This document shows, piece by piece, positions 1-64,000 of a DNA stretch of 64,000 nt. A program made the translations under genes and the position numbers. This DNA is from a virus. The notes beneath the pieces are model-generated. The model had not been told where the DNA came from, did no database searches, and saw only the letters and a list, made by a program, of their open reading frames with translations. The DNA lies in the IMG/VR virus record IMGVR_UViG_3300025137_000014, positions 123,123 to 187,122 of that record. One strand, 5' to 3'. The number at the start of each line of letters is the position of its first letter. Positions within the stretch are counted from its first letter, which is position 1.

Positions 1-2
1 AT

Positions 3-296
3 TTAACAACATTTATCGGCATATTTAATTCCCATGTAGATAAACAAAAAGGTGCATTAAAGTACATACCAAAAGAACAACTTTTTGTTATAGAGGATAT
101 AGATAATTTATCTGCAAAAGATATAGCATGTTACGGTGACGTAAATAGAGAAAAATTTGAAGAATACAAATCTAATTATAATATAGAAAAAATGGATTTG
201 TTAAATTATCACATGCAACGGCTTATGAAGTTTTGTGAGTTTACTAATCCAGAGATAACAAAAAAAATGAAAGACTACGTTAATTCATCAATATAA
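3..296 (+). CDS. Partial hypothetical protein (5' truncated by window edge)
   Basis: Hand-translated open frame LTTFIGIFNSHVDKQK...YVNSSI* ending TAA 294-296; overlaps the convergent ORF tail-to-tail. Confidence 0.6.
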   Translation, partial: LTTFIGIFNSHVDKQKGALKYIPKEQLFVIEDIDNLSAKDIACYGDVNREKFEEYKSNYNIEKMDLLNYHMQRLMKFCEFTNPEITKKMKDYVNSSI

Positions 297-1297
297 TTAG
301 CAAGTATCTTTCTATCTACATACGGTCTTATATTGTGTGTTTGAAAATCTGAAATCTTATAGTCTATTTCTTGTATATTTAAATTATCAAATTTAAACTG
401 TTTAACATAATCAGAAAATCCAATATATTCATTATCGTACTTTCCATATAGATAATCTACTTTAATATGTGGATAAGCACCTAAGTGTCTATATGGATCT
501 AATATTTTATTCTCAATATCTAATTTTTTAAAACCCCAACATTTAATCATATGCATCATTGCTACGTTCATCATGTCTAGCTTTTGTTCTTCAAGGTGTG
601 ACGGTCTGTTAAACCATTTGAAATAAGATTTAATCCAAGGGGAATGATCCCAAGAATAAGTTGATTGTCCACCTGTAGTTAATACATTTGTTACGATATC
701 ACTTAGATGGAATGCTACACTTAATGCACTACCGGCATGTTTAGAATCTGCATATATTATTACATGTTTATATTTTTTCTTAATATATTCTCTTATCTGA
801 TTGCACATTTTTTCTTGTGTATCATTCTGTTTGCTTACACCTAATACCATTGCACTAGGGTATAAAGACTCAGGATATCTTAATGGGTCTTCATTTACAA
901 TTAACAAATCAGTATCTAAGTTTACAATTTTTTCACTTACATTTGTTAGTGAACTTGTCAGTCTACCCTCATGCCCTGCATAACTTGTAAAGTGAATTAT
1001 TAGTTTGTCAAAATCTTTATCTGTCTTTTTCCAACACATAGTATAATCTTCACTGACATTTTCAAACTTATCAGTATCATATTGATATACTATATCGGAA
1101 TAAACATCCCAACTACCTGTTTTTGTTTTTTGTGTGTAAGTATCTACAACATCTTTTTTGTAGATTTTGGTGAAGATATCGCTACTTTTTATATTGCGTA
1201 AGTCAACATACTTATTGTATACTAGCTTTTCATGTAAAAAGTATAAGTCAATTTCATCGTTTAAGTCTATATCTAAATCGAGTAGTTTAATTTTCAT
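275..1297 (-). CDS. Hypothetical protein, possible alpha/beta-hydrolase fold
   Basis: 340 aa; IIYADSKHAGSAL resembles a nucleophile elbow (GxSxG-like); stop-start overlap with the upstream ACP gene. Confidence 0.45.
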   Translation of the reverse strand: MKIKLLDLDIDLNDEIDLYFLHEKLVYNKYVDLRNIKSSDIFTKIYKKDVVDTYTQKTKTGSWDVYSDIVYQYDTDKFENVSEDYTMCWKKTDKDFDKLIIHFTSYAGHEGRLTSSLTNVSEKIVNLDTDLLIVNEDPLRYPESLYPSAMVLGVSKQNDTQEKMCNQIREYIKKKYKHVIIYADSKHAGSALSVAFHLSDIVTNVLTTGGQSTYSWDHSPWIKSYFKWFNRPSHLEEQKLDMMNVAMMHMIKCWGFKKLDIENKILDPYRHLGAYPHIKVDYLYGKYDNEYIGFSDYVKQFKFDNLNIQEIDYKISDFQTHNIRPYVDRKILANYIDELT

Positions 1298-1533
1298 TAA
1301 TCGTACTCCGCTAGATACTCCACTAAATCTTTAACGTTTTTAATTTCGTCTAGTCTTTGGTTGTCTAATTCGATATCTAAATCATCTTCTAGTGAAACTA
1401 GAATTTCAATACTATCTAAAGAATCTACACCAATGTCTGTAAATGGTTTACCCGATTCAATAAATGCATCAGTTAGTTCAACCTCTGCCCTATCAAGTGT
1501 AATTGCCTTTAGTGCTTCTAATGTTCTACTCAT
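1297..1533 (-). CDS. acpP: Acyl carrier protein
   Basis: LGVDSLDSIEILVSLEDDLDIEL has the phosphopantetheine DSL motif; acidic, 78 aa from MSRTLE (ATG at 1533). Confidence 0.9.
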   Translation of the reverse strand: MSRTLEALKAITLDRAEVELTDAFIESGKPFTDIGVDSLDSIEILVSLEDDLDIELDNQRLDEIKNVKDLVEYLAEYD

Positions 1534-1534
1534 T

Positions 1535-2473
1535 TTAATAGCCGCCTTCGTTCTCTTTTGTGTGTTCATAAAATGGTGCAAGTTTGAAGTTTTCTGTAAT
1601 ACGTCCTCTTCTTTTGCTACCTGGGTCTGGAATACCACCATCATTGTCAGTATCCCAATTAGTTATTTTTACCCATCTTCCTCTATTTAGAAGTTTGTTT
1701 CCTTCCTTCAGTGGGAATAGAATAGTGTTCTTTTCATTAAACTTATTGTAGTAAGGTACACCGTGAAAGCTCCAAATATAGTCCTCTGAGACATTAAACT
1801 GGTCTGCACATAGTTTCACTAGTCCTTGTAGTTTAATGTTACCGTCTGTGTCTTTCTGATATCTACCTAGTTGGCCAACGTTTTTAATTCTCATCATTAC
1901 GTTGTTTATTTTTTCTTTTTCTATAAGTTCTTTTAGTCTTGCTGGTGCTTCATAGTTAATCTCTGGAATAATAATAGTACCAGTATTTAAATTCATTTTT
2001 CTATCTACAATATTACGAAGTGCTTTTAGTTTTTTCTTTGAACAACGCATTTCGTCTATTTGTTCATACCAATCATCGTTGTCTACGCCATTCATACTTA
2101 AAGTTACACTACGTAAGCCTGCTTCAATTAAAGTATTTAAATATTTGGCATGTGACAATCTTAAACCATTTGTTACTAAAGTACAACTATGTTTTCTTCC
2201 GTTGGTACGTCCACGCTCATAGACTGCACGAATAAAATTTGCACAGTTAGGAGACATTGTAGGCTCTGCACCAATAATACGGACAAATGCACGACCACCA
2301 AGCCTATCCATGAAATCTTTGAATTTATCTAAATCCATATCAGGTGGTTCTCTGTTAGGTATATAACAGTTTTTACAGGTCATATTGCATTTATGTGTAA
2401 TATCTGCACATATGTCTACAAACGTATTATCTTCTGGTTCTGAAATATCATAATTAAAGAGTTTATGAAGCAT
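1535..2473 (-). CDS. Radical SAM protein (MoaA/NirJ-like)
   Basis: CNMTCKNC CxxxCxxC motif, IIGAEPT (GGEP-like), LVTNG; probable start MLHKLF. Confidence 0.85.
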   Translation of the reverse strand: MLHKLFNYDISEPEDNTFVDICADITHKCNMTCKNCYIPNREPPDMDLDKFKDFMDRLGGRAFVRIIGAEPTMSPNCANFIRAVYERGRTNGRKHSCTLVTNGLRLSHAKYLNTLIEAGLRSVTLSMNGVDNDDWYEQIDEMRCSKKKLKALRNIVDRKMNLNTGTIIIPEINYEAPARLKELIEKEKINNVMMRIKNVGQLGRYQKDTDGNIKLQGLVKLCADQFNVSEDYIWSFHGVPYYNKFNEKNTILFPLKEGNKLLNRGRWVKITNWDTDNDGGIPDPGSKRRGRITENFKLAPFYEHTKENEGGY

Positions 2474-2536
2474 ATAGTTTTGTACCTTAATAAATATGTT
2501 TATGTACATCTATTTATCGTCTCAGGAAACACAACA

Positions 2537-3145
2537 ATGTTAAATCATTTATACAAGTTTAACTATAAAATTGATAAAGACCAACTCAGAAAAGAACACA
2601 AACTAATGCAAGAAAGTGAAGAAACTTCCTTACATACAGTTAATACTGAGTTATTAGAGACAGTTAATGCAGGTAGAAATACTGGCGAAGATATATTCCC
2701 TACGTATCATGATTTAAAAGATAAGGACCAATGGGATGATATGGATACTTTAAAAATAAGAGCATTTAAGGAGTATCAATACCAAGATAATTATCCAGAA
2801 ATGAAAAGATTGACTAATGACTTTGCTAATATATTAGATAGTAAAGACATAACACCATTCTTTGTATTACAAGAGCAAGACTCAGACTTTCCAATGCATA
2901 TTGATATGGGGTTTCAATGTGCAATAAACTTAATTATAGATGGTGGGGATACACCAATTATGTTCAGAGAAGACGATGGATCTATACATAAATACAACTA
3001 CGATAATGCATTACTTAACATCTGTAACGTCTTTCACGGTGTACCTAAACAACAGGATATGAAAAGAATGCTACTTAAATTTAGAATAAAAGATGTATCA
3101 TATGATGATGCATGTAAACGTATGATGGAACATTTTAGTGAATAA
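2537..3145 (+). CDS. 2OG-Fe(II) oxygenase-like / DSBH protein
   Basis: PMHID...CAINL...VFHGV HxD...H facial triad; AGGA RBS upstream of MLNHLY. Confidence 0.65.
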   Translation: MLNHLYKFNYKIDKDQLRKEHKLMQESEETSLHTVNTELLETVNAGRNTGEDIFPTYHDLKDKDQWDDMDTLKIRAFKEYQYQDNYPEMKRLTNDFANILDSKDITPFFVLQEQDSDFPMHIDMGFQCAINLIIDGGDTPIMFREDDGSIHKYNYDNALLNICNVFHGVPKQQDMKRMLLKFRIKDVSYDDACKRMMEHFSE

Positions 3146-3701
3146 TTCTATACATAATATATATTTTGTAATAAACAGAGAAATGCTTATTAAAGAAAGT
3201 GAGATTTGTCAATTTGTGCCAATCAATCGTGTTACATTGAAACGTGTTCAGTTAGGTAGCTATGATGCAAAGGGTAAAAAGTTTTCTGACTATCTTAATA
3301 AAGAAGATAAAGATTGGTGGATGAGGCAAGATACATGGCAATCAAGCATGAATGCTGATGCAGAAATGTTATCTAAGATGCCAGAGACTACTAGAATACT
3401 TTCTATATTTAAAAAAATTATAGGCACAAATGATATCGAGGCTAACTTTTTTACACAAAAAGTAGGCACTAACGTTAAGATGCATGTTGATGTTGGTACC
3501 GCTTGTGCTATCAATTTTATACTCAAAGGAAAAGAAACTCCAATAGTATTTGAAGAAGATGGGACATTTCATTATAAAGATGCATTGATAAACGTTAGTA
3601 AGAAGCATATGGTACCAAAGCAAACATCTACAGATAGAATGCTTTTTAAGTTAAGAATTTTAAACATGCCTTTTGAAGAAGTAAGAGAAAAACTAAGATG
3701 A
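3138..3701 (+). CDS. 2OG-Fe(II) oxygenase-like protein, paralog of 2537..3145
   Basis: KMHVD...CAINF...KKHMV, and RMLFKLRI versus RMLLKFRI in the paralog. Confidence 0.65.
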   Translation: MNNSIHNIYFVINREMLIKESEICQFVPINRVTLKRVQLGSYDAKGKKFSDYLNKEDKDWWMRQDTWQSSMNADAEMLSKMPETTRILSIFKKIIGTNDIEANFFTQKVGTNVKMHVDVGTACAINFILKGKETPIVFEEDGTFHYKDALINVSKKHMVPKQTSTDRMLFKLRILNMPFEEVREKLR

Positions 3702-4330
3702 ACAAGAGCCAAATATTTATATTATTACATCATATATCGTTAGCAGTAGGTATAGCAATGTATGGGTTTGAATGGCCATGGGCCATTGTATCATTTTTCT
3801 TTGGAATGTTTTGGGCTTGGGTAGTTGGACATAATATTATTCATTACTATTTTGCTCATGGCAAATATAAAGATAATCTGAAAAGTTATTTTTACACATT
3901 ATTGTCATTAACGTCTGGACTAGGGTCACCGATATCATTTAGTGCATCACATCGACAACATCATAGATTCACAGATACAGAAAAGGATCCGCATTCGCCA
4001 CATCATATAGGCTGGAAACGTGTATACTTTTTAAATTGGGAACCACAGAATATTAATCCTAGGCTTCTTGCTGATTTTGCCAGAAGTAAATTTCAGAAAT
4101 GGGTTCACAAACATTGGTATTATTTACATATTGCAATAGTGCTAGTGATTGCTGTTATAGATTTGAGATTATTATTTTTTGCGTTATCACCTGGTGTTTT
4201 ATATAGTTTCCATAGTGCTAGTTTGACAAATACATTATCTCATATTGGTGGTGTACAGAGAAATGTACAGTTACTAAGACCTCTTGCATGGTGGGGCTGG
4301 AACCACGCTGACCATCATGACTACAAATAA
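3698..4330 (+). CDS. Membrane fatty-acid (delta-9-type) desaturase
   Basis: Three His boxes (HNIIHYYFAH, HRQHH..DTEKDPHSP, NHADHH) and TM segments. Confidence 0.85.
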   Translation: MNKSQIFILLHHISLAVGIAMYGFEWPWAIVSFFFGMFWAWVVGHNIIHYYFAHGKYKDNLKSYFYTLLSLTSGLGSPISFSASHRQHHRFTDTEKDPHSPHHIGWKRVYFLNWEPQNINPRLLADFARSKFQKWVHKHWYYLHIAIVLVIAVIDLRLLFFALSPGVLYSFHSASLTNTLSHIGGVQRNVQLLRPLAWWGWNHADHHDYK

Positions 4331-4334
4331 GCTA

Positions 4335-4363
4335 TTGACTAATCGTATATAATCGTATATAAT
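4335..4363 (+). promoter_or_regulatory. Sigma70-type promoter
   Basis: TTGACT-17-TATAAT; the spacer contains a tandem AATCGTATAT repeat. Confidence 0.75.
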
Positions 4364-4383
4364 CAGATATATATCTAGGAGAA

Positions 4384-4704
4384 ATGCCTATGGCAGAATA
4401 TGGCGAACTTATGCGACATTCTAATGTCAAGAAACGACTTGAAAGACTTAGAAAATTGCAGAATAAAGTAAAGAACTTAAGAAGGTTCCATAGTGATTTT
4501 GAAAACAAAGAGTTTTTAGAATGGACCTGTATGTCACATGAAGATATTAATTATGAAAAGCTATTAGTTGAAGGTGCTGGATATGTAACACAGTTAGTAG
4601 ACTGGTGTAATGGTCATTGTAATGATTTTTATGTTGCTTATCAAGGAAAATTGTATTTTAAAAATGATACTGATGCGGCGTACTTTACAATGGTGTGGAA
4701 ATAG
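4384..4704 (+). CDS. Hypothetical protein
   Basis: 106 aa ORF with AGGAG RBS. Confidence 0.7.
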   Translation: MPMAEYGELMRHSNVKKRLERLRKLQNKVKNLRRFHSDFENKEFLEWTCMSHEDINYEKLLVEGAGYVTQLVDWCNGHCNDFYVAYQGKLYFKNDTDAAYFTMVWK

Positions 4705-4712
4705 TGTATACT
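4684..4712 (+). promoter_or_regulatory. Sigma70-type promoter (leaderless mini-dnaE)
   Basis: TTTACA-17-TATACT, ATG 6 nt downstream. Confidence 0.6.
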
Positions 4713-4718
4713 ATTAAT

Positions 4719-5309
4719 ATGAATAAAGTAGAAACAGATATCGATATTGATGTTATTGACCGTGACACAGTCCTTACACATTTTCGACACATAATAGCCA
4801 GCATTAAAAAAGGTGATAACTGGACAAAACATAACAGTGGTGTGTATCTACAACCTATTCCATTTGATCCAATATCTGGATTATCTTCTATTGAATACAA
4901 AGAAGCAGAAAAACGAGGATATTTTAAATTAGACTTTCTTAATAATAGTTTATATGAAGGTGTGCGTGATGAAACGCACCTTGATGATTTAATTAAAAAA
5001 GAACCTTTGTGGGATCTACTTCAACATGCAGATATTGTAAAAAATCTTGCACATGTTCATAATCATTTAGATGTTTTAAAAGTAATGAAGCCGAAAAGTA
5101 TAGTAGAACTTGCAGAAGTACTAGCGGTAATTAGACCGGCAAAGAGGCACTTACTCAATGAGAGTAAAAGTAAAATTTCAGAATTAGTTTGGCAAAAACC
5201 AGAAGACGGTACTTACTATTTTAAAAAAGCACATGCGATTGCATATGCAGTAAGTATTGTGGTACAGCTTAATCTATTTTGCGAACAAGTTGAACAGAAC
5301 GCCTCTTAA
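4719..5309 (+). CDS. Truncated DNA polymerase III alpha (DnaE)-like protein
   Basis: TDIDIDV, HNSGVY, YFKLDFL, FKKAHAIAYA match the DnaE PDxDxD, HAxGVV, KxDFL and FNKSHAxAY motifs; only about 196 aa. Confidence 0.8.
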   Translation: MNKVETDIDIDVIDRDTVLTHFRHIIASIKKGDNWTKHNSGVYLQPIPFDPISGLSSIEYKEAEKRGYFKLDFLNNSLYEGVRDETHLDDLIKKEPLWDLLQHADIVKNLAHVHNHLDVLKVMKPKSIVELAEVLAVIRPAKRHLLNESKSKISELVWQKPEDGTYYFKKAHAIAYAVSIVVQLNLFCEQVEQNAS

Positions 5310-5658
5310 TACGTTTCTGTATAATATTTGATAGACTAGTCTCTGGTCCCCATAGAACCTCAACATCTTTTGAATTCATATTTAATATCCAATTCCTATA
5401 CTTGCTAATCTGTGAGCCTAAAAATAAATTAATTGGCATAAGTCTATTTGACTCCCACCACCACTGTTCTCCTAATTCTACGAACTTTTTCCTCAATTCA
5501 GGTGTTGGTATAGCCTCAAAATTATACATCGATGTTATAACCTGGTCTGAATTTATAATTATACCTAAATGCTCAGTAAATTCTTTTTTATTTCCGTATC
5601 TCACGTATGAGAAAAACGGATAATTCTCTTGCATCCATTGTTGTTTTTCATTGTCCAT
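5269..5658 (-). CDS. Hypothetical phage protein
   Basis: 129 aa ORF with late-promoter-like GCTAAATA 5 nt upstream of ATG. Confidence 0.7.
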   Translation of the reverse strand: MDNEKQQWMQENYPFFSYVRYGNKKEFTEHLGIIINSDQVITSMYNFEAIPTPELRKKFVELGEQWWWESNRLMPINLFLGSQISKYRNWILNMNSKDVEVLWGPETSLSNIIQKRIKRRSVQLVRKID

Positions 5659-5696
5659 CGTTATATTTAGCTAAGTTAGAAAAAGGGTCTCTGGGA

Positions 5697-5704
5697 GATA
5701 AATA
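5697..5704 (+). promoter_or_regulatory. T4-like late promoter motif GATAAATA
   Basis: (G/T)ATAAATA recurs upstream of genes at 11620, 14460, 14893, 16039, 18389, 26335, 36490, 41752, 41900, 43530, 47929, 49378, 51173, 59239 (+) and at 2511-2518, 40620-40627 (-); resembles T4 gp55 TATAAATA. Confidence 0.75.
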
Positions 5705-5709
5705 CATAT

Positions 5710-6507
5710 ATGAATTTAAACATGTTTCAATATGACAAAACTATTGAGATTACTTGTGCAGATGGTGACAACACAAGTAGTATGACAACTTACCTGAGGA
5801 ATATGCCAATGTATGACGGACAACACAAACTTCATAAGGGTATTGATAATACTCTTAGATTTAATTTAAGGGACACCGATAGAAAACCTATCGATTTGAC
5901 TACTAAAACTATTATATGGAAAATGTACGATAGAGAAACGAGAGAGAACGTACTATTCAAATACCTTACTGTCACCAACGCAACCAAAGGTATGGCTTCA
6001 TTAACTATATTCACAACAGATACGATAATGCTACCTCAGGGCTTTTATCAATTTGCTATGTACACTGTAGAAAATGGCGTAGAACAAATCATATATACTG
6101 ACACATATGACAATGCTAAAGGTGTAATTGAAGTCATAGATGATGTATACCCAGAATTTGTAGACTCACAAGAAAGCGGGACATTTTTTGATGATGGCTC
6201 TTACTTTATTTCAACTGCTTTCGATGGGTCTTCTTCAACTTCAAAATCAAAGTCTATACACACGATTGCATTATACTTTGATAATTTTTCTGGAACAGTA
6301 TCCATACAAGGTGATTTGAGTGAACAACCAAGTTCGCAACACTCAGATTGGTTTGATATAAATCCAAAGTTATTTTCAAATCCAAATATAACAGTAAACA
6401 ATGAGACTGGTGTTCAAGCATATGTAATCGAAGCAAATGTAAACTGGATCAGAGTAAGATATACTAATACTAGTGGGTCTATCAAAAAAGTTTTACTAAG
6501 AAACTAA
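5710..6507 (+). CDS. Virion structural protein, BppU-like N-terminal domain
   Basis: GIDNTLRFNLRDTDRKPIDLT...NATKGMASLTI pattern typical of baseplate/Ig-like adaptor domains; late promoter. Confidence 0.55.
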   Translation: MNLNMFQYDKTIEITCADGDNTSSMTTYLRNMPMYDGQHKLHKGIDNTLRFNLRDTDRKPIDLTTKTIIWKMYDRETRENVLFKYLTVTNATKGMASLTIFTTDTIMLPQGFYQFAMYTVENGVEQIIYTDTYDNAKGVIEVIDDVYPEFVDSQESGTFFDDGSYFISTAFDGSSSTSKSKSIHTIALYFDNFSGTVSIQGDLSEQPSSQHSDWFDINPKLFSNPNITVNNETGVQAYVIEANVNWIRVRYTNTSGSIKKVLLRN

Positions 6508-6515
6508 TATAACGC

Positions 6516-6544
6516 TTGACTTTTAGGTCTATTTTTGCTATATT
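6516..6544 (+). promoter_or_regulatory. Sigma70-type promoter (leaderless primase)
   Basis: TTGACT-17-TATATT, ATG 6 nt downstream, no SD. Confidence 0.7.
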
Positions 6545-6550
6545 ACTAGT

Positions 6551-7552
6551 ATGGACCTTCAACAAGTAATATTCACACATATCCCTGGAAAGAACAGACA
6601 ATCTAGTGGTGGCTGGACAAGTTTCAACTGCCCATGTTGTATCGAGGAAGGCGAGCCTCGATTGGATACTAGAATGCGTGGGGGTGTTCGTAGCGACGGT
6701 GATTCCATATCATACCACTGTTTTAACTGTGGGTTCACTGCAAGCCACCGTCACGGAAGAATACTCAATAAGAAATTTTTAAAACTCATGCGAAATATGA
6801 ATGTTTCTGAAAGCGAGATTAAGCGTTTACAGTTAGAAGCAATCCGTCAGAAAGAATTGTCTGAAGGTCCATACCTATTTACATCTAAGACACAAGTGAC
6901 ACGTGTTCCAAGTTTTCCTGATACCGAACTACCTGAAGGTTCGGAAGATTTAGAAGTTTTACTAGCAAAAGATAATCCTCCAGAAGGAGCCATCTATGCA
7001 GTTAAATATTTGATTGATAGAGGAGTACATGACAATATAGAAGATTGTTATTGGTCTCCAGATAAGTTTTTTAAAAACAGAGTTATATTTCCATTCTATC
7101 AAGGAGATAGAATAGTGGGGTATACTGCACGTGATATAACTGGTAAGTCTTCATCTAAATACATGACAAAGGCACCGAAGAAATTTTTACATAATGTTGA
7201 TAAGGTAAAATCTAATAATAAATACTTAATCGTATGTGAAGGTATAATCGATGCACTTGCATTAGATTGTATTGCGATTACAAGTAATGAGGCTTCACAA
7301 GACCAAATTGATTATATTAATCAGTTTAAAGGAGAGGTTATTGTTTGTCCCGACAGAGATAAAGCTGGCGAGAAATTAATCAAACAGGCTCAAGAAAATG
7401 GTTGGAGTGTATCTTTCCCTATGTGGGAGGACGATATTAAAGATGCCGCAGATGCAATTCAACGATATGGTAAACTATATACCTTACAAAGTATTATAGA
7501 TGCAAGTATAAGTAACAACACTAAGATAAGTGTGAAAATGAGAATAGGATAA
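6551..7552 (+). CDS. DNA primase (Zn finger + TOPRIM)
   Basis: CPCC...HCFNC zinc finger; CEGIIDAL and PDRDKAG TOPRIM motifs. Confidence 0.9.
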   Translation: MDLQQVIFTHIPGKNRQSSGGWTSFNCPCCIEEGEPRLDTRMRGGVRSDGDSISYHCFNCGFTASHRHGRILNKKFLKLMRNMNVSESEIKRLQLEAIRQKELSEGPYLFTSKTQVTRVPSFPDTELPEGSEDLEVLLAKDNPPEGAIYAVKYLIDRGVHDNIEDCYWSPDKFFKNRVIFPFYQGDRIVGYTARDITGKSSSKYMTKAPKKFLHNVDKVKSNNKYLIVCEGIIDALALDCIAITSNEASQDQIDYINQFKGEVIVCPDRDKAGEKLIKQAQENGWSVSFPMWEDDIKDAADAIQRYGKLYTLQSIIDASISNNTKISVKMRIG

Positions 7553-7555
7553 ACT

Positions 7556-8206
7556 ATGAAAAAAGTTAAAAAAATAATGAGTACAATTATACCAGAACCC
7601 AAAGAACAACCGGCACCGACGCCTCCACCTCCGATGCCAACTCCACCAGTTCCGCCAAAGCCGGCAGGTGAGTTCTTAAGAGAAAATGGTGTATTGTTTA
7701 TGGATAAAGAATTTAATCAAGATAACTGTATGCCTCTTGTAAAAATGATTGTTGAATATAATTTGATGCCAAAAGATAAAGCACCAGAAGTTATTCACTT
7801 GTATATCAATTCACCAGGTGGGTATGTAGATAGTTGTATGCATCTAATTGATACTATCAAGCAATCACGTATACCAGTATATACGTATGGAATGGGGTCT
7901 ATTGCAAGTTGTGGTGTCATGTTAATGATGAGTGGTGCTAAAGGACATCGTTATGTTACACAAAATACCGCAGTCATGTCACATGAATTTTCAGGTGGTA
8001 CAAAAGGTCAATATCACGATATGGTAGAAAGTCGTAAACATATGGACTGGACTAACGAGAAATTAATGGAACACTATATGAAATGTACAGGCAAGACACA
8101 AGCATACATTCGTAAACATATGTTAGCACCTAAGACAGACCATTGGCTTACACCAGAAGAAGCAGTCAAGCATGGTATCGCAGACGAATTAATTACTACT
8201 TACTAA
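7556..8206 (+). CDS. clpP: ATP-dependent Clp protease proteolytic subunit
   Basis: LYINSPGG, IASCG (Ser), MSHEF (His), DHWLTPEEAVKHGIAD; Pro-rich N-terminus. Confidence 0.9.
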   Translation: MKKVKKIMSTIIPEPKEQPAPTPPPPMPTPPVPPKPAGEFLRENGVLFMDKEFNQDNCMPLVKMIVEYNLMPKDKAPEVIHLYINSPGGYVDSCMHLIDTIKQSRIPVYTYGMGSIASCGVMLMMSGAKGHRYVTQNTAVMSHEFSGGTKGQYHDMVESRKHMDWTNEKLMEHYMKCTGKTQAYIRKHMLAPKTDHWLTPEEAVKHGIADELITTY

Positions 8207-8278
8207 CAGATTTCTATTGACTCTTGAGACAAAATCTGTTATTCTAACAGTAAGAATTTTGTAACAAAGGTGGGTCTT

Positions 8279-9229
8279 ATGAAGATTATATCAGGCAATA
8301 GTAATATTGAACTGGCGGCTAAAGTAGCTGAACATTGTTTCACAGATATTGTTCCAGCAGAAATAAAGACATTCGCAGACGGTGAATGTTCAGTAGAATT
8401 TCATGAAAATATTCGAGGAGAGGATGTGTTTATTATTCAAAGCACAAGTACTCCTGTAAATGATAACTTAATGGAATTATTGGTTATGATTGATGCGGCA
8501 AAACGTAGTAGTGCTAGTCGTATCACTGCCGTAATTCCTTATTTTGGTTATGCAAGACAAGATAGAAAGAGTGCATCACGTACTCCTATCACTGCAAAGC
8601 TAGTTGCGAATCTGCTTACAAAAGCAGGCGCAAATAGAGTACTAACAATGGACTTACATGCTGGACAAATTCAAGGCTTCTTTGATATACCTGTAGATGA
8701 TTTAACAAGCAGGTTAGTTTTTGCAAAAGATATTCAAAGACAGATTAGAGTAACAGAAGAACCAATTGTATTTGTTTCACCAGATGCTGGTGGTACAGTA
8801 AGAGCAAGAAAGTTTGCTGATATGTATCATGCCAATTATGCAATAGTTGATAAACGTAGACCCAAAGCAGGCAAGGCAGAAGTAATGAACTTGATTGGTG
8901 AAGTCAAAGGCAAACATGCAATACTAGTAGACGATATTGTAGATAGTGGTGGTACACTATGTAATGCGGCTGAGGCACTATTGGATGCAGGTGCATTATC
9001 TGTTAGAGCATATATTACTCATGGAGTACTAAGTGATAATGCATGTAGTAAAATTGAAAAAAGTAAATTAGATGAACTTGTTATTACTGATAGTATCCCA
9101 TCAATTAATGAGGGTGCTTGGAAAAAGACACGGGCAGTTAGTGTTTGTGGATTATTAGGAGAAGCAATCAGACGAGTCAATAACGAAGAAAGTGTAAGTA
9201 GTTTATTTAAGGTTAAGATACATTCATGA
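8279..9229 (+). CDS. prs: Ribose-phosphate pyrophosphokinase
   Basis: [45 protein letters not shown]. Confidence 0.97.
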
Positions 9230-9651
9230 GAATTAAATTAGATTTAAATAAGATTAATAGTAGGTTACACTGGACAACACTTTATAGTGAAAAATTATTA
9301 TTAGCAATAATTGGATTGCTAACAATGGTTGCGGCTTTTACAGACATTTATGAAATGCTAATCTATTTGAAAGTAGAACTAGGCGACTTGTTCTTGCTTT
9401 TCATTTATGCAGAGATTATAGGAATGGTGGGAGCATTTTATATTAGTAATAGAATACCTGTTACTCTACCTATCATTATTGCTATGACGGCACTTTGTAG
9501 ATTAATTGTTCTACATTCAAAAGAAGCAGACCCATGGATGCTTGTTGCAGAAGCAAGTGCTATTGCAGTATTGGCAGGGGCGGCTTATCTTATGAGTGCT
9601 AAAGAAAAACTGAGTTTAGAAAAAGATAAAATACGTGAGAAAAATAAATAA
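9226..9651 (+). CDS. psiE: Phosphate-starvation-inducible PsiE-like membrane protein
   Basis: [15 protein letters not shown]...[21 protein letters not shown]. Confidence 0.8.
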
Positions 9652-9664
9652 GAAAGGTAATTAA

Positions 9665-10177
9665 ATGTATAAGGTAACGGCATACTTTAGAGACCATAAA
9701 GTTGTTGAAAAGTTTTATAACTTATATGATGCAATAGATTTTAGAGATAGTGCAGATGCTAATTATCCTGAAAACGTAAAATTTGAAAAGGTAATATCAA
9801 TGAGAGAATGGGTAGTAGAATGTTGGAATAGTGTAATGGATATGGAGCATAATCCACTAAAGAATATTCCAGACTTTAGCACACGACATATGATTATGCA
9901 AGTATTAGCATGGATGTGGTGTATTGCGTTTGCATTCATCGTAAGTAGTATGTGGGCAGGAGTAATTAGTATGTTTGTTCATACAGTATTACTAGGAGCC
10001 ATTGCAATCACAGTTGCTACATTTGAAACAGCAAAACGCAAGCCAACTGCATTTAACTTCATAAACGGATATAACTCACATGGTAGAGCAAGGACTTATA
10101 CTATCTGGAGAGATAAAAAAGGTAATGCACATAAAGTACAGTTAGATGCCAATGATCCAGGCGGAGAACACGAATAA
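9665..10177 (+). CDS. Hypothetical membrane protein
   Basis: 170 aa, two TM segments; possible internal start at MREWVV. Confidence 0.6.
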   Translation: MYKVTAYFRDHKVVEKFYNLYDAIDFRDSADANYPENVKFEKVISMREWVVECWNSVMDMEHNPLKNIPDFSTRHMIMQVLAWMWCIAFAFIVSSMWAGVISMFVHTVLLGAIAITVATFETAKRKPTAFNFINGYNSHGRARTYTIWRDKKGNAHKVQLDANDPGGEHE

Positions 10178-10182
10178 ATCAT

Positions 10183-10211
10183 TTGACAATCATCGTTGAA
10201 CAGAGTAGAAT
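10183..10211 (+). promoter_or_regulatory. Sigma70-type promoter (leaderless helicase)
   Basis: TTGACA-17-TAGAAT, ATG 6 nt downstream. Confidence 0.75.
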
Positions 10212-10217
10212 AGAAGT

Positions 10218-11621
10218 ATGGCAGAAGAAGTAAAAGATTACAATTTAGATTTACAGAAATTGTTTGTTCAGTTCATGTTAACTGATCCTGAACTTTATAC
10301 AAGAGTTAGGGCAATAGTAGAGCCTAAGTATTTTGATAGAAATCTAAGAAAAGTAGTTGAACTCTTAGTCAATCATACTGAGGAATACTCTACGATTCCA
10401 ACTACTGAAATTATTAAAGCACAAACTGGACAAGAGATAGAAAAATTAGATGATATCGGTCAACATGCAGATTGGTTTATTGATGAGTTTGAAACATTCT
10501 GTAGGCATAAGGCAATAGAAAGAGCAATCATTGATAGTGCAGACTTACTAGAGACAGGCAAATATGGTGAAGTAGAACTTAGAATTAAAGAGGCAGTACA
10601 AACTGGACTAGCCCGTTCATTAGGTACAGACTATTTTGCAGATCCTAGAGCAAGACTTGAAAAGCTAAAAGATAACAATGGTCAAATTACGACTGGTTGG
10701 AAATCATTAGACGATAAATTATATGGTGGCATCAATCGTGGTGAGATAACTATTTTTTGTGGTGGGTCTGGTGCAGGTAAATCTTTGTTTATGCAAAACA
10801 TGAGTTTGAATTGGGCAGAAGCAGGTTTAAATTGTGTATACTTTACACTTGAACTTTCAGAAGAACTATCAAGTATGCGTATGGATGCGATGCTAACAGA
10901 TAGAAGTACAAAAAGAATTTTTAAAGAATTAGATGATGTAGAATTACAAGTTAGAACTAAAGGCAAATCGTCTGGAATGTTACGTGTTAAGTATCTTCCT
11001 TCTGGTTCCACAGTTAATGATATACGTTCTTATATTAAAGAATTGCAAATACAAACTGGCAAACGAGTTGATTGTATGTGTGTAGATTACTTAGATTTAT
11101 TAATGCCAGCAACAAAGAAAGTATCAGCAAGTGATTTGTTCATTAAAGACAAATATGTAGCAGAAGAAATTCGTAATTTTGCAATGGAAACTGAGACAGT
11201 TTTAGTAACTGCATCACAATTAAATAGAAGTGCAGTAGAAGAAATTGAATTTGACCATTCTCATATCGCAGGTGGTATATCTAAAATTCAAACTGCGGAT
11301 AATGTTATTGGTATCTTTACAAGCCAAGCAATGAGAGAACGTGGACAATATCAGTTACAGCTATTAAAAACACGTTCATCAAGTGGTGTAGGTAGTAAAA
11401 TTAATCTAGTATTTGATAGAGATAGTCTTAAAATCTCAGATGATACAGAAGGGTTAACTGACGACCAAACAACGTCAAATACGATGAGTGTGGTTGATAC
11501 ATTACGACAAAAAACTACAGTAAACGCACCAGAAACTAACACAGAAGCAAAAACTGATGTTGCAATGAACTTGAGAGCAATGTTGAAGACCAAGACACGT
11601 TCTCCTTTTGATGAAAACTGA
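10218..11621 (+). CDS. Replicative DNA helicase (DnaB/T4 gp41-like)
   Basis: Walker A GGSGAGKS, FTLELSE, VDYLDL, TASQLNR. Confidence 0.93.
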   Translation: MAEEVKDYNLDLQKLFVQFMLTDPELYTRVRAIVEPKYFDRNLRKVVELLVNHTEEYSTIPTTEIIKAQTGQEIEKLDDIGQHADWFIDEFETFCRHKAIERAIIDSADLLETGKYGEVELRIKEAVQTGLARSLGTDYFADPRARLEKLKDNNGQITTGWKSLDDKLYGGINRGEITIFCGGSGAGKSLFMQNMSLNWAEAGLNCVYFTLELSEELSSMRMDAMLTDRSTKRIFKELDDVELQVRTKGKSSGMLRVKYLPSGSTVNDIRSYIKELQIQTGKRVDCMCVDYLDLLMPATKKVSASDLFIKDKYVAEEIRNFAMETETVLVTASQLNRSAVEEIEFDHSHIAGGISKIQTADNVIGIFTSQAMRERGQYQLQLLKTRSSSGVGSKINLVFDRDSLKISDDTEGLTDDQTTSNTMSVVDTLRQKTTVNAPETNTEAKTDVAMNLRAMLKTKTRSPFDEN

Positions 11622-11648
11622 TAAATACAGTTAGAACGGAGAAATATC

Positions 11649-11897
11649 ATGGATAAACCTCGTAAGAGCCTATTTGAAGAACTAAATTCTTTAGCTTTTG
11701 ATAAAGAAAAAGAACGTTTAGTGGAGCAAAAAGGTGAACATATCATATCAGGAGCGATAAATCTTATAGAATTTATCAATCGTGAGTTTGATGGCGAGAC
11801 TGCAAATGACTTAACTAAGAGATTAGTTAATAGCATTAGGTCTCAAGATCCGAGAAAGTTTAAACGTGGTATAAAAAGTGTCAAGGCTAAAACATAA
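11649..11897 (+). CDS. Hypothetical phage protein
   Basis: 82 aa with GGAG RBS, after late promoter 11620. Confidence 0.7.
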   Translation: MDKPRKSLFEELNSLAFDKEKERLVEQKGEHIISGAINLIEFINREFDGETANDLTKRLVNSIRSQDPRKFKRGIKSVKAKT

Positions 11898-12118
11898 TGA
11901 CTTTAGAGCAACAGTTAAACAGATTAAAAGTATTATCAGGTATATATAAACCATATCTACCAGAAGAAACTCAACAAGAGAACATATCTTATACTGGTAC
12001 TGAAAAATCTAAACTTCAAAAGAAGCATAATATACAGCCAGGCACAGATGAATGGTTTAAATTATGGTTTGCAAAGCCTCACTTAACTGGCGAAAGACCT
12101 TTTGGGGATAAACAATGA
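11897..12118 (+). CDS. Hypothetical phage protein
   Basis: 73 aa, TAATG coupling. Confidence 0.7.
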   Translation: MTLEQQLNRLKVLSGIYKPYLPEETQQENISYTGTEKSKLQKKHNIQPGTDEWFKLWFAKPHLTGERPFGDKQ

Positions 12119-13461
12119 AGATAAAAGATATATTACAAAAAGGTAGAGAACGTAGGTTTAGAGGACCACGTAAACCTCGTCTTAAGCAAGTAGGATTTCA
12201 TAAGAAATTAAAAGGTTTGTTAGATGGAAAATTACGAGAAGATAAGAATACACACTTAGACCATGCAGAAGAACTAGTATTCATGCATGGCACAGAAGGG
12301 CTGAAACGTGTTGTAAACACTTTCAGTAAACTACTAAACACACTTGATGGACAAGGTGGCGGCGATGCTATCACTACGAAATGGGATGGTTCTCCAGCAG
12401 TATTTTGCGGAACAGACCCATCTGATGGACAATTCTTTGTAGGCACAAAAGGCGTATTCGCAAAAACACCAAAATTAAATAAATCACAAGCTGACATTGA
12501 AAACAATCACCAAGATACTACTAAGAATGGTGAAGAAGTAAGTAAAGCAGGCTTAAGAAATAAGTTATCAGCATCATTAGAGTATCTAAAAGATTTAGGT
12601 ATTGAGGGTGTTATACAAGGTGATTTATTATTCACTAAAGGTGACTTGAAAACTGTTAATATAGATGGCAAATCTCATATTGCATTTAAACCAAATACAA
12701 TCTCATATGTTGTACCAGCAGATAGCAAAACAGCAAAAGAAATGCAGTCGGCTGAAATAGGTATTGTGTTTCATACAAGTTACACAGGCGATAGTTTAGC
12801 AGATATGAAAGCATCATTTGGTTATGATTCAAGTAAACTTAAGTCTTCATCTAAAGTTTGGTTTACTGATGCACGTATTAAAGATGTATCAGGACAGGTA
12901 CAACTAAAGCAAGAAAATGTTGCAAAGATTAAACAAGCAATTAAAGAATTAGCTTCAATGAAAATTGATGCAGATACTTTCAAAGCAATTAATCAAAAGA
13001 TAGGCGCTATTGACTTAGTACAAGCTATTAAGGCACATGCAAACTTGCCGATACGTACTGGTCAAGCATTAGAACCAGATGTAACTAAATTTGTTAAAGA
13101 GTTTTTACAGGGTTTAAATAATAAATTAGATAAAGAAATCAGCGGTTTAGCTACAGGACCTGAAGGTAAAGCAGGACAGGCTAGATTACAAACAAAGGAT
13201 GCATTATCTAATGTCATAAATACATATGAGACACAAATTGCAGAAATGTATCGTGCATATCTTAAAGTTGAAGCAGTAAAAATGATGTTTCAGCAAAAGA
13301 TGAAGAACATTAAAGCAATAGACAGTTTCATTGAACAACCAGACGGTTCATTTAAAGTTACAGATCCAGAAGGATTTGTTATTGTTGACCATGTGGGTAG
13401 AGCAATGAAGATTGTAGATAGATTAGAGTTTAGTGCGGCAAACTTCGCACCAAGGGATTAG
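12115..13461 (+). CDS. Phage protein with ATP-dependent ligase/nucleotidyltransferase-like motifs (DUF6267-like by recollection)
   Basis: TKWDG (KxDG), QGDLLF, PEGFV, MKIV. Confidence 0.6.
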   Translation: MKIKDILQKGRERRFRGPRKPRLKQVGFHKKLKGLLDGKLREDKNTHLDHAEELVFMHGTEGLKRVVNTFSKLLNTLDGQGGGDAITTKWDGSPAVFCGTDPSDGQFFVGTKGVFAKTPKLNKSQADIENNHQDTTKNGEEVSKAGLRNKLSASLEYLKDLGIEGVIQGDLLFTKGDLKTVNIDGKSHIAFKPNTISYVVPADSKTAKEMQSAEIGIVFHTSYTGDSLADMKASFGYDSSKLKSSSKVWFTDARIKDVSGQVQLKQENVAKIKQAIKELASMKIDADTFKAINQKIGAIDLVQAIKAHANLPIRTGQALEPDVTKFVKEFLQGLNNKLDKEISGLATGPEGKAGQARLQTKDALSNVINTYETQIAEMYRAYLKVEAVKMMFQQKMKNIKAIDSFIEQPDGSFKVTDPEGFVIVDHVGRAMKIVDRLEFSAANFAPRD

Positions 13462-13465
13462 TTAG

Positions 13466-13663
13466 ATGTTAAGTAAGAAATGCAAGTTGCACCTAGAAGA
13501 AGTAGGAGAGACACGTTGGCAACATTTTGCACATGCAATGTGGGTCTCTTGGCAATTAGAAAAAGCCGCTTACGCATGTTTTGTACATGCAGTGGCACCA
13601 CGTTGGTTCACTACATACGCTAGTGATAAATGCAATGAAGTATTGCAATCGAGGAAAAAATAA
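13466..13663 (+). CDS. Small protein (DUF6356-like by recollection)
   Basis: HL..VGETRWQHF...HAVAP; similar pattern to 60289..60525. Confidence 0.55.
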   Translation: MLSKKCKLHLEEVGETRWQHFAHAMWVSWQLEKAAYACFVHAVAPRWFTTYASDKCNEVLQSRKK

Positions 13664-14436
13664 TGGAACAGTATAAAGGCAAGTTACAGTTAGTTAATAC
13701 GTTTACAGAGAGTAGGCTGTTTAGAACAAAACAAAATCAAAATAAAACAAATGTAGATGATGCGGCAGAATTAGCATTTTCATACATGATGATTTTGAAT
13801 ATGTTTAATAAAGACTATGAATTTGCTCCGTTGGCAGGCGAGTACGCAGGTAGAACAATGGCGTTTCGTAACTTTGATTATTTTAGAACAAGTGCAACAG
13901 ATTTATATGTAATGATTAATAGATTAATCGGCAAAGAAGTCAATGACGATGATCCAAGAGATAAGATTGCATTAAATCGTATTAGTCTAAAAAGACAAGA
14001 AGCGATACGATATTTAGACCATATAAAATCAAATAAGTCTGAATCAGGATTTGAACAAAGAATGTTACTAAGATTTCAAAGAGATTTAAACATACAAGAT
14101 GGAATGCTTAAATCTATGAGAAGATTAATAGGTGATTGGGATAATTTAAGTCAAAATCAAAAAGCCCTAGTTACTACTAGAATGATGCAATATCTACGTA
14201 GAAAAGCAATGCGTAGTGAGTTGATGCCAGCGTTACAGAAGTTCCAAAAGCGTGGAAACTATGTAGTTAATGATAAAAAAGATACTAAAAAGAACATTTG
14301 GGACAGCCCAATTACTAAAGCAGGCGCGGCTATCGGTGCAATTTATGGTGCAGGTAAGCTAGGAAAGGCTTTAGGCAAGACTTCTTATCAAGATGGTCGT
14401 AATATTGGTGGAAAATTTCAATCCCGAGGCAAGTAA
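13663..14436 (+). CDS. Hypothetical (probable virion) protein
   Basis: 257 aa, C-terminal Gly/Ala-rich basic tail. Confidence 0.6.
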   Translation: MEQYKGKLQLVNTFTESRLFRTKQNQNKTNVDDAAELAFSYMMILNMFNKDYEFAPLAGEYAGRTMAFRNFDYFRTSATDLYVMINRLIGKEVNDDDPRDKIALNRISLKRQEAIRYLDHIKSNKSESGFEQRMLLRFQRDLNIQDGMLKSMRRLIGDWDNLSQNQKALVTTRMMQYLRRKAMRSELMPALQKFQKRGNYVVNDKKDTKKNIWDSPITKAGAAIGAIYGAGKLGKALGKTSYQDGRNIGGKFQSRGK

Positions 14437-14527
14437 ACGCCCCATTTTTTGCAAAAAATGATAAATAAAAGCATAGAGCAATACAATTTTATAATGCTCA
14501 GGATAATATCTATTTAGGAGAACTAAA

Positions 14528-14791
14528 ATGGCAAAAGTACATGAAACATATTCAGCAGGTCAATTCCTTACTGGTAACTTAAATCACTTCACAGTGACAA
14601 AGACTGGTATGGCGGCAGGCGACATGAAAGCAGTAATCGAAGGTGCAGGAACACGTGCTACAGTAGTACTAGTTGGTGCAATCGATGGTAACGATGTAAG
14701 AATCGCAGTAGAAAACAATGGCGCATGGGATGCCGCTGGTTTAGACGCGGCTCTAGGCTCAGACTTTACAGTAGCCGACTTCGCATACTAA
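14528..14791 (+). CDS. Small virion-like protein
   Basis: 87 aa, AGGAG RBS, late promoter, followed by a terminator. Confidence 0.65.
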   Translation: MAKVHETYSAGQFLTGNLNHFTVTKTGMAAGDMKAVIEGAGTRATVVLVGAIDGNDVRIAVENNGAWDAAGLDAALGSDFTVADFAY

Positions 14792-14840
14792 TTTTTACCC
14801 CCCTGGACTTAACAGTCCAACCCACACTTTGCGTGTATTT

Positions 14841-14869
14841 AAAAAGACCCTCTATGAGGGTCTTTTTTT
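14841..14869 (+). terminator. Rho-independent terminator
   Basis: AAAAAGACCCTC-TAT-GAGGGTCTTTTTTT. Confidence 0.85.
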
Positions 14870-14939
14870 ACCTCTAAATTACCTACAGTTTTGATAAATA
14901 CATATAACAGAAATATAAATTTTATATTTGGAGAAAAAT

Positions 14940-15332
14940 ATGGCAAGAATACACGGAGCCGCTAGTGCTGGTGAAAACTTATCAGGTAATATAAACTTTT
15001 ACACTTTATATGTAAAAGGTTTAGACATTACGTCAACTGAAAGCGTAGCAGACCAGACACAACAAAACTTTGATGATGTTATTAACTTAATTTCATTGGT
15101 TGCTCAACCAATCATCATGAATAATCCAATCGCAGTTACACTTGATGGGCTAGCACCGTCGTTAACAGGTTCAGGATTTTTATTTAAATTTGCAGTAGAG
15201 CATGGTAGAGTATTTGAAAGAAACGGAGATACAACTTCCGTTCTTAAAGAATTATTTGAAGGCGTAACTATTGATGGTGTCACATTAGCAGACACTAGTA
15301 ATATTGAATACGTCATGTCAGACATACTATAA
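14940..15332 (+). CDS. Virion-like protein, paralog of 14528..14791
   Basis: MARIHGAASAGENLSGNINFYT versus MAKVHETYSAGQFLTGNLNHFT. Confidence 0.6.
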   Translation: MARIHGAASAGENLSGNINFYTLYVKGLDITSTESVADQTQQNFDDVINLISLVAQPIIMNNPIAVTLDGLAPSLTGSGFLFKFAVEHGRVFERNGDTTSVLKELFEGVTIDGVTLADTSNIEYVMSDIL

Positions 15333-15347
15333 TACTAGGAGTTTGTT

Positions 15348-16019
15348 TTGGATTGGATTGACTTAATAGAATCCAGAGTACAAACCACTACTTGGGATTT
15401 AGAAAAAGAAATTACAAAAGAGACAGTTGAAACTATTATGGATGAAGTCCATAAACGTTCAGCATCCAAACAAAATTTAGTAAGATACGAAATTCAAATA
15501 TTCGATTGGTCAGATACAGATTTTAGAAATCATTTTAATGAACTTTGTATCAGAGAACCATATAAAACACCAGTAGAATATAATACTCAGGTCTTAGCAC
15601 CTTGGTTAATCATATTAAAACGTAGAGAAGGAATACATTGGAATAGAGCAGGTGACCTTACTTCTGACTATCCTGATATAGATTATTCAACACAACTTTA
15701 TAATAGGTTCGTACCAAGTGCTATGGAAACTGGCATAGCATCAGCTAACATAATACTATCAGCTAAAGCAAAGGGATTGGATACTGGGTATTGTCAGTGT
15801 TTTAATTGGAATTACGAACATTCAAATGTTATAAAAGAGAAGTTGGGTATAACTGACCCAAATGACGTATATGTATCTATAGGCTTAGGGCACGGTTCTT
15901 CACTAAAAAGAACACTCAATCTACATACAAATCAATGGCATAATACTTTTGCACATGTTGGAAGCATGTGGGAAAAAGAACCTAAGCCAAATAAAGAAGA
16001 TTATATTAAATTCGCATAA
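15348..16019 (+). CDS. Nitroreductase family protein
   Basis: SASKQN motif; ETGIASANIILSAKAKGLDTGYC. Confidence 0.75.
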   Translation: MDWIDLIESRVQTTTWDLEKEITKETVETIMDEVHKRSASKQNLVRYEIQIFDWSDTDFRNHFNELCIREPYKTPVEYNTQVLAPWLIILKRREGIHWNRAGDLTSDYPDIDYSTQLYNRFVPSAMETGIASANIILSAKAKGLDTGYCQCFNWNYEHSNVIKEKLGITDPNDVYVSIGLGHGSSLKRTLNLHTNQWHNTFAHVGSMWEKEPKPNKEDYIKFA

Positions 16020-16089
16020 AAACTTTCTGAATTAAAATGATAAATACAATCAATGGGATTATAGTTTCCCTAGTTTTGGAGTTAATATT

Positions 16090-16347
16090 ATGGCAGGAAT
16101 TGATAGTAAATTAGCACAGTTAGAGACAGAGAGTTTAGAAACTCATGTTGCTGTTGCACATGAACGATTTAAAAATCTGGATACAAGTATTGTCAGACTA
16201 GAAGGCATAGTTGAAAAAAATGCCGCTGAAACTAAAGAAGGTCTTTCCGAACTTAAGAAAATTATTATCTGGGCAAGTTCTACATTATTTGCTACAATGT
16301 TACTAGCATTACTTACTTCTGTTTTTGGTAAAGGAATGGGATTATAA
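16090..16347 (+). CDS. Coiled-coil protein with C-terminal TM helix
   Basis: Heptad pattern followed by IIIWASSTLFATMLLALLTSVF. Confidence 0.6.
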   Translation: MAGIDSKLAQLETESLETHVAVAHERFKNLDTSIVRLEGIVEKNAAETKEGLSELKKIIIWASSTLFATMLLALLTSVFGKGMGL

Positions 16348-16625
16348 TGCAAGTATTTGAAGTTCTACAGCCAATAGAAGAAGCTAAACTAGTTTATGCT
16401 AGAAAAGGTAGACAGATTGTACGTAAGTATAGATGTTCATCTGGCAGATTAAAAGGTAAAACTGTATCAAGTCCGACATCTTGTTTTAAGCCGGTTGATA
16501 TTAAAAAGAGATTTACTCTTGCAAGAACTAAGGCCAAATTAGGATCAAGACTAAAAAGAAAATCAGCAATGACAAGAAGAATGAACCCAGCAAGTAGACG
16601 TTTAAAAACGTTGAATAAAAGGTAA
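16347..16625 (+). CDS. Basic hypothetical protein
   Basis: 92 aa, Lys/Arg-rich after the EE site. Confidence 0.65.
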   Translation: MQVFEVLQPIEEAKLVYARKGRQIVRKYRCSSGRLKGKTVSSPTSCFKPVDIKKRFTLARTKAKLGSRLKRKSAMTRRMNPASRRLKTLNKR

Positions 16626-16637
16626 GAGGAGGCTATT

Positions 16638-17528
16638 ATGGATTTAAAAAATAAGATTGAAAGGTCTATGAAAACAGAAAGTATAAATGATAAGATTGCC
16701 GACATTGCAGATTTAGTTGGTGAGAAAGAAGAAATTGTACGTGATAGATTAAAGACTTTAGATTTCAGACAGTACATTGAACTTGTTAAAGCAGTTAGAG
16801 AAACAGAAATGGAAACTGCTAGAAGTATATTAGGTCTTGGTATTGAAGAAGCAGAAGAATACTCAGACCAACAAATTAAGATGGCATTTGGAATTTTAAA
16901 TGATCCAAGATACAAACAAGGCAATTACTCAGGTGCACATGCGGCTATTGAAAAAGTTGCAAAAGGATTAGCAAGTCACCCAAGTGTAGCAAATGCACTT
17001 AGACGAGCAAACGAATCAGAAGAACAAATTGCAGAAGCAGAATATGAGTATGATGGCAAAGTTGCACATATATCTCAAGATGAATTTAAAAAAGTACATA
17101 GTGATTTTAAAAATGATACACCAGGCGAAGAACGTATGGTTATTTTAGATCCAGAAACAGGCGGAACAATTTCAGTACTAGTACAATTTACTGATGTAAA
17201 TGAATACAATCAAGGCGGAACAATGTCTCCGGGCGAAATGCGAGGAGCTCAAGCTCAATCACAAGCTCAATCAGGGCAAGATGCGTCCCCACAAAATAAA
17301 ACTAAAAAAGCACAAGCAATGCAACGATTAGGTAAAAAGAATCTAGGTGGTGCAACTGCACAACAGGCGGCAGATGCATTAGATAAAGCAGGACAAGGCA
17401 AAACGCTTACACCAATTCAACGTAAAGCAATGGCCCAACAAGCGGCCTCAGTTGACCAGTTAGCGGCAGACCCAAAAACTGCAACACAGTTTAGAAATTT
17501 ATTAAATAAACTGAACCAAGGGAAATAG
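16638..17528 (+). CDS. Hypothetical head-region protein
   Basis: 296 aa, acidic N-half and Gln/Ala-rich C-half; GAGGAGG RBS. Confidence 0.6.
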   Translation: MDLKNKIERSMKTESINDKIADIADLVGEKEEIVRDRLKTLDFRQYIELVKAVRETEMETARSILGLGIEEAEEYSDQQIKMAFGILNDPRYKQGNYSGAHAAIEKVAKGLASHPSVANALRRANESEEQIAEAEYEYDGKVAHISQDEFKKVHSDFKNDTPGEERMVILDPETGGTISVLVQFTDVNEYNQGGTMSPGEMRGAQAQSQAQSGQDASPQNKTKKAQAMQRLGKKNLGGATAQQAADALDKAGQGKTLTPIQRKAMAQQAASVDQLAADPKTATQFRNLLNKLNQGK

Positions 17529-17532
17529 TTTT

Positions 17533-17727
17533 ATGAGATTACAAGAAGTTTTAGGCGGAATTTACGTAATGATAACTGAGGAAGAAAGCGATTTAGTGCT
17601 TAAATATTTCTCAGAAAATTCATACGTACATGAAACGCAATTATCTGACAGAGAACAGGTAGTTGCAGAAAGACTATCACACAAAGGCGTGATTGTACCT
17701 TCATTAAGAGGGTACAGGGCTGTATAA
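17533..17727 (+). CDS. Hypothetical protein
   Basis: 64 aa in operon. Confidence 0.65.
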   Translation: MRLQEVLGGIYVMITEEESDLVLKYFSENSYVHETQLSDREQVVAERLSHKGVIVPSLRGYRAV

Positions 17728-17738
17728 CGGAGGACAAA

Positions 17739-18380
17739 ATGACTGGACCAAGTAGAGCAGATGTAGGTGCAATGGCAAATCTTCTTAAAGCTATGAATGG
17801 CGATAAGAGTGGATTAAAAGCACAGGCAGAAGCAAGACAATCTCAGGGTGGGAACGAGACTGTAGATGTAAGTCCCGGTGTAAAAACTGCGGATATTAAA
17901 GCGATGGAAAACATTATGAGAAATTTCCAGAGTGCTACATCAAACGTTGCGGCAAAAGTTGCAACTACAATTAATGAATCAAAAAAAACCGAAAAAGGAG
18001 TACAGGTAGGTATATATTCTGTAGAAAAAACTCCCGACACATCATTTAATATTTTAGATAGCAGAACAAATGATACTCTATTTGAAGATTTGAGAGCATA
18101 TGAAACAGCATATGTGATTGTACATCATTTAAATGAAGGTAAAAAGATTAATTCACAAGAGGTAACAAACGTTATTTCAACTAATGCAGTATTCGAAAAA
18201 TTCTATTTCGATGCTTTACAGCATAAGAATACTTATAAACAAGCAAAGAAGCGTGGTGATTTCGGCAAAATGGATATTGCAGAAGCTAGATTTAGTAGAG
18301 CAAAAGCAGAAGCCTGGAACGCAAAAAAGCAAGTAAATGAGATATTTGAGGCTGTGTCTAATCAAAAACCACTAATTTAA
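17739..18380 (+). CDS. Hypothetical protein
   Basis: 213 aa, GGAGG RBS. Confidence 0.65.
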   Translation: MTGPSRADVGAMANLLKAMNGDKSGLKAQAEARQSQGGNETVDVSPGVKTADIKAMENIMRNFQSATSNVAAKVATTINESKKTEKGVQVGIYSVEKTPDTSFNILDSRTNDTLFEDLRAYETAYVIVHHLNEGKKINSQEVTNVISTNAVFEKFYFDALQHKNTYKQAKKRGDFGKMDIAEARFSRAKAEAWNAKKQVNEIFEAVSNQKPLI

Positions 18381-18434
18381 TTTAAAAAGATAAATACATA
18401 ATATAAACACATATTATGTAATGGGGCAATTACC

Positions 18435-19271
18435 ATGAGAAGTACAAACTTTTTTAAGACAGATACAATAATGATATCGTCAAAACTAAATGAGTATCTT
18501 AAGTCAAACTTTAACTATTCAGTTGAAGGAGATTTAAAATCATTAAGCGAGGCTAAAGATAAGCTGGAAGCGGCTAAAAAAGCAATGCGTTCAGACTATC
18601 AAAACCGTGAGTATGTAGAAACTATGATGATGCTAGAAACAGTAAAATCATTGTTAAAAGCACACAAAGAGCAATCACTAGACGAAGGTGGAAAACACAA
18701 GTATGTCAGTGATGCACAACGTAAAGCAGTTCACGCCAAGAAGGCCGAAGAAAACACTAAAACAAAGGAACCAAAAATGGAAAATACAGATAAAAAATCT
18801 GCCGAGGTTTCTAATGAAAATTTAGAAGACAGTCTTTTAGCACAGTTGAATAAACTACTAGAAGGTGATGCGGCTGAGGCTGAAATTACAATGGCGGCAC
18901 GTGGTATCGTAGATGAACTACAAGACGTTATCGAAAAATTAGGCAAAATTCAAAACGACCAGATAGGACCACTATCTGATGAAATGGCTTACACACATGG
19001 ACCAGAACAATCAGAGACATTTAAATCTTCTGTTGATTCAGCAATCTCTAGTTTACTAGATACGGCTCGTTCAACTAAAGATGCAGTAAATAATGCGGCT
19101 CTAGTTCTTTCAGGTGAAGCACCGGCAGGAGATATGGCACCAGCAGACAATGAACTTGGTGGCGATATGCAAGATGATATGGAAGATGATATCACGGCAG
19201 ACCTAGCAGGTGGTGATGAGTCAGCATCAGGTGAAATTGATGAACCATTAGGCCGTGCAAAAAGAGACTAA
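18435..19271 (+). CDS. Acidic coiled-coil protein, prohead scaffold/core-like
   Basis: 278 aa, repeated LxE sites, very acidic C-terminus, late promoter 18389. Confidence 0.5.
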   Translation: MRSTNFFKTDTIMISSKLNEYLKSNFNYSVEGDLKSLSEAKDKLEAAKKAMRSDYQNREYVETMMMLETVKSLLKAHKEQSLDEGGKHKYVSDAQRKAVHAKKAEENTKTKEPKMENTDKKSAEVSNENLEDSLLAQLNKLLEGDAAEAEITMAARGIVDELQDVIEKLGKIQNDQIGPLSDEMAYTHGPEQSETFKSSVDSAISSLLDTARSTKDAVNNAALVLSGEAPAGDMAPADNELGGDMQDDMEDDITADLAGGDESASGEIDEPLGRAKRD

Positions 19272-19273
19272 TA

Positions 19274-19597
19274 ATGAAACTTTCAAGTCTGTTAAGTGAA
19301 GATGCAAACTACAATGCACAGATGCGTAATGATATAAATGCGTATCTAGTGAGATTAAAAGCAAATGATATTGGTACCGTTGGTACTGATATGATGGTTG
19401 ACGAATTGACAGATATGGGGTACAGTGTTACTCCAGAAAGTTTAGTTGATATGTTAGCTAATAGCAAATATGTTAGCAAAGTAACAGTTGATACTATTGA
19501 TTTAGCTGGAGCCCCATCCGGTAAAACTGATAGTGATGAAGACGGTGAGAAAGTTAAAAAACTTGCTATTAAAACAGCGAAGAAGAGGATAAAATAA
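19274..19597 (+). CDS. Hypothetical protein
   Basis: 107 aa in operon. Confidence 0.6.
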   Translation: MKLSSLLSEDANYNAQMRNDINAYLVRLKANDIGTVGTDMMVDELTDMGYSVTPESLVDMLANSKYVSKVTVDTIDLAGAPSGKTDSDEDGEKVKKLAIKTAKKRIK

Positions 19598-20040
19598 TGG
19601 GCTTAATTATTAAAGGCGAACACAAAATTATTTCTAAAAAAGAAATGCAAGATAAGGTTGCTCAGGAAATAGAAAATAACGTTCAAGATGGAACTGAAAA
19701 ACTGTCTGATTCTCAAAAAGAAATTCGTAAAGAAATCGCTAGTGCAAAAAGACATCGTGAATTTATGCAAAGAGTTGCAGATAAGAAAGCGGTATCTACT
19801 AGAGAAGAACGTAAGATTGTTGAGAAAGAAGTTATCGAAACACCTGAGATTATTGTAGAAGCAAGAGCAGAAAAAGAAGCAGTATTGGCTTCTAAATCTG
19901 TATCACTTGCACAAAGACCAGATTTTGATTCAATGACTAAAAAAGAAATAGATATGTGGGCTGATGAAAATCTAGGTTTAACACTAGACCGTAGAAAAAC
20001 AAAAGCTGATTTAATCAAACAAATCAACGAAAATCTATAA
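19597..20040 (+). CDS. Hypothetical protein with C-terminal helix-extension-helix-like domain
   Basis: DFDSMTKKEIDMWA..LGLTLDRRKTKADLIKQI resembles Rho-N/HeH. Confidence 0.5.
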   Translation: MGLIIKGEHKIISKKEMQDKVAQEIENNVQDGTEKLSDSQKEIRKEIASAKRHREFMQRVADKKAVSTREERKIVEKEVIETPEIIVEARAEKEAVLASKSVSLAQRPDFDSMTKKEIDMWADENLGLTLDRRKTKADLIKQINENL

Positions 20041-20047
20041 ATAATAC

Positions 20048-20076
20048 TTGCATTGTTTGAATTTTTGTAGTATACT
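20048..20076 (+). promoter_or_regulatory. Sigma70-type promoter (leaderless exonuclease)
   Basis: TTGCAT-17-TATACT, ATG 6 nt downstream, no SD. Confidence 0.65.
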
Positions 20077-20082
20077 ATAAGT

Positions 20083-20772
20083 ATGCTAAATGAAAAATTC
20101 AAATATGAACCAATGGAGCGTGTTAATGTAGATGGCTCACGCCATTATCAAACACCTGGAGGCAAGCCATTGCCAAGTGTAACTACAGTACTAGATGCAC
20201 TTAAAGATAAAACAGCAATATATGAGTGGCGTAAAAGAGTAGGCGATGAAGAAGCAAATCGTATTATGAAACTTGCCACAGGCATAGGTACTCAAGTTCA
20301 CTTACATGTCGAAAAATTTATACTTGATGAAGATAGACCAAATGGTACAAATCTTATTCATCAAATGTCAAAAGAATTATCAAACATTATTATTGAAAAG
20401 GGACTCTCAAACGTAGATGAAGTTTGGGGCACAGAAGTTCCTTTATACTATCCCGGATTATATGCAGGTACTACGGATTGTGTTGGCGTATGGAAAGGCA
20501 AACCTGCTATCATTGATTTTAAGACTACTCGTAAACCAAAAAAGCGTGAATGGATTGATGATTATTTTTTACAAGGTGCCGCATATTCAGCCGCACATAA
20601 TGAAATACATGGAACAGATATCAAAACTATCGTAATCATGATGATTGGTTGGGATGAAGAAGCAGACAATAAAGGCAATTATCAAGAATTTGTTGTAGAA
20701 GAAAACGAATTTAGCAAGTATTCACTGCAATGGGCCAACAAGGTTCAAGAGTATTTTGATAAATACATGTAG
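20083..20772 (+). CDS. PD-(D/E)XK exonuclease
   Basis: LPSVTTVL, GTQVH, EVPL, AGTTD, IIDFKT, QGAAY. Confidence 0.88.
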   Translation: MLNEKFKYEPMERVNVDGSRHYQTPGGKPLPSVTTVLDALKDKTAIYEWRKRVGDEEANRIMKLATGIGTQVHLHVEKFILDEDRPNGTNLIHQMSKELSNIIIEKGLSNVDEVWGTEVPLYYPGLYAGTTDCVGVWKGKPAIIDFKTTRKPKKREWIDDYFLQGAAYSAAHNEIHGTDIKTIVIMMIGWDEEADNKGNYQEFVVEENEFSKYSLQWANKVQEYFDKYM

Positions 20773-20788
20773 TAACTAGGAGTTTTAG

Positions 20789-21574
20789 ATGGCTACAACT
20801 AATGTTAAAATTTTACTAAGACGTGGACTAAGAGAAGAAATTAGTGCAGACACCCTTGAAACGGGAGAAATGGGATTTGCTTATGATACCAATCAATTAT
20901 ATGTTGGTATTGACTCAGCAATAAATGAACTTATATTTGACCCATTTGCAAATGCACAAGCAGTCGTACAGTCTTGGTTAGATAGTGCGGATAACCCAGA
21001 ACCGGGACTAAAAATTGATGAAGATTTAGTTATTCGTCAAGTACAGGATGTGGATGCACTTATAGTCGCAATGGAAGGTTCAAGTACACCTTTTAATGTG
21101 CATGAGTATGCACGTGCAAGACGTAACGTTGAAGTCGTAACAGAAAACTCTTTCAATCAAATGTTCGCAGACCAGCATTTACAATCGCTAGATGCATCAA
21201 CTGGTAGGCGTTCTAGTCTATTTAAAAAAGAATTAACAACAACAGCAGGTACATTTCTACGATACCTTAAAACCGATTGCACATCTTTCTTTGTTGATTA
21301 CTCACTCAAACAAACAAACAATGTTAACACATATGTAAGAGTGGGACAAATAAAAGTAATTAATGGTGTCCCTCAAGGTATCAACCAAGTAAAACTTAGT
21401 GATGATAACACAGAAATCTGGCAAGATGATGGTGATAGTATCGCAGACGCAGATGAATTTTCAAATATTAATTTTACTGCGGAAATCGATGGTGATGATA
21501 TAAAGTTCAATTATACACAACTTTCAGGATATCAGACAGAGATAAGTTTTACAGTTAAACGATGGACAATGTAA
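20789..21574 (+). CDS. Tail/baseplate-associated protein (Mtd/hyaluronidase-type N-terminal motif)
   Basis: LLRRG...LETGEMGFAYDTNQLYVG. Confidence 0.6.
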   Translation: MATTNVKILLRRGLREEISADTLETGEMGFAYDTNQLYVGIDSAINELIFDPFANAQAVVQSWLDSADNPEPGLKIDEDLVIRQVQDVDALIVAMEGSSTPFNVHEYARARRNVEVVTENSFNQMFADQHLQSLDASTGRRSSLFKKELTTTAGTFLRYLKTDCTSFFVDYSLKQTNNVNTYVRVGQIKVINGVPQGINQVKLSDDNTEIWQDDGDSIADADEFSNINFTAEIDGDDIKFNYTQLSGYQTEISFTVKRWTM

Positions 21575-21575
21575 T

Positions 21576-22016
21576 ATGCAAGATAAAGCTACTTTGCTTT
21601 ATGAGTGGCGACAAATTAGACTAAAACTACAAGAAAACTTCTCAGAAAAGCAATTACAAGAAACTATGGATTGGTTCGCTAGTCTAAAACCAGCAGTCCA
21701 TGGATTTAATTATGACGATATGTACACTTGGCCAGATATATGGGAATATATCAATGAAGGTTGGTATACACTAAGTGGAAATGGACTAGCATCTTACTAT
21801 ACTTTAGATTTTGCTTACCCAGATAAAGATACTCAACTTTGGTTAGTACATGATATATTATATGGAGATATGTATTTGGTTACATATATCGATGGATACA
21901 TAGTCAATAGGTCAGGTGGAAAACTATGTAAGTATGAAGAAAACAAAAAAGACTTGCATATCATGAAAAAATTTGATAAAATAGAGATTATTTCGACACT
22001 TAAGGATCGGAAATAA
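21576..22016 (+). CDS. Hypothetical protein
   Basis: 146 aa in operon. Confidence 0.65.
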   Translation: MQDKATLLYEWRQIRLKLQENFSEKQLQETMDWFASLKPAVHGFNYDDMYTWPDIWEYINEGWYTLSGNGLASYYTLDFAYPDKDTQLWLVHDILYGDMYLVTYIDGYIVNRSGGKLCKYEENKKDLHIMKKFDKIEIISTLKDRK

Positions 22017-22054
22017 ATACATATATAATTAACTACATAAATACGAGAAAGCAA

Positions 22055-22360
22055 ATGTTAAAAACAAAACAATATAAAGAAGGCGATATAGTTACAATAG
22101 TAATGACTGGTGGACAGGAATTACTAGGGAAGTTTGTTAGCGAAAGCGGTACAGATTTTATCGTTAAAAAACCATTGACTTTGGTCTTTGGTAAACAGAT
22201 TTCGTTTCAACCATTCACTGTTACAGGTGATAGTGAAGGCGAAGTTGTTCTACGTGACGATAAAATAGTTTCAGTTTTGAGAACAAACAAAGAAACAACA
22301 AAGGCATACCAGTCTGCAACAAGTGGATTAGTAACGCCGGACAAAGGATTAATTACGTAA
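22055..22360 (+). CDS. Hypothetical small beta-rich protein
   Basis: GDIVTIVMTGGQELLGKF, Sm/SH3-like pattern. Confidence 0.55.
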   Translation: MLKTKQYKEGDIVTIVMTGGQELLGKFVSESGTDFIVKKPLTLVFGKQISFQPFTVTGDSEGEVVLRDDKIVSVLRTNKETTKAYQSATSGLVTPDKGLIT

Positions 22361-22665
22361 TGCCAGGAGCCGCAAGAACAACAGATGCAACAACTAACCA
22401 CCCACCATGTGGGCCTGGTAAGTGTGATATGGGGTCTGATAATGTTATTATCAATGGACTAAATGCATTTAGAGTTACAGACAAAGATACACCGCATGGT
22501 AAACCTTTAGGTGATCCTCTAGTCTGTGTACCACATGTAACACCTCTTGTCTCAGGATCTCCAAATGTAATTGTTAATGGTAGACAATTAGGTAGAATTG
22601 GTGACCCATTTTCATGTGGTATCGTAGTAGCATCAGGTTCGGGCAATGTCATTATAAATGGTTAG
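22360..22665 (+). CDS. PAAR-repeat spike-tip protein (T4 gp5.4-like)
   Basis: MPGAARTTD, GSDNVIINGLNAFRVTD, GSPNVIVNGRQLGRIGD, His/Cys Zn ligands. Confidence 0.88.
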   Translation: MPGAARTTDATTNHPPCGPGKCDMGSDNVIINGLNAFRVTDKDTPHGKPLGDPLVCVPHVTPLVSGSPNVIVNGRQLGRIGDPFSCGIVVASGSGNVIING

Positions 22666-22675
22666 GATTTAAATT

Positions 22676-24406
22676 ATGGCTAGTGAAGCAGAAATCGAAA
22701 GACTATATCAAGAGTTTGTAAATAGAGGTGGAGGACAATTTACGTTCTCTAACGTAAACACTACGCCTGCTCAGTATTATAGTGCAACATCTTCTGCATC
22801 ATTGACACCAGGACAACAAGCGGCTCTATTAGCAAAACAAGAACAATTTAACAGGCAATCTGCATTGTCAACTATTGCTAGTGAGTTAGCAGGAAACAAT
22901 TTTTCTAATCCTTATATAGCAAGAGCCGATAATAGTACAGGTATTATTCAGAACTTTGCTTTAAATCCAACATTAGCAAACGTAACTGCATTAGCAGGTG
23001 CATTCGGTTCATTCAACGCAGTTGAACAGACAGCTATATTTGCCGGTATATTAGAACTTACTGGTGTTGATATGGGTAATGTAATTAAAATATTAGGTAT
23101 AGGTGCATTAGGACTTGCATTATTTTCTTCTTTAAAAAATCACACAGCAGGACAAATGACAGACTTGCCAAAAACTTTATCAGATGCAAGTGCATTGGCA
23201 GGAATGAATTCACAGTTTGGTGAGCAAAAAGATAGTTGCTCATTTTTTAATGAGATACTAGGAGTATTAAGTGGAGCATTCGATGGTTCAATGGATTTCA
23301 TTGATACTGCTTTCGAAAAGTTAAATGGATTTTTACAACAAACAGGTATATCAGGAATTATAGACCAAATCACAAGTGCTATTAGTGGTGCAGGTGGAAT
23401 TATAGGTGATGTAATTAATGCAGTATCAGGTATTATAAATTCAGCAACATCAGTAATCAGTGGTGTATTGGGACAGATAGGAAGTCTAGTAGGAAAAGTT
23501 ACAAATGCAATAGCAGACGTAGTAAATCAAATCGCAAAAGAGGCAGAAAAACTTTTAAATTTAGCAACAGAATTAGCTTCAAAGGCATTAGCTTTAGCAA
23601 TGGCGGCCGCTTCATTAGACCCATGTCAAATGGCAGTCATACTTAATACAGGAAGTAATGATATGAAAGGCGCAGTAGATAAACTGACACAGCCTATGGA
23701 TACACTTTCTTCTATTCCGACAACAATAGATAGTAGAGCCGATGCAGGTACAGTTATGAAAACTATGGACCAAGCAAAGCAAGAGGCATCACAGGCACCA
23801 GGCGTCCCACAGTCTCCATTTACTGATACTGCTAAACTACATCAACCATTAGATGCATATTTGCATAATCTGTTTAATGAAGTTACCGGTATATTTGGTG
23901 ACACGTTTGATACGATTAAGAATGCAGTAGGTGGTTCTGTAGTTTCAACTGCATCTAGTACTGGATCACTTGCCTCATCTTCTAATGCAAAACCTAATAA
24001 ACAAACAACGACTATATCAAGCGATGCGTGGAGACAATGGCAGGGAACTTTTTCAAATACATTATTAGGATTAAAAAGAGATATCAAACATCTTAAGATG
24101 TTTATACAACAGGCTATTAATACTAAAACATTCTCTACAGAAGAATTGAAGAAACAAGCAATCATACTTTCAGAAACATTAGCAGAAAATGAAACTGCGG
24201 TATCTGCCGAGTTAAAAAGTGCAAATAGTCAACTAGTATATGAATCAGATGGTAATAAGTTTAGAATTGATAGTTTAGAACAAAACAAACTAGCACTTTT
24301 AAATTCTAAAGTTGCACCACATACACAAAGATTAATAAATCGTGTACAAAGAAGTTACGCAGATTCAGTAACACAGTGGAATTCAATAGACCAGAATGTT
24401 AGATAA
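22676..24406 (+). CDS. Large helical tail/baseplate-associated protein
   Basis: 576 aa, Gly/Ser/Ile-rich amphipathic repeats, adjacent to PAAR. Confidence 0.5.
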   Translation: MASEAEIERLYQEFVNRGGGQFTFSNVNTTPAQYYSATSSASLTPGQQAALLAKQEQFNRQSALSTIASELAGNNFSNPYIARADNSTGIIQNFALNPTLANVTALAGAFGSFNAVEQTAIFAGILELTGVDMGNVIKILGIGALGLALFSSLKNHTAGQMTDLPKTLSDASALAGMNSQFGEQKDSCSFFNEILGVLSGAFDGSMDFIDTAFEKLNGFLQQTGISGIIDQITSAISGAGGIIGDVINAVSGIINSATSVISGVLGQIGSLVGKVTNAIADVVNQIAKEAEKLLNLATELASKALALAMAAASLDPCQMAVILNTGSNDMKGAVDKLTQPMDTLSSIPTTIDSRADAGTVMKTMDQAKQEASQAPGVPQSPFTDTAKLHQPLDAYLHNLFNEVTGIFGDTFDTIKNAVGGSVVSTASSTGSLASSSNAKPNKQTTTISSDAWRQWQGTFSNTLLGLKRDIKHLKMFIQQAINTKTFSTEELKKQAIILSETLAENETAVSAELKSANSQLVYESDGNKFRIDSLEQNKLALLNSKVAPHTQRLINRVQRSYADSVTQWNSIDQNVR

Positions 24407-25104
24407 TGATAGGCATTTTTGGTGATAGTTTCGCCCACGAATTTAATAATAAAGTAGCACCGGGTTGGCCAACCCATTTATCCAGACTATATAACGAGAA
24501 AGTTGAAAATCATAGTTGGTATGGTACCTCTTTATCTTATTCATATAGAAAATATTTAGAAACTGATGTATTGAAATATTCTAAATTAATTTTTATATGT
24601 ACTGAGCCTGGACGTCAGCATCTTATCGATACAAACGGTAAAGAATTATTATATAATAATCAGACATGGAAAACATCTTATGATTTAAATTATCATCCTG
24701 AAATGCAAGAAAAGTTTGATATAAACGAAGACGATAGTACAAACAAACAAGTGTTAAAAGCGGCAGAATTAATGAATGCATGGTTTCCTGAAACTTGGAA
24801 CTTTTTAGAAGAAGTTATAAAACGTGACGTAACAAGAACACACTCTAATTCTTTAGTTATGAATATAATGGATTTATCTAATATTACAAATTTAGATGTT
24901 AATGGAAATTTAATGATTGATTACATAGAATCAAAGGAACTAGGCAGAACATGTCATTTGAGTAAGAAACAAAACGTAGAACTAGCTGGATACATTAAAA
25001 GATATTTTGATAACAGATTTGATATACATAATACTTTTAATAATGTAGAAAGATATTACACAAAAGCAAACACATTGAATGAAGCAGGATTAATAAGAAT
25101 ATGA
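24406..25104 (+). CDS. SGNH/GDSL hydrolase-like protein
   Basis: IFGDSF block I; CHLS near C-terminus. Confidence 0.55.
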   Translation: MIGIFGDSFAHEFNNKVAPGWPTHLSRLYNEKVENHSWYGTSLSYSYRKYLETDVLKYSKLIFICTEPGRQHLIDTNGKELLYNNQTWKTSYDLNYHPEMQEKFDINEDDSTNKQVLKAAELMNAWFPETWNFLEEVIKRDVTRTHSNSLVMNIMDLSNITNLDVNGNLMIDYIESKELGRTCHLSKKQNVELAGYIKRYFDNRFDIHNTFNNVERYYTKANTLNEAGLIRI

Positions 25105-25727
25105 ATACAACTTGGGTATTTGGAGAATCATCTGAATTTTCTAAAAAATTGATAGAAGAAGCAAACAAAAAAGATGATACTGTTTGTACATTTGGTAGAA
25201 GATGTACAGACTATAAAGATATAGCATTATTTCTTAAAAAGTATTATAAAGACCAACCAACAAAAATTATTATAAATGCTAAAACTGATTTTGAATTAGA
25301 AGATACTAGGCATGCAACAGATATTACCTTTAAATATATTACACCAATACAAACTATAAGTTTTCTTGCAGACATTCTTAATTTTATAGGGGAAAAGGCA
25401 TCAGCTAATAGACTGCCTGTGACAGTTGTGTATATTACAAGTTCAGCTACAACAAACAGCAATCAAAGCCGTAAGACACTATGGCGATTAAGAGAATATA
25501 TAGGGTTAAGACATATACAACAGGCGGCTATGTCAGCATGTGATACAAGATATATGCAAGTATTAGGGGTTAGTCCATCATATATGGACAACTCAAATAT
25601 TGATTTATATTCGAAACAAGTAATAGATATATTATACAATCCACCAGAAGTAAGAAGAGGATTAGCTGATTTGCATTTCCTTGATAAAGGATGGATAAGT
25701 TTATACGGATTAAAATTTCATGAGTAA
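25101..25727 (+). CDS. Degenerate short-chain dehydrogenase (SDR)-like protein
   Basis: WVFGESSEFS Rossmann strand, YITSS, YIGLR, VLGVSP. Confidence 0.5.
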   Translation: MNTTWVFGESSEFSKKLIEEANKKDDTVCTFGRRCTDYKDIALFLKKYYKDQPTKIIINAKTDFELEDTRHATDITFKYITPIQTISFLADILNFIGEKASANRLPVTVVYITSSATTNSNQSRKTLWRLREYIGLRHIQQAAMSACDTRYMQVLGVSPSYMDNSNIDLYSKQVIDILYNPPEVRRGLADLHFLDKGWISLYGLKFHE

Positions 25728-26343
25728 AGTTTGGTTATTTGGAGAAACATCTGAGTTTTCACAATCAATATTAAAAGAATTAAAAAATAAATCAGATGAT
25801 ATTCAAACATTTGGTAGAAGTAATATATCTTATAATGATCCTGTTATAGAACAGATTAATCTAAGTAAATTCCCACCCGATAAAATTATTATAAATGTGA
25901 ATTTAGATTGGAATAAGGGTGAAATAAAATACAGTGATAGATGGGAAAAACCTTTAACAATTATAAGTTCTATTTCAGAATTATTGAGATATTGTTATAT
26001 AGAAACATCTAAAAATATAACAGTAGTATATGTAACAAGTTCAGTAACAATTCAACCATTAAATGATAAAGATTTTATTAACTGGAAAGATTATATTTCT
26101 ATACGACATACTCAGCAAGCCATGTGGTCTGCATATGATTCAAAAAAACTTAAAGTATTAGCAGTTAGTCCTGCTAATTTAGATGATAATAATAGAAAAA
26201 AGTATGCAGAAAGATTAGTAGAAATTGCTTATAATCCACCAATAGATAGAAAATCTATAATAGATTTAAGTTGGTACGGTGGATGGAAAAACAATGGTTA
26301 CGAAAAAAATGAATGGCGTAATCTTTACGAAATTGATAAATAG
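25720..26343 (+). CDS. Degenerate SDR-like protein, tandem paralog
   Basis: WLFGETSEFS, YVTSS, YISIR, VLAVSP. Confidence 0.5.
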   Translation: MSKVWLFGETSEFSQSILKELKNKSDDIQTFGRSNISYNDPVIEQINLSKFPPDKIIINVNLDWNKGEIKYSDRWEKPLTIISSISELLRYCYIETSKNITVVYVTSSVTIQPLNDKDFINWKDYISIRHTQQAMWSAYDSKKLKVLAVSPANLDDNNRKKYAERLVEIAYNPPIDRKSIIDLSWYGGWKNNGYEKNEWRNLYEIDK

Positions 26344-26347
26344 ATAT

Positions 26348-27037
26348 ATGCGTATAGAAGAAATCATAAAATCTGTAGAAGAAGGTATTAATGACCCTCA
26401 TATATTTAAAGCAGTATTCATGGCTGGCGGCCCTGGTTCAGGAAAGTCATTTGTTGCTAAAAAGTTCCTTACAGGAACAGGTTTAAAGATGGTTAATTCA
26501 GACGAAATATTTGAACACCTAATGAATAAAAACAATTTACCATTAGAACCAGATACTATTGTTTCGCCACAAGGTAGAGAACAAAGAGATAGAGCCAAAG
26601 TACTAACACAGAAACGTAAAAATACTTATATTGATGGACGTTTGGGTTTAATTATTGACGGTACTGGCAAAGACGTAATGAAGATTGGTAAAATTAAAGA
26701 AGAACTAGCAAAAATCGGTTATGATAATATGATGCTATTTGTTAACACAAGCGAAGAAGTAGCACAGGATCGTAATACTCAACGTGCAAGAAGTATCCCA
26801 ACAGAACTAGTAACAAAAATGTGGAAACAAGTACAAGATAACATTATGAAGTTTCAACAAATGTTTAGTGCAGGACGTTTCTTTGTTGTTGATAACTCTG
26901 GCGGATTAGAAGATCCAGAAAGAGCAGAAAATTTTACAAAAGTTAATAAGTCTATTGATAAATTTCTTATTCAACCACCAACTAAGCGTCAAGCTAAACA
27001 GTGGATTGAAGACCAAAAAGCCAAACGTTCAAGTTAA
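26348..27037 (+). CDS. P-loop kinase (zeta-toxin/AAA_33-like)
   Basis: AVFMAGGPGSGKS, VNSD, IIDGTG, AQDRNTQRAR; start MRIEEI 5 nt after GATAAATA. Confidence 0.75.
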   Translation: MRIEEIIKSVEEGINDPHIFKAVFMAGGPGSGKSFVAKKFLTGTGLKMVNSDEIFEHLMNKNNLPLEPDTIVSPQGREQRDRAKVLTQKRKNTYIDGRLGLIIDGTGKDVMKIGKIKEELAKIGYDNMMLFVNTSEEVAQDRNTQRARSIPTELVTKMWKQVQDNIMKFQQMFSAGRFFVVDNSGGLEDPERAENFTKVNKSIDKFLIQPPTKRQAKQWIEDQKAKRSS

Positions 27038-27093
27038 GGCTTGACATTTCCCAACAAATATAGTATTATAGTATATAACTTTAAAGGTGAATA

Positions 27094-27948
27094 ATGGCTA
27101 ATAGTGTAATCGAAAACTTTCAAAACTATCGTAAAGATATTGACATGGAGTTTATACAAAAAACTCATGTACATTACTGTACACCTTGTTATGGTGGACA
27201 AGTGACAGAACCTTACTTCCGTAGTTGGACTAGGGCACATATGATGTTTACAAAATATCAAATACCTTATTCAGTTACAACAAGTGCAAACGAATCTTTA
27301 ATATCAAGAGCAAGATGTCATATGGTAGCTTACTTTATGGCAAACCCAAAAGCAACACACATGATGTTTATTGATGCTGATATTAACTTTGATTCATTAG
27401 ATATATTACATATGTTGCAACATGATAAAGACATTGTTGTAGGTGCATATCCAAAGAAAGATTTAGATTGGCGAGGAATAGAACGTAAAGTTTTAGGAGG
27501 TCGTGCAGATACTTTGGAACAGATACAACGAGCAGGTGCCAATTATGCATTAAACTTTGATTGGGAATTACAAGAAGATAATACACGTAAAATAAAAGCT
27601 AAAGATGGTTTAGTAAAGTTGCGTGATGCGGCAACTGGATTTATGTTGATTAAACGAGAAGTAATTGAAAAGATGATTGCCTCATATCCAGAGTTGTATT
27701 TTGAAAATGATTTAAATTTAGATGAAGAATTTGCTAAGTGGACTTATCTGTTTTTTGATTGTATGCATGAACAAGATACTAAAAGATATCTATCAGAAGA
27801 TTATGCGTTTTGTCGTAGATGGCAAGCATTAGGTGGAGAAGTTTGGTTAGACCCACTAATCAATTTAGACCATATAGGACATTTTACTTTTTCTGGAAAT
27901 GTCGGTAAAATATTTCAACACGATTCTTCAATCGAGGATGATACATAA
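27094..27948 (+). CDS. Glycosyltransferase (GT-A fold)
   Basis: CTPCYGG, FIDADI DxD, ATGFMLIKR, YLSEDYAFC; promoter TTGACA-17-TATTAT at 27041. Confidence 0.8.
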   Translation: MANSVIENFQNYRKDIDMEFIQKTHVHYCTPCYGGQVTEPYFRSWTRAHMMFTKYQIPYSVTTSANESLISRARCHMVAYFMANPKATHMMFIDADINFDSLDILHMLQHDKDIVVGAYPKKDLDWRGIERKVLGGRADTLEQIQRAGANYALNFDWELQEDNTRKIKAKDGLVKLRDAATGFMLIKREVIEKMIASYPELYFENDLNLDEEFAKWTYLFFDCMHEQDTKRYLSEDYAFCRRWQALGGEVWLDPLINLDHIGHFTFSGNVGKIFQHDSSIEDDT

Positions 27949-27954
27949 GAAATA

Positions 27955-27974
27955 AAGAGGGCCTAAGCCCCCTT
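27955..27974 (-). terminator. Terminator for the minus-strand small-ORF cassette
   Basis: On the minus strand AAAGGGGC-TTAG-GCCTCTTT followed by U-rich sequence. Confidence 0.7.
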
Positions 27975-27980
27975 TAAGTT

Positions 27981-28028
27981 TTACTCACCGTTAATGAATT
28001 TTAGTTCTTCATCTGTATAAGGCCACAT
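27981..28028 (-). CDS. 15-aa peptide MWPYTDEELKFINGE
   Basis: GAGGA SD 7 nt upstream; not in the ORF track. Confidence 0.5.
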   Translation of the reverse strand: MWPYTDEELKFINGE

Positions 28029-28146
28029 AGTATTTTCCTCTTGTTGTTTAGTTCGTTTAGATTTTTTATCTAATATTCCTCTACCAGAGTCATCAGATAA
28101 AAATATTGTTGATATCAATAAAGTAATGACAGCCGTTTTAATGAAC

Positions 28147-28272
28147 TTAGGCTATCTCCTGGTCATCACACATCAAACTTTTTGCTTGTTTGTGATAACC
28201 TTGTCTTGCTAATTCACTTGCCGCTCTCATACGACCAATATGTTCAAACCATATCATAAATCTTTTAAACAT
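28147..28272 (-). CDS. 41-aa small protein MFKRFMIWFEHIGRMRAASELARQGYHKQAKSLM...
   Basis: Hand-translated; TAATG coupling to the upstream ORF. Confidence 0.7.
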   Translation of the reverse strand: MFKRFMIWFEHIGRMRAASELARQGYHKQAKSLMCDDQEIA

Positions 28273-28424
28273 TACACCCACCCTTTTAAATTCTTATTCA
28301 TTAAAACTCTTTGTCTGCGTTCTAAATCTTGCAAATCATGTGAGTTTGCAAGGTAATCATACTCTATTTGTGCCTGTGTTCTAGGTCTTATTACATTCCA
28401 TACTTTTTTTACTAACTTAATCAT
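28272..28424 (-). CDS. 50-aa small protein (DUF3563-like by recollection)
   Basis: EYDYLANSHDLQDLERRQR; TAATG coupling on both sides. Confidence 0.7.
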   Translation of the reverse strand: MIKLVKKVWNVIRPRTQAQIEYDYLANSHDLQDLERRQRVLMNKNLKGWV

Positions 28425-28621
28425 TAATTTCTTTTCGCCTTTACATTATTGTGCACCGCACCGATATTCTTTGGTCCAACACCTGTTTGGATCATTGTGT
28501 CATAGGCATATTGCCAATCTTTTTTGTACTCTGTTTTAGCCCATGTTTCGAATTCTGCTTCTCTACGACCTGGTCGGGCCGCAAAAACACTCATAAGGCC
28601 ATTGAAAAAATTCAACGTCAT
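28424..28621 (-). CDS. 65-aa small protein
   Basis: GGAG RBS; first gene of the cassette. Confidence 0.7.
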   Translation of the reverse strand: MTLNFFNGLMSVFAARPGRREAEFETWAKTEYKKDWQYAYDTMIQTGVGPKNIGAVHNNVKAKRN

Positions 28622-28925
28622 TTTACGTTCTCCGTATTAAATAAATTTTTGTTATGCTTGAGGACAGCAATACCCTGAGTCTTTTCTCAGTGTCAACGGT
28701 CTTTCCCAGTCGCCAATACAAAATAGAACTTTTGTATCACTTATATTTATATAAATATAACAGAAAAAACAAGGGAAATACAGTGTTTTTTAGACATTCC
28801 CGGTATGTCTAAAATGCAGGGCTTGTATATAAGTTGCATAACTTCACAACATAGTCAAAATAGCTATTGATTTATTGTATTAAATGTGTTATCATTGTTA
28901 TGTAATATTACAAAAAGGAGATATA

Positions 28926-29210
28926 ATGCCAAAAGTTTTGTGTGCAAAATATAATGAAGAATTACCCGGATTAGAAAAGGCACCTTTTCCTGGAGAAGCA
29001 GGAAAACGGGTACTAGAAAATGTTTCAGAAAAAGCATGGAATGAATGGTTAAATTTTCAAACTATTCTTATTAATGAAAATAGATTAAACCTAATGGACG
29101 AAGGCGCTAGAAAGTTCTTATCAGATAATAGAGATAAATTCTTATATGAGCCTGGTGAACTTGCAATGCCTGAGGCTTATAGAGATCCTAATATTCCTGA
29201 TTTGAGATAG
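28926..29210 (+). CDS. yggX: Fe(II)-trafficking / Fe-S oxidative-damage protection protein
   Basis: VLCAKY..ELPGL..APFPGEAGKRVLENVSEKAW.EW...QTILINE.RL. Confidence 0.88.
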   Translation: MPKVLCAKYNEELPGLEKAPFPGEAGKRVLENVSEKAWNEWLNFQTILINENRLNLMDEGARKFLSDNRDKFLYEPGELAMPEAYRDPNIPDLR

Positions 29211-29222
29211 AAAGAAAGTAAA

Positions 29223-29834
29223 ATGCATTTAAGTATTATTAATAAAGATTATCCTGTATGGGAATTAACTGAATTTGATTTGCCAGAATTAGCGACAGAC
29301 AGTCTATTAGATACTAGTGTAGCAAATGTGTTACAAAATAATAGTAAACGTGAACCTAATCATTTAGATTGGGATAATCCAACTCACTTTCATTTTAAAG
29401 AACGTTGGTTTACACATACTAATAAAATACAGAAGTATTTAAAGTCTGAACGTGCATATGAAGAATGTACTGAACTATTACATATGTGGCCTAATAGATT
29501 TGAAAGGTTTGAATGGGGACAGGGTGAAAAGTCAATACAAATAATTCATGATAGGTCTGGATTTAAAATGACACCTCACATAGATAATAGAATGGTTATT
29601 GGAGTAGTAATTATTAATTTGCAAGATAACCCAAAAGATTCGGGAACTACATTTCATAAAGAACCAATAGTTTCTAGTCCATGGTATAACGGACCAACAA
29701 AAAAGGGAACAGGTGTATTCTTTTTAAATAATTGGAATTCGTGGCACAGTATTGAAAACAACGGTGATGATAGACTTATTGCTTATGATGTAATGCCTTT
29801 AAGTAATATGTTTTCTGGACCATTCTCAGGATGA
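29223..29834 (+). CDS. 2OG-Fe(II) oxygenase-like protein
   Basis: PHIDN...SGTTF...WHSI...R. Confidence 0.7.
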   Translation: MHLSIINKDYPVWELTEFDLPELATDSLLDTSVANVLQNNSKREPNHLDWDNPTHFHFKERWFTHTNKIQKYLKSERAYEECTELLHMWPNRFERFEWGQGEKSIQIIHDRSGFKMTPHIDNRMVIGVVIINLQDNPKDSGTTFHKEPIVSSPWYNGPTKKGTGVFFLNNWNSWHSIENNGDDRLIAYDVMPLSNMFSGPFSG

Positions 29835-30232
29835 AGAAATTAGTTTGGAAAGTACATCTAACAGCATCAGATGTTAATGCTGGTGGGACAGTTAGTGGTG
29901 GTAGATTATTTGATATGGCAGATGTTTCTGCTTATACAATGATTAATGAAACGTTTACTAGTATTAGACCAGATTTGTCAGTTGTAACAAATGGTGCAAA
30001 TGTAAAATTTATTGCGCCTGCACATGCTTATGGATTTGTAGAATCTTTTGCAGAAATAGTTGAAGTTACTCCCGCAAAGATAAATGTACTTATTACTATG
30101 AATTATAGACAAAATAAAAATTTAGATTGGTATAAATGTTTTGAGGGCATATTCAGTTTCACTTGTTTAAATGCTGATACTCGTAAAGTTTATAAAATGA
30201 CAAAAGAGGATATGAATGAAATTCAAAGCTAA
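29831..30232 (+). CDS. Hotdog-fold acyl-CoA thioesterase (YciA-like)
   Basis: DVNAGGTVSGGRLFDMAD. Confidence 0.8.
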   Translation: MKKLVWKVHLTASDVNAGGTVSGGRLFDMADVSAYTMINETFTSIRPDLSVVTNGANVKFIAPAHAYGFVESFAEIVEVTPAKINVLITMNYRQNKNLDWYKCFEGIFSFTCLNADTRKVYKMTKEDMNEIQS

Positions 30233-31136
30233 AGTATTAGTAACAGGTGGCGCAGGTTATATAGGCACAGAATTGGTTAAACAATTACTTGACAATGGAT
30301 ATGATGTAACAATATTAGATAAAAAAGAAAAGCCTGAATTAACTAGTAGAGTAAAATATATTCAAGGAGATTTACAGAATGCCGCACGTTGCGTTATGGC
30401 ATGTGCAGGTCAAGAATTTGTTATACACCTAGCGGCTAAACCTCGTATACCAGAGAGTTTTATAAACCCTGATGAATATTTTGATAATAATGTTACTGGT
30501 ACACGTAACATACTAACAGCCGCAAGTGCAGTTGGTGTAAGAAAGTTTGTATTTGCTAGTAGTAGTTCTATCTATGGTAATAATCAAACACCTCACAAAC
30601 CGTATCATAAACCTGATCCACTAAACTATTATGCAATGACAAAAATATTTGGTGAGCATTTGTGTAAACAATATAAAAACATGTTTGGATTGACATATAA
30701 CATATTACGTTTCTTTACAGTGTATTCAGAAAATCAACCAAACTCTAATACTGGTGGATTAATGATAGGTAAATTTGGTAGACTTGCTAAAGAAGGAAGT
30801 CCGCTAACAATACACGGAGACGGAGAATATAAAAGAGATTACATACATGTTTCTGATGTAGCAAAAGCATGTATTTCAAGTATTGAGTCAAAAGTAAAAA
30901 ATGAAATATTTAACGTTGGAACAGGAACTAATATTTCAGTTAATAAAGTAGTAGACATTATAAGAGAGTTTAAAGATGTTAATGTAACACATGAAGAAAA
31001 TCCAAGAGGTTATGCAAAAGATACATTAGCTGATGTAAGTAAAGCAAAGAAATTATTAGGGTGGGAAGCTAAAATCAATCAAGTAGAAGGAATAAGACAA
31101 ACGTATAAGGAGATATTTAATGAACAAACCGATTGA
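30216..31136 (+). CDS. NAD-dependent nucleotide-sugar epimerase/dehydratase
   Basis: TGGAGYIG, FASSSSIYG, YAMTK, RDYIHVSD. Confidence 0.92.
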   Translation: MKFKAKVLVTGGAGYIGTELVKQLLDNGYDVTILDKKEKPELTSRVKYIQGDLQNAARCVMACAGQEFVIHLAAKPRIPESFINPDEYFDNNVTGTRNILTAASAVGVRKFVFASSSSIYGNNQTPHKPYHKPDPLNYYAMTKIFGEHLCKQYKNMFGLTYNILRFFTVYSENQPNSNTGGLMIGKFGRLAKEGSPLTIHGDGEYKRDYIHVSDVAKACISSIESKVKNEIFNVGTGTNISVNKVVDIIREFKDVNVTHEENPRGYAKDTLADVSKAKKLLGWEAKINQVEGIRQTYKEIFNEQTD

Positions 31137-31443
31137 ACCTATTAGAGAAAAATTAGATGAAAAGATTAAACAACTTAACTCTAGTAGAGTATTTAAAAAG
31201 GTTACACCTAAATATGATTTATCTTGGTACGTAAAATGGGTTGCATCTGTATTAATATTGATTGCAACTTGTGCCAGAGCAACAGGCACTATCCCACAAG
31301 TAGATTTGTGGTTTGGATTATTTGGGACAATGGGTTGGTTTTGGGTAGGAATGTTATGGCATGATAGAGCATTGATAATGCTTAATGGTGTTCTTATTAC
31401 CTTAATTTTTTCAGGTCTTTTAAATTTCTATTTTGGTGTTTAA
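31120..31443 (+). CDS. Small membrane protein
   Basis: Three TM segments, WYVKWVAS...WHDRALIMLN. Confidence 0.65.
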   Translation: MNKPIEPIREKLDEKIKQLNSSRVFKKVTPKYDLSWYVKWVASVLILIATCARATGTIPQVDLWFGLFGTMGWFWVGMLWHDRALIMLNGVLITLIFSGLLNFYFGV

Positions 31444-31445
31444 AT

Positions 31446-31559
31446 ATGTATTGGGTATGGTATAGAAAATTAAGAAAAGAAGGATATTCTTGGTGGAACT
31501 GTTTGCTATGGGCTAGATATAATAATAAATACTACGACCAAGATGGAAATTATAAATGA
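31446..31559 (+). CDS. 37-aa Trp/Tyr-rich peptide
   Basis: Hand-translated MYWVWYRKLRKEGYSWWNC...; ATGA overlap with the next gene. Confidence 0.5.
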   Translation: MYWVWYRKLRKEGYSWWNCLLWARYNNKYYDQDGNYK

Positions 31560-32407
31560 GAAATGTAACAGAATTGTATTGCCTATCTGATGATATTAAT
31601 AATTTCATTGCACATATGGTATTATATAATGAGACAACTAATAGTCTAATCTTATCTCAAGGCAAATGCTTGAAAGAAAAGTCTTCATTTATTTTCATTA
31701 AAGATAAGCAAGAAAGAAAGATAAAATTACATTCTGATATCGGACTTAGAGCCGATGATTGTTGGAACTGCGGAGTTGAGTTAGTTAATTCTTATAGACG
31801 CCTAGGGTATTCAGGCAATAAGTGGTATTTAGATAAATTAAGACATGATTATCCTCGGGCTTGGGGAATGTCTCAGGCTTTCCTAGCAGGCAAGCATTTA
31901 TGGGTTTGTGAATTTGTTGAAAAGTATAAACTTAAACCGGGACATAAAAGTAGACTTGCAGTAGTAAATGACTTATGGGAAAATATAGGGCTATATGACA
32001 TATCAAAGTATTTGTATACATTTATGGGCTTTGAAGAAGAAATGGATAAATGGATTACTAACTGTATCAAGTTACGATATATGCTTATTATGAATGCAGG
32101 TATAGATCCAATTAGTATAACATATTATCATCCATTGGTTCATTTTAAAAATCTTAAAATTCCAGCTGGAATAAATTTTAAAACATTGACAATTAATACA
32201 AATAAAGAAAAAGATACAGAATTGTATGCTGATACATCTATAGATTATAAAGATTTATTTATTGAACCAAAATCAGAAGCTATTAGAGAATTATACAAAC
32301 ATTTAAGAAATGAAGAAACATTTGATGCTAAACCTAATTACATAGTTAGTAAGTTTAAATCTTATCATCTTATAAGTTTAGGATTATTAGAAGATGCCAA
32401 AAAGTGA
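31556..32407 (+). CDS. Hypothetical protein
   Basis: 283 aa in operon. Confidence 0.6.
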   Translation: MRNVTELYCLSDDINNFIAHMVLYNETTNSLILSQGKCLKEKSSFIFIKDKQERKIKLHSDIGLRADDCWNCGVELVNSYRRLGYSGNKWYLDKLRHDYPRAWGMSQAFLAGKHLWVCEFVEKYKLKPGHKSRLAVVNDLWENIGLYDISKYLYTFMGFEEEMDKWITNCIKLRYMLIMNAGIDPISITYYHPLVHFKNLKIPAGINFKTLTINTNKEKDTELYADTSIDYKDLFIEPKSEAIRELYKHLRNEETFDAKPNYIVSKFKSYHLISLGLLEDAKK

Positions 32408-33320
32408 TAAACTAAAATTACTCATAATAGGACCTGGCGCGGCCAGTAATTTTATTAGTTCAAGAATAATAAGTGCAGATACAATACAAATCGATTCAGA
32501 TACTAATGAATATTATAATGTGAGAGACTACAGTGAAATGACTGATTCAGCATTATTAGATTATATCAATAAAAATACAGTTAAGAAACCACACACTATT
32601 CATAGTTTAGAACGTGTTGCTAAATTATTAGATTCATTTGATTGGGAAACAGGAGAGCATAATTCTACTGTGCAAGGACATGAATATACTATCGCAGTAG
32701 AGAAAATTAAAGAATCGTGGGAAACATGTGAGCATAACAGAATGGCAGTTTTTTGGCTTGAATCACTCTACAAAGGCATGTATCAGTTTAAAAATATTAG
32801 TAAGCATATTGATATTTTAAATAATGCTGATTGGTGGAAAGAAGCAGAGAGATTCATATTTGATTGGCAAATTGCAGGATGGTCAATGCACTATAAAGAA
32901 GATAGTAAGTTGCATTCTATCGAACATTATTTAAGTAAAAATGAAAAAATAAATGATAAAATGGCAGAAATAGTCAACATAGGGGTGTTACATGTAGACG
33001 GAACTACTACGTCCTTTATCACAGATATACTAAATATGAAACATATGTCTGAGAATATTAAAAATAATTTACCGCCGGTATCTACATCATTGCGTCCAAA
33101 TACATATGAAATGGGCTGGGCTGATATAATATTTGATTATAAGAAGTTGTTCTTTTATAATGATCCTAAAGAACTATATAATTTATTTAACTTTTTTGAT
33201 AAGGGTAAATACTTTAAAGATAATGAGAAAAAAGAAATAAACGCATTTCGTGATTACCATATAAGAAACGTAAACTATTATGTTGATAATTGGGAACAAA
33301 TGAGCGAGGAGGCTAAATGA
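32394..33320 (+). CDS. Hypothetical protein (possible sulfotransferase-like N-terminus)
   Basis: LLIIGPGAASNFIS loosely resembles a 5'-PAPS loop. Confidence 0.45.
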   Translation: MPKSDKLKLLIIGPGAASNFISSRIISADTIQIDSDTNEYYNVRDYSEMTDSALLDYINKNTVKKPHTIHSLERVAKLLDSFDWETGEHNSTVQGHEYTIAVEKIKESWETCEHNRMAVFWLESLYKGMYQFKNISKHIDILNNADWWKEAERFIFDWQIAGWSMHYKEDSKLHSIEHYLSKNEKINDKMAEIVNIGVLHVDGTTTSFITDILNMKHMSENIKNNLPPVSTSLRPNTYEMGWADIIFDYKKLFFYNDPKELYNLFNFFDKGKYFKDNEKKEINAFRDYHIRNVNYYVDNWEQMSEEAK

Positions 33321-33832
33321 CAGTTTTAACACTGATTGATGAAACAGACAAAAGACTAAGACAAGTATGTACTAAACACAAGATAGATGATGCTACAGAA
33401 AAGCTAGTATATGATATGATTGTAACTATGCAAGATAATGATGGTATTGGTCTGGCGGCACCACAGTTAGGTGTTATGGAACAGATATTTGTCATAGGCC
33501 ATAAAGATGCAGGGTTTGTTGTTTGTATAAACCCAAGTTGGACTCCAACTACAGATGCCAAGTTAGAAAAGTTTGTAGAAGGCTGTTTAAGTTTTCCGCA
33601 TTTAGCATTGAATATAGAAAGATATAATCAAGTACATTGTACATTTACTAATTTGCAAGGTGAAATACAAACTCGTTTATTTAATGGAGTATGGGCTCAA
33701 GCAGTACAGCATGAACATGACCATTTAATGGGTATAACATTTGATAAAAGAGCAAAGACAAGTCAACTAAGCAGAGCATTAGCAAAACGTAGAGAGAAAT
33801 TAAAAAGAATTCAAAAGAGAAGCAATGATTAA
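33317..33832 (+). CDS. def: Peptide deformylase
   Basis: GIGLAAPQ, EGCLS, QHEHDH. Confidence 0.96.
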   Translation: MTVLTLIDETDKRLRQVCTKHKIDDATEKLVYDMIVTMQDNDGIGLAAPQLGVMEQIFVIGHKDAGFVVCINPSWTPTTDAKLEKFVEGCLSFPHLALNIERYNQVHCTFTNLQGEIQTRLFNGVWAQAVQHEHDHLMGITFDKRAKTSQLSRALAKRREKLKRIQKRSND

Positions 33833-34743
33833 TGGACTATTCTAACTATACATTATTAAGTGTAGGATGTAGTTTTACATTTGGGCAGGGCACTATTGCT
33901 GATTATAAAGGTGGACCCAACGAAAGAAAAGTTTGGCATAAAGCATGTAATGAACTTTCTTATACTTCACATGTTGGTAAACGTTTAAAGTTTAAAAAGG
34001 TTGTTAACTTAGGTACGCCTGCAGGTAGTAATGAACTTGCATTACTTAATATGAATACTTGGTTAGACAGAAATAAAGGCGAGAATGTTTTTATATTATT
34101 CAGTTTAGCTGATCCACAAAGAGAAATATTCTTTCCTAAAGTAATAGGTTTAGGTGATACTACTACTCCTAACAGTAATGGACTAGAAGTATTCAATTCA
34201 TCACATCCGCTTGGCATTTCAAAAAAGGCACTGGAAGTGTTTTATACAGAAATTAATACTGAGGTTACTATGACATTTAAAAACTGGTTATTTAGAAAGC
34301 AACTAAGTTCAGTATTGAAGTATAGAAACTTACCACACTTAGTATTTCATTCATTTGATCCTATGGATATCAGAATTACTAAACTAAGAAAGCAATTTAG
34401 AATGGCCCAAGGATCAACACATTGGCATGATTTAGATATTATACCAAACTTTGTAGAGTGGATGAAAACAATAGAAGATGAACCTACTTTTGATAACTAT
34501 CTAAGTATTAATCGAATTAATGCTCTTAGTAAAGATGTATTTGGAAAAGCAATCAATAAAGATATATACAAAATAGAAGACTACTTACATACTGTATGTA
34601 AGACACATAAAGAAGCGTTTTTTAAAGACCGTGATAGATATGCAGTAAAGCACCATATGTCATGGCATGACGGTAGTCATTACAATGCAACCGCTCAGAG
34701 GATACTGGGACAGCTATTGGTATCACAAATAGCACAAAAATAA
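33832..34743 (+). CDS. SGNH-like hypothetical protein
   Basis: VGCSFTFG, NLGTPAGSN, DGSHYN. Confidence 0.6.
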   Translation: MDYSNYTLLSVGCSFTFGQGTIADYKGGPNERKVWHKACNELSYTSHVGKRLKFKKVVNLGTPAGSNELALLNMNTWLDRNKGENVFILFSLADPQREIFFPKVIGLGDTTTPNSNGLEVFNSSHPLGISKKALEVFYTEINTEVTMTFKNWLFRKQLSSVLKYRNLPHLVFHSFDPMDIRITKLRKQFRMAQGSTHWHDLDIIPNFVEWMKTIEDEPTFDNYLSINRINALSKDVFGKAINKDIYKIEDYLHTVCKTHKEAFFKDRDRYAVKHHMSWHDGSHYNATAQRILGQLLVSQIAQK

Positions 34744-34807
34744 CTAAAGAATCAACTAAATACAATAGGGTATGGTATTATATTATACCCTAAATAAGGA
34801 GATTAAT

Positions 34808-34969
34808 ATGATGAAATGGATAAAAGATAGAACCAAAGAAAGAACATCATGGGATGGTGCAGTTTGTATTGCACTAGGACTTATGATTTTATTCATGGCT
34901 CCATTGGCAAAAATAGCGGCAGGCCTTGCCGTTGCTTGGGGAGTTTGGACAATCTGGAAATCAGAGTAA
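34808..34969 (+). CDS. Small membrane protein
   Basis: KERTSWDG followed by two TM segments; AGGAG RBS. Confidence 0.65.
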   Translation: MMKWIKDRTKERTSWDGAVCIALGLMILFMAPLAKIAAGLAVAWGVWTIWKSE

Positions 34970-35093
34970 GATTGTGAAATTTTCTGTATGACACCTTAGT
35001 TAATCTTTGGTGTCATGCACAGAAACATACCTAGAGATAGTAACTGTATTCGATGGTTACTTCAAAACTATAGTAAATCATATGAGGCATTAA

Positions 35094-35345
35094 TTGGAAA
35101 ATACTATACCACCTAGACTAATACTCTTGTCTGAATTTTTAGACCAGGGCAAACGAAAAGAACAAGAAATAAGCTACTACGAAAAGGAACTAGCAAAGAT
35201 TACAGAAAAACTATATTGGCTACGTAGAGAAAAAGATTTAACAGAAACAATTATCAATATAATCACCCAAGAAAAAGTTGTCGATATTAAAGAAGAAATG
35301 GAAAAAAGATATATAGCAGAAAAAGAAAGTAAAGAAGAAAGCTAG
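35094..35345 (+). CDS. Hypothetical coiled-coil protein
   Basis: 83 aa, TTG start. Confidence 0.55.
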   Translation: MENTIPPRLILLSEFLDQGKRKEQEISYYEKELAKITEKLYWLRREKDLTETIINIITQEKVVDIKEEMEKRYIAEKESKEES

Positions 35346-35361
35346 AATATAGGGGAATCAT

Positions 35362-35643
35362 TTGAGTACAATAAATAACATAGTCAATTTGCAAGGCATA
35401 AGTCAAAATATGCCTTTCAATACTATCACATTTCCCAACAGTGAGAATATTAATCCTCCTGTTAAGAAAGAGGCGAGAAGGGTCGTAGAACCTTCTACGA
35501 GAAACGATGTAAGTATGGAACTACTTAGACAATGGCATGAAAAGAGGTATGTCTTTCAAATGATTTTACATGATGAAAGACTTAGAGCATATGTTAATGA
35601 TGAAATTGAGCAAGGCAGAATTGTGGATATTGAGGTAAAGTAA
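35362..35643 (+). CDS. Hypothetical protein
   Basis: 93 aa, TTG start, GGGGA RBS. Confidence 0.5.
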   Translation: MSTINNIVNLQGISQNMPFNTITFPNSENINPPVKKEARRVVEPSTRNDVSMELLRQWHEKRYVFQMILHDERLRAYVNDEIEQGRIVDIEVK

Positions 35644-36017
35644 TGTTATTTTTATTCTATCTTACAGTTAGCTTAATCGTTACCTCAGGATTAATTATAT
35701 ATTTCAGAGAACATTTAAGAAAACAGATTGGCTGGTATTTACTAGGAATGATAACGTTTATGGTCGTTACAAATTTTAGTGAATACTGGTGGATGATGTT
35801 TATAAGTTTGGTAGTTTTTCTTCAAGTTCCACCATTTAGTGTTGAAGAAAAACTACTCAATAAGGCCGCTAATTCGGACAATAGGTTCAAGAGGTGGCAA
35901 CGGAAGAAAGGTAAATTAGTGCAATTTCTAGTATATATTTTAGGATTAATACTAGCGAGTGCATTTGTTACTTGGCTTGCGGGAGATGGAAATATCCATT
36001 TCATTTTAGTAGGATAG
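35643..36017 (+). CDS. Membrane protein
   Basis: Multiple hydrophobic segments. Confidence 0.55.
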   Translation: MLFLFYLTVSLIVTSGLIIYFREHLRKQIGWYLLGMITFMVVTNFSEYWWMMFISLVVFLQVPPFSVEEKLLNKAANSDNRFKRWQRKKGKLVQFLVYILGLILASAFVTWLAGDGNIHFILVG

Positions 36018-36108
36018 CTATTGACATGTCAATACAACCTATGTTATAATACAGAATATGATGCACAATTCGTGTGTTTTATTGTTTAATAAACTTAAGG
36101 AGGATGTA

Positions 36109-36462
36109 ATGAAAACATCAATTATTGGACTGCTAGTCGCAGTCTTTTTTTCTGCAAACGCAATGGCAGAAGAATCAAATGTAACAACAAATATCGATTG
36201 GTCTTTAAAACTTGAAAGACAAGTAGAAGCACAAGCCAACACAGGCGAACTAATGGGTACTATGGCTGTTTTTGGACTAGACGTATCAGCAGGCGGTCTA
36301 TGGAATATTGACAAAACAGGTGAAGACTTTATTGACATGAATAAAATTATGTTGAATGCAAGTCGTTCATTGTCTGACAATGCAAGTGTCTATATAAAGA
36401 ATGATTTTGATACTGATTGGGATAGAACTGAGTCAACTATTGGTCTACAGCTTACATTTTAA
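36109..36462 (+). CDS. Small secreted outer-membrane beta-barrel-like protein
   Basis: Signal peptide ending ANAMA, alternating beta pattern, C-terminal GLQLTF; AAGGAGG RBS; promoter TTGACA-18-TATAAT at 36021. Confidence 0.65.
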   Translation: MKTSIIGLLVAVFFSANAMAEESNVTTNIDWSLKLERQVEAQANTGELMGTMAVFGLDVSAGGLWNIDKTGEDFIDMNKIMLNASRSLSDNASVYIKNDFDTDWDRTESTIGLQLTF

Positions 36463-36466
36463 TTTG

Positions 36467-36497
36467 TTGACAAAAACACCACTATAGTGTATAAATA
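36467..36497 (+). promoter_or_regulatory. Composite early/late promoter for tmRNA
   Basis: TTGACA-17-TATAAA(TA): the -10 box doubles as the TATAAATA late motif. Confidence 0.7.
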
Positions 36498-36501
36498 TAG
36501 A

Positions 36502-36786
36502 TGTTAACGTTGAAGCAACGTAGACACATACTGGACTGGGGGGCAGTACCCCACAGCTCCACCATAATTACTTTGTAGCGTAAAAACTACAAATTTACGG
36601 CATAGAGTAATTATGATGGGGCTGATATAGGATCGACAGGTGTGAAAGTGAAGTGGAGTTGACCGAGTGACTTCGTTATTGGTCAAAAACTATAATTGCA
36701 AACGCAAATTATCAGCCAGAAATGGCAATGGCGGCCTAATTTAGGCACGTAGGGGTTGGTGACTTACCTGGCAACAGAAAAGTCAT
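36502..36786 (+). ncRNA. ssrA: Permuted two-piece tmRNA
   Basis: Acceptor piece ends GGGGGCAGTACCCCACAGCTCCACCA (CCA 36562-36564); IVS 36565-36617; coding piece starts GGGGCTGA at 36618; G3:U70 acceptor stem; tag GCA..TAA 36698-36739 = ANANYQPEMAMAA*. Confidence 0.92.
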
Positions 36787-36816
36787 GTTTTATTTAGGAG
36801 TGGGTATTAATATCAT

Positions 36817-37155
36817 ATGGCATATGTAGTTACAGAGGATTGTATCAAATGTAAATACACAGATTGTGTAGAAGTTTGTCCAGTTGATTGTTTTTATGAA
36901 GGTGAAAATATGCTTGTTATTAATCCAGATGAGTGTATTGACTGCGGAGTATGTGAACCGGAATGCCCGGCAGAAGCTATAATACCCGATACGTCCCCAA
37001 AATTTACACAACGACTATATGATATCAATGATAAATGGTCAAGAGAATGGCCAGTCATTACAGAACAAAAAGACCCCTTACCGGATGCTGATAAACTAAA
37101 TCCAGCTATGGGATACACAGAAGATAAAGTAAAGTTGTTAGACGAATATGACTGA
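36817..37155 (+). CDS. fdxA: Ferredoxin (FdxA, 7Fe-type)
   Basis: [21 protein letters not shown]...[12 protein letters not shown]. Confidence 0.93.
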
Positions 37156-38098
37156 TGAGACTGACCATCTATGGCGTGAAGCGCCTCACTGGTATCACTA
37201 TAATTTAAAATCTTTTGAACATTATCTTAAGATAACAAAACTTGCAGATGCAGATGCAAATCAAAAGACTTGGGCATATTGCGGAACATTAAAAGATGTA
37301 TGGCATAATCTTTTTGGATTTGATGAAGATGGTATTCGTGCTAACATACATGGTAGTATTGTAGAAATTATAAATGAATTATTTTCTAAAAGTAATAAAG
37401 TTTGGAGTAATGAAGATTGGCTTACTACTGAACATTCACGTGATGATTTATTAACTAAGCCAAATGCTTTTTATCACATATTAGAAGAATTAAGAAGTGG
37501 AAAAAAGATATATGACCCTATAAATTTAGTATGGTTTCCTGATTGGTTTATGCCTGGTATAGTAGAGCATCAACAACCTATAAAACCTGTAACTAAATTT
37601 CAACCTAAATTTAAAACAGGCGTTGCACATACAAGATGGTTAGCTGAGTTAAGTGATATGCGGTACATATGTTTTAATGATGATATAAGTGCAGGAAGAT
37701 GGCAATTACATCCCGGTAATACAAGAATGCAGTTAGCAAATGTATACGACGGTGTAGTAAATTGTATTATAACAGATTACTCAAATGGTTATATAAAACA
37801 ATTTTACCCAATGATTGATGAACTACACTTACATGATTTTAATGTAACAAATAGAAGTTTATCATTAGGTTGGACAGGAAAAAACGGATATTGTCCACGT
37901 TCAATCAATAGCACAATATCTCCTAAAAATGTAATAGCTAAATATAGAGAAGTACAAGGATCTGCTATAACAGTAAACTTAGCGAAACCTACTACTTATA
38001 TGCCTCCTCGTTGTTTTGAGAAGATAGGCAATGAAGTAAAAGTAAATGGTAGCACAGTACTCAGAAATAATAATGGACTTTGGGAGTTAGTATTATGA
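37148..38098 (+). CDS. Hypothetical protein
   Basis: 316 aa; LHPGNTR loosely ParB-like. Confidence 0.55.
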
Positions 38099-38646
38099 TA
38101 ATGACTAAAAAAGATTATGGTTATCCTGTTTGGATAGTAGATGATGTGTTTGTATCAGGGCTTGAAGATAAAGTATTGGCACAAGCTAATGATTTACCAT
38201 TTGTACCAATGGTAGGCAAAAGAACAGACAAGACAGGTAAAAGAAATTGGATGAATCAATATACAGGCAAAGATTGGCAAGCATTTGAAGAAGTGTGTCA
38301 ATATTTTGATAGTACATATATGAAAGAAAAGTTTAGTAAGGTATGTGAAAAAGACTTTACTAAATTAGGTACAAGAATAGAACTATGCAAAGATGCAAAA
38401 GGAAGTTGGTTACATAATCACTTTGATGATAAAGCAAAGCTATTTACTTTACAAATCTATTTAACAGACACAGACACAAGTACGAGTTTTATGAAGAAGG
38501 ATACACCTGCTAGAAAAAATTCAGGTTGGTTTTTTGCAAACACAGGAACTGAACTACACGGATTAAGTGCATTGACACAAGATAGAATAAGCATTATTGT
38601 AAACTATTGTGATGAGTCATGGATAGATAGGTCTGTAATTGTATGA
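38095..38646 (+). CDS. 2OG-Fe(II) oxygenase-like protein
   Basis: LHNHFDD...ELHGL...RISII; ATGA overlap start. Confidence 0.65.
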   Translation: MIMTKKDYGYPVWIVDDVFVSGLEDKVLAQANDLPFVPMVGKRTDKTGKRNWMNQYTGKDWQAFEEVCQYFDSTYMKEKFSKVCEKDFTKLGTRIELCKDAKGSWLHNHFDDKAKLFTLQIYLTDTDTSTSFMKKDTPARKNSGWFFANTGTELHGLSALTQDRISIIVNYCDESWIDRSVIV

Positions 38647-39365
38647 AATATAAAAACAGTAACCAGAGGACTAAAGACTATCTAGCTAGGTTTGATAAAA
38701 ATAAAGTTTTACAAAATTTGGTTGGTACTGATACTCCTATAATTATAGATATCGGTGCTAATATTGGACAAACTGTAGAAAAGTTAAAGACTATATGGGA
38801 AAAATCAGTAATACATTCTATAGAGCCTTTGCCGGACGCATATGAAGAACTATACTTGACAAAAGGTAAATTACCCGGTGTTTATGTATATAATACCGCT
38901 ATTGGTTCAATAAATGGTTGGCAAGAATTTAATGTTAACAAACATCAACCTATGCTCAGTGGATTTTATAAATTGAATTCAGATAGTAAAGATAGTATTG
39001 CTATCAACAAACCAGAGAAAGCACATAAGAATTTCTTACAATCTGAATCTATGCAATTTCCAGTGACAACGCTAGATAGATTTACAAGTGAAAATAATAT
39101 AGATAACATAGATATACTTAAAATGGATGCTCAAGGAGCCGAACCAGAGATATTAGAAAATGGAATTGAAACACTAAAGAATACCCGAATCGTTCTTACT
39201 GAATTGTCATTTTATGACTTATATGAAAAGCAGTGTAGTTTCTACGATATTGAGAAAACGTTGATTCCCTTGGGATTCGAACTATTTGATATCGCACATA
39301 TCAGCAAAAACCCAATGAATGGTCGTACAGATTGGGCAGATTTAATTTATATCAAAAAAAATTAA
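38643..39365 (+). CDS. FkbM-family SAM methyltransferase
   Basis: IDIGANIG, SIEP, TTLD, ILKMDAQGAE. Confidence 0.9.
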   Translation: MKYKNSNQRTKDYLARFDKNKVLQNLVGTDTPIIIDIGANIGQTVEKLKTIWEKSVIHSIEPLPDAYEELYLTKGKLPGVYVYNTAIGSINGWQEFNVNKHQPMLSGFYKLNSDSKDSIAINKPEKAHKNFLQSESMQFPVTTLDRFTSENNIDNIDILKMDAQGAEPEILENGIETLKNTRIVLTELSFYDLYEKQCSFYDIEKTLIPLGFELFDIAHISKNPMNGRTDWADLIYIKKN

Positions 39366-39373
39366 AAAAAGAC

Positions 39374-39402
39374 TTGACAATACCGAATCATTATGCTATA
39401 TT
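39374..39402 (+). promoter_or_regulatory. Strong sigma70 promoter with no downstream ORF
   Basis: TTGACA-17-TATATT with extended TG. Confidence 0.8.
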
Positions 39403-39407
39403 AATAA

Positions 39408-39719
39408 CATAAGCATCAGAGAGTTTAGCGACTTAATGATTGTAGTGCAAGGAAGAGGCCTTTACCAGAGGGTCGAACTTGACTAGCTAGGGGTGGTACC
39501 CAGGTTCAAAGCTGAGAGGCCAAGAGTCACATCGCTCTACCGAGCGGAACTAGGTTCCCTTATTTCAGATGGTATCTGTGTTATGGGGTTGTAGGTATAA
39601 CCGAATCCTACCTACTTTGCTTATATTTTATGATTGCAATACCAAGCAATCAAAAATTAAGAGACGGTTGGCAAACCATATTTTTACTCACTTTCATTCA
39701 GCCAACTGTCTCTTTTTTT
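39408..39719 (+). ncRNA. Candidate structured non-coding RNA of unknown class
   Basis: GC-richer than flanks; multiple stems (CGCTC-TACC-GAGCG, CAGAT-GGT-ATCTG, GGAAC-TAG-GTTCC, TGACT/AGTCA); 3' pseudoknot; own promoter and terminator. Confidence 0.65.
39661..39719 (+). terminator. 12-bp stem terminator between convergent units
   Basis: GAGACGGTTGGC...GCCAACTGTCTC followed by T7. Confidence 0.7.
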
Positions 39720-40545
39720 ATTTCCCTAACTTATCTAATGCTGAAATCATTCTAGTCATACCGATTCCGCCACCTACTCTTGGGAAGAAATCAAACTCTA
39801 AGAATTTTTCTAGTTCTGCTTCTACTCTTTCTTTAGAGAATAGTTTGTATAGTAATTCTGAATATTCACCATTTGCTATTGTGTGAAAAGTATCTCTCAT
39901 CATTGCTACATCACATGAACGTTCTGCGGATCCAATAGTTTCCATTCCACCTAATATTACATCTATTTTCTTACTTGTAGCTCCACCTTCATTTCTACTC
40001 ATATTCCAGAACGGAGATGTCATTTCAGGAAAATCTGTAATCATCGTTGAACCGAATTCTTCAAACATTTTAGTTTCGTGTTCTGCTTCCATTTCTATTG
40101 TTGGTTCTAAGTTATAGTGCTTTTGCCAATCAGCATATGTTCTTTCTTCTGGTTTAGAAAACATTAGATATTCACATAATTCATATTCCATCTTTTTCAA
40201 ATCATCAATGTCACCTGGCATTTCAAATTCAAACATTGGGAAGATTATATCATGTCTACCCGGAATAGCATTTGGTTCTTGTCTATAGGACGTGGAGACA
40301 CAAAAAAAGCCCTTACTATCGGGCTTAGAGAGTAATTCGTGTTCTAGCCACATTTGGCCTGTTTGGGGAAGTGGCCAGACCTGGTCTGCATAGTTATATG
40401 TTGCTACATTGAACGGGTCTTCACATGCCGCTAATATAGATAATCTGTTTTGGGTATGGACTTCTAAAAATCCTTTATCCAAAAAAAATGACCTTAAAAG
40501 GCCAACTGTTCTTGTAAATTTATCCGGAGATATTAATTGTGTCAT
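39718..40545 (-). CDS. Class II aaRS catalytic-domain-only protein (AsnRS/AspRS-like; possible asparagine synthetase)
   Basis: STSYRQE..RH motif 2, GGGIGMTR motif 3, GMETIGSAER; no anticodon-binding OB domain; start MTQLIS. Confidence 0.75.
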   Translation of the reverse strand: MTQLISPDKFTRTVGLLRSFFLDKGFLEVHTQNRLSILAACEDPFNVATYNYADQVWPLPQTGQMWLEHELLSKPDSKGFFCVSTSYRQEPNAIPGRHDIIFPMFEFEMPGDIDDLKKMEYELCEYLMFSKPEERTYADWQKHYNLEPTIEMEAEHETKMFEEFGSTMITDFPEMTSPFWNMSRNEGGATSKKIDVILGGMETIGSAERSCDVAMMRDTFHTIANGEYSELLYKLFSKERVEAELEKFLEFDFFPRVGGGIGMTRMISALDKLGK

Positions 40546-40694
40546 TTTCTTTTCCTTTTTGTTATCCAAAAAAAAATATAGCCAAAAAAAATTCTGGTAT
40601 TCGTTTTTTGTATTGCTTTTATTTATCAAAGTTATCAACAACACAATTAAAAATTGTATTGATTTATGTTTAATTATATGTTATCTTAATAAAT

Positions 40695-40770
40695 ATGAAC
40701 GTAACAATGGTGTTACTCCCAGGCAATAGTCGAGCCTGGTTCATTATGTGAGCAACGTGGTAAAGACGTT
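40695..40770 (+). promoter_or_regulatory. Candidate riboswitch / structured 5' leader
   Basis: Three-way junction ATGAA/TTCAT, GTAACA/TGTTAC, CCAGGC/GCCTGG plus AACGT/ACGTT hairpin, 20 nt before ATG. Confidence 0.55.
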
Positions 40771-40789
40771 AAGCAGAAAGAGATAAAAA

Positions 40790-41752
40790 ATGGACGCATT
40801 AACTTTATGGATGGCAATAGGATTTCTATTTGCCGCATATTCAGTAATCGCAAACGATTCAGTACAAACTCTTGGTACTTGGATTGCATCAAATAACGAA
40901 AAATTTAATTGGAAGATAATGTGGGGAGCCGCAAGTTCGGTACTGCTTTATACTTTGTGGTATGGTTGGTATACTAATGGCGGAGATATTAGTTACGGAC
41001 GATTAAACAAAATTCCATTTCAAGAAATACAATGGTATCATGCCGCCGCACCAGGCTTACTATTGATATTAACAAGAATAGGTGTACCAGTGAGTACAAG
41101 TTTCTTAGTGCTAAGTGCATTTGCTAGTACATTTGTATTAGAAAAGATGCTAGTCAAATCAATGATGGGTTATGCAGTTGCGGCTGTGGCGGCTTATATT
41201 ATTTGGATAGGAGTTACTAAGATACTAAACGAAGCAAAGCCTGTTAAAGAAGAACACAAGAAAGCATGGCGTGTAGCACAATGGGTAACAACAGGCTTTT
41301 TATGGTTCACTTGGCTATCACATGACATGGCAAATATTGCAGTATTCTTGCCAAGAGAAATACCTTGGGACTTAATGGTGCTAGTAAGTGCAGTGTTTGT
41401 AATAGGACTAGGATATATGTTCCGTGAAGGCGGAGGTAAGATACAAAACATTGTAATTGAAAAGCACAACACAAGATATGTACGTTCAGCAACTATTATT
41501 GATTGTGTATACTTTCTAATACTATTGTTCTTTAAAGAAATAAACGATATACCTATGTCAACAACATGGGTGTTTGTAGGTTTACTTTGTGGACGTGAAC
41601 TAGCTATGGCAACTATGACAGGCAAAGAAAAGTTTAAAACAGTATTTCCTTTGATTACTAAAGACTTTATCAAAATGATGATAGGTTTGGGTGCATCAGT
41701 AGGTGTAGTTTTAGCAATTCATTATGTAATTGTACCAAATGGGTTACACTAG
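40790..41752 (+). CDS. PiT/PHO4-like inorganic phosphate (or anion) transporter
   Basis: About 10 TM segments; repeated signature ANDSVQT and SHDMANI (GANDVAN-like); PVSTS and PMSTT. Confidence 0.65.
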   Translation: MDALTLWMAIGFLFAAYSVIANDSVQTLGTWIASNNEKFNWKIMWGAASSVLLYTLWYGWYTNGGDISYGRLNKIPFQEIQWYHAAAPGLLLILTRIGVPVSTSFLVLSAFASTFVLEKMLVKSMMGYAVAAVAAYIIWIGVTKILNEAKPVKEEHKKAWRVAQWVTTGFLWFTWLSHDMANIAVFLPREIPWDLMVLVSAVFVIGLGYMFREGGGKIQNIVIEKHNTRYVRSATIIDCVYFLILLFFKEINDIPMSTTWVFVGLLCGRELAMATMTGKEKFKTVFPLITKDFIKMMIGLGASVGVVLAIHYVIVPNGLH

Positions 41753-41854
41753 ATAAATAACTTTATAGAACACAACTAATAAGTACGACCAAATTTATAA
41801 GTATGTCGGACACTGCGTAACACATTCTGACATTCCACATAACAATTTTTGGAG

Positions 41855-41876
41855 CCCATTCTTCGGAGTGGGTTTT
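41855..41876 (+). terminator. UUCG-capped terminator
   Basis: CCCATTC-TTCG-GAGTGGG-TTTT. Confidence 0.75.
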
Positions 41877-41912
41877 CCATTTGTATCTGTGACATAAATG
41901 ATAAATACATAT

Positions 41913-42848
41913 ATGCGTTATTCAGATATCATAGAAGGCAAACTTACAGGAGGGGATCTTTTAAAGGATCGTCAAAGGTTAGCCAACTTTATTAAAAAAT
42001 ACGAAACAGGTCAACCATTCGTAGCAGTGGGTGGTGACACTCCTACAATTAAATTAAAAAAAGATGATGAAGTTTTAAAAGATTTAAAACAAGGTATTTT
42101 TCCTGCATCATTTGAAACAGTAGATGGCAAAATAATAAGACTTTCAGGCTTAGAAAAAACAAGTGAGTTTGGAGGCAGAGGCGCTGGATTTTCAACACGT
42201 GATGAAGATGCCGCACTTGGTAGTATTAATCAAATGTTTGCAAAATTAAAAGGTAATGAATCAGAAATACCTTTGGTTATAGGTAACAGAACAGTTAATG
42301 TTGCTAAGTTTGTTACAACACGTGGAACACCTAAATCTGATTTTCATGCAGTGGATGCCTCAGGCAATGAAGTTGCTTGGGTATCTCATAAAAAAGGTTC
42401 TAAAGCAAAAGATTTTGGACAATGGGGTGGGGTATCGGATAGAGAACTTGCTATTGTTTATAAACATGCACCAGAAATTAAAGATGAAGTAGATTCATTT
42501 GTACAAGCACTTAGAAAAATATCTCCAAATGAAGAATTCCCTAAAGGATCAACCTTTGCCAGAAAACTAAAAGATGGTAGACTACGTGGTATTGCTATTT
42601 ATGGTGTTGGTTGGGGCGGAAAAACAGGACCTCAGAACGTAGATTTAGTACTACAAGGTGACCCACAGTTTGACGGTAATCGTTTAGTTGCTACAGGGTC
42701 TGCACATGCAAACAAAGAAAGACTTGAAGGCGATTTTGAACCAGTATTAATGGCTAGATATTCAAGCGATAGAAACAATTTTGGTATTAAAGGCGCACGT
42801 GTAGGAGTTTATCCTGCAGGCGGCAGAAAAGTAACAAAATATATCTAA
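41913..42848 (+). CDS. Hypothetical protein, possible restriction-endonuclease-like fold
   Basis: PKSDF...WVSHKK resembles a PD-(D/E/S)xK variant; start 5 nt after GATAAATA. Confidence 0.45.
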   Translation: MRYSDIIEGKLTGGDLLKDRQRLANFIKKYETGQPFVAVGGDTPTIKLKKDDEVLKDLKQGIFPASFETVDGKIIRLSGLEKTSEFGGRGAGFSTRDEDAALGSINQMFAKLKGNESEIPLVIGNRTVNVAKFVTTRGTPKSDFHAVDASGNEVAWVSHKKGSKAKDFGQWGGVSDRELAIVYKHAPEIKDEVDSFVQALRKISPNEEFPKGSTFARKLKDGRLRGIAIYGVGWGGKTGPQNVDLVLQGDPQFDGNRLVATGSAHANKERLEGDFEPVLMARYSSDRNNFGIKGARVGVYPAGGRKVTKYI

Positions 42849-42949
42849 AAATCCCTATATTATCTCACTTTTTTATCTATTAAAAACTTGACAGAACCAC
42901 CTTTATCCTGTATACTATGAGTATATTAATCAAAAGAGAGGTTTATAAA

Positions 42950-43465
42950 ATGAGAAAATATATTATTGCGTTGATTGGTTCTGTTATGTTGTTATCTACA
43001 ACTGCAAATGCCAATACAACTAGAGTACAAGTTGAAACTATCTCAAGTAATGCTATTACGCAACAAGTAGTTCAAAAAACACCTTCACAACAATGTAACA
43101 TAGTTGATGTACCTATTTACAGTACACAAAACAATGCTAGTTCAGGTGATGTATTATTTGGTGCTATTATTGGTGGTGTAATAGGTAATCAGTTTGGTAA
43201 AGGTAAAGGCAACGATGCGGCTACGGCTTTAGGTGCTATTATTGGTGCAGATGCGGCTAATAAGAAAAAATCTTCACAGACTATTGTAGGTTACAAGCAA
43301 GTACAACAATGTAACGTAATCTATATTGAAACAGTTACAGATAAGGTTGTAGGATATAATACTACATTCAGAGATAATAACGGACAAACATATGTGTATC
43401 AGACTGGTTCACAATGGAAAGTCGGTACTATTGCATTCTTAAACGTTACAACAACACTAAATTAA
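42950..43465 (+). CDS. Secreted glycine-zipper 2TM protein
   Basis: Signal peptide; GAIIGGVIGNQFG...ATALGAIIG. Confidence 0.8.
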   Translation: MRKYIIALIGSVMLLSTTANANTTRVQVETISSNAITQQVVQKTPSQQCNIVDVPIYSTQNNASSGDVLFGAIIGGVIGNQFGKGKGNDAATALGAIIGADAANKKKSSQTIVGYKQVQQCNVIYIETVTDKVVGYNTTFRDNNGQTYVYQTGSQWKVGTIAFLNVTTTLN

Positions 43466-43567
43466 ATACTAAATCAGTACTAAGCTATACGAAAGTATAA
43501 CGTAGAAGTTAAATTCTCCTTCCTATTTAGATAAATACAGATGAGGTCTACTAAGAAGGAGAATATT

Positions 43568-45118
43568 ATGTTATTTCCAATTATCACCTTTGCTACGGCT
43601 ATTGCGATAGCTTTTATAGCCGCGTGGTTTTCAATCGTCGGACTTATGGCGATTTTTGCCGCCTCAGCAATACCAGTAGCATTAATGGCAGGTTCACTTG
43701 AAGTCGGCAAACTTATTGCCGCCTCATGGGTGTACCGTAATTGGAAGAGGGCTCCATTTCTATTAAAATTTTATTTGACAATAGCAGTTGTCGTATTGAT
43801 GTTCATCACTAGCATGGGTATTTTCGGTTTCTTATCGAAAGCACACCTAGAACAAGCCGCTCAGGGAACGGCTAACATTGCCAAGGTTGAACGTATTGAT
43901 AACGATATTATCAGGTTTAATTCAATAATAGAACGTACTGAAATCAAGATAGCTAAACTTGAGAATGAAACTAGTGATGATTCATCAGATGTCAATGCAC
44001 AGATTGATGCAGAGCAAAAACGTATGGATAATGCGTATGCTCGTATTCAGCCTGCGATTGATGAACAGTTAAACATCATTAAACAAGAACAGAAAGGTTC
44101 TGAGGACCAAGTAAAGTCGTATACTGACCAGATTAATCGTATTGACGATACTTTAGCTAAGATACAATCTTATGCTGAAAATGTCGATAATCCAGATAAT
44201 GTGAAAAAGATACAGGCTATGATTGGTACGAAAGTAGATGGAAAGTACGGATATATTACTGCTGGCAAAGTTACTAAGTATATTGAGAAATCAAATGCTG
44301 ATAAAGAAAAACTAATTGCTATTGTAGAAGATATTCGTAATTCAGTAAACACAGATATTATCGACCAGGCACGTGAAGAAATAAAACGTTTACGTGGTAT
44401 GGCAGACAGAGAAATTCAAAATGCACAAGATAATATTAATCGTCTACGAAATGTGTTAACACAAGTAGGAGAAATTGACAATACAGATGAGATAGATACT
44501 TTAGTTTTAAAGGTGTCAAATACGGAGCAGGAAATCGAAGTTCTTTATGATGAGAAATTCGAATTAGAAAGTGAAGTTAGACAACTTGAAGCAGAAGTAG
44601 GACCAATCAAGTATATTGCAGAATTAATATATGGAGAAACTAATCCCACTATTATTGATTCGGCTGTACGTTGGTTAATTATCGTCTTTATTTTTGTATT
44701 TGACCCATTGGCTGTTATTCTGTTGATTGCGGCAAACTATAGTTTTGCTAATAGAAACAATAATGAAGGCAGACAACAAGAAATGTTTGAAGGACTTTTT
44801 CACAAAAATGAAAAGAAAACGCTTGACAAAACGACCTCAATGAGCGATAATAAAGATATTGATTTAAATACAGAAACGAATGAAACTGTTGATGAAATCA
44901 AAGATGAAATTAAAGATGAAGAAGTTATAGAAAATATGGAAGAAGTTAAATCAGAAGATAAAAAGACTGGCGGTGTATATTTAGACCCAGCCGAAATTGA
45001 TTTAAAGAACATTGATGAGAAATCATTAAAAGAAATTAAATCAAAAGTAGAAAGGGAAATAAATACTAAAGCAGAGAAAAGGTCTGGCTGGTTAGATGAT
45101 TTAAGTAATGGTAAATAA
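43568..45118 (+). CDS. Membrane-anchored long coiled-coil protein
   Basis: Three N-terminal TM segments, coiled coil, FVFDPLAV TM, acidic tail. Confidence 0.7.
   Translation: MLFPIITFATAIAIAFIAAWFSIVGLMAIFAASAIPVALMAGSLEVGKLIAASWVYRNWKRAPFLLKFYLTIAVVVLMFITSMGIFGFLSKAHLEQAAQGTANIAKVERIDNDIIRFNSIIERTEIKIAKLENETSDDSSDVNAQIDAEQKRMDNAYARIQPAIDEQLNIIKQEQKGSEDQVKSYTDQINRIDDTLAKIQSYAENVDNPDNVKKIQAMIGTKVDGKYGYITAGKVTKYIEKSNADKEKLIAIVEDIRNSVNTDIIDQAREEIKRLRGMADREIQNAQDNINRLRNVLTQVGEIDNTDEIDTLVLKVSNTEQEIEVLYDEKFELESEVRQLEAEVGPIKYIAELIYGETNPTIIDSAVRWLIIVFIFVFDPLAVILLIAANYSFANRNNNEGRQQEMFEGLFHKNEKKTLDKTTSMSDNKDIDLNTETNETVDEIKDEIKDEEVIENMEEVKSEDKKTGGVYLDPAEIDLKNIDEKSLKEIKSKVEREINTKAEKRSGWLDDLSNGK
44823..44851 (+). 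promoter_or_regulatory. Intragenic sigma70 promoter upstream of clpX
   Basis: TTGACA-17-GATAAT inside the CDS. Confidence 0.55.
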
Positions 45119-45135
45119 TAAAGAAAGCATAAACA

Positions 45136-46407
45136 TTGTCAGATAAAAAAGATTATCATTGTTCATTTTGTGGAAAGCACAAGAATGAAATTAGTACATT
45201 AATTGCAGGTCCGGCAACGTATATCTGTAATGAGTGTATTGACCTATGTCATTCTATTGTACATGAACGCAAGGATGTAACTAAAAAATCTAAAACTGTA
45301 AACAGTGACACTCCGACACCTGATGAAATTAATGAGTTTTTGAATGCTCATGTAATTGGTCAGGAAGAAGCTAAAGAAGTCTTGAGTGTGGCTGTTTACA
45401 ATCATTATAAAAGAATTTCACAACCAGAAGACGATGATGTAGAATTAGAGAAATCTAATGTAATGATGCTTGGTCCTTCTGGTACAGGTAAAACACTCTT
45501 AGCGAAAACAATCGCAAAGTTTTTAGATGTTCCTTTCGCACAAGTTGATGCGACCACATTAACAGAAAGTGGCTATGTAGGTGAAGATGTTGAGAATGTA
45601 ATTCAACGTTTACTTATGTCCTCTGATTTTGAGATTAAGAAAGCAGAACAAGGTATTATCTATATCGATGAAATAGATAAGAAAGCTAAAAAGGGTGAAA
45701 GTATTTCTATCACTAAAGATGTTAGTGGTGAAGGTGTTCAACAAGCCTTACTAAAAATTGTTGAAGGTACGGTTGTTCGTGTTCCGCCAGGTGGTGGAAG
45801 AAAACATCCCGGTGCAGAAATGCTTGAAGTTGATACAAGCAAAATATTATTCATTGTTGGTGGTGCATTTGTAGGACTTGATAAAGTAATTAAACGAAGA
45901 TTGAATGCTAATGGTTCAATTGGTTTTGGTGCTAGAGTTATGTCACAAGACAACAATGATATGAAAGTATCCCAAGAAGTATTGCCAGAAGATGTAATTA
46001 AATATGGTATTATTCCAGAATTTATGGGACGTTTTCCAATACTAGTAGGTATTAATGACTTAACAGAAATTGAGTTAAGCCGAATACTAACAGAGCCAAA
46101 GAATAATTTAACTGCACAATTTAAAAAGATTTTTAAACTAGACGGTGTAGATTTGAATTTTACTGAGGACGCAATAACAGAAATCTCTAAAATGGCAAAA
46201 ACAAATAAGACAGGAGCAAGAGGTCTTAGAAGTGTTTTAGAAAAGTCATTATTAAAACTACAATTCAAATTACCTAAGCTATCAAAGAATGCTGGCTTAA
46301 CGTCTGTTGAAATTACTGGTGACTTTATCAAAAACAAATCAGATCCAATTTTGGTATTTAAGGATGTTGTAGAGGAAACAAAAAATATAAATGAAAAGAA
46401 ACTTTAA
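45136..46407 (+). CDS. clpX: ATP-dependent Clp protease ATP-binding subunit
   Basis: CSFC..C..C zinc domain, [21 protein letters not shown] loop, GARGLR. Confidence 0.97.
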
Positions 46408-46933
46408 GGAAGAAGGGCGAAAGCCTTTCGTCATTGCCAATCAACGTATTCGTGCAGACGAGTTACGTGTGGTAACAGACCAAGGTGAACAACTTGGTGT
46501 CATGCAAAAAGATGAAGCACAACAAAAGGCTGATGCCGAAGGACTAGATTTAGTTCTGATTGTTCCTAATGCAAATCCTCCAGTAGCAAAGATTATTAGT
46601 ATTAATAAATACAACTACGAAATTAAAAAACGTGACAAAGAGAAGGCAAAATTAGCCAGACAAAGTTTAGTTGAAGTTAAAGAAGTTAAGTTTAGACCAG
46701 CTATAGGTGAGAACGACCTAAAGATGAAACTTATGCAGGTTCAAAAGTTTATTGACAAAGGCAATAAAGTAAAAGTGACAATACAAATGAGAGGCAGAGA
46801 GAATTCTAAATCAAGTGAAGTTTTAGATTTCTTCAATTCCCAAATCTCTGAGTACTTAAGTAGTTTTAAGTATGACCTCCCTCTAAAAACTAATGGGAAT
46901 AGAATAATAGGTATAGTAATAAAAAATGACTAG
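46391..46933 (+). CDS. infC: Translation initiation factor IF-3
   Basis: [42 protein letters not shown]. Confidence 0.93.
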
Positions 46934-47201
46934 TTACAATAATAGTTATAAAAGCAGAAATAACAGAAATGACAGGAACGATTTTACACAAACAGGAAAA
47001 TCAGGCCTAACAGTACATGTAAGAGACGGACAATTCGAAAGAGCATTAAGAAAGTTCAAAAAGAAAGTCCAAGAACACGGCATTATACAAGAGGTGCGTG
47101 ACAGAAAGGCTTATGTTAAACCAAGTGAAATTAAACGTAAAGCTAAGGACGCCGGCAAAAAGCGTTGGTACAGAAAAAGAAAAGAGAGTGAATTCCAATA
47201 A
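46926..47201 (+). CDS. rpsU: Ribosomal protein bS21
   Basis: VHVRDGQFERALRKFKKKV..GIIQEVRDRKAYVKPSE. Confidence 0.9.
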   Translation: MTSYNNSYKSRNNRNDRNDFTQTGKSGLTVHVRDGQFERALRKFKKKVQEHGIIQEVRDRKAYVKPSEIKRKAKDAGKKRWYRKRKESEFQ

Positions 47202-47202
47202 A

Positions 47203-47226
47203 AAAGGGGAACCTAAGTCCCCCTTT
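47203..47226. terminator. Bidirectional terminator
   Basis: AAAGGGGAAC-CTAA-GTCCCCCTTT between convergent genes. Confidence 0.7.
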
Positions 47227-47248
47227 AAATATTAATGATTAGTTTTTA

Positions 47249-47566
47249 TTAGAACAAATGATTATCAGAGAATTCTTCAAAAATTGGTTGACTATCTGTA
47301 AATGCAGACATTTGAGAACCGATATCGGTTTCAATCGCAGTCATAGTTTCGTTATTTGGGTAAACAACGGTAACCATGCCTTCAAATTTATCAGTAGTCA
47401 ATTCTTCTTTATATTTTGTAGCATCGTTCAAGTCTATGCCGTTATCAGAAAGAATTGTTCTCATAAGGGTATAGTATGAATCGTAGTTATTCTCAGAAAT
47501 CAGTTGTGCATTATCATCATATTGTTTTACAATATGTGGATAAAATACTTTAGTTTCTTTAATCAT
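47249..47566 (-). CDS. Hypothetical acidic protein
   Basis: 105 aa, GGAGG RBS, late motif upstream. Confidence 0.65.
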   Translation of the reverse strand: MIKETKVFYPHIVKQYDDNAQLISENNYDSYYTLMRTILSDNGIDLNDATKYKEELTTDKFEGMVTVVYPNNETMTAIETDIGSQMSAFTDSQPIFEEFSDNHLF

Positions 47567-47636
47567 AATAGGTGGCCTCCTAAAAATACTGTTTGATTAT
47601 ATACTTATTTATCAAAAAACATAGAAGGATATTAAA

Positions 47637-47882
47637 TTGACCATAGATTTAGACAAATTATCATTAAGAGAACTGCAACAAGAAAGCACTAGAGCATTGC
47701 TTACGCAGGACGGTACTAGTGGTGGTATATCAAAATATAACAAAAAAGCTAATCATAATAGTCAACTTTGGTACAAAGCAGTCCTAGAAGACTATATTGA
47801 GAAATATGGCGGTCTTCCTTGTGATGCAGGACCTTCGAAGGGAATTGTACTTTTTTCAGAAAAACTTGAGAAAAAGACTTGA
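47637..47882 (+). CDS. Hypothetical protein
   Basis: 81 aa, TTG start, AAGGA RBS. Confidence 0.55.
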   Translation: MTIDLDKLSLRELQQESTRALLTQDGTSGGISKYNKKANHNSQLWYKAVLEDYIEKYGGLPCDAGPSKGIVLFSEKLEKKT

Positions 47883-48000
47883 CATTTCTACCATTAATGA
47901 TTATATTATAATATGTACATATATTATGTATAAATAACTATGTAGATTGCTTTAGATAGGATCTACATTTAAATCAACTTGCTTAACAAAGGAGTAAACA

Positions 48001-48438
48001 ATGACAAACGGACTATCTATTTTTAACCAGTTACGACCTGTAACTGTAGGCTTTGACAACATGTTTGACCATTTCGAATCAATGTTCGATGGAAACGGCC
48101 CAACATTTCAAACACAAGTAAACTTCCCACCTTACAACATAGTAAAAACAGGTGATTTCACTTATGATGTAGAACTGGCACTTGCTGGTTTCTCAAAAGA
48201 TGATATTACAGTTGACTATGCTGATAACATCTTATCTGTTAAATCAATCAAAAAAGATGAGAAGAAAGAAGAAGGCGTTCTTCATAGAGGTATCTCTAAG
48301 AGAATGTTTTCTAAATCTTTCACTATCGCAGATGATGTTGAAGTAAAAGGTGCTGAGTTGAAGGACGGGTTACTAAAAGTATCTTTAGAACGTATCGTTC
48401 CAGAAGGTAAAAAGCCTCGTAATATTGAAATCTCATAG
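48001..48438 (+). CDS. Small heat-shock protein Hsp20 (IbpA-like)
   Basis: FPPYNI, ELALAGF, LHRGISKRMF, AELKDGLL; early (47879) and late (47929) promoters. Confidence 0.93.
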   Translation: MTNGLSIFNQLRPVTVGFDNMFDHFESMFDGNGPTFQTQVNFPPYNIVKTGDFTYDVELALAGFSKDDITVDYADNILSVKSIKKDEKKEEGVLHRGISKRMFSKSFTIADDVEVKGAELKDGLLKVSLERIVPEGKKPRNIEIS

Positions 48439-48504
48439 TAGAAAATATTACTTCATAAATAGAAGCGAGGGCTAGTTCCTCGCTTCCTCATGGAGTAATA
48501 TAAA

Positions 48505-49362
48505 ATGAATAAACATACATCTGTATGGTGTCAACCCAGGTCAGGGTCGTCTGCATACTGTAATCATCTAAAAAAAACTAGAAAAGTATTTTCTGACTCT
48601 GCACAAGAGTTTATGTCTGCCTCTCAATTTTGGCCTATGTTGCAAGAACCAGGAACAGACTCAGCAGACAATTTTAAAATGTCAATAGAAAGTTTTCCAT
48701 ACGATAACGAATTAAGAATTAAACTTAAACATGACGCATATAAGATTTATGATAATATAAAAAATACACATAATCCAAAGTGGTTATGGACAGATTGGAA
48801 ACTGACTGATAAAGGTATTAAGCCTTATTATACTAGAAGTATACCAAGACATTATTTAGAAGACACATTCCCTTCAAGACCATGGGCACAAGAACTACTC
48901 ACACAATCAAAAGTACCAGAAGTAATAAAGTTATATAATTATGATAATTTTCAATTTGAAGATATTGCATATGATACAAATCATCATTTATTAATTAGAG
49001 AGCCGTTAGATAACGCATTAAGTCAGATTGTTGCATATATAACTATGGTATGGCATCAAGAAAGTAATGATGAAAATAAAGTAAGAATTAAAGAAACAAT
49101 TAGTTTTAAGCCTATAAAAAATGACCCTCATAAGAAAACACCATATCAAATAGCAGAGTATTGTTTTAAATCTAATATTGATATGTTGGAACAGTTGGGG
49201 GACAAAGTAGATGTTATAGCAAAGTATGAGGATATGGAATTTAAAAATAATCGTTATAAGAAAATGCATACATTACGAGAGAAATTAGCAGTGTGTTCAG
49301 ATTTACATTTCTTAGACGATATGAGAAATAACTATAATAAAAGACTTGATTCATTACTCTAA
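48505..49362 (+). CDS. Sulfotransferase-like protein
   Basis: QPRSGSS 5'-PSB loop, IREPLDNALS 3'-PB, KYED. Confidence 0.6.
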   Translation: MNKHTSVWCQPRSGSSAYCNHLKKTRKVFSDSAQEFMSASQFWPMLQEPGTDSADNFKMSIESFPYDNELRIKLKHDAYKIYDNIKNTHNPKWLWTDWKLTDKGIKPYYTRSIPRHYLEDTFPSRPWAQELLTQSKVPEVIKLYNYDNFQFEDIAYDTNHHLLIREPLDNALSQIVAYITMVWHQESNDENKVRIKETISFKPIKNDPHKKTPYQIAEYCFKSNIDMLEQLGDKVDVIAKYEDMEFKNNRYKKMHTLREKLAVCSDLHFLDDMRNNYNKRLDSLL

Positions 49363-49406
49363 AAATGATATAATTCAGATAAATAGTTTAGACAGTGAGA
49401 AAATAA

Positions 49407-49721
49407 ATGCAAACACAAAACGATAGCGAAACAATAGTTGATTCATCTTCTAGGACTTCAATAGAACCCCCTAAAAGATACTATGTTGTTATGCATAATG
49501 ATGATGGTACGCCTATCGAATTTGTAGTAAAAATATTAATGGACCTGTACAAACACGAAGAACAAACGGCGACTGACTTAGCAAATAAAATTCACGTAGA
49601 TGAAAAAGCTATTGTCGGTATGTTCAATTTAGAAATAGCAGAACAGAAGGTGGAAGAGACTCACGGAGCAAGTAGGGCGCATGGTTACCCATTAACGGTG
49701 ACATTAGAACAAGCAGATTAA
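49407..49721 (+). CDS. clpS: Clp adaptor ClpS
   Basis: PPKRYYVVMHNDDGTPIEFVV...AEQKV...YPL. Confidence 0.92.
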   Translation: MQTQNDSETIVDSSSRTSIEPPKRYYVVMHNDDGTPIEFVVKILMDLYKHEEQTATDLANKIHVDEKAIVGMFNLEIAEQKVEETHGASRAHGYPLTVTLEQAD

Positions 49722-49734
49722 CCAGAGACTCGAC

Positions 49735-50478
49735 ATGACCACATATAGAATATTACAATATAACACGGACGACCTCCGCCTCGGATGGGACGTGTTTGAA
49801 ACGTCTAGTAATAAAGCTGACATAATGCTATTACAACGTTTTCCAAAGAAAGAATACAAAGAACTATGCAACGTAGCAAATAGAGCCTTTCTCACAGATA
49901 GTGTAGGACCTAATCAATTAAGTTTAGCAATATGCAGAAGTGATAGAGTAACCTCTATGGGAGGGGTAGAAACTATTACACTACCAAGCCATCAATTAAT
50001 AACAGCAATAGGTAATCCATTTCAAGGATCAACTGCATTAAAGATAGTATTAGGACAAGTATCGATAGTATCAGTACTCCCATGTTATCCAGAACCCATA
50101 GGTGAATATCCAGTATCAGAGGCAGACTTAGAAAAAGACATAAAATTTTTACTAGAAATGTTTAAAGATACACCAACGATAATAGCAGGTGATTTTCATA
50201 CAAGTCCAAGACATGAAAGTATCAATGAGTTAATTAAAGATAACGGATTTAAAAGTTATTTGGATGGTCATAACACATTTAAGACCTCGGATGGTCAAAT
50301 GATTAATTTAGATAGATTATTATGTAACTTTAGTGTTGACATTTCAGATATAATAGTGCATAATACAGATACAGATATACAACAAGGGCATTTTCCTATA
50401 ACATATACATTAAGTTGGGAGCCCAATAAAAAAGACGAATCGAATGAGGACATAAATGAATTTAAAAATCTTACATGA
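49735..50478 (+). CDS. Endonuclease/exonuclease/phosphatase-fold protein
   Basis: ILQYN, AGDFH, NLDRLL, HFPI. Confidence 0.65.
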   Translation: MTTYRILQYNTDDLRLGWDVFETSSNKADIMLLQRFPKKEYKELCNVANRAFLTDSVGPNQLSLAICRSDRVTSMGGVETITLPSHQLITAIGNPFQGSTALKIVLGQVSIVSVLPCYPEPIGEYPVSEADLEKDIKFLLEMFKDTPTIIAGDFHTSPRHESINELIKDNGFKSYLDGHNTFKTSDGQMINLDRLLCNFSVDISDIIVHNTDTDIQQGHFPITYTLSWEPNKKDESNEDINEFKNLT

Positions 50479-51133
50479 ACTGGATAGAATACTAAAAAAC
50501 AATCCTAGTTTGCAATCAGACAAACATACCTTTTGTCAAGTTGTCAATGGTGTGTTTGATATAGAATTAAATCAAATTGATGATATAGAAATTCATGCAT
50601 TAGCAGAACAAATTGATAGAGCGGTATTGTCAAACTATTTTAGTAAAGTTTGGCAACCCGAAACAAAGAAATACAAGTATAGTGGACTAGCTATTATTGA
50701 TGAGGTCAATAGTATGAACCCAGACAATGTAATTGATATTGGTTGTGGGTATAACGAGTTCAAAGGTAAGATTAAAAATCTAATTGGCATTGATCCATAT
50801 AATGACAGAGCGGATGTAGGTGTACACACATTAGATTATAAACCAGATATTGAATTTGATGTTGCTATATGTTTAGGTAGTATCAATTTCGGTAGCAGTG
50901 ATAAGATACTTAATGAACTTGAAAATGTAGTAAACATGGTCAAGTCGGGCGGTTTCTTATACTTTAGAGTTAATCCTGGTATTCAACATGATAAACCAGC
51001 GGCTAAATGGATTAACTTTTATGATTGGGATCCAATCTTCATTTCAAATGCCGCAGAACATCTTAAATGTAATGTACTAACACTACGACAAGATGAAGGT
51101 GACCGTTTTTATTTTGTTTTACGAAAAAAATAG
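50456..51133 (+). CDS. Class I SAM-dependent methyltransferase
   Basis: VIDIGCG, GIDP, FDVAICLGSI. Confidence 0.8.
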   Translation: MNLKILHELDRILKNNPSLQSDKHTFCQVVNGVFDIELNQIDDIEIHALAEQIDRAVLSNYFSKVWQPETKKYKYSGLAIIDEVNSMNPDNVIDIGCGYNEFKGKIKNLIGIDPYNDRADVGVHTLDYKPDIEFDVAICLGSINFGSSDKILNELENVVNMVKSGGFLYFRVNPGIQHDKPAAKWINFYDWDPIFISNAAEHLKCNVLTLRQDEGDRFYFVLRKK

Positions 51134-51340
51134 AAAAAAACAGCCTTTAGAATTATATTAGCATATAATTATGATAAATAAAAGTAATACGGAACCGTAT
51201 TTCAACATGTATTGCAGAGTTGTAGAACATGTCTAACCCTCAAAAAACTTTAACTTTTGAAGAAAGGTGTATGGGCATTACTTTGTAATATCTACTCATA
51301 TACTATTCTTTAAAAAACTAAACTCACAAAGGAGAAATAT

Positions 51341-52396
51341 ATGTTTAGAAAACTACTAATGACAGTTGCATTGACATTTGGTCTCGCAACATCGGCATTG
51401 GCTGATTATACATTGATTGTCCCACAGGAACCTGGTAAAGGTACTTCTGTATGGGGAGAAATCATTGCTAAGAACTTAGAAAAGTTCATCGGTGAACCAG
51501 TCGTGGTTCGTCATATTCCAGGCGCAAGAGATATTCCTGGTTTCAATAAATTCCACAACAGTCTTCGTTTTGATGACAAAACAATCATGGTTGCACATGG
51601 TGGTAACGGTGTATCATACTTACTAGATAAAGTTGATTACAATTATTTCGATTATGAACTAATTGGTTCAATGAACAACGATATCGTTCTTGGTAAGCAT
51701 GAAGGCGCAAGTGAAAAAGAAGACAATTGGACAATCGCAGGCGGATCAGGTTTCGAACCAGATGCGGCGGCAGTTGCAATGTTAATCTGTGGTCCAACAG
51801 GTAATAACTCAGTTGACGATTATCTAGCATGTTGGAGAGAACGTGTAACATGGGTAAACGGCGTATCAGGCGGTGAAAAGCGTCTTGGTTTTAAAAACGG
51901 CGAATTCGATGTAGCACGTGAATCACCAGCGGCATGGAAACGTTTCTACGAAGGTATTGAAGGTAATGAATTGTGGTTCACACACGGTATCCTAGACTTA
52001 GAAAATAATGTACAAATGGCAGATCCAAACTTCCCTAACACACAGTTTGAGGATGTATACGAGTCACTATGGGGCGAAAGACCATCAGGTGATTTATATC
52101 AAGCATATAAACTAACTCGTAACTGGCGTGATGCTATTCAAAAGTCACTTTGGATGAACAAAGGTAACCCAAATGCGGCAAAAGTTAAAGCGGCTGTGAC
52201 TGAAATGATTAATGATCCAGTTGCAAGTGCAGAGATTTATGCTAAGACTGGTGTTTACCCTTGGATTCAAGATGGACCAGCTTTATTGGCGGCTCTGAAA
52301 TCTTTGATTACAGAAAAAGCACTTAAAGATGCGGTTCGTTGGAATCAAGAAGCATACGGCTTCCCATCAATCTATAAGCCTGAACTTTTAGACTAA
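51341..52396 (+). CDS. Tripartite tricarboxylate transporter substrate-binding protein (TctC/Bug-like)
   Basis: Signal peptide, LIVPQEPGKGTSVWGE..IGEPVVVRHIPG; precedes tctA. Confidence 0.75.
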   Translation: MFRKLLMTVALTFGLATSALADYTLIVPQEPGKGTSVWGEIIAKNLEKFIGEPVVVRHIPGARDIPGFNKFHNSLRFDDKTIMVAHGGNGVSYLLDKVDYNYFDYELIGSMNNDIVLGKHEGASEKEDNWTIAGGSGFEPDAAAVAMLICGPTGNNSVDDYLACWRERVTWVNGVSGGEKRLGFKNGEFDVARESPAAWKRFYEGIEGNELWFTHGILDLENNVQMADPNFPNTQFEDVYESLWGERPSGDLYQAYKLTRNWRDAIQKSLWMNKGNPNAAKVKAAVTEMINDPVASAEIYAKTGVYPWIQDGPALLAALKSLITEKALKDAVRWNQEAYGFPSIYKPELLD

Positions 52397-52406
52397 GGAT
52401 ATAGCT

Positions 52407-53915
52407 ATGGAATATGTTATCTGGGCTTTGATTGGCACCTGTTATGGAATGCTAGTTGGTATTATACCTATCGCAGGTGTAACTACCGCCCTGATAACTG
52501 TCTTTAGCATGGGAGCATACTTTATGGCCGACCCCTATTTGGGGTTGGTCTTTTTAACGGCTATCGTGGCAAGTTGTGCCAGTGCAGATAGTTACACAAG
52601 TATTCTTACTGGTATTCCAGGCGCAAGTACAACTGCGGCATGTGTTATTGATGGTTATCCTATGGCGAAGAAAGGTCAATCGGCCAGGGCAATGGGAATT
52701 GCTATTACAGATTCAACATTTAATGGTGTAGTATTTGCGGCTCTAACCTTTTTCTTACTTCCTTATTATGGGAAAGTAATTGTATTATTTGGTCGTCCAG
52801 AATTTCTGGGCTTCATGTTAATGGCACTTGCATGTGTAGGTTTCGTTGCAAGTAAGAATGTTTTCTTAAGTATCTGTGCAATCATATTTGGTTTAGCAGT
52901 AGGTATGGTAGGTGAAGATGTTGTAAGTAATCCTAGATTAACATTTGGTTGGGAATATTTACAAAATGGAATTGGCATGGTTGTTTTACTATCAGGCTTA
53001 TTCGGTGTACCAGAATTATTAGATGGATTTAGAAGAAAATTAAAATCAGCGGCACCACCAATGGAAGGAAATTACTTTGATGGACTGAAACAAGGCTTTG
53101 GTGATTGCAGAAGACATTGGAGAGATATGATAAGAGGTGGACTGATTGGTTTCGTTACTGGTTTATTACCAGGTGTAGGAGGAGCAGTAGGTGACTTCTT
53201 AGCATACGGTGCCACAAAAGCCGCACATAAAGACAAAGACCAAGAAGTACCTTTTGGATCAGGAAATCCAGTAGGGTTATTAGGCTGTGAAGGAGCCAAC
53301 AATGCACAGAAAGTATCTAGTATGATACCTGCTTGTTTGTTTGGTATTCCAGCGGCACCATTTGCGGCTATGGTTATGGCAATCTGTATGTACTTTGGTA
53401 TGGAGATTGGTACTCCTAGTTTGTTAGATGATATTCAATTTACAAACAGTTTAGCATTTGGTTATATTTTTGGAACTGTCGGTGTAGCACTATTAAGTAT
53501 ATTTTTATACAAATGGATTCTTAAAATATTAGAAGTTCCTTTCTGGATTTATGCGACATTTATTTTAGCAGTAATTGTTTATGCTAATATGCAATACACA
53601 GGTGGTTGGGAAGATTTAGCCTTACTAGCTATCTTAAGTGCTATTGGCGTTGTATGTAAAACATACAATATTAGTAGACCAGCAATTCTTGTTGCATATG
53701 TTGTTGCATTTAAAATCGATGAATATTTTTGGGGTACACTACAGTTGTATGGTTACAAACAATGGAAACCAGGATTGAGTTCGATGTCAGACTTTAGATG
53801 GTTTGATTTATTCAACATTTATAATCATCCTATTTTTCTTGTATGTATTCTTATAGCTTTAGGTATATTCATAAATAGTCTTGTAAGAAAAGATAAAGGA
53901 CTCGATTATACATGA
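52407..53915 (+). CDS. tctA: Tripartite tricarboxylate transporter large subunit TctA
   Basis: GIPG...VIDGYPMAKKG, GLLPGVGG, EGANNA, GIP. Confidence 0.9.
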   Translation: MEYVIWALIGTCYGMLVGIIPIAGVTTALITVFSMGAYFMADPYLGLVFLTAIVASCASADSYTSILTGIPGASTTAACVIDGYPMAKKGQSARAMGIAITDSTFNGVVFAALTFFLLPYYGKVIVLFGRPEFLGFMLMALACVGFVASKNVFLSICAIIFGLAVGMVGEDVVSNPRLTFGWEYLQNGIGMVVLLSGLFGVPELLDGFRRKLKSAAPPMEGNYFDGLKQGFGDCRRHWRDMIRGGLIGFVTGLLPGVGGAVGDFLAYGATKAAHKDKDQEVPFGSGNPVGLLGCEGANNAQKVSSMIPACLFGIPAAPFAAMVMAICMYFGMEIGTPSLLDDIQFTNSLAFGYIFGTVGVALLSIFLYKWILKILEVPFWIYATFILAVIVYANMQYTGGWEDLALLAILSAIGVVCKTYNISRPAILVAYVVAFKIDEYFWGTLQLYGYKQWKPGLSSMSDFRWFDLFNIYNHPIFLVCILIALGIFINSLVRKDKGLDYT

Positions 53916-54658
53916 TACACAAAACAAATTGGTCTAAGACCTTAAAAGATCCATCTGAATTCGAATCGAATTGGGATTGGACAGTAGCACATAGCGAATA
54001 TCATTTTGATGATAACAAAGTTGATAAAGAAGGTGAATGGTTTAAGGTATTAGGCCGATTTGATAATCCAGATTTGTGGAAAGAAGATAGAGATAGATTA
54101 GTTGAGCAATCAACAAAAGCTATTAATTGGGAAACTCGTAAATTCTACGGAGATAGAGAAGACGAGTCCCCAATGTTAAAACAAGAAGAATATGATATTG
54201 CACAAGGTGGTGGGGATCCTAAAAAACTTATGCTTACAAATATGAAAGATGAGTTAGAAGATTATCCAATGCTTGTTAAAATGAAAGAACACTTTGGAGT
54301 AATAGGCGGAAAAGATGAATTAAAATATCGTGCCCATGTGCAGTTAACAGGTCAAATGTTTAATTTACATATTGATAAACTATGGGACAGATGTATCGAT
54401 GATCCAGAACAAGTATGTCGTATTACATTTTTCTTAGATGATTGGAAACCAGGACAATTTTATATGTATGGAAATTGTATCTACGAAAGATGGAAAGCTG
54501 GTGAGGCTCATATTTTTGATTGGGCTAACGCACCACATGCCACTGCAAACACAAGTAATTTCCCTAGACCATCTATTCAGATTACAGGATTAAAATCTGA
54601 AAAGACTAGAGAAATTATCGCTAATGGATCACGTGATACGATATGGACACTAGAGTAA
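53912..54658 (+). CDS. 2OG/cupin dioxygenase-like protein
   Basis: NLHIDK...WKAGE..FDW.NAPHATAN..RPSIQITG. Confidence 0.7.
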   Translation: MIHKTNWSKTLKDPSEFESNWDWTVAHSEYHFDDNKVDKEGEWFKVLGRFDNPDLWKEDRDRLVEQSTKAINWETRKFYGDREDESPMLKQEEYDIAQGGGDPKKLMLTNMKDELEDYPMLVKMKEHFGVIGGKDELKYRAHVQLTGQMFNLHIDKLWDRCIDDPEQVCRITFFLDDWKPGQFYMYGNCIYERWKAGEAHIFDWANAPHATANTSNFPRPSIQITGLKSEKTREIIANGSRDTIWTLE

Positions 54659-54843
54659 GAAGTCTTGTTAAAACTGTATCTTGGAGATTAACAGGAACTC
54701 TTTGTACATTTTTAATCAGTTATGCAATACTACGTGATTTAACTATCAGTGGTTCTATTGCAATCATTCAATTAACAGCCAACACTATAGTATTTTATAT
54801 ACATGAACGTATATGGAATCTAGTAAAATGGGGTAAACGTTGA
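54643..54843 (+). CDS. DUF2061-like small membrane protein
   Basis: RSLVKTVSWR...YIHERIW. Confidence 0.8.
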   Translation: MDTRVRSLVKTVSWRLTGTLCTFLISYAILRDLTISGSIAIIQLTANTIVFYIHERIWNLVKWGKR

Positions 54844-55481
54844 AACCATTATTAACAATAATGACAGGGCCACAGGGAAGTGGTAATCACTTATTCAGTA
54901 AAGCACTAGGACAAAATAAAAATATATTCGTATGGCCTGCATTGCAAGAAAAGTATTGGGAAGGCCATGATTTAGAACCCTTTGCAGAGTGCTGGAAAGA
55001 TCCTTTAAAACTAAATGATTTTGACTGGAAACAAAGTCAGTATTTCATCACAAGTATCAGTTGCCCATATTTTGATGATGGAGTAGAAACTATTCCACAG
55101 TATAATGATTTCATAAATATAGCGAAGAAATTTGCTGATATCCAATTTCTAATAATAGGAAGAGATAGAAACATTATGAGATTGCAACAAGAACGTGTAA
55201 GAGGAAAACATACTACTCCTGATTTTATGTCGCAAATAGATAGTATAATTTTTAATTTTAGGACTATCTTTGCAAGCCAAGAAATGTTATACTTATACAA
55301 GTTAAATTATTTACAATGGTTAGAAAAAGAATTAGGATTATTAGATAGTGAATTAACAGAAGACAATATTAGATTACTAGAGATATTATCTAAAGACGCA
55401 AACGAAAAATATATCTCACAAACAGAATCAGAATTGGATAAAATAATAAAATTAGCAAGTAGTCGGAAAGGGGCAATATGA
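54840..55481 (+). CDS. P-loop/sulfotransferase-like protein
   Basis: IMTGPQGSGNHLFSKAL. Confidence 0.5.
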   Translation: MKPLLTIMTGPQGSGNHLFSKALGQNKNIFVWPALQEKYWEGHDLEPFAECWKDPLKLNDFDWKQSQYFITSISCPYFDDGVETIPQYNDFINIAKKFADIQFLIIGRDRNIMRLQQERVRGKHTTPDFMSQIDSIIFNFRTIFASQEMLYLYKLNYLQWLEKELGLLDSELTEDNIRLLEILSKDANEKYISQTESELDKIIKLASSRKGAI

Positions 55482-55969
55482 AAATTTTAATATTTGGTTT
55501 ACCGGGAAGTGGCAAGAGTACTCTTGCAGAACCACTAGCAAAACTTCTTGGAGGCGTTCATGTCAATGCAGATAGAGTACGAGAAAAGTATGAAGGGCAT
55601 GATATGAGTAAGTGGGACTTTAGTCCCGAAGGACGTATGAGACAAGCACAAAGAATGAAGTTGCTTAGTGATGGAGTAATTATGGCTGGCAAAATTGCGG
55701 TTGCTGACTTTGTTTGCCCCACACAAAAAGCAAGAGAAGAATTTGGTGCAGACTTTACAGTATGGATGGATACTATTGAAGAAGGTAGATACGAAGACAC
55801 AAACAAGATGTTTGAAAAACCCGGTGTATATGATAGAGATTATCATGTGTCAGAATGGTTTGATGATACTCATTTACAATTAGTTCCTATTGTAGAAAGA
55901 TATATGAAGAAAACATCAACAACACCTGTAGGATACAGTGCATGGAGATTAGATAATGACGATATTTGA
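55478..55969 (+). CDS. Adenylyl-sulfate kinase-like protein
   Basis: GLPGSGKSTLA, NADRVR, DFS.EGR.RQA.R, ADFVCP, FEKP. Confidence 0.75.
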   Translation: MKILIFGLPGSGKSTLAEPLAKLLGGVHVNADRVREKYEGHDMSKWDFSPEGRMRQAQRMKLLSDGVIMAGKIAVADFVCPTQKAREEFGADFTVWMDTIEEGRYEDTNKMFEKPGVYDRDYHVSEWFDDTHLQLVPIVERYMKKTSTTPVGYSAWRLDNDDI

Positions 55970-56366
55970 TACATTTAAACCCACAACACAAATGTTAGGC
56001 AGATGGCAACCTTGGCATGATGGACATACTGAATTATTTAAACGTGCATTAGCAGAAACAGGACAAGTTTGTATTCAAATTAGAACTGTTCCACAACAAG
56101 AAGATGCAAGTGGCGGACGTACAGTAGTACAAGATGATAATCCTTTTATTGCTACAGATGTAGAAGAAAACATTAAGAAAGAATTAGAAAAAGTAGGATA
56201 CGCATATGGGCATGAGTATATCATAATGAGAGTGCCTAATATAGTAGATATTAGCTATGGAAGAGGCGTAGGTTACACATTCACAGAACATGATTTAGGA
56301 AAAGAGATACACAATATTAGTGCTACAAAAATACGTAAAGAAATGAGAGAAAAAGGTAAGTTATAA
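55956..56366 (+). CDS. HxGH nucleotidyltransferase (cytidylyltransferase-like)
   Basis: GRWQPWHDGH, ISATKIR. Confidence 0.75.
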   Translation: MTIFDTFKPTTQMLGRWQPWHDGHTELFKRALAETGQVCIQIRTVPQQEDASGGRTVVQDDNPFIATDVEENIKKELEKVGYAYGHEYIIMRVPNIVDISYGRGVGYTFTEHDLGKEIHNISATKIRKEMREKGKL

Positions 56367-56397
56367 ATTGACTTTATAGTTTAAATTTGTTATAATT

Positions 56398-56622
56398 ATG
56401 ATAGTTTATATTAAATATGCAAGTGCGATTACTATATTAATCGCAATGAGTTTACATGTTGCAGGTATAACTCCCTGGAACAGTATCTTTCAATTATGTG
56501 GAGCGGCAGGTTGGTGCTACGTTGGTTACAAATGGAAAGAAAAAGCAATATTGCTTAACTTTGTTCCACAGTTTTTAATAATCATACCAATGTTAGTATG
56601 GATATATTGGATAAGTAAGTAA
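56398..56622 (+). CDS. Small membrane protein, similar to 31120..31443
   Basis: KYAS...GW..VG..W.EKAI.LN pattern shared with the paralog. Confidence 0.55.
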   Translation: MIVYIKYASAITILIAMSLHVAGITPWNSIFQLCGAAGWCYVGYKWKEKAILLNFVPQFLIIIPMLVWIYWISK

Positions 56623-56631
56623 GGAAATAAA

Positions 56632-57345
56632 ATGACAGTAGGTGTAATATCAGCAATCCCAGAAGAATACTCTAAACTAGAATGGGATAGCGAACCAAGA
56701 ACTGAAATGATTATCAATAAGATTTTTCAGTTTGGTAATATGAACGGTGTAAAAGTTATAGCGGCAGAATGTGGTATAGGCAAAGTTAATGCTAGTATGA
56801 CTACTGCATTGCTATTAGGACATTTTGGGTGTGACAGTATCGTATTCTCAGGAGTAGCAGGTGGGTTAAATCCAAAGTATAATATTGGTGATGTATTAGT
56901 TGCAGAACAACTTATTCAGCATGATTATGGTGCAGTGGTAAATGGGCAAGTAATTAGTGCGATACCAGGTAGTTTTCCGGGTATGGTAGATGAGAATGAA
57001 GATGTATCATATAAAATGTCAACAGACATGCGTGATGCAGTAAAACATACATTAGGTGATAGGGTAAAGTTTGGTAGAATTTTAACAGGTGATACATACC
57101 TTGCTTGTTCTAAAACAAGAGAAATGTTTCATAAACAGTTTAAAGCAGATGCAATAGAAATGGAAGGAGGAGCAATCGCTCAAGTATGCTGTAATTGGCA
57201 TAAACCATTTATTGTTGTACGTGTATTAAGCGATTTATCGGGAAATGATTCGCATTTCGATTTTAATGAATTTGTTGACGAAAGTTCAGCAAAGTCGGCA
57301 GAGATTGTAAATAGATTACTGCCTGTAATGGATGCATGGGCATGA
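56632..57345 (+). CDS. mtnN: 5'-methylthioadenosine/S-adenosylhomocysteine nucleosidase
   Basis: GIGKVNA, SGVAGG, IEMEGGA, RVLSD. Confidence 0.92.
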   Translation: MTVGVISAIPEEYSKLEWDSEPRTEMIINKIFQFGNMNGVKVIAAECGIGKVNASMTTALLLGHFGCDSIVFSGVAGGLNPKYNIGDVLVAEQLIQHDYGAVVNGQVISAIPGSFPGMVDENEDVSYKMSTDMRDAVKHTLGDRVKFGRILTGDTYLACSKTREMFHKQFKADAIEMEGGAIAQVCCNWHKPFIVVRVLSDLSGNDSHFDFNEFVDESSAKSAEIVNRLLPVMDAWA

Positions 57346-57785
57346 TAGAAAAATTTGAAGATACCCCTTTTGAACAAAACAAACAAAAAGTAATAGAAGA
57401 AACACATTTTTATAAAGCATTTGAAGACAAGTGGCCAGTATGTGATGGTCATTTGCTTTTTGTTCCTAAACAAAATAGTGTTAAGTTTATCTCAGTCGCT
57501 TTACAGGCTACAGTTTTGTATGGAGAAAAACTAATTGAAGAAGGCAAGATAGACGGATATAATTTTGGGATGAATATGAGAGAAGAAGCTGGCCAATCAG
57601 TAATGTGGCCACATATACATTTTATGCCAAGACATAAAGATGATTGTGAAGGCTTTCCAGGTAGTGTTAGATTAGCACATAGAGGGGGAAAAGGTCCACT
57701 CTATTATATGGAACACCCTAAATACAAAGAAGAATTTATTGAAAAACACCAAGATGAGATAGACGAGGACGGATTTAAATTTTAA
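57342..57785 (+). CDS. HIT-family nucleotide hydrolase
   Basis: GHLLFVPK, GQSVMWPHIHFMPR. Confidence 0.88.
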   Translation: MIEKFEDTPFEQNKQKVIEETHFYKAFEDKWPVCDGHLLFVPKQNSVKFISVALQATVLYGEKLIEEGKIDGYNFGMNMREEAGQSVMWPHIHFMPRHKDDCEGFPGSVRLAHRGGKGPLYYMEHPKYKEEFIEKHQDEIDEDGFKF

Positions 57786-59228
57786 ATGGACAGTAAAACT
57801 TTCTGCATTGCACCATGGCACGATGTTCATATTATAACAGACGGGACATTTAAAGGATGTTGCGTTATGAACCATGGCGAAGTGGGAGGTAGACTACTGA
57901 CTAACGGTGTTGTTCATACAGTATCAGACAGCGGTGTTAACGGTGCTATGAATTCTGATACAAGTAAAGAACTAAGATTAGATATGCTACAAGGCAAATG
58001 GCATACTAATTGTACAAGATGCAAAAATGAAGAATCATCTGGCATGCGTAGTATGAGACAATTATACGGCGACAGATGGCAAGACTTCACACAAGTTGAA
58101 GCAGAGAAAATTACTAATAAAGAAACTGGTGAAATACCAGCAGACCATAAACCTTTCTATTATGACATTCAGTTAGGTAATCTATGTAATCTTAAATGTA
58201 GAATATGTAATCCATTAGTTAGTTCAGCTTGGATACCTGATTATATGAAAATGATGAGATTAGGTAATAAAGCAAAGATTAAAGTAAGAGGTGGTAAAAA
58301 ACCATTCTCTATTGATATTGAACATATCAAAGGTAAAAAGTATGATATCTCACCTAACCCATTTGCATGGGCAGAATCAGATGAGTTTTGGGAACAAATG
58401 TCTTCTATCAAAGGAGAAATTGACCATCTATATTTGATTGGTGGTGAACCAATGATGATACATCGGCACTTTAAGTTTTTGGAAGAATGTGTTGAGAGTG
58501 GTGATGCAAGTCATATTACATTACAGTATGATACTAACTTAACAAATATCCCTGAAAAAGTTATGGGATATTGGTCTCATTTCAAATCTTTAATGATTGG
58601 TTTTAGTATTGACGGTATGGGCCCAGAGTTAGAATATATGAGACACCCTGTGAAGTGGCCACATATTCTTAAGAATATAAACAGAGTAGAAGAATTTGCA
58701 AAGAACAATGATAATGTCAAGCTAAATGATTCTATTACAATTAGTACATATAATGTACTGCATATACTTGACTTCATTGAATGGAAAGTAAAAGCAGGAA
58801 AAAACGATTATAATTATCTATGGCAATGGCATGATGAGAACTTTTGTGCCCATCCATTACATGGTCCTGATTTTCTATGTGTTAAAACAATGCCTCTAAG
58901 TGCTAAGAAGTATGTAACGCAGAGATATTATGAATGGCGTGATAAGATGATAGAATGGTGTGACAGTATTGACGAGTATTCAGGAAAACGTAAACCAGAA
59001 GATATCAAACAAGCTATAATCAAATTTGTTGATAGATGGGTAGAGTTCATCAATCAAGAAAATTGGTCACATAGAGTATGGAAATTTTGGGAATATACAA
59101 ACGATTTAGATACTGTTCGAGGTGAGAACTTCACAGAAATATTCCCTGAACTTGCTAAGATTATGAACGATTATCCAAAGAAACCTCATTGGTTTCATAT
59201 CCCTACAAATACATATAAAACAGAATAA
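57786..59228 (+). CDS. Radical SAM protein with N-terminal SPASM/twitch-like Cys cluster
   Basis: CIAPW..CC..C..C; CNLKCRIC; GGEP. Confidence 0.88.
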   Translation: MDSKTFCIAPWHDVHIITDGTFKGCCVMNHGEVGGRLLTNGVVHTVSDSGVNGAMNSDTSKELRLDMLQGKWHTNCTRCKNEESSGMRSMRQLYGDRWQDFTQVEAEKITNKETGEIPADHKPFYYDIQLGNLCNLKCRICNPLVSSAWIPDYMKMMRLGNKAKIKVRGGKKPFSIDIEHIKGKKYDISPNPFAWAESDEFWEQMSSIKGEIDHLYLIGGEPMMIHRHFKFLEECVESGDASHITLQYDTNLTNIPEKVMGYWSHFKSLMIGFSIDGMGPELEYMRHPVKWPHILKNINRVEEFAKNNDNVKLNDSITISTYNVLHILDFIEWKVKAGKNDYNYLWQWHDENFCAHPLHGPDFLCVKTMPLSAKKYVTQRYYEWRDKMIEWCDSIDEYSGKRKPEDIKQAIIKFVDRWVEFINQENWSHRVWKFWEYTNDLDTVRGENFTEIFPELAKIMNDYPKKPHWFHIPTNTYKTE

Positions 59229-59277
59229 GAGAAATACTGATAAATAGTCGTAGTTATCTATTAAGGAGAAAACGACT

Positions 59278-60288
59278 ATGATGATTTTTTTAGTAAAATA
59301 TTTTATAAAATGGGTTATCCAAGGTTGGATCCTTGCCAGATTGGCAAAAAGAGTTAGAAAGTACCTTGTAAAAAAATACGATTTAGAAAGTAAATTCAAA
59401 GAAACTTGTGTAAACAAGAAAGAAATTGATTGGACTAAGATTAAATGGTACGCTGAACTAGCCGGTTATATTTACAAAGATAACGAAAGTATTCAGAAAA
59501 AGTACAAGAATCTCGACAAGAAAATCTACATAAACGAGATTAACGAAATCAAGTACTGCATTATTAAAGACACTCATAGACAATCATATTACGTATCAAT
59601 AAGAGGTACAAAGAATTCACATAATGCAATGCAAGATATTAACTTTTTCAAAGATAAAAGTTTTAGATTAGGTATAGATTTACATACAGGGTTTCATAGA
59701 ACTGCCGAAATGATAGCAGATGATATTATGGGTAGATTAGATAAAACTTGGGATGTAACTGTAACTGGTCACAGTTTAGGTGGTGCAGAAGCAGTAATCG
59801 TAAGTTGGTACTTAGATTATGCAGGGTTTAAAGTTTCTGAATGTATTACATACGGACAACCTAAAGTAACAGATTCACATGGGACAAGAGCAATGAGAGG
59901 TAAGATTAAACTTACCCGTGTTGTAAATGAAACTGATATAGTATCATTAGTCCCACCAACAGGTACACACAGACATAGATATGCTCATAGTGGTACCTTA
60001 ATTAAATTGCTAGACAATGGCAAGTATTGTCATTTAGAAGAACCAGATAGTTTAAACTTTGGGGTAAATAGTTTCTGGTTATTTGCGGCAAGAGAAGATT
60101 TCTCATTTTGGGAAGTAGGCAAAGAACTGCCTGACCATTACATGACAAGCTACATTGACAACATTACTAAGATAGTCAACAATGGCGAAGAGGTCCTATG
60201 GAATAAAAGATTGGATTACATTGAAGATAGTGGCATGTTAGGTGAATGGGTAAAAAGCGATAAGAAGAAAGGTAAGGGTAAAAAATAG
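59278..60288 (+). CDS. Class 3 lipase
   Basis: SIRGT, TGHSLGG, NETDIV, DHYM; hydrophobic N-terminus. Confidence 0.9.
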   Translation: MMIFLVKYFIKWVIQGWILARLAKRVRKYLVKKYDLESKFKETCVNKKEIDWTKIKWYAELAGYIYKDNESIQKKYKNLDKKIYINEINEIKYCIIKDTHRQSYYVSIRGTKNSHNAMQDINFFKDKSFRLGIDLHTGFHRTAEMIADDIMGRLDKTWDVTVTGHSLGGAEAVIVSWYLDYAGFKVSECITYGQPKVTDSHGTRAMRGKIKLTRVVNETDIVSLVPPTGTHRHRYAHSGTLIKLLDNGKYCHLEEPDSLNFGVNSFWLFAAREDFSFWEVGKELPDHYMTSYIDNITKIVNNGEEVLWNKRLDYIEDSGMLGEWVKSDKKKGKGKK

Positions 60289-60525
60289 ATGGAAGATAAA
60301 TTAATCGACATTGACCATTTAGACAAAGCAGAAGCAAACTGGTTCACACATTTTTATAAGGCGATGTATTTTAATGGTGTTGGTTTGTTAATGGTAATAA
60401 CAGGTATCATTCATGCTTTCTTCCCACAGTTTTTTGGATTTCTTCCATATAAATTGGCGAAGAAAATAACAGATGGGACTGAAAAAGCATTTCCCGGCTG
60501 TTTAAAAGATACCAATAAAAAGTAA
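60289..60525 (+). CDS. Small membrane protein (DUF6356-like by recollection)
   Basis: HL......WFTHF...IHAFFP. Confidence 0.55.
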   Translation: MEDKLIDIDHLDKAEANWFTHFYKAMYFNGVGLLMVITGIIHAFFPQFFGFLPYKLAKKITDGTEKAFPGCLKDTNKK

Positions 60526-60537
60526 TAGGAGAGGACT

Positions 60538-60978
60538 ATGTACGAATACCGATGTAAAGTACTAAGAATAGTAGACGGAGACACAGTAGACGTTGATATT
60601 GACTTAGGATTTGGTGTATGGATGCACCGAGAAAGAGTAAGGATCATGGGTATTGATACTCCTGAATCCAGAACAAGAGATTTAACTGAAAAGAAATTTG
60701 GACTTGCGGCGAAAGAGTTTGTAAGATTTCTAATGCCAGTTGGATCTAGTCAAATCATTATAACACAAAAAGACAAGACAGGTAAATTTGGTAGAATTTT
60801 AGGAGACTTTAAAATCTGGGATAAAGATAAAGATGACTACGTAACATTTACTACGGTTATGTTAGATAATCATCATGCAGTCCCATATGAAGGTCAATCA
60901 AAAGATGCCATACAAGAAGCACACTTGAAAAATAGAGAATGGCTAATAGAAGCAGGCCAAGTAAAGTTGGAGGACTAG
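60538..60978 (+). CDS. Thermonuclease (SNase-like)
   Basis: IVDGDTV, RIMGIDTPES, GKFGRILG. Confidence 0.9.
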   Translation: MYEYRCKVLRIVDGDTVDVDIDLGFGVWMHRERVRIMGIDTPESRTRDLTEKKFGLAAKEFVRFLMPVGSSQIIITQKDKTGKFGRILGDFKIWDKDKDDYVTFTTVMLDNHHAVPYEGQSKDAIQEAHLKNREWLIEAGQVKLED

Positions 60979-60983
60979 TAAAA

Positions 60984-61814
60984 ATGGCTTTTAAGTTTAA
61001 TTTCACTGTAGAACATGTAGCAGAGTTGCTACCACGTATAGATGCTAATGAATGGCATGATGCAATGACTAGGGTTTTACCTAGATGGGATATTGATACC
61101 GTTGATAGAGTAGCAGGTTTTATTGCTCAAACGGCTCATGAGTCCGCAGGTTATACTGTTCTATCTGAAAATCTAAATTATAGTGCAGACGCACTAGATA
61201 AGATTTTTCCGAAATACTTTAAACGTGCAGGAAGAAATGCACAAGAATATCATAGACAACCAGAAAAGATTGCTAACGTAATCTATGCAAGTCGTATGGA
61301 TAACGGCAACACTTCTAGTGGTGACGGTTGGAGATTTAGAGGTGGAGGTATTCTACAACTAACAGGTCGTCACAATTATACAAAGTTTGGTGAGTCAGAA
61401 AGAAGAACTGCCGAAGATTGTACAGATTTTGTTCGTACACCTATTGGTGCATTAGCAAGTGCATGTTGGTTCTGGGATACTAATAAGATTAATCGTTATT
61501 GCGATAATCAAGATATCGTTGGAATGACGAAACGTATCAATGGTGGAACTATAGGACTAGAAGACCGTAAGAAACATTATACACATGCAATAGAAGTTTT
61601 AGGTGGACACTATAATCCAAAAGAGATACTTGAAACTGTGCGTAAAGGTAGTAAAGGAAGTACTGTTGCAAAAATGCAAAAAGCCCTTGGTATCAGTGCA
61701 GATGGAGATTTCGGTCCCGGAACAGAAGCTAAACTGCAAGAATGGCAAAGAGCAAATGGCTTAGTAGCTGATGGCATTGCAGGCCCAAATACTTTAGCTA
61801 AACTGTTAGGTTAG
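60984..61814 (+). CDS. Endolysin: GH19 chitinase-like domain plus C-terminal peptidoglycan-binding domain
   Basis: QTAHES, ENLNYS, FRGGGILQLTGR.NY, RINGG; DGDFGPGT...DGIAGPNT. Confidence 0.92.
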   Translation: MAFKFNFTVEHVAELLPRIDANEWHDAMTRVLPRWDIDTVDRVAGFIAQTAHESAGYTVLSENLNYSADALDKIFPKYFKRAGRNAQEYHRQPEKIANVIYASRMDNGNTSSGDGWRFRGGGILQLTGRHNYTKFGESERRTAEDCTDFVRTPIGALASACWFWDTNKINRYCDNQDIVGMTKRINGGTIGLEDRKKHYTHAIEVLGGHYNPKEILETVRKGSKGSTVAKMQKALGISADGDFGPGTEAKLQEWQRANGLVADGIAGPNTLAKLLG

Positions 61815-61912
61815 TGAACCCACAACTTATTACAGTTTACCTCATGATAGGTATTTGTATATTATTACACTTTGTTGTGATACCAATATGGATGTGGAAT
61901 TTAGGATTATAA
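61814..61912 (+). CDS. 32-aa single-TM peptide
   Basis: GTG start overlapping the endolysin stop; MNPQLITVYLMIGICILLHFVVIPIWMWNLGL. Confidence 0.5.
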   Translation: MNPQLITVYLMIGICILLHFVVIPIWMWNLGL

Positions 61913-61918
61913 AAGAAT

Positions 61919-61943
61919 AAAGGGAGCGTTGCTCCCTTTTTTA
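61919..61943. terminator. Bidirectional terminator
   Basis: AAAGGGAGC-GTT-GCTCCCTTTTT between convergent units. Confidence 0.85.
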
Positions 61944-62078
61944 CTTACCCTGTCCTCTATATTTCTTAAAGGATCTTTTCTTGTGTTTGTTATTAGGTCG
62001 AGACCTAGTAGAATTACCTATAGATGTTCTTTTCTTAGGTCCTCTTTCATGTGCAGTAGCACTAGCATTATATCTCAT
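61941..62078 (-). CDS. 45-aa basic peptide ending KKYRGQGK
   Basis: Hand-translated; AAGGA RBS. Confidence 0.7.
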   Translation of the reverse strand: MRYNASATAHERGPKKRTSIGNSTRSRPNNKHKKRSFKKYRGQGK

Positions 62079-62100
62079 AGTTCCTTTTAGTTAAGTATGA

Positions 62101-62517
62101 TTACCACTTTCTACATGACCAATATCTTGCTTTTGTTTTTGGTCCTGGGTTATCACAATTATGTCTTGCCCTAAAAGATTTTCTTCTAGCAGGATTAGAC
62201 TTTTTAATACGCATGTTAGGATCGCCAAAGTTTACTTTAACTACGTTACCTTTATCATTCTTAACGTACACTTTAAACTTTTTAACATCACCTTGCATTG
62301 GTTTATTTAATTTTACGGTTCTTCCTTGATACTCAGCTTCAAACATATCTGTCTCATCTTCTGAGAACCCAAGATAGCCATATTCTTCATGAAAGTCTTG
62401 TTCATCTTCTAGTACAACTTCATTCGTAACAGTTTCACTATTAATAGTTTCTTCATCACGAATTGCATCAACTATAGAATCACGCAATCTTTTCATTTCA
62501 TTAGATAATTGACTCAT
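62101..62517 (-). CDS. Conserved phage protein (DUF6321-like by recollection)
   Basis: VNFGDPNM..RRKSFRARHNC....KARYWSCRKW after an acidic N-terminus. Confidence 0.7.
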   Translation of the reverse strand: MSQLSNEMKRLRDSIVDAIRDEETINSETVTNEVVLEDEQDFHEEYGYLGFSEDETDMFEAEYQGRTVKLNKPMQGDVKKFKVYVKNDKGNVVKVNFGDPNMRIKKSNPARRKSFRARHNCDNPGPKTKARYWSCRKW

Positions 62518-62714
62518 TTCTTTTTTCCTTTGTTAGTGCATTCTGAACATCTACAGTGTTCGCATATTTTTACTTCTCTGTATTCACCACCGTCACACGC
62601 ATAGTCTTTAAATGTTGCGTACTTGCCTGTACCACAATGTGATGAATGTCCACAATTTTGACAATGAACTTGCGAAGTCTTTGTTGACATCGGTTCTATC
62701 ATCATTTCTGGCAT
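62514..62714 (-). CDS. Small Cys-rich Zn-finger-like protein
   Basis: CQNCGHSSHC...CEHCRCSEC. Confidence 0.65.
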   Translation of the reverse strand: MPEMMIEPMSTKTSQVHCQNCGHSSHCGTGKYATFKDYACDGGEYREVKICEHCRCSECTNKGKKK

Positions 62715-62911
62715 TATTTACTTCCTATATATCCTGCTATGATACCGATTAGTCCGGTAAGTGCCATCTTCATAAGAGTGATTACACTTTCATCTACAGG
62801 TCTATTTTCTTGTAGTGCTACATAATAGTCACCAATTATTATAACTCCTAGTAATGATAATACTCCTACTACTAGCATCATAATAATTAAATCTTTTAAA
62901 TTTTTAATCAT
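62714..62911 (-). CDS. Small two-TM protein
   Basis: 65 aa, two hydrophobic helices. Confidence 0.65.
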   Translation of the reverse strand: MIKNLKDLIIMMLVVGVLSLLGVIIIGDYYVALQENRPVDESVITLMKMALTGLIGIIAGYIGSK

Positions 62912-63044
62912 TTGCTTTTAATCCTCTTAGATATTTGTACTCATATCTAGTATCACCTTGCATGTATCTTTGCCATGCTGGAGTGTTTAATCTTTTGTCT
63001 GCTTCTGTAACTTGCATTTTAGTAATTTTTTTATTCTTATTCAT
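62904..63044 (-). CDS. 46-aa hypothetical protein
   Basis: Hand-translated MNKNKKITKMQVTEADKRLNTPAWQRY...; fills the gap in the operon. Confidence 0.6.
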   Translation of the reverse strand: MNKNKKITKMQVTEADKRLNTPAWQRYMQGDTRYEYKYLRGLKAND

Positions 63045-63045
63045 A

Positions 63046-63450
63046 TTATTTCTTTGGACGATTGCTTACGTTTTTTGCTTTACCCTTACGGTTTGCATTT
63101 GGATCATTTGCTTTTTTACGTTTAACTGCATTGGCTACTGCTTTCTTGCCACCACTACTTCTTAGACTTGCGGCTTTTGATTTAGATAGACATTTAGGTT
63201 TACCTTCACCTTTATCACTATCACCACATTTGCCTACACGTTCGCCTTTAGTATTGTAACGGTCCCAACCGCCACCACCTGCGCCACCTTTTTTGCCTTT
63301 ACCAAACCAAGCACGTAAATCTTCATCTAACACTGATTCAACTTTACGACAGTCCGGAACTGTTTTACCAAACATTTTCTTTGTGCCGTGCTTCTTATAG
63401 CCTTTCCAACACTTCTCAAAAAGTTTACTATCTATTTCTGCGATTTTCAT
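63046..63450 (-). CDS. Basic phage protein
   Basis: EKCWKGYKK..GKTVPDC; EDLRAWF..GGWDRYN..KPKCL. Confidence 0.7.
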   Translation of the reverse strand: MKIAEIDSKLFEKCWKGYKKHGTKKMFGKTVPDCRKVESVLDEDLRAWFGKGKKGGAGGGGWDRYNTKGERVGKCGDSDKGEGKPKCLSKSKAASLRSSGGKKAVANAVKRKKANDPNANRKGKAKNVSNRPKK

Positions 63451-63983
63451 TTATCTGAATTGCCCCAATTTTTAGCACCGACTTTACGACACTTTACTAA
63501 GGCACCTGATGCATAAGCACTAGGCCAAACTTTATATCTGCTTTTGACTTTATGATAACAAGCATCTTTTTCACCAGCGGCTTCATCGAATTGTTGTTCG
63601 GTTAATGCTTCTAATCCTTCATTTACCTTACCAGTGTCATCGCCTACTTTTTTGCTTGGAGAATTCATTAGTTGTCCGCCTTTTTCTTTAGCAAGTCTAC
63701 GCATATTTTTCTTATTACCTTTAGCAATATACTTACCATCTACAACAACACCGTATGTTGTGTCTTTGGGAATAACTTCATCAATTTTGCCTTCGTCCAT
63801 ACTATACTGTGAGAACATTGCAAGTATATCATCTTCGTTTGCTCTTAACCATTTTCCGTGGTCATCACCATGCATACTATACAAGTGACTAAATGCATCA
63901 TTTTTAGTGTAGTCATGTCTAATAGCATCGGTGGCAGTTTGTAGCATGTTTGAATCTGGCCAATCAATACTATCAAGTGGCAT
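63447..63983 (-). CDS. Phage protein with basic C-terminal domain
   Basis: EKDACYHKVKSRYKVWPSAYASGALVKCRK. Confidence 0.65.
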   Translation of the reverse strand: MPLDSIDWPDSNMLQTATDAIRHDYTKNDAFSHLYSMHGDDHGKWLRANEDDILAMFSQYSMDEGKIDEVIPKDTTYGVVVDGKYIAKGNKKNMRRLAKEKGGQLMNSPSKKVGDDTGKVNEGLEALTEQQFDEAAGEKDACYHKVKSRYKVWPSAYASGALVKCRKVGAKNWGNSDK

Positions 63984-64000
63984 TGTTCTTACTTCATTTA

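Follow-up and report, generated by a model that had tools for sequence, protein, structure and literature searches.

Four genes of a giant phage, encoding a DnaG-type DNA primase, a DnaB-like replicative helicase, a PD-(D/E)XK-type exonuclease and a homologue of gp264 of phage PA5oct, each carry a promoter whose −10 box ends 6 nt upstream of the ATG start codon, and each lacks a Shine–Dalgarno (SD) sequence. This geometry, the absence of an SD, the near-exclusive use of ATG, and the deep conservation of the layout while the surrounding bases change are direct observations. The best reading of them, and in our judgement a probable one, is that the four genes are expressed as leaderless mRNAs; we prefer it because the layout is kept in relatives. 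It implies that the promoters fire and that the predicted transcription start site is the A of the ATG. The first-pass annotation of this DNA had proposed leaderless translation for these genes as a replication programme that the phage's own initiation factor IF3 and ribosomal protein bS21 could switch. We find that the geometry, the lack of an SD and the conserved spacing stand for all four genes, while the restriction to replication and the switch by IF3 and bS21 are not supported.

Promoters fused to start codons

The window analysed here is a stretch of 64,000 nucleotides from the 187-kb, AT-rich contig of an uncultured marine giant phage; coordinates are those of the window, and features given as start..end lie on its + strand. 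The gp264-like gene (4719..5309, 196 aa) is preceded by a sigma70-type promoter, TTTACA-17-TATACT, at 4684..4712 (−35 at 4684-4689, −10 at 4707-4712), with the −35 inside the 3′ end of the preceding gene (4384-4704). The primase (6551..7552), which has a Toprim domain and an N-terminal zinc finger, follows the sigma70-type promoter TTGACT-17-(TGc)TATATT at 6516..6544 (−35 at 6516-6521, −10 at 6539-6544). That of the helicase (10218..11621), again of sigma70 type, is TTGACA-17-TAGAAT at 10183..10211 (−35 at 10183-10188, −10 at 10206-10211) and occupies the 40-nt gap behind the upstream gene. Upstream of the exonuclease (20083..20772; PHROG 298, orthologue of PA5oct gp244) lies TTGCAT-17-TATACT at 20048..20076 (−35 at 20048-20053, −10 at 20071-20076). 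Here the −10 region is conserved as TAGTATAMT and the −35 consists of TTG followed by weak bases, so that the promoter matches only 8 of 12 consensus positions. Read directly, the arrangement described by the first-pass annotation, a −35 and −10 separated by 17 bp and ending 6 nt before an SD-less start, is present at all four genes (ATGs 4719, 6551, 10218 and 20083). The start codon is ATG in every case, flanked by T at −1 and with A at +1, and no SD 4-mer occurs between −4 and −15. Predicted folding energy of the first 45 nt was uninformative, two of the four genes being unusually unstructured and two average.

The gp264-like gene had been labelled a 'mini-dnaE'. Its PHROG (11778) is annotated 'DNA polymerase', and an AlphaFold2 model (pLDDT 84) returned Pol III alpha or PolC for all of the top 17 Foldseek matches in the PDB (E 0.007-0.5), while Pfam and PDB sequence searches gave no match. 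The modelled fold thus weakly suggests a Pol III alpha/PolC-like core, and the label draws tentative backing from structure and none from those sequence searches.

Overall, promoter-like words are no commoner in the contig than in shuffled sequence (91 observed, 94 expected), so only their placement and conservation carry weight. With the match set at 10 or more of the 12 consensus bases and the spacing at 6 nt, we found such a promoter upstream of 7 of the 8064 ATGs in the 187-kb contig. Five of these seven are ORF starts, against ∼0.2 expected (Poisson P ∼3e-6). The genome otherwise depends on SD sequences: an SD of at least 4 nt precedes 68% of 238 ORF-genes, compared with 10% of internal ATGs, and is nearly always present at internal operon genes; ∼13% of ORF-genes have no detectable SD. 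Several other strong promoters in the contig place an ATG near +1 and have an SD-led start 5-17 codons further on, hence an ATG at +1 is by itself no proof of a leaderless gene. In an unbiased scan, the +1 ATGs of leadered early promoters were in frame with the SD-led start in ∼6 cases and out of frame in 3, which we found unconvincing. Similarly, a strict pattern, TTGAC-N18-TANNNT-N6-ATG, gave 18 matches in five genomes and 2 in a reversed control, and was not used as evidence of leaderless genes because its three PA5oct matches are not annotated gene starts.

The contrast that had been drawn with leadered early genes holds where we checked it. The sigma70-type promoter of prs (8217..8245) is followed by a leader of ∼27 nt with the SD AAAGGTG, and leaders likewise precede the genes at 27094, 36109 and 42950. 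The term 'replication regulon', however, is too broad: the UvsX and ribonucleotide reductase genes are SD-led, and promoter-fused starts also occur at non-replication genes, namely that of an AMP-binding enzyme in a complete relative (G001) and the virion gene at 5710, described below. Given that fusion is seen with both sigma70-type and late-type promoters, leaderless initiation would be a minority route rather than a replication-only programme.

Conservation of the layout in relatives

The first-pass annotation had named the spacing in relatives as a means of checking its proposal and its loss as a refutation, and the spacing is indeed conserved, deeply for two genes and among close relatives for the other two. 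Of 41 distinct sequences upstream of the primase, 40 carry the layout, the distance being exactly 6 nt in 30, and it persists to ∼37% protein identity. The primase of Salicola phage SCTP-2 also shows it, as TTGACA-16-TAGCAT-6-ATG. Every one of 47 distinct sequences upstream of the exonuclease has the layout; the distance to the start is 6 nt in 42 and 9 nt in 5, and 46 carry T at −1. The helicase keeps it in 3/3 relatives of at least 85% identity and in 4/16 at 70-85%; in other clades one finds either a promoter with an AGGA-bearing leader of ∼20 nt, or a TTG start preceded by GAGGA. At the gp264-like gene only relatives with 86% identity or more retain it; in those further removed, the start codon instead overlaps the stop codon of the preceding gene as ATGA. 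Control ATGs from the same loci show the layout in 5.1% of cases at 4-9 nt and in 0.7% at 6 nt.

Information content is highest at the −35, the −10, the T at −1 and the ATG, with spacer and discriminator variable. Promoter-adjacent orthologues start with ATG in 106 of 110 cases, compared with 80 of 101 among other orthologues (Fisher P = 1.7e-4), and 104 of the 110 lack an SD 4-mer. That the ATG is the true N-terminus is indicated by homologues aligning from residue 1-7 and by coding-type variation beginning at codon 2; among exonuclease relatives, variation from codon 2 onward is highest at third codon positions. The primase N-terminus is conserved as M-[DEN]-[LI]-Q-Q starting at ATG 6551, and in most relatives that ATG is the only in-frame start upstream.

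Late-type promoters and alternative explanations

A second, non-sigma70 class of promoter-start fusion is found at a virion structural protein gene (5710..6507, orthologue of PA5oct gp262), where a late-type box, GATAAATA, at 5697..5704 lies 5 nt before ATG 5710. The arrangement [GCT]ATAAATA-5 nt-ATG is kept in 15/15 distinct upstream sequences, comprising 14 relatives of at least 62% identity and PA5oct, in which it reads TATAAATA-cgtgt-ATG; the gp262 protein has been found in PA5oct virions by mass spectrometry. More typically this class of box stands 20-45 nt upstream of SD-led genes, and 38 of 62 [GCT]ATAAATA words fall no more than 100 nt ahead of a gene start, some of these genes being orthologues of PA5oct virion proteins. 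It resembles the T4 late promoter (TATAAATA), the same type of 8-bp box without a −35, placed before late (virion) genes. Since the box also precedes the ribonucleotide reductase genes, it may be active in the middle period too, and not only late.

Taken with the sigma70-type promoters, this suggests how the layout might work. Each of the four genes would have its own host-type promoter, at which host RNA polymerase would take the A of the AUG as its first nucleotide. Such mRNAs, having neither 5′ leader nor SD, would be translated by leaderless initiation, with a 70S ribosome and fMet-tRNA binding to the 5′-terminal AUG. The four genes may be regarded as single early or middle units set, in the same direction, inside virion clusters driven by the late-type class. 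A gene lacking an SD would be translatable only from the transcript of its own promoter; late read-through would then not express it, and ∼25 nt per gene would be saved. Insulation from late read-through is a possible reason for the layout.

It is also conceivable, though in our view unlikely, that the promoters are real and that most of the protein nevertheless comes from longer read-through transcripts, on which ribosomes initiate independently of an SD (on AU-rich, S1-bound RNA, for example), the 6 nt being simply the tightest packing that keeps the ATG in the transcript. The genes lie only 14-43 nt behind same-strand neighbours, no + strand terminator-like sites were seen just upstream of the four promoters, and the genome is AT-rich with its share of SD-less genes noted above. 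However, even under pure packing pressure the transcripts of these promoters would begin at AUG, and internal operon genes in the contig do otherwise nearly always have an SD. The conserved T(−1)/A(+1), and an ATG that is almost obligatory in the promoter-adjacent class, unlike in SD-led orthologues, likewise argue against read-through as the main source. That the promoters are functionless chance words in AT-rich intergenic DNA we regard as extremely improbable: the total count does equal the shuffled expectation, but chance is excluded by the placement statistics and by geometry conserved across 37-98% protein identity.

Leaderless expression from the genes' own promoters is a separate matter from the proposal that phage IF3 and bS21 re-tune host ribosomes, shifting the balance between leaderless (replication) and SD-led initiation during infection. 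Both genes are present as claimed. A late-type box (GATAAATA) at 43530..43537 heads an operon encoding a membrane protein, ClpX, IF3 and bS21, in which the full-length IF3 gene, with N and C domains (46391..46933), overlaps with its start the end of the clpX-like gene and is followed by bS21 (46926..47201). Their position side by side behind a late-type promoter and their joint presence in 3/3 complete marine relatives fit such a switch, as do the inhibition of model leaderless mRNAs by raised IF3 in E. coli (PMC9031893) and the account of Thermus phage phiYS40 in PMC3594737, in which leaderless middle and late mRNAs appear while host IF2 rises and IF3 falls. Against this, PA5oct has a leaderless-type exonuclease and primase without encoding IF3, IF3 made late would penalise the conserved late-type leaderless virion gene at 5710, and the replication genes are not all leaderless. 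bS21 occurs in PA5oct and in 4/4 marine relatives tested, which leaves no correlation to be drawn between its presence and the layout. We consider the switch improbable.

Comparison with known systems

If confirmed, leaderless expression of these genes would mean that giant phages of proteobacteria deliberately use leaderless initiation for a small and conserved group of genes in SD-dominant hosts. It would also supply a testable rationale, in that a gene without a ribosome binding site inside a late operon would be expressed solely from its own early promoter. Gene annotation would benefit too, given that gene callers that seek an SD misplace such starts, as in the primase of SCTP-2 and probably that of PA5oct. 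Were the IF3/bS21 model true, it would amount to a virus-encoded switch between two initiation routes, for which the comparative data give no support.

The closest characterised system is PA5oct (Arenbergviridae), whose block of replication and virion genes is syntenic with that of the present phage; in this synteny the promoter-fused genes fall between virion proteins verified by mass spectrometry. The PA5oct exonuclease gene gp244 shows the same promoter-start fusion (TTGACA-17-TATAAT-7-ATG), as does the virion gene gp262, while the primase gene gp261 has TTGACA-17-TATAAT-6-GTG, an exception to the ATG rule. A leaderless gp261 transcript would need to start with 5′-GUG, which works poorly in E. 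coli. Like the present phage PA5oct encodes bS21; it differs in that protein identity is only 28-57%, it lacks IF3, and its helicase gene is SD-led and lies directly behind the primase. PA5oct depends on host RNA polymerase and is rifampicin-sensitive, and its start sites mapped by RNA-seq carry TTGAC and TATAATA motifs; the paper makes no mention of leaderless mRNAs (PMC7318152). In our search of the literature, no leaderless mRNAs were reported for PA5oct-like phages. As PA5oct is in culture and RNA-seq exists, the central claim is directly testable there. Among other giant phages, dRNA-seq of phiKZ found no leaderless mRNAs, and AR9 has long UTRs.

Leaderless phage mRNA is a known mode of expression, as for lambda cI and in phiYS40. 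Lambda cI, transcribed from PRM, and genes of Deinococcus-Thermus and Actinobacteria have leaderless mRNAs with the −10 directly upstream of the ORF (PMC12340547, PMC10491246). They share with the genes described here a −10 a few bp before the start codon, the absence of an SD, an AUG that is here predicted to be 5′-terminal, and the need for a minimum distance to the ATG. The present case differs in having a full −35/17/−10 promoter in a giant phage of an SD-dominant proteobacterial host (probably an alphaproteobacterium), in being predicted from sequence, and in concerning a handful of genes, mostly for replication, embedded in virion clusters. In phiYS40, according to Sevostyanova et al. 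2007 as cited in PMC3594737 and PMC12340547, most middle and late mRNAs are leaderless, host IF2 goes up and IF3 goes down. By these accounts it is likewise a large phage with leaderless transcripts, tied there to the IF2/IF3 balance; it lowers host IF3, whereas the present phage itself encodes IF3, which would tip the balance the other way, and here the leaderless-type genes are few and mostly behind host-type promoters. Finally, in jumbo phages of the RaK2, Asteriusvirus, CBB and Atu_ph07 types the primase gene likewise lies behind a virion gene and is served by a promoter of its own, of the TGnTATAAT type, but there this promoter is separated from the start codon by a leader of ∼25 nt with an AAGGA or GAGGA SD. 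From this we suggest that the promoter module is conserved and that its leaderless form is a state that varies.

Promoter-adjacent start codons

The first-pass annotation had described four genes as each preceded by a promoter with a 17-bp spacer and a -10 box ending 6 nt before the ATG, and the sequence reads exactly so, on the plus strand, at the gp264-like gene (ATG 4719; TTTACA-17-TATACT-6-ATG), the primase (ATG 6551; TTGACT-17-TGcTATATT-6-ATG), the DnaB helicase (ATG 10218; TTGACA-17-TAGAAT-6-ATG) and the exonuclease (ATG 20083; TTGCAT-17-TATACT-6-ATG, with a weak -35). None of the four has an SD site, as had been noted, and every junction carries T at -1 with A at +1. Under the convention that places the -10 hexamer at -12 to -7, the A of each ATG would be the first transcribed base.

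SD-led initiation is the norm in this contig, where an SD of at least 4 nt precedes 68% of 238 ORF-genes versus 10% of internal ATGs. Promoter-like words are not enriched in the AT-rich DNA here; it is their placement that is enriched. A promoter matching at least 10/12 positions ends exactly 6 nt upstream of 7 of the contig's 8064 ATGs, and five of these seven begin ORFs, where 0.2 would be expected (P ~3e-6).

Conservation among relatives

By CheckV, the 187-kb IMG/VR viral contig, whose final 64 kb form the window, is 51% complete (GC ~33%); complete marine relatives measure 328-343 kb, with terminal repeats. The DnaB helicase places the Pseudomonas jumbo phage PA5oct group nearest among cultured phages, at 55% protein identity; Phosso, Atu_ph07, Vibrio phage 2.275.O, SCTP-2 and XaC1 come next. 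Gene order at 4719-22659 matches PA5oct gp264 to gp239, a syntenic block in which co-directional replication genes lie between virion proteins verified by mass spectrometry in PA5oct. The primase adjoins the helicase in PA5oct, whereas here they are separated by inserted genes (7556-10177) for ClpP, ribose-phosphate pyrophosphokinase (Prs), a PsiE-family protein and an unknown 170-aa product. Elsewhere in the window, a permuted tmRNA of alphaproteobacterial type (36454-36788, + strand; Rfam alpha_tmRNA, 122 bits; ARAGORN tag ANANYQPEMAMAA) lies 3' of a 117-aa gene and of a promoter matching 12/12 positions (36021-36050), and suggests that the host is an alphaproteobacterium. A manA RNA motif (Rfam RF01745, 58 bits; 39424-39621, +) immediately follows a strong promoter at 39374-39402 (TTGACA-17-TGnTATATT).

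For each gene, distinct upstream sequences from as many as 80 related IMG/VR loci were scored, counting a promoter if its -10 ended 4-9 nt before the start; control ATGs from the same loci gave 5.1% at 4-9 nt and 0.7% at exactly 6 nt. The expectation that the spacing would be conserved held for two of the genes: the primase has the layout in 40 of 41 sequences (exactly 6 nt in 30), persisting to 37-40% protein identity, and the exonuclease in 47 of 47 (6 nt in 42, 9 nt in five), with T at -1 in 46. For the other two it is found mainly in close relatives. The helicase shows it in 11 of 66 sequences (3/3 at ≥85% identity, 4/16 at 70-85%), other helicase clades having a promoter and ~20-nt leader with AGGA, or a TTG start preceded by GAGGA; the gp264-like gene shows it in 6/6 at ≥85% identity and 6/51 below. 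Information profiles peak at the -35, the -10, T(-1) and the ATG, the spacer and discriminator being variable, and coding-type variation begins at codon 2. Leaderless mRNAs need a 5' AUG, with which it fits that 106 of 110 promoter-adjacent orthologues start with ATG, versus 80 of 101 others (P = 1.7e-4).

The gp264-like gene seems to have gained its promoter recently, because in more distant relatives (64-80% identity) the upstream gene ends ...VWK-TGA and overlaps the ATG as ATGA; in the window's sub-clade (4690-4718), ~14 extra bases create the -10 and codon changes create TTTACA. The gene's earlier designation as a mini-dnaE is plausible, not established: PHROG 11778 is labelled 'DNA polymerase' and the top 17 Foldseek matches of the AF2 model (pLDDT 84) are Pol III alpha or PolC, but their E-values are weak (0.007-0.5) and the protein has no sequence match in Pfam or PDB.

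Among cultured phages, the PA5oct exonuclease gp244 reads TTGACA-17-TATAAT-7-ATG. The PA5oct primase gp261 (L324, the PA5oct locus, 18944-18958) has TTGACA-17-TATAAT, then GTGCGC, then GTG; since the annotated GTG abuts the -10 it is probably outside the transcript, and another GTG follows in frame, 6 nt past the -10. In Salicola phage SCTP-2 (locus L344, MF360958.1 ~160150-160281), the conserved primase N-terminus MDLLKQ...FNCPCC starts at an ATG that a TTGACA-16-TAGCAT promoter precedes by 6 nt, and the annotated start clearly lies ~40 codons too far downstream. RaK2, JNE01, CBB, Atu_ph07 and Vibrio 2.275.O retain the primase promoter, but with a ~25-nt leader and SD. Because cultured relatives share this promoter, some with leader and SD, the module is evidently old and the leaderless state one variant of it.

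Late-type promoters and other starts

A T4 late box-like word, [GCT]ATAAATA, precedes many SD-led genes by 20-45 nt, including PA5oct virion-protein orthologues, ribonucleotide reductase genes and the membrane protein-ClpX-IF3-bS21 operon. At virion gene 5710 the late-type box instead lies 5 nt before the ATG, a spacing shared by all 15 distinct upstream sequences (14 relatives at ≥62% identity plus PA5oct, where it reads TATAAATA-cgtgt-ATG). As the T4 late box spans -13 to -6, ATG 5710 would also be +1.

Clean promoter-fused starts in the complete relative G001 (scan cut-off 9/12) are those of the gp264-like gene, primase, helicase, exonuclease (kept at 8/12, below the cut-off) and a 454-aa AMP-binding (adenylate-forming) enzyme, with TTGACT-17-TATAAT 5 nt before the ATG (L329:2069-3467, a piece of G001, = G001:C1:82069-83467). 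The enzyme's -35 overlaps a terminator-like hairpin.

Several other strong promoters are ambiguous, since an ATG at ~+1 is followed a few codons on by an SD-led start. In-frame pairs 9-17 codons apart occur at 36058/36109 and 42917/42950 in the window and at 7802/7829, 49879/49906 and 116461/116491 in the whole contig (G000:C1), the first ATG lying 0-9 nt past the best -10 hexamer (mostly ~6-9 nt; 0 nt at 42917). Such pairs could be dual starts or incidental ATGs; the frame bias was not significant in an unbiased scan. Beyond the window, a repeated early-promoter cassette, AAAACTTGACAAnATAGCGAATCGTG..TATAGT/TATTAT, precedes a ~25-30-nt leader ending in an AGAGAGG-type SD (G000:C1 ~380-420, 3510-3570, 10090-10140, 48820-48880, 49840-49906, 50260-50317, 114900-114975 and 116420-116491); about half of the copies carry an ATG at ~+1 too.

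Probable leaderless transcripts and the place of IF3

Our best reading, and a likely one, is that the four genes are expressed as leaderless transcripts from their own promoters. The "replication regulon" originally proposed is too broad a description, given that UvsX and ribonucleotide reductase genes have SD sites, while late-type gene 5710 and the G001 AMP-binding enzyme share the design, and given also the several ambiguous promoters described above. Units of the [GCT]ATAAATA class flank exonuclease, helicase and primase, each, and no terminator-like sites were found before these three promoters. Having no SD, the early genes would, we propose, be translated only from their own transcripts and not from late read-through transcripts.

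It had also been suggested that the phage's IF3 and bS21 switch translation between leaderless and SD-led messages. Both genes are real and adjacent (46391-46933 and 46926-47201), in an operon of membrane protein, ClpX-like ATPase, IF3 and bS21 (43568-47201) preceded by a late-type GATAAATA box; the operon, the phage ClpP and the tmRNA together resemble a set for protein quality control and translation. A switch is reasonable in principle, because raised IF3 inhibits model leaderless mRNAs (PMC9031893) and in Thermus phage phiYS40 leaderless mRNAs reportedly go together with a drop in host IF3 (PMC3594737). However, bS21 occurs throughout the clade, PA5oct included, whereas IF3 is present in the three complete marine relatives and absent from PA5oct, which has the layout nonetheless; moreover, IF3 made late, from behind a late-type promoter, should put conserved virion gene 5710, with its late-type leaderless layout, at a disadvantage. 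We therefore find the switch unsupported here and improbable.

Leaderless phage mRNAs are already known, that of lambda cI among them. Our literature search found no paper on such mRNAs in PA5oct-like phages; the PA5oct paper, which does not mention them, reports that the phage requires host RNA polymerase and has TTGAC / TATAATA motifs at its RNA-seq start sites (PMC7318152). Alongside the leaderless mRNAs described for phiYS40 (PMC3594737), the genes analysed here make a well-supported further case.

Follow-up and report, generated by a model that had tools for sequence, protein, structure and literature searches.

The DNA carries a set of translation and protein quality-control genes arranged around clpX, and this is a proteostasis/translation block typical of the lineage, a large family of T4-type jumbo phages. 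The conservation of the block among relatives supports the view that its genes are linked and are not a chance gathering. The block is real but not new: annotations of the cultured phage PA5oct include it, and those of Atu_ph07 and Phosso include parts of it. Judging by gene content and motifs, we lean towards the explanation that the phage supplies host-type translation and quality-control factors that keep both processes running during infection.

The window (64,000 nucleotides) makes up the final 64 kb of a 187-kb genome fragment. The source is a T4-type marine jumbo phage, about 340 kb in size, whose features are of the alphaproteobacterial type. The 187-kb record encodes a Gp23 capsid protein and a gp21-type prohead protease, and it aligns collinearly with a relative whose complete genome is 342.6 kb (G001, 92%-related). 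Contigs from four marine RNA libraries match pieces of clpX, orf525, hsp20, and the tmRNA with 0–1 differences, and RNA-library contigs also span 47219–47576, in the region of orf105. Natural expression of clpX, orf525, hsp20, and the tmRNA is possible, but DNA carry-over could also explain these contigs.

All eight components named in the first-pass annotation (tmRNA, ClpX, ClpP, ClpS, peptide deformylase, IF3, bS21, and Hsp20) lie at or within positions 7556–49721. With their neighbors, they are:

7556–8206, + strand: ClpP2, a divergent ClpP-family serine protease (PF00574, 119 bits)
33317–33832, + strand: peptide deformylase (PF01327, 126 bits; NCBIfam, 125.8 bits with a cut-off of 125)
36454–36830, + strand: permuted two-piece alpha-type tmRNA (Rfam RF01849, 122 bits with a gathering score of 50; RF04321, 118 bits; also called by ARAGORN), with the acceptor piece at about 36525–36564, the 5' tRNA-like piece at 36618–36646, and the tag ORF at 36698–36739
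42888–42916, + strand: sigma-70-like promoter candidate TTGACA-17-TATACT, before orf182, orf525, and clpX (a pattern match only, with 11 of 12 consensus positions)
42917–43465, + strand: orf182, a small glycine-zipper membrane protein (PF05433, 31 bits) and the first gene past the promoter candidate
43541–45118, + strand: orf525, a virus-only membrane protein and the conserved upstream neighbor of clpX
45136–46407, + strand: ClpX unfoldase (TTG start; family and motif matches)
46391–46933, + strand: IF3, infC (ATG start; both domains match; TIGR00168, 145 bits with a cut-off of 60)
46926–47201, + strand: bS21, rpsU (TIGR00030, 57 bits with a cut-off of 29)
47203–47226, no strand assigned: GC-rich hairpin between the convergent rpsU (+) and orf105 (−)
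47249–47566, − strand: orf105, from the ORF list, which interrupts the block
47637–47882, + strand: orf81, a small conserved ORF flanked by rpsU and hsp20
47879–47907, + strand: sigma-70-like promoter candidate TTGACA-17-TATATT, before hsp20
48001–48438, + strand: Hsp20, IbpA-like, with an alpha-crystallin domain (PF00011, 68 bits; IbpA model, 104 bits, below its cut-off of 212)
49407–49721, + strand: ClpS N-degron adaptor (PF02617, 87.5 bits; under the NCBIfam cut-offs)

As the first-pass annotation had it, clpX, infC, and rpsU form one overlapping operon: clpX and infC overlap by 17 nt, and infC and rpsU by 8 nt. The hairpin after rpsU is likely a two-way terminator that closes this operon. 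The protein encoded upstream of clpX, orf525, has transmembrane helices at its N-terminus, then a long coiled coil and a further transmembrane helix, and it ends in an acidic tail. In Pfam and PHROG it has no family match; its closest Atlas clusters are viral without exception, and large myoviruses, Pelagibacter phage Mosig among them, have partial homologs. Family searches gave no match for orf105 or orf81.

Comparing related viral contigs with sufficient flanking sequence (69 loci, all from uncultured phages), we found that the order orf525-clpX-(infC)-(rpsU)-hsp20-clpS is kept. Downstream of clpX, ClpS (66/69), Hsp20 (65/69), bS21 (53/69), and IF3 (51/69) occur in a single fixed order; orf525 is upstream of clpX in 67 of the 69 loci, and orf81 is at the same place in 25. 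The tmRNA lies 8–20 kb from the clpX block in many of these contigs, and in some relatives the deformylase gene is within about 12 kb of clpX. It had been proposed that co-occurrence across phages be checked, and that independent occurrence of the genes among relatives would count against a connected system. Because the order is fixed in the 69 loci and the tmRNA is nearby in many of them, the genes do not behave independently.

The genes could instead be unrelated host-derived auxiliary genes that have collected in a permissive region and are functionally uncoupled. Deformylase, IF3, and bS21 are each absent from some relatives, so not every part is obligatory; this gain and loss would fit uncoupled genes, as would the promoter candidates, which suggest that hsp20 and clpS are separate transcription units. 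However, order and adjacency hold while ClpX identity falls from 92% to 49%, in phages of Gammaproteobacteria as well as Alphaproteobacteria, and clpX, infC, and rpsU overlap one another. We consider this explanation very improbable.

ClpX matches E. coli ClpX from end to end (479 bits) and scores 568 bits against the NCBIfam model (cut-off 359). The intact IGF loop and RKH motif reported earlier are present (IGFG and GGRKHP), as are the C4 zinc finger, Walker A, Walker B, and GYVG motifs. In a comparison with 80 bacterial ClpX proteins from many phyla, a branch supported at 100% sets the phage proteins apart as one group, and their best bacterial identity is only 50–56%. On this evidence, clpX was captured once, long ago, and has since been inherited vertically together with hsp20 and clpS, and usually also with infC, rpsU, or both, the order staying fixed.

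The ClpP-family gene in the window had been taken simply as ClpP. It does belong to that family, but it is a divergent paralog, ClpP2, that scores under the NCBIfam cut-offs for ClpP, and the canonical ClpP1 lies outside the window (260 bits; record positions 48214–48819, 75 kb upstream; canonical motifs). ClpP2 has a proline-rich N-terminal extension (residues 14–37). Its Ser118, His143, and Asp195, which line up with the catalytic triad, do not vary among 12 phage homologs, and its clade is phage-only with 100% support. The suggested search for clpA beyond the window found no ClpA-type protein in the 187-kb record, but the complete relative G001 encodes a full-length ClpA with the IGF docking loop, in a region that is missing from the fragment. 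The full genome type encodes canonical ClpP1, phage-only ClpP2, and ClpA.

The position of ClpP2 raises another possibility. The gene begins 4 nt past the primase gene (6551–7552) and lies among genes for PRPP synthetase and DnaB helicase; there is a promoter-like site at 6516. By analogy with the action of host ClpX on lambda O and Mu transposase, the Clp ATPases might remodel complexes during phage DNA replication or virion assembly instead of acting in general quality control. Also, clpX adjoins topoisomerase genes in Atu_ph07 and Phosso, and the authors of those genomes proposed a role in replication. Here, the invariant neighbors of clpX are hsp20, clpS, infC, and rpsU rather than replication genes, and head maturation is already served by the T4-type prohead protease, so we regard such a role as quite unlikely.

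The translation factors and ClpS retain the features of their families. The deformylase has all three metal and substrate motifs (GIGLAAPQ, EGCLS, and HEHDH). In bacteria, autoregulation of infC rests on a non-canonical start codon; the phage infC starts with ATG. bS21 has an Asn/Arg-rich N-terminal extension of 27 residues. ClpS aligns to residues 9–106 of E. coli ClpS and retains the N-D-D-x-T-P pocket and the histidine, with Ile as the gate residue where E. coli ClpS has Met40.

The tmRNA has the acceptor stem GGGGCUG/CAGCUCC-ACCA, with G3-U, and ARAGORN predicts the tag ANANYQPEMAMAA. (No glutamine riboswitch was found at Rfam's gathering score.) The first-pass annotation supposed that the phage has its own tag. 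Instead, ANANYQPEMAMAA fits the alphaproteobacterial pattern AN[AD]N...A[LMV]AA, and the ending VAMAA occurs in the tag of one sampled bacterium. As the tag is within the alphaproteobacterial range, it is not private.

SmpB, SspB, and ClpA were correctly said to be absent from the window, and none was found in the whole 187-kb record either. A search for smpB in the rest of the genome was suggested, but SmpB was found neither in the record nor in four complete relatives, so ribosome rescue must rely on the host's SmpB. Nor was SspB or L/F-transferase found in complete relatives, which makes the system dependent on host partners.

A third alternative is that the phage Clp proteins, ClpS, and tag choose their own substrates and destroy host regulators, cell-cycle factors, or defense proteins. 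In its favor, phage ClpX makes up an old clade that stands apart from bacterial ClpX, the phage-only ClpP2 clade combines a conserved triad with a proline-rich extension, and ClpS has the altered gate residue. Also, a complete relative (G004) has ClpX and ClpS, but its sole ClpP-type gene is ClpP2-like and it has no ClpA; its ClpS would therefore need the host's ClpA, and action of phage ClpS on host ClpAP was proposed by Iyer et al. (PMC7824862). On the other hand, phage and bacterial ClpX can be told apart at only two diagnostic positions, both outside the recognition loops, the tag is of the host type, and no SspB-like phage adaptor was found. Thus, of the "circuit" in the first-pass annotation, the linkage of the genes holds up, but the unaltered ClpX loops and host-type tag give no sign of changed specificity. 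We consider re-aimed proteolysis unlikely, and redirection to host regulators or defense proteins is purely conjectural.

The closest cultured arrangement is in Pseudomonas phage vB_PaeM_PA5oct (MK797984, Arenbergviridae), where EST35_0255–0260 are annotated as clpX, S21, two hypotheticals, heat-shock, and clpS, in the same order and strand as here. PA5oct differs in its gammaproteobacterial host, in lacking infC from the block, and in having QueD rather than orf525 upstream; its ClpS is about 33% identical to ours, and FtsH and a YccA-like gene lie a few genes past the block. In the Polybotosvirus group (Atu_ph07 from Agrobacterium; Phosso and AP-J-162 from Sinorhizobium), infC is directly downstream of clpX, as here, and ClpX belongs to the same phage clade (52–53% identity). 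These are soil phages of 470–490 kb, in which rpsU does not adjoin infC; clpS of Phosso is about 16 kb from clpX, and a search of Atu_ph07 gave no ClpP2-type match. The published Clp set of the group is ClpX, ClpA, ClpB, ClpP, and ClpS, with DnaJ (PMC6102473), and AP-J-162 also has Hsp20, S21, L7/L12, deformylase, and tmRNA (PMC11242549).

Permuted alpha-type ssrA is likewise found in marine T4-like phages, namely pelagimyophages and the OM43 phage Melnitz, whose report makes no mention of Clp genes (PMC9004378). Among deposited phages, the tmRNA is matched best by Melnitz SsrA (76% identity over the roughly 100 nt that can be aligned). A survey of huge phages (Al-Shayeb et al., 2020, PMC7162821) reports that IF3, N-terminally extended S21, deformylase, and tmRNA recur among them as a repertoire with which host translation is taken over. 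The main text of that survey is silent on Clp genes, and some of its phages have SmpB, in contrast to the present lineage, where none was found.

The bacterial ClpXP/ClpAPS and tmRNA-SmpB systems share the protein families, the functional motifs, and a degron ending in A-x-A-A with the phage set. They differ from it in that the phage has the order clpX-infC-rpsU-hsp20-clpS and two types of ClpP, and no SmpB, SspB, or L/F-transferase. Bacterial arrangements are tig-clpP-clpX-lon and clpS-clpA.

Under the explanation that we favor, the phage would supply its own copies of labile or limiting host-type factors, which would sustain translation and quality control while a slow, small-celled host is infected for a long time and its own gene expression is off. 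IF3, made from its ATG start, would hold 30S subunits ready for initiation together with bS21, and deformylase would process the N-termini that are newly made in a surge. Charged and brought in with the host's SmpB, the tmRNA would release stalled ribosomes and append an ordinary ...A-M-A-A degron, readable by any ClpXP of phage or host origin. Hsp20 would hold unfolded protein, ClpS would pass N-degron substrates to ClpA, and the IGF loops would dock phage ClpX and ClpA onto phage ClpP. With ClpP1 in the same record and ClpA in G001, the gene set is fuller than the first-pass annotation saw. Maintenance and re-aiming predict identical gene content, and a ClpX kept so long at only about 53% identity to any bacterial one, together with a phage-only ClpP2, could point to a specialized job.

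The window holds every one of the eight items that the first-pass annotation had drawn together as a phage-encoded translation quality-control and proteolysis circuit (tmRNA, ClpX, a ClpP, ClpS, peptide deformylase, IF3, bS21, and Hsp20), as judged from matches to protein families and covariance models. These are given below with other features of the window and with a second ClpP gene, ClpP1, from elsewhere in the source record (G000, the whole 187-kb record).

Features of the window and the second ClpP gene of the source record
7556-8206, ClpP2, a ClpP-family gene (PF00574, 119 bits)
8270-9651, + strand, ribose-phosphate pyrophosphokinase (PRPP synthetase), then a gene for a PsiE phosphate-starvation-inducible protein
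26279-27037, + strand, protein with a zeta-toxin-like / AAA_33 kinase domain
33317-33832, peptide deformylase (PDF; PF01327, 126 bits)
36454-36830, tmRNA (RF01849, 122 bits against a gathering score of 50, model positions 1-355)
39424-39621, + strand, manA RNA motif (Rfam RF01745, 58 bits against 55)
39718-40644, - strand, class II aaRS-like protein of 308 aa (PF00152, catalytic core alone, 65 bits)
45136-46407, ClpX (zinc finger, AAA_2, and D2-small domains)
46391-46933, IF3 (N and C domains, PF05198 and PF00707)
46926-47201, bS21 (PF01165)
48001-48438, Hsp20, a small heat-shock protein with an alpha-crystallin domain (PF00011, 68 bits)
49407-49721, ClpS (PF02617, 87.5 bits)
52407-53915, + strand, TctA subunit of a tripartite tricarboxylate transporter, full-length (PF01970, 293 bits)
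G000 48214-48819, 75 kb before the window, ClpP1, a canonical ClpP (PF00574, 260 bits)

The source record, from IMG/VR, is 187,122 bp long with 34.6% G+C and is estimated to be 51% complete; the window is its final 64 kb. It encodes a T4-type Gp23 capsid protein and a gp21-type prohead protease, and it is collinear with positions 117,024-308,786 of a complete relative with terminal repeats (G001, 342,607 bp) at 75-92% nucleotide identity. At least six studies yielded marine or seawater metagenomes with sequence of the cassette.

The genes clpX, infC, and rpsU form an overlapping operon, as the first-pass annotation had it (clpX and infC overlap by 17 nt, and infC and rpsU by 8 nt), and a GC-rich hairpin lies directly 3' of rpsU (47203-47226). 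A scan of IMG/VR with ClpX gave 143 loci that encode a relative. We kept the best 80 of these 143 (ClpX identity 48-92%, on contigs of up to 518 kb) and counted neighbors at the 69 loci that had enough flanking DNA. Among these 69, from the best 80 of 143, orf525 (which encodes a virus-only membrane coiled-coil protein) lies upstream of clpX in 67, and the genes downstream are those for IF3 (51 loci), bS21 (53), Hsp20 (65), and ClpS (66). The order downstream of clpX is the same in all 69, and its most frequent form is the arrangement in the window. The co-occurrence across phages that had been suggested as a check takes the form of a fixed order, with the genes on one strand and with a ClpX from inside the phage ClpX clade described below. 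The other components are more loosely placed: of 35 larger records, 15-17 have an alpha-type tmRNA, for the most part at a distance of 8-20 kb from clpX, and one subgroup of relatives has PDF 5-7 kb upstream of clpX. One explanation for these neighborhoods is that the genes have no functional coupling. Because their order is conserved, we consider this the least likely of three main alternatives to the interpretation that we propose below.

Cultured phages carry similar arrangements. The GenBank record of the Pseudomonas phage PA5oct (MK797984) annotates clpX, S21, two hypothetical genes, a heat-shock protein, and clpS in the same order as in the window. Genes for FtsH and an "FtsH-interacting integral membrane protein" lie 5-6 genes downstream of clpS in PA5oct (174475-176890); this pair is further proteolysis machinery near the block. 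In the Agrobacterium/Sinorhizobium phages Atu_ph07 and Phosso, clpX and infC are adjacent, as in the window. The Clp set of Atu_ph07 has been described as ClpX, ClpA, ClpB, ClpP, and ClpS, with DnaJ (PMC6102473), and AP-J-162 was reported to have six Clp genes, with clpX adjoining IF-3, and to have Hsp20, S21, L7/L12, a deformylase, and a tmRNA (PMC11242549). ClpP, ClpS, ClpA, and ClpX are discussed in a survey of jumbo phages (Iyer et al., PMC7824862); IF3, S21, PDF, and tmRNA are reported in a survey of huge phages (Al-Shayeb et al., PMC7162821); and two-piece tmRNAs are known from marine phages (Buchholz et al., PMC9004378).

The phage ClpX matches E. coli ClpX over its full length (479 bits), with the four zinc cysteines conserved, and it exceeds the curated equivalog cut-offs by a wide margin (NF003745, 568 bits against 359; TIGR00382, 549 bits against 371). 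Its N-terminal C4 zinc-binding domain (PF06689, 57.5 bits) has cysteines C9, C12, C31, and C34, which are invariant in 16 phage sequences. Residue alignment to E. coli ClpX (8e91) confirmed the intact IGF loop and RKH that had been noticed in the sequence: Walker A and B, pore-1 GYVG, the RKH loop, the IGF ClpP-docking loop, and the arginine/sensor motif GARGLR are all present, and they are conserved across the phage clade. With the caveats that the tree was built with FastTree and that its bacterial set was drawn from among the matches listed by a pattern scan, a branch with 100% support separates 73 phage sequences (including Atu_ph07 and Phosso) from 80 bacterial ClpX sequences of many phyla. 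The closest bacterial ClpX among the matches listed is just 50-56% identical. Between the 73 phage sequences and the 80 bacterial sequences among the matches listed, just two positions are diagnostic (K183 versus Ile and Q376 versus Met), and the ClpX loops are identical in the two sets.

The tmRNA is circularly permuted, in two pieces, and of the alpha type, with the tag ANANYQPEMAMAA (Rfam and ARAGORN agree). ARAGORN also identified a tRNA-like domain, a tag reading frame with a stop, and an acceptor stem (GGGGCUG/CAGCUCC-ACCA) with a G3-U pair and an encoded CCA. Tags in the phage family terminate in ALAA, AMAA, or AIAA. The tags of 21 sampled alphaproteobacterial tmRNAs have the form ANDN...A[LV]AA, and one ends in VAMAA. 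Because the endings match, we conclude that the phage tag is an ordinary alpha-type degron and not a private tag. By BLAST against 151 sampled alphaproteobacterial genomes, the tmRNA had matches of just 25-58 nt, mostly in the tRNA-like domain, and we rejected it as a guide to the host; a partial match to Melnitz is a lead only. We did not find SmpB (PF01668) in G000, in the complete relatives G001, G003, and G004, or in Atu_ph07. Therefore, the phage tmRNA would need SmpB from the host.

These results bear on a second alternative, which is that the phage re-aims proteolysis. Of the circuit as first interpreted, the linkage of the genes holds across relatives. The idea that it is a parallel system directed at host proteins is not supported, as the tag is ordinary, the ClpX loops are the same as in bacteria, and host SmpB would be needed. 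The sequences give no indication of altered specificity, and they would be compatible with it as well.

The ClpP gene in the window is a divergent paralogue. ClpP2 has the Ser-His-Asp triad in a ClpP fold (S118, H143, and D195, by alignment to solved ClpPs), which is invariant in 12 sequences, and it has a conserved proline-rich N-terminal extension. It clears the Pfam cut-off (119 bits versus 20) and is under the NCBIfam cut-offs for ClpP (NF001368, 111 bits versus 249; TIGR00493, 83 bits versus 309), so on sequence we place it in the ClpP family without calling it an orthodox ClpP. A tree that also included 77 bacterial ClpPs groups the 13 ClpP2-type sequences together, set apart by a branch with 100% support. 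ClpP1 is full-length and passes NF001368 (305.5 bits against 249), and with TIGR00493 it scores slightly under the cut-off (288 bits against 309). Both types are present in G000 and likewise in G001 and in another relative, G002. In the complete relative G004 (452.8 kb; 345688-346128), there are ClpX, ClpS, and, as the only ClpP, a ClpP2-like gene, and we found no canonical ClpP1, ClpA-type lid domain, or PDF in that genome. Therefore, the Clp set is not uniform across the family.

A third alternative is a role in replication or assembly. ClpP2 starts 4 nt after a primase gene, in the replication region. PHROGs names suggested that ClpP2 might be a head-maturation protease, which we rejected: the gp21-type prohead protease adjoins the capsid gene, and ClpP2 is in the replication region. 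Given this gp21-type head protease, the head-maturation enzyme is neither ClpP1 nor ClpP2.

ClpS aligns to E. coli ClpS (2w9r) as HNDDGTPIEF...IHV, with the N-degron pocket (NDDGTP...H) conserved and with Ile in place of the E. coli gate residue Met40. We take the pocket residues of E. coli ClpS to be Asn34, Asp35, Thr38, and His66. The protein clears the Pfam cut-off and falls under the NCBIfam equivalog cut-offs (at best 84 bits versus 143). The suggested search for smpB and clpA beyond the window found neither in the 187-kb fragment G000, nor is there any ClpA/ClpC partner with an N-domain in these 187 kb. In G001, ClpA is encoded near 15 kb, a section that is absent from G000. It has 738 aa with Clp_N, AAA, AAA_lid_9, AAA_2, and D2-small domains, it matches E. 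coli ClpA over its full length (688 bits; TIGR02639, 902 bits), and its ClpP-docking loop contains the tripeptide IGF. Of 35 larger records with ClpX, 15 have a ClpA-type gene. Neither SspB nor L/F-transferase (PF03588) was found in G000, the three complete uncultured relatives, or Atu_ph07; with no L/F-transferase found, we rejected a fuller N-degron pathway.

The PDF has all three types of deformylase motif (GxGxAAxQ, EGCLS, and HExxH, as GIGLAAPQ, EGCLS, and HEHDH) and is marginally over the curated cut-offs (NF001159, 125.8 bits against 125; TIGR00079, 105.5 bits against 104). In the complete relative G003 (518.6 kb), a PDF gene directly adjoins a ClpA-type gene (484235-488169). IF3 and bS21 exceed their equivalog cut-offs (TIGR00168, 145 bits against 60; TIGR00030, 57 bits against 29), and Hsp20, at 104 bits against 212, does not qualify as an IbpA equivalog. 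Overall, ClpX, IF3, bS21, and (barely) PDF pass the curated NCBIfam cut-offs, and ClpS, Hsp20, and ClpP2 fail them.

RNA contigs from four marine metatranscriptome studies include pieces of orf525, clpX, 47219-47576, hsp20, and the tmRNA region, with 0-1 differences. These are only a hint that the block is expressed in nature, as DNA carry-over is possible, and we did not use uncovered stretches or depth figures to rank genes. By far the deepest cover in four marine RNA-library assemblies was over the manA RNA (39436-39684, local depth to ~2,400). It is preceded by a promoter-like TTGACA-17-TATATT (at 39374) whose spacer holds GAATC; GANTC is not a regular feature of promoter spacers, as it was found in just 1 of the 13 TTGACA-type sites in the window (the one at 39374). 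The aaRS-like protein at 39718-40644 has no anticodon-binding domain, and we rejected it as an EF-P lysyl ligase (EpmA) because NCBIfam gave just weak AspRS and AsnA-like matches; from its sequence, it is possibly another translation-related gene within the span. In RNA-library contigs of three studies, 41043 is joined directly to 41531, so that 487 nt inside an ORF (40790-41752) are skipped. The shorter side of this joint is just 20 letters; a strain variant, an insert resembling an intron, or an artefact could each account for it. Upstream of clpX, orf525 (43541-45118, + strand) has its top cultured-phage match in Pelagibacter phage Mosig (56% over parts), a weak lead that might point to a SAR11-type host or to a relationship with pelagimyophages. 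For orf525, Pfam offered nothing beyond a Tetraspanin match below threshold (26.9 bits; cut-off 32.1), and neither PHROGs nor the protein atlas assigned it to a named family.

What we observe are gene content, motifs, linkage, and clade structure. We propose that the phage would provide its own ClpXP and ClpAPS proteases and a holdase, that its rescue RNA would work with host SmpB, and that it would add factors for initiation and N-terminal processing. Together, these supplies could sustain translation and protein quality control through a long infection. All three alternatives discussed above are compatible with the sequences. A bolder joint reading, which we think improbable, is that the block with ClpP1, ClpP2, and ClpA makes up a phage-specific protease with its own choice of substrates, along with a bias of the ribosomes. 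A mixed ClpP1-ClpP2 core could then be served by the phage ClpX and by ClpA-ClpS, its substrates would differ from the host's, certain proteins of the host (for example, defence or cell-cycle factors) would be removed, and tmRNA, IF3, and bS21 would shift the pool of ribosomes in favor of phage messages. If this were true, these ocean jumbo phages, a widespread family, would have a regulated-proteolysis layer of their own.

Beyond the published gene lists, our analysis adds the fixed order in 69 uncultured contigs, the single phage ClpX clade, and the phage-only ClpP2 branch; these advances are incremental, and this is not a new kind of system. The cultured carriers PA5oct, Atu_ph07, and Phosso allow a direct test of whether the block maintains host machinery or re-aims it. 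Over long evolution, Clp proteases, a chaperone, a rescue RNA, and initiation proteins have stayed together in a large family of jumbo phages with a global distribution, and the long retention of the block argues that these functions limit infection by giant phages.

Follow-up and report, generated by a model that had tools for sequence, protein, structure and literature searches.

A probable ssrA gene for a two-piece tmRNA of the alphaproteobacterial type in a marine T4-like jumbo phage

In this study, we show that a viral DNA stretch of 64 kb (the window, by which we mean the whole stretch that was analysed) contains all sequence and structure parts of a gene for an alphaproteobacterial-type (alpha-type) two-piece tmRNA. 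We consider it highly probable that the gene is a functional ssrA belonging to a T4-like jumbo phage. That phages carry copies of the two-piece tmRNA has been known since 2022, when the phage-borne alpha-type molecule was published for Methylophilales phage Melnitz and for pelagimyophages (Buchholz et al., PMC9004378). What this study adds, on a small scale, is the location of the gene in a jumbo phage that encodes ClpXP, the size of the tmRNA lineage and its finding in phage DNA alone, a conserved composite promoter, and a conserved stem closing the segment predicted to be excised. The gene can be parsed in full and serves as a clean example of ssrA in a marine phage of jumbo size.

The gene was called by ARAGORN as a single permuted tmRNA with the tag ANANYQPEMAMAA, and it was matched over the full model length by two Rfam families, alpha_tmRNA (RF01849; 122.1 bits, cut-off 50, E 9e-33, positions 36454-36788) and tmRNA_permuted (RF04321; 117.8 bits, cut-off 47, positions 36503-36739). 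The match to a two-piece tmRNA is far beyond chance. An earlier note on this DNA had described a phage-encoded permuted tmRNA of the alpha type with its own tag at 36502-36786 and had named ARAGORN and Rfam alpha_tmRNA scans as checks; the two detectors, together with covariation in relatives, bear that description out, and its coordinates lie within a few bases of where the transcript is inferred to start and of the last hairpin. Folding of the precursor gave -98.2 kcal/mol, a z-score of -5.3 relative to shuffled sequences. In this structure the spacer stem prolongs the acceptor stem, and the T arm, P2a and the hairpins at the 5' end, at the stop codon and at the terminus are all recovered.

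The gene order is permuted, the acceptor piece with its terminal CCA (36562-64) lying upstream of GGGGCUG (36618-24), which pairs with CAGCUCC to form an acceptor stem of 7 bp with a G3:U70 wobble (Table 1). The ends of the intervening segment, TAATTACT (36565-72) and AGTAATTA (36607-14), are exact reverse complements and form a long stem that continues the acceptor stem, and the last four bases before G1 are UGAU. The order of the two pieces, the T loop, the CCA end, the self-pairing of the 53-nt segment and G3:U70 had all been pointed out in the earlier note and can be read directly in the sequence, and ARAGORN agrees with it on the tag, the frame of which lies at 36698-36739. The U-rich tract that follows the terminal hairpin was not listed by a consensus scan.

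Table 1. Coordinates of the tmRNA gene, its promoter and associated protein genes (window positions unless marked otherwise).
Feature	Position	Strand	Basis
-35 hexamer TTGACA of tmRNA promoter	36467..36472	+	sequence, relatives, Melnitz
TATAAATA: -10 hexamer TATAAA and match to T4-type late-promoter octamer	36490..36497	+	sequence, relatives
Acceptor piece	36503..36564	+	Rfam alignments, covariation
Inter-piece helix, 5' strand GUUAA (acceptor piece)	36503-07	+	
5' hairpin of acceptor piece	36507-21	+	
P2a, 3' strand (acceptor piece)	36526-33	+	
T arm UGGGG / GGCAGUA / CCCCA	36537-36553	+	read from sequence
Acceptor 3' strand CAGCUCC	36554-36560	+	read from sequence
Discriminator A and encoded CCA	36561-36564	+	read from sequence
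Intervening segment, 53 nt (removal on maturation inferred)	36565..36617	+	fold, end pairing
Coding piece	36618..~36786	+	sequence, Rfam, covariation, fold
Acceptor 5' strand GGGGCUG	36618-36624	+	read from sequence
P2a, 5' strand (coding piece)	36637-43	+	
Pseudoknot-1 region	about 36644-36690	+	
Inter-piece helix, 3' strand UUGAC (coding piece)	36659-63	+	
Tag frame, GCA resume codon to TAA, encoding ANANYQPEMAMAA	36698..36739	+	ARAGORN
Stop-codon hairpin	36734-46	+	fold
Terminal hairpin UGACUU/AAGUCA around conserved loop ACCUGGCAACAGAA	36760-85	+	fold, covariation
U-rich tract UGUUUUAUUU; possible weak intrinsic terminator	36786..36795	+	sequence reading
Ferredoxin (4Fe-4S and DUF3470), directly downstream of tmRNA	36817..37155	+	Pfam
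Phage ClpX	45136..46407	+	NCBIfam ClpX equivalog, 568 bits (cut-off 359)
Weaker ClpP-family gene	7691..8197	+	Pfam CLP_protease
Strong ClpP, outside the window	contig 48253-48798		NCBIfam ClpP subfamily, 287 bits

Comparison with relatives shows that the RNA structure is kept by selection across a large lineage, found here in phage DNA alone. The G3:U70 pair and the discriminator A are invariant in the parsed relatives among the matches listed (80/80), while the acceptor strands around them co-vary (GGGGCUG/CAGCUCC, GGGGUCG/CGACUCC, GGGGCAG/CUGCUCC and others), with compensatory changes at acceptor-stem positions 5 and 6. In an alignment of 41 sequences, P1, the T arm and P2a are paired in every one, and the inter-piece helix GUUAA/UUGAC is paired in 39-41 of them with AU/UA swaps; double changes occur in the T arm and the inter-piece helix and none in P2a. 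The terminal hairpin covaries as well (UGACUU/AAGUCA, CAACGA/UCGUUG, AACGGU/ACCGUU). Among the matches listed, the intervening segment of the subfamily varies in length between 25 and 150 nt; the ends pair in all 50 distinct versions, the mean longest run being 10.3 bp against 5.4 in shuffled segments, with many compensatory changes, and UGAU precedes G1 in nearly all of them. Compensatory changes support five helices, the terminal stem of the intervening segment included. Pseudoknot 1 has partial support, its candidate stems being paired in about 29-38 of the 41 sequences, a stretch in which the alignment is uncertain. An alternative pairing for this pseudoknot, UUGACC/GGUCAA, was rejected, one of its positions being paired in a single sequence of the 41; these bases form the inter-piece helix instead.

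The message is conserved along with the fold. Among the matches listed, all 97 relatives of the subfamily retain resume codon, frame, stop codon and a C-terminal AA; most tags end in ALAA, and the tag bodies vary. The AMAA ending found in the window is rare, occurring in two of these 97.

The earlier note had also read a composite early/late promoter upstream of the gene, and as sequence it is real. TTGACA is separated by 17 nt from TATAAATA, a layout that places the predicted start near 36503, the first base of the acceptor piece. TTGACA-17-TATAAA has 11 of the 12 bases of the sigma-70 consensus (TTGACA, 16-18 nt, TATAAT), the final T being absent, and because of this missing T the promoter was not listed by a consensus promoter scan. 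Among the matches listed, 118 relatives have enough upstream sequence to be counted, and in 59 of them a -35 hexamer (at least five of six bases) stands exactly 17 nt before TATAA[AG]TA; the remainder have either a sigma-70-like pair without the octamer or the late-type motif alone. The same TTGACA-17-TATAAATA layout is present in phage Melnitz. Base composition predicts about 59 copies of TATAAATA in the 187-kb contig, but there are only 10, and nine of these lie outside long ORFs; such depletion and placement are as expected of a functional late-promoter word. The tmRNA site is the only one of the 10 with TTGACA 17 nt upstream, and in all other TTGAC-17 promoters of the contig the -10 hexamer ends in T. 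Because the layout is conserved, TATAAATA is rare and the -35 pairing is unique, the composite reading appears well founded as sequence, and early and late activity is predicted from it. Within the window, TATAAATA sites begin at 3721, 20036, 28750, 36490 and 47929.

A scan of IMG/VR with a T-loop and acceptor pattern returned at least 120 stretches, and ARAGORN called a permuted tmRNA in 72 fetched loci among the matches listed, the window's own excluded. The closest relative among them is 88.5% identical and lies on a 101-kb contig; the tags of the nearest relatives among the matches listed are ANANYEPEMALAA, which belongs to this closest one, and ANDNYAPEMAMAA. A 30-nt signature of the RNA 5' end is found in at least 118 viral contigs of IMG/VR and gave no match in representative genomes of 185,579 cellular species, an exact pattern being a limited test. 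BLAST against 401 sampled alphaproteobacterial species returned just 30-42-nt matches over the T arm and acceptor, so that no searched cellular genome shares more with the phage RNA than this universal segment. On RF01849, cellular alpha tmRNAs score 150-302 bits versus 107-129 bits for the phage copies (those of the window, Melnitz, Phosso and a second copy in Labrenzia sp. OB1). A BLAST search of 50,697 phage records matched only the four Melnitz genomes (76% over 102 nt, annotated SsrA), and megablast of 15 kb around the tmRNA gene returned nothing. Taken together, the signature, BLAST and bit-score results show, within the collections searched, a distinct tmRNA lineage that is found in phage DNA alone rather than a recent capture from a host. 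Global pairwise identity of the whole tmRNA to cellular genes (72-82%) gave no separation and was dropped as a discriminator.

CheckV gives a completeness of 51% for the 187-kb IMG/VR virus record, of which the window forms the last 64 kb, and the genome would therefore be about 360 kb. The contig carries a piece of the terminase large subunit (TerL), a virion protein, a gp32-type SSB and UvsX, the last being 62-66% identical to those of Agrobacterium phage Atu_ph07 and Sinorhizobium phage Phosso and about equally close to those of GAP32, CBB and Vibrio jumbo phages. A clpX-infC-rpsU block lies at 45136-47201 of the window, and the clpX-infC order, common to the window, Atu_ph07 and Phosso, ties this marine contig to that jumbo-phage group. 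Some 27 kb separate the tmRNA gene from the contig end, and its neighbours on either side are phage ORFs on the same strand; given this and the T4-like content of the contig, it is a phage gene and not part of a host flank. The contig has one tRNA gene.

With regard to the proteins that would act with the RNA, no SmpB match was obtained at E <= 1 in the 187-kb contig, which represents about 51% of the genome, or at E <= 0.1 in the contigs of five relatives, one of them 91% complete. The tmRNA would therefore need SmpB, AlaRS, EF-Tu and RNase P from the host. ClpX, the unfoldase that reads ssrA-type C-terminal tags, is encoded in the window with its zinc-finger cysteines and its GYVG, RKH, IGF and DEIDK motifs present. 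It was found in both jumbo-clade contigs tested, namely the window and its nearest relative among the matches listed, and was not found in four other contigs that carry the tmRNA lineage, one of which is 91% complete. The two ClpP-family genes, one within and one outside the window, score 119 and 260 bits on Pfam CLP_protease. The phage ClpX was also tried as a guide to the host and set aside, bacterial and phage homologues all being about 50-56% identical with no lineage signal.

These parts suggest how the gene may work. A single precursor would start about 6 nt after TATAAATA, transcribed early by host sigma-70 on TTGACA-17-TATAAA and late by T4-type late machinery on TATAAATA. The end stem of the intervening segment may present this precursor to host tRNA-processing enzymes, RNase P then cleaving before G1 and the trailer being trimmed to the encoded CCA, and the products would be an acceptor piece of about 62 nt and a coding piece of about 170 nt, joined by the acceptor stem, P2a and a further helix. 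Host AlaRS would charge the RNA via G3:U70, and host SmpB and EF-Tu would bring it to ribosomes that have stalled on broken mRNAs, of which an infected cell should contain many. Translation would resume at GCA and append ANANYQPEMAMAA, and ClpXP, including phage ClpX and ClpP, would degrade the tagged chains, the net effect being that ribosomes are freed and amino acids recycled for phage protein synthesis. One can imagine, in this jumbo clade, a protein tagging and disposal circuit run by the phage itself, in which the tmRNA would act throughout infection on chains stalled on phage-cleaved host mRNAs, phage ClpX and ClpP (possibly tuned to AMAA) would return the amino acids, and phage IF3 and bS21 would direct the ribosomes thus released to phage messages; this larger scheme is speculative and, in our judgment, unlikely.

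Three other explanations of the locus deserve consideration. It could be host DNA, either a host ssrA at a prophage attachment site or an assembly chimera; tmRNA genes commonly serve as integration sites, and the collection may include viral contigs that are prophage ends with host flanks. However, the gene lies far inside a genome of T4-like lytic type, flanked by phage ORFs, its promoter is phage-style, and the same gene order recurs in four independent contigs. Moreover, two independent marine DNA runs contain the tmRNA stretch, one of them with 93% of the sampled words of a 901-nt stretch, and the 30-nt signature was absent from all cellular genomes scanned, which leaves a host origin extremely improbable.

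It could also be a decoy that titrates host SmpB or ribosomes and so shuts down host trans-translation, with no tagging of its own. The lack of an SmpB gene in the contig and in those of the five relatives would fit such a role, as would the 3' part of the RNA, which is reduced relative to cellular alpha tmRNAs, and there is a precedent in the RNA of mycobacteriophage DS6A, which consists of the tRNA-like domain only (PMC4131195) and resembles a molecule shown to inhibit tmRNA (PMC11915505). Yet a decoy needs no message, and here the resume codon, frame, stop and AA are retained without exception in the 97 relatives among the matches listed; the RNA has its stop-codon hairpin, covariation shows that the terminal hairpin is maintained, and the phage encodes ClpXP, the protease that reads such tags. 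We regard a decoy as quite improbable. Marginally less probable still is that the RNA rescues ribosomes with a tag that is not mainly for degradation, serving instead to mark or redirect host proteins, or that the tag is tuned to phage ClpX. The MAA ending, against LAA in most relatives, and the AMAA form shared by so few of those listed speak for this, as does the occurrence of ClpX in both jumbo-clade contigs tested and not in the four other lineage contigs. However, a C-terminal AA after a hydrophobic residue, as in the ssrA tag of E. coli, is the established form recognised by ClpX, and the change from Leu to Met is conservative. A working ssrA gene with a degradation tag hence remains our preferred reading.

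The molecule shares much with the cellular alpha tmRNA (RF01849), the two-piece form of which was reportedly described in Caulobacter crescentus by Keiler, Shapiro and Williams in 2000. Common to both are the permuted order, the encoded CCA, G3:U70, a T loop of the GGC(A/G)GUA type, the GGAUCGAC box, the conserved CAACAGAA loop at the 3' end, and a tag that begins with AN.N and ends in AA. The phage RNA differs in missing about 40 nt after the stop codon and, by our reading of the alignment, in a shorter acceptor piece between the 5' hairpin and P2a and in the loss of part of the extended P2. The intervening segment is 53 nt and stem-closed in the window, as opposed to roughly 6-40 nt in five aligned cellular genes, and cellular alpha tmRNA genes have TATAAT whereas the window gene has a phage promoter.

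In the Melnitz report, 53 two-piece tmRNAs were counted in a set of 18,146 phage genomes, and 50 of the 53 were aquatic (PMC9004378). Melnitz and the window phage are both marine T4-like phages that encode an alpha-type two-piece tmRNA with a long intervening segment and a terminal stem, and their Rfam scores are similar (107 and 122 bits). Melnitz, however, belongs to the Kyanoviridae and has a genome of 141 kb, whereas the window phage, related to Atu_ph07 and Phosso, would be a jumbo phage of about 360 kb; the acceptor piece of Melnitz has a different 5' part, and the Melnitz tag is ANDNYVPVDYALAA. A glutamine riboswitch, reported next to the Melnitz ssrA, was recovered just downstream of that gene here, but was not found in the window phage even at E <= 1. 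Phage ClpX or ClpP has no mention in the available part of the Melnitz report (PMC9004378), a comparison made with the text of the paper. Jumbo phages of Rhizobiaceae with tmRNA genes are the Sinorhizobium phages AP-J-162, for which a tmRNA and clpX next to infC were reported (PMC11242549), and Phosso; like the window phage they are T4-related jumbo phages with clpX adjoining infC, but they are soil phages of higher G+C. The alpha-type two-piece tmRNA of Phosso scores 108 bits and its intervening segment measures roughly 450 nt; Atu_ph07 gave no match. The Phosso gene lies at about 349553-350242 of PV764938.1 on the minus strand, with the tag ANDNVSTKVALAA by eye; it was missed by ARAGORN, and the GenBank record has no feature there. 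One-piece tmRNAs have been known for longer, from mycobacteriophage Bxz1-like phages and Bacillus phage G (PMC4131195). These too are large phages that carry ssrA, and phage G has a ClpX homologue as the window does, but their genes are unpermuted and their hosts Gram-positive.

The earlier note had further taken the tmRNA as a marker of the host, and this part of it holds only weakly. Melnitz carries an alpha-type ssrA and infects a gammaproteobacterial host of the OM43 clade (PMC9004378), and the tmRNA type alone is therefore a weak host marker, which is a warning against assigning hosts to uncultured phages in this way. Kinship to the jumbo phages of Rhizobiaceae gives modest, independent support for an alphaproteobacterial host. 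On the comparisons made here, such phage ssrA genes form a large lineage, found in phage DNA alone and under purifying selection, not a set of recent host captures. Two small conserved features are testable: the promoter that could be read early and late, and the stem closing the segment predicted to be excised.

The ferredoxin gene starts 22 nt past the U tract of the tmRNA and is possibly reached by read-through from it. The order of upstream ORF, tmRNA and ferredoxin is kept only in the four nearest relatives among the matches listed, and linkage of tmRNA and ferredoxin as a general feature was rejected on that count. A manA RNA motif (Rfam RF01745, 58 bits) lies at 39424-39621 of the window, about 2.6 kb downstream of the tmRNA. 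A metatranscriptome contig from one run matches 36614-36751 exactly over 138 nt, and other metatranscriptome contigs match relatives, with a neighbouring ORF covered at similar depth, although assembled contigs of this kind cannot show transcription, RNA ends or processing. Among cellular assemblies, Labrenzia sp. OB1 has a normal tmRNA of 302 bits and, on scaffold NZ_JSEP01000038.1 (19.5 kb), a second, phage-like two-piece tmRNA of 129 bits with the tag VADNDNDWVAAKAVA; this scaffold probably belongs to a phage or prophage. A phage-type alpha tmRNA, its tag being ANDNVAPSGYALAA, was also seen on CAXGOB010000088.1, a 19-kb contig of a Saprospiraceae MAG (a Bacteroidota bin), which is likely a mis-binned phage contig.

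Follow-up and report, generated by a model that had tools for sequence, protein, structure and literature searches.

The stretch at positions 39,408 to 39,719 of the window (the entire 64,000-nt segment of IMG/VR virus record IMGVR_UViG_3300025137_000014 that was analyzed) encodes a real, tightly folded phage RNA of the already catalogued manA family, and this RNA belongs to a divergent manA clade that is detected only in part by Rfam. We consider it probable that this manA member is a free-standing early phage RNA gene whose product acts in trans and is likely to self-assemble by means of its UACC/GGUA loops.

Identification of a manA RNA in the window

The whole window was scanned with cmscan against Rfam 15 at gathering thresholds, which yielded three matches in total. 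One was to the manA RNA model (RF01745), located at 39424-39621 (+) and covering model positions 1-192 of 192, with a score of 58.1 bits relative to a gathering score of 55.2 and an E-value of 3.1e-12 for the window (2.5e-14 for a 501-nt stretch). The other two matches overlap each other and correspond to a permuted alpha-type tmRNA at 36454-36788. The 187-kb virus record contains only this one copy of manA. A permissive Rfam scan of 39300-39800 gave nothing real beyond manA: no tRNA or tmRNA was found there by the Rfam models, no Rfam ribozyme family matched at E ≤ 1, and the only tmRNA reported by ARAGORN was the one at 36471-36830. The first-pass annotation had recognized no hallmarks of tRNA, tmRNA, SRP, RNase P, or 6S RNA in the stretch, which holds for tRNA and tmRNA; that the stretch resembles no known RNA is incorrect, since the manA model matches from end to end. 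It had also proposed a new RNA class and had named a strong Rfam match as grounds for giving up that claim; the cmscan comparison that it called for returned RF01745 above the gathering score, and therefore the claim of novelty falls. That the stretch is a new class or a self-cleaving ribozyme is hardly credible, as only the dense structure favors it. Against it stand the end-to-end match to a curated family at a score above cut-off, family helices that are confirmed by covariation (see below), and the lack of a match to the ribozyme families.

Because the margin over the gathering score is just 3 bits, the match was checked independently by means of homologues and covariation. The only DNA match in a cultured phage was in Pelagibacter phage Mosig (72.7% identity), and the Mosig element (MT647606 108164-108371, minus strand) also scores as manA, with 64 bits. 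A search pattern built from the window and Mosig sequences identified at least 118 marine viral contigs that carry the clade, in keeping with the marine phage and metagenome habitat of manA, and 70 distinct homologue sequences from such contigs make up alignment A2. The canonical cyanophage copies score 184 bits (P-SSM4) and 182 bits (P-SSM2), whereas the window clade scores 55-64 bits and most sister loci lie below the gathering score (10 of the 14 tested, with 4 passing). No manA match was found in Syn9 or S-PM2. In P-SSM4, an annotated 57-aa hypothetical ORF, PSSM4_169.1 (164884-165057; L129 885-1058), lies almost wholly within manA (164829-165014) and is probably a spurious ORF call.

A collection of bacterial and archaeal genomes (185,579 species' genomes) yielded only two matches, both on large contigs of one MAG. 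These are L135 (PBPT01000082.1, 153 kb) and L136 (PBPT01000016.1, 335 kb), from a Red Sea MAG labelled Neomarinimicrobiota; their sizes and the presence of a manA copy suggest that they are phage contigs misbinned into the MAG.

Structure of the RNA core

The elements of the core are as follows (all on the + strand).

39409-39415 (+): 5′ strand of P0, AUAAGCA, pairing with UGCUUAU at 39618-39624 and sealing both core ends (MFE, RNAalifold)
39415-39440 (+): P1 hairpin, AUCA..GAGUU-UAGC-GACUU..UGAU, formed in 39 of 39 distinct variants, mean z = -2.4
39442-39445 with 39612-39615 (+): P2 closing helix, GUAG with CUAC, 100% paired (n = 70), compensatory changes in 2 of 4 pairs
39457-39474 (+): P3 hairpin, GGCCUU/AGGGUC, loop L3 UACCAG at 39463-39468, 97.9% paired, compensatory changes in 3 pairs
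39483-39553 (+): P4 stem, CUAGCU at 39483-39488 with AACUAG at 39548-39553, 99.5% paired, compensatory changes in 6 of 6 pairs
39490-39501 (+): P5, loop GUGGUA, 100% paired
39503-39528 (+): P6, GAGA tetraloop at 39514-39517, base 98.3% paired
39532-39547 (+): P7, loop CUACCG, 93.1% paired
39558-39588 (+): P8 long hairpin, tip CAGA/UCUG, loop L8 UGGUA at 39570-39574, folding in 41 of 41 distinct variants, mean z = -2.6
39591-39611 (+): P9 hairpin, GUAGG/CCUAC, conserved 11-nt loop L9, 100% paired, compensatory changes in 2 pairs

The minimum free energy (MFE) of the whole stretch is -92.9 kcal/mol (z = -2.95 relative to shuffles). When the Rfam structure was projected on A2 (n = 70), 84.9% of the cells were paired, compared to 74.9% in column shuffles, and 34 pairs had compensatory changes. 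The covariation score was 0.332 versus 0.142 for shuffled alignments, a value reached by 0 of 500 shuffles, and slid controls gave 0.06-0.15. Helices P2 to P7 (P6 at its base) and P9 were 93-100% paired in the 70 homologues, with many compensatory changes. Using RNAalifold alone on 54 sequences, P0 and P3 to P9 were found, including the enclosure of P5, P6, and P7 by P4, with compensatory changes in 29 of 44 pairs. The covariation that the first-pass annotation had proposed to look for is thus present in the family helices, by the projected structure as well as by RNAalifold. P1 and P8 were misaligned by MAFFT because their lengths vary, and therefore these two hairpins were folded one sequence at a time, with the results listed above; in the RNAalifold analysis, each outer pair of P8 had changes on both sides in 14-27 sequences.

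The window RNA has the same P1-P9 architecture as manA RF01745 (PMC2864571), together with the junction and loop motifs of the family that were seen in cmscan and A2: AGUG, a GGUGGU loop, ACC-containing loops, and a GGUA..AAUCC loop. In the manA drawing by Weinberg et al. 2010 (PMC2864571), the element marked "pseudoknot?" corresponds to the P2 closing helix. The junction UGCAAGGAAGAGG directly after the P2 5′ strand is invariant by selection, because it belonged to the search pattern. In contrast to the Rfam model, from which it is absent, the window clade has the terminal helix P0, which covaries: RNAalifold showed each pair changed on both sides in 5-11 sequences, with variant pairs such as AAUGC/GCAUU, CAAUACC/GGUAUUG, and AUAAGUAG/UUACUUA.

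Several of the stems that had been proposed at first from the letters of this one DNA correspond to covarying family helices, namely GGCCTT/AGGGTC (P3), the GGG..CCC pairing around GUGGUA (P5), CGCTC/GAGCG (P7), and CAGAT/ATCTG (the tip of P8). Three others, TGACT/AGTCA, GGAAC/GTTCC, and GGTT/AACC, jointly have one pair with a compensatory change, which is not above shuffles, and were rejected since they clash with the strongly covarying P4, P6, and P8. Of the H-type pseudoknot that had been described, the GGTT/AACC arm is therefore unsupported, but the GTAGG/CCTAC arm is real and covaries as P9. Helices P0, P1, P2, P4, P6, the base of P8, and P10 (see below) had been missed.

Promoter, 3′ module, and small reading frames

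The features that flank the core at the window locus are the following.

39374-39402 (+): sigma70-type promoter, -35 TTGACA at 39374-39379, 17-nt spacer, TGn, -10 TATATT at 39397-39402
39632-39651 (+): P10 hairpin, lineage-specific, GAUUGC-AAUACCAA-GCAAUC, with a fourth UACC loop (from folding)
39659-39719 (+): terminator hairpin, 14-bp stem (39659-39672 with 39701-39714), 28-nt loop, U7 tail, fold of -21 kcal/mol
39718-40644 (-): class II aaRS-like gene, convergent to the RNA (PF00152, E 1e-17)

The promoter was recognized in the first-pass annotation as a near-consensus extended sigma70 promoter, in agreement with the 11 of 12 matches plus the extended -10 found here, and transcription is predicted to start near A39409. 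The spacer (39380-39396) holds GAATC, a GANTC CcrM-type site, 7 nt before the -10 hexamer and 4 nt before TGn; GAATC is at the same position in the spacers of L104, L132, L134, L078, L014, and L074.

The terminal hairpin is a predicted terminator with a T7 run, as had been claimed, although its stem is 14 bp and not 12 bp. Its loop of 28 nt is unusually large, and the terminator was missed by a consensus scanner because the loop exceeds 8 nt. The hairpin abuts the stop codon of the convergent aaRS-like gene and may serve both strands.

No credible ORF was found in the stretch, as had been stated at first: frames of 33, 41, and 105 aa lack conservation among close relatives and extend across the terminator. 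In L104, neither the start codon nor the reading frame of the 41-aa frame is kept, and this frame was rejected as coding. The 105-aa frame was likewise rejected: it starts at an ATG within the conserved L8 loop, and frames from this ATG are between 43 and 124 aa long and continue past terminators. The layout and the fold thus bear out the earlier description of a structured RNA that is non-coding, has an early-type promoter and a terminator of its own, and has no gene to act on in cis.

The window lineage

Five syntenic relatives (L104, L132, L133, L134, and L078) align with the window at 80-89% identity across several kb. They have in common the RNA, an additional hairpin following P0, and a terminator with a covarying stem and a conserved loop of 25-28 nt. 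P10 is kept in L132 and L133, has a compensatory change in L104 (GAUUAC/GUAAUC), and gives way to different hairpins in L134 and L078. The stem of the terminator covaries in L132/L133, L134, and L078, and the loop, AAACCAUAUUUU(U)ACUCACUUUCAUU, is conserved. This 3′ extension, consisting of P10 and the long-loop terminator, is a further difference between the window lineage and the manA RF01745 description.

The aaRS-like gene next to the RNA, which had been noticed at first sight, is absent from the syntenic relative L104, where the RNA and the terminator are still in place. Its link to the RNA is therefore incidental, and a functional connection between the two was rejected in view of this absence. 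The gene is an indel among close relatives, the manA 3′ hairpin marking the edge of a variable region; in L078, a tRNA gene (12041-12125) lies between manA and the aaRS-like gene.

One of the relatives is on a contig of 342.6 kb, consistent with the 51% completeness that CheckV estimates for the 187-kb record. The tmRNA of the window, at 36454-36830 (+), is permuted, two-piece, and alpha-type (122 bits with RF01849 and 118 bits with RF04321), with an ARAGORN tag peptide of ANANYQPEMAMAA; the same gene is present about 3 kb upstream of manA in L078, and a partial match was found in L026. The carrier is a large T4-like marine phage, for which the permuted alpha-type tmRNA suggests an alphaproteobacterial host.

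Genomic layout across the clade and an unlikely riboswitch role

Every one of the 76 distinct upstream regions has a sigma70-type promoter at a constant distance, in 60 cases with the TGn extended -10. The distance from the end of the -10 box to the conserved junction is 35-43 nt (39-43 nt in 75 of the 76). The canonical manA RNAs of P-SSM4 and P-SSM2 likewise have TTGACA-N17-TATAAT directly in front, and so this promoter is shared by the window RNA and canonical manA, as is the habitat in marine T4-like phages.

Downstream counts were based on the 99 loci with enough downstream sequence. An intrinsic terminator is present within 130 nt in 76 of these, mostly about 35-45 nt past the core. The order promoter, RNA, terminator, and gene was found at 58 loci. 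At 14 loci, including the window, the next gene is convergent, with a terminator present in all 14. Another 23 loci, a Mosig-like group, lack the terminator, and the start of a gene follows within 20-150 nt; in P-SSM2 (canonical, outside the 99-locus set) the gene begins 16 nt after manA. In the 23 loci and P-SSM2, manA is thus placed physically as a leader.

When the next genes were grouped irrespective of strand, 20 unrelated clusters were obtained, which include gp32, rubrerythrin, peroxiredoxin, a cytidylyltransferase/mannose-6-P-isomerase fusion, a tail-like FCCH-domain protein, a TonB-receptor-like barrel, and a baseplate hub. The spacers between terminator and gene contained another promoter motif in 31 of 38 distinct cases, compared to 4.1 ± 1.8 in shuffles, and these motifs are mostly of the T4 late type, NATAAATA. 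The 5′ arms of the terminators were not unusually complementary to the 3′ portion of the RNA (mean z +0.36, with no value below -2), i.e., no antiterminator was detected.

Many related phages (L004, L018, L021, L027, L030, and L058) have manA in an island of structured RNAs, with a glutamine riboswitch (RF01739) about 0.2-0.5 kb upstream of manA and a freshwater-2 RNA (RF02980) past the manA terminator, behind a late-type promoter and before a conserved FCCH-domain/tail-like gene.

A cis-regulatory role was proposed for manA by Weinberg et al. 2010 (PMC2864571), and Rfam labels the family "Cis-reg". The label is based on a 5′ UTR position, a criterion that describes a presumed role and not a structure. 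The window RNA differs from that description in being laid out as a free-standing gene, with a terminator and then a convergent gene behind it. A riboswitch or leader acting in cis would be a metabolite-binding fold that gates the terminator and hence read-through into the next gene, and the layout is in part what one would look for: as in transcription-terminating riboswitches, the promoter, structured domain, and intrinsic terminator come in this order, followed by a gene at the 58 loci above, the RNA directly precedes a gene in the 23 loci and P-SSM2, the cytidylyltransferase/mannose-6-P-isomerase gene to which the motif owes its name is one of the downstream clusters, and the complexity of the fold would suffice for an aptamer (PMC2864571). 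However, a convergent next gene, as at the window and 13 other loci, leaves nothing for the RNA to gate. Furthermore, the clade lacks the competing antiterminator of such riboswitches, and the 3′ tail of the RNA is paired with its 5′ end in P0 and not in an alternative pairing. The same-strand genes downstream belong to roughly a dozen unrelated types and have their own, mostly late-type, promoter motifs. In the literature found since the 2010 description there is no ligand, and the role is still called unverified there. We therefore regard a riboswitch as unlikely, while giving it some weight because the layout is also riboswitch-like and some copies are true leaders. In the reading that we prefer, the RNA would act away from its own gene, neither as a leader nor as a riboswitch.

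Loops and the possible mode of action

The recurrence of UACC in loops, which had been noted at first, is real. In the 70 sequences, the invariant loop letters are ACCA in L3, GG.AU in L8, and CC.A.UCC in L9; these lie outside the search pattern, by which L5 alone among the loops was fixed. As read from the window sequence, UACCA of L3 is the exact complement of UGGUA in L8, and UACCG of L7 pairs with UGGUA of L5. No covariation between L3 and L8 was seen in the 70 sequences, and the L8 variants GGCAU and GGAAU are uncompensated in L3.

A 2026 cryo-EM preprint, which is unreviewed, reported the in vitro assembly of purified manA RNAs into pentamers, decamers, and a 60-mer cage in the absence of protein, with kissing contacts named as L5-L7′ and L3-L8′ (or L8-L9′) and a GNRA-receptor contact between L6 and P6′ (10.64898/2026.07.01.735769). 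The window RNA is similar in that its loops are complementary at L3-L8′ and L5-L7′ and in that P6 carries a GNRA tetraloop; it differs in that the solved constructs are other family members, and the helix numbering was matched from text.

On this basis we propose the following mechanism. A host-type sigma70 promoter lies immediately before the RNA and would drive its synthesis early in infection as a discrete molecule of about 216-311 nt, where about 216 nt corresponds to the core (39409-39624) and 311 nt to the RNA with the 3′ module. The RNA folds into the P1-P9 core (39415-39615), closed by P2 and sealed by P0, and is followed by P10 and the long terminator hairpin, with no same-strand gene downstream at the window locus. 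The invariant loops may then be working surfaces for intermolecular kissing through L3-L8′ and L5-L7′. The kissing-loop pairs described in the preprint, combined with the complementary loops of the window RNA, point to self-assembly into a closed RNA oligomer as the likeliest mode of action, and the recurring UACC would be explained by the formation of kissing pairs between UACC and GGUA loops.

The same loops might bind protein instead. The RNA would then sequester a host or phage protein, as a decoy or sponge, or would be a scaffold that depends on a partner protein. A free-standing RNA with an early-type promoter and invariant exposed loops would suit such a role, and the present data do not separate RNA-RNA from RNA-protein contacts. 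However, the loops form mutually complementary pairs (UACCA/UGGUA and UACCG/UGGUA), assembly was reported to be protein-free (10.64898/2026.07.01.735769), and, because the neighbors differ widely, no conserved protein gene accompanies the RNA; we thus think a protein decoy quite unlikely.

It is very improbable that the RNA is a base-pairing sRNA in which the conserved 28-nt terminator loop is an mRNA seed and the manA core a stabilizing body. The conservation of the loop on a covarying stem in the five relatives is in line with this, and, as read from the sequence, the complement of the loop (39673-39700) resembles a ribosome-binding region (GAG, spacer, AUG). Nevertheless, no target above chance was found in the 187-kb record (3 12-mers versus 1.5 in shuffled sequence, and 8 11-mers versus 6.2), and most family members have plain short terminators without such a loop.

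Discussion

Large, ornate phage-associated RNAs of the ROOL and GOLLD families form RNA-only multimers, as reported in cryo-EM work of 2024-2025. The manA RNAs resemble these in being phage-borne, free-standing, and highly structured, and, if the preprint on manA holds, in forming homo-oligomeric assemblies. They differ in that manA, at about 200 nt, is much smaller and shares neither sequence nor fold with them, and no Rfam match to those families was obtained. We tentatively put forward a broader view, which we regard as doubtful at present: that manA RNAs are free early phage RNAs that use their UACC/GGUA loops to form closed RNA-only shells inside infected cells and are not regulators, and that in the ~340-kb lineage the 3′ module (P10 and the hairpin with the 28-nt loop) adds a contact or a second function.

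Since the Rfam model misses 10 of the 14 sister loci tested, manA is under-annotated in marine phage genomes. Pelagibacter phage Mosig, as the carrier of a close homologue, provides a cultivable test system.

The manA RNA was described in 2010 and is still an orphan "riboswitch candidate". For most members of the family, a cis-regulatory role is disfavored by the genomic layout, because every copy has an early-type promoter, the ends are sealed, three quarters of the loci have a terminator, and the genes behind the RNA are convergent or have late promoters and are unrelated to each other. Such a free-standing layout fits the in vitro finding of RNA-only manA cages (10.64898/2026.07.01.735769).
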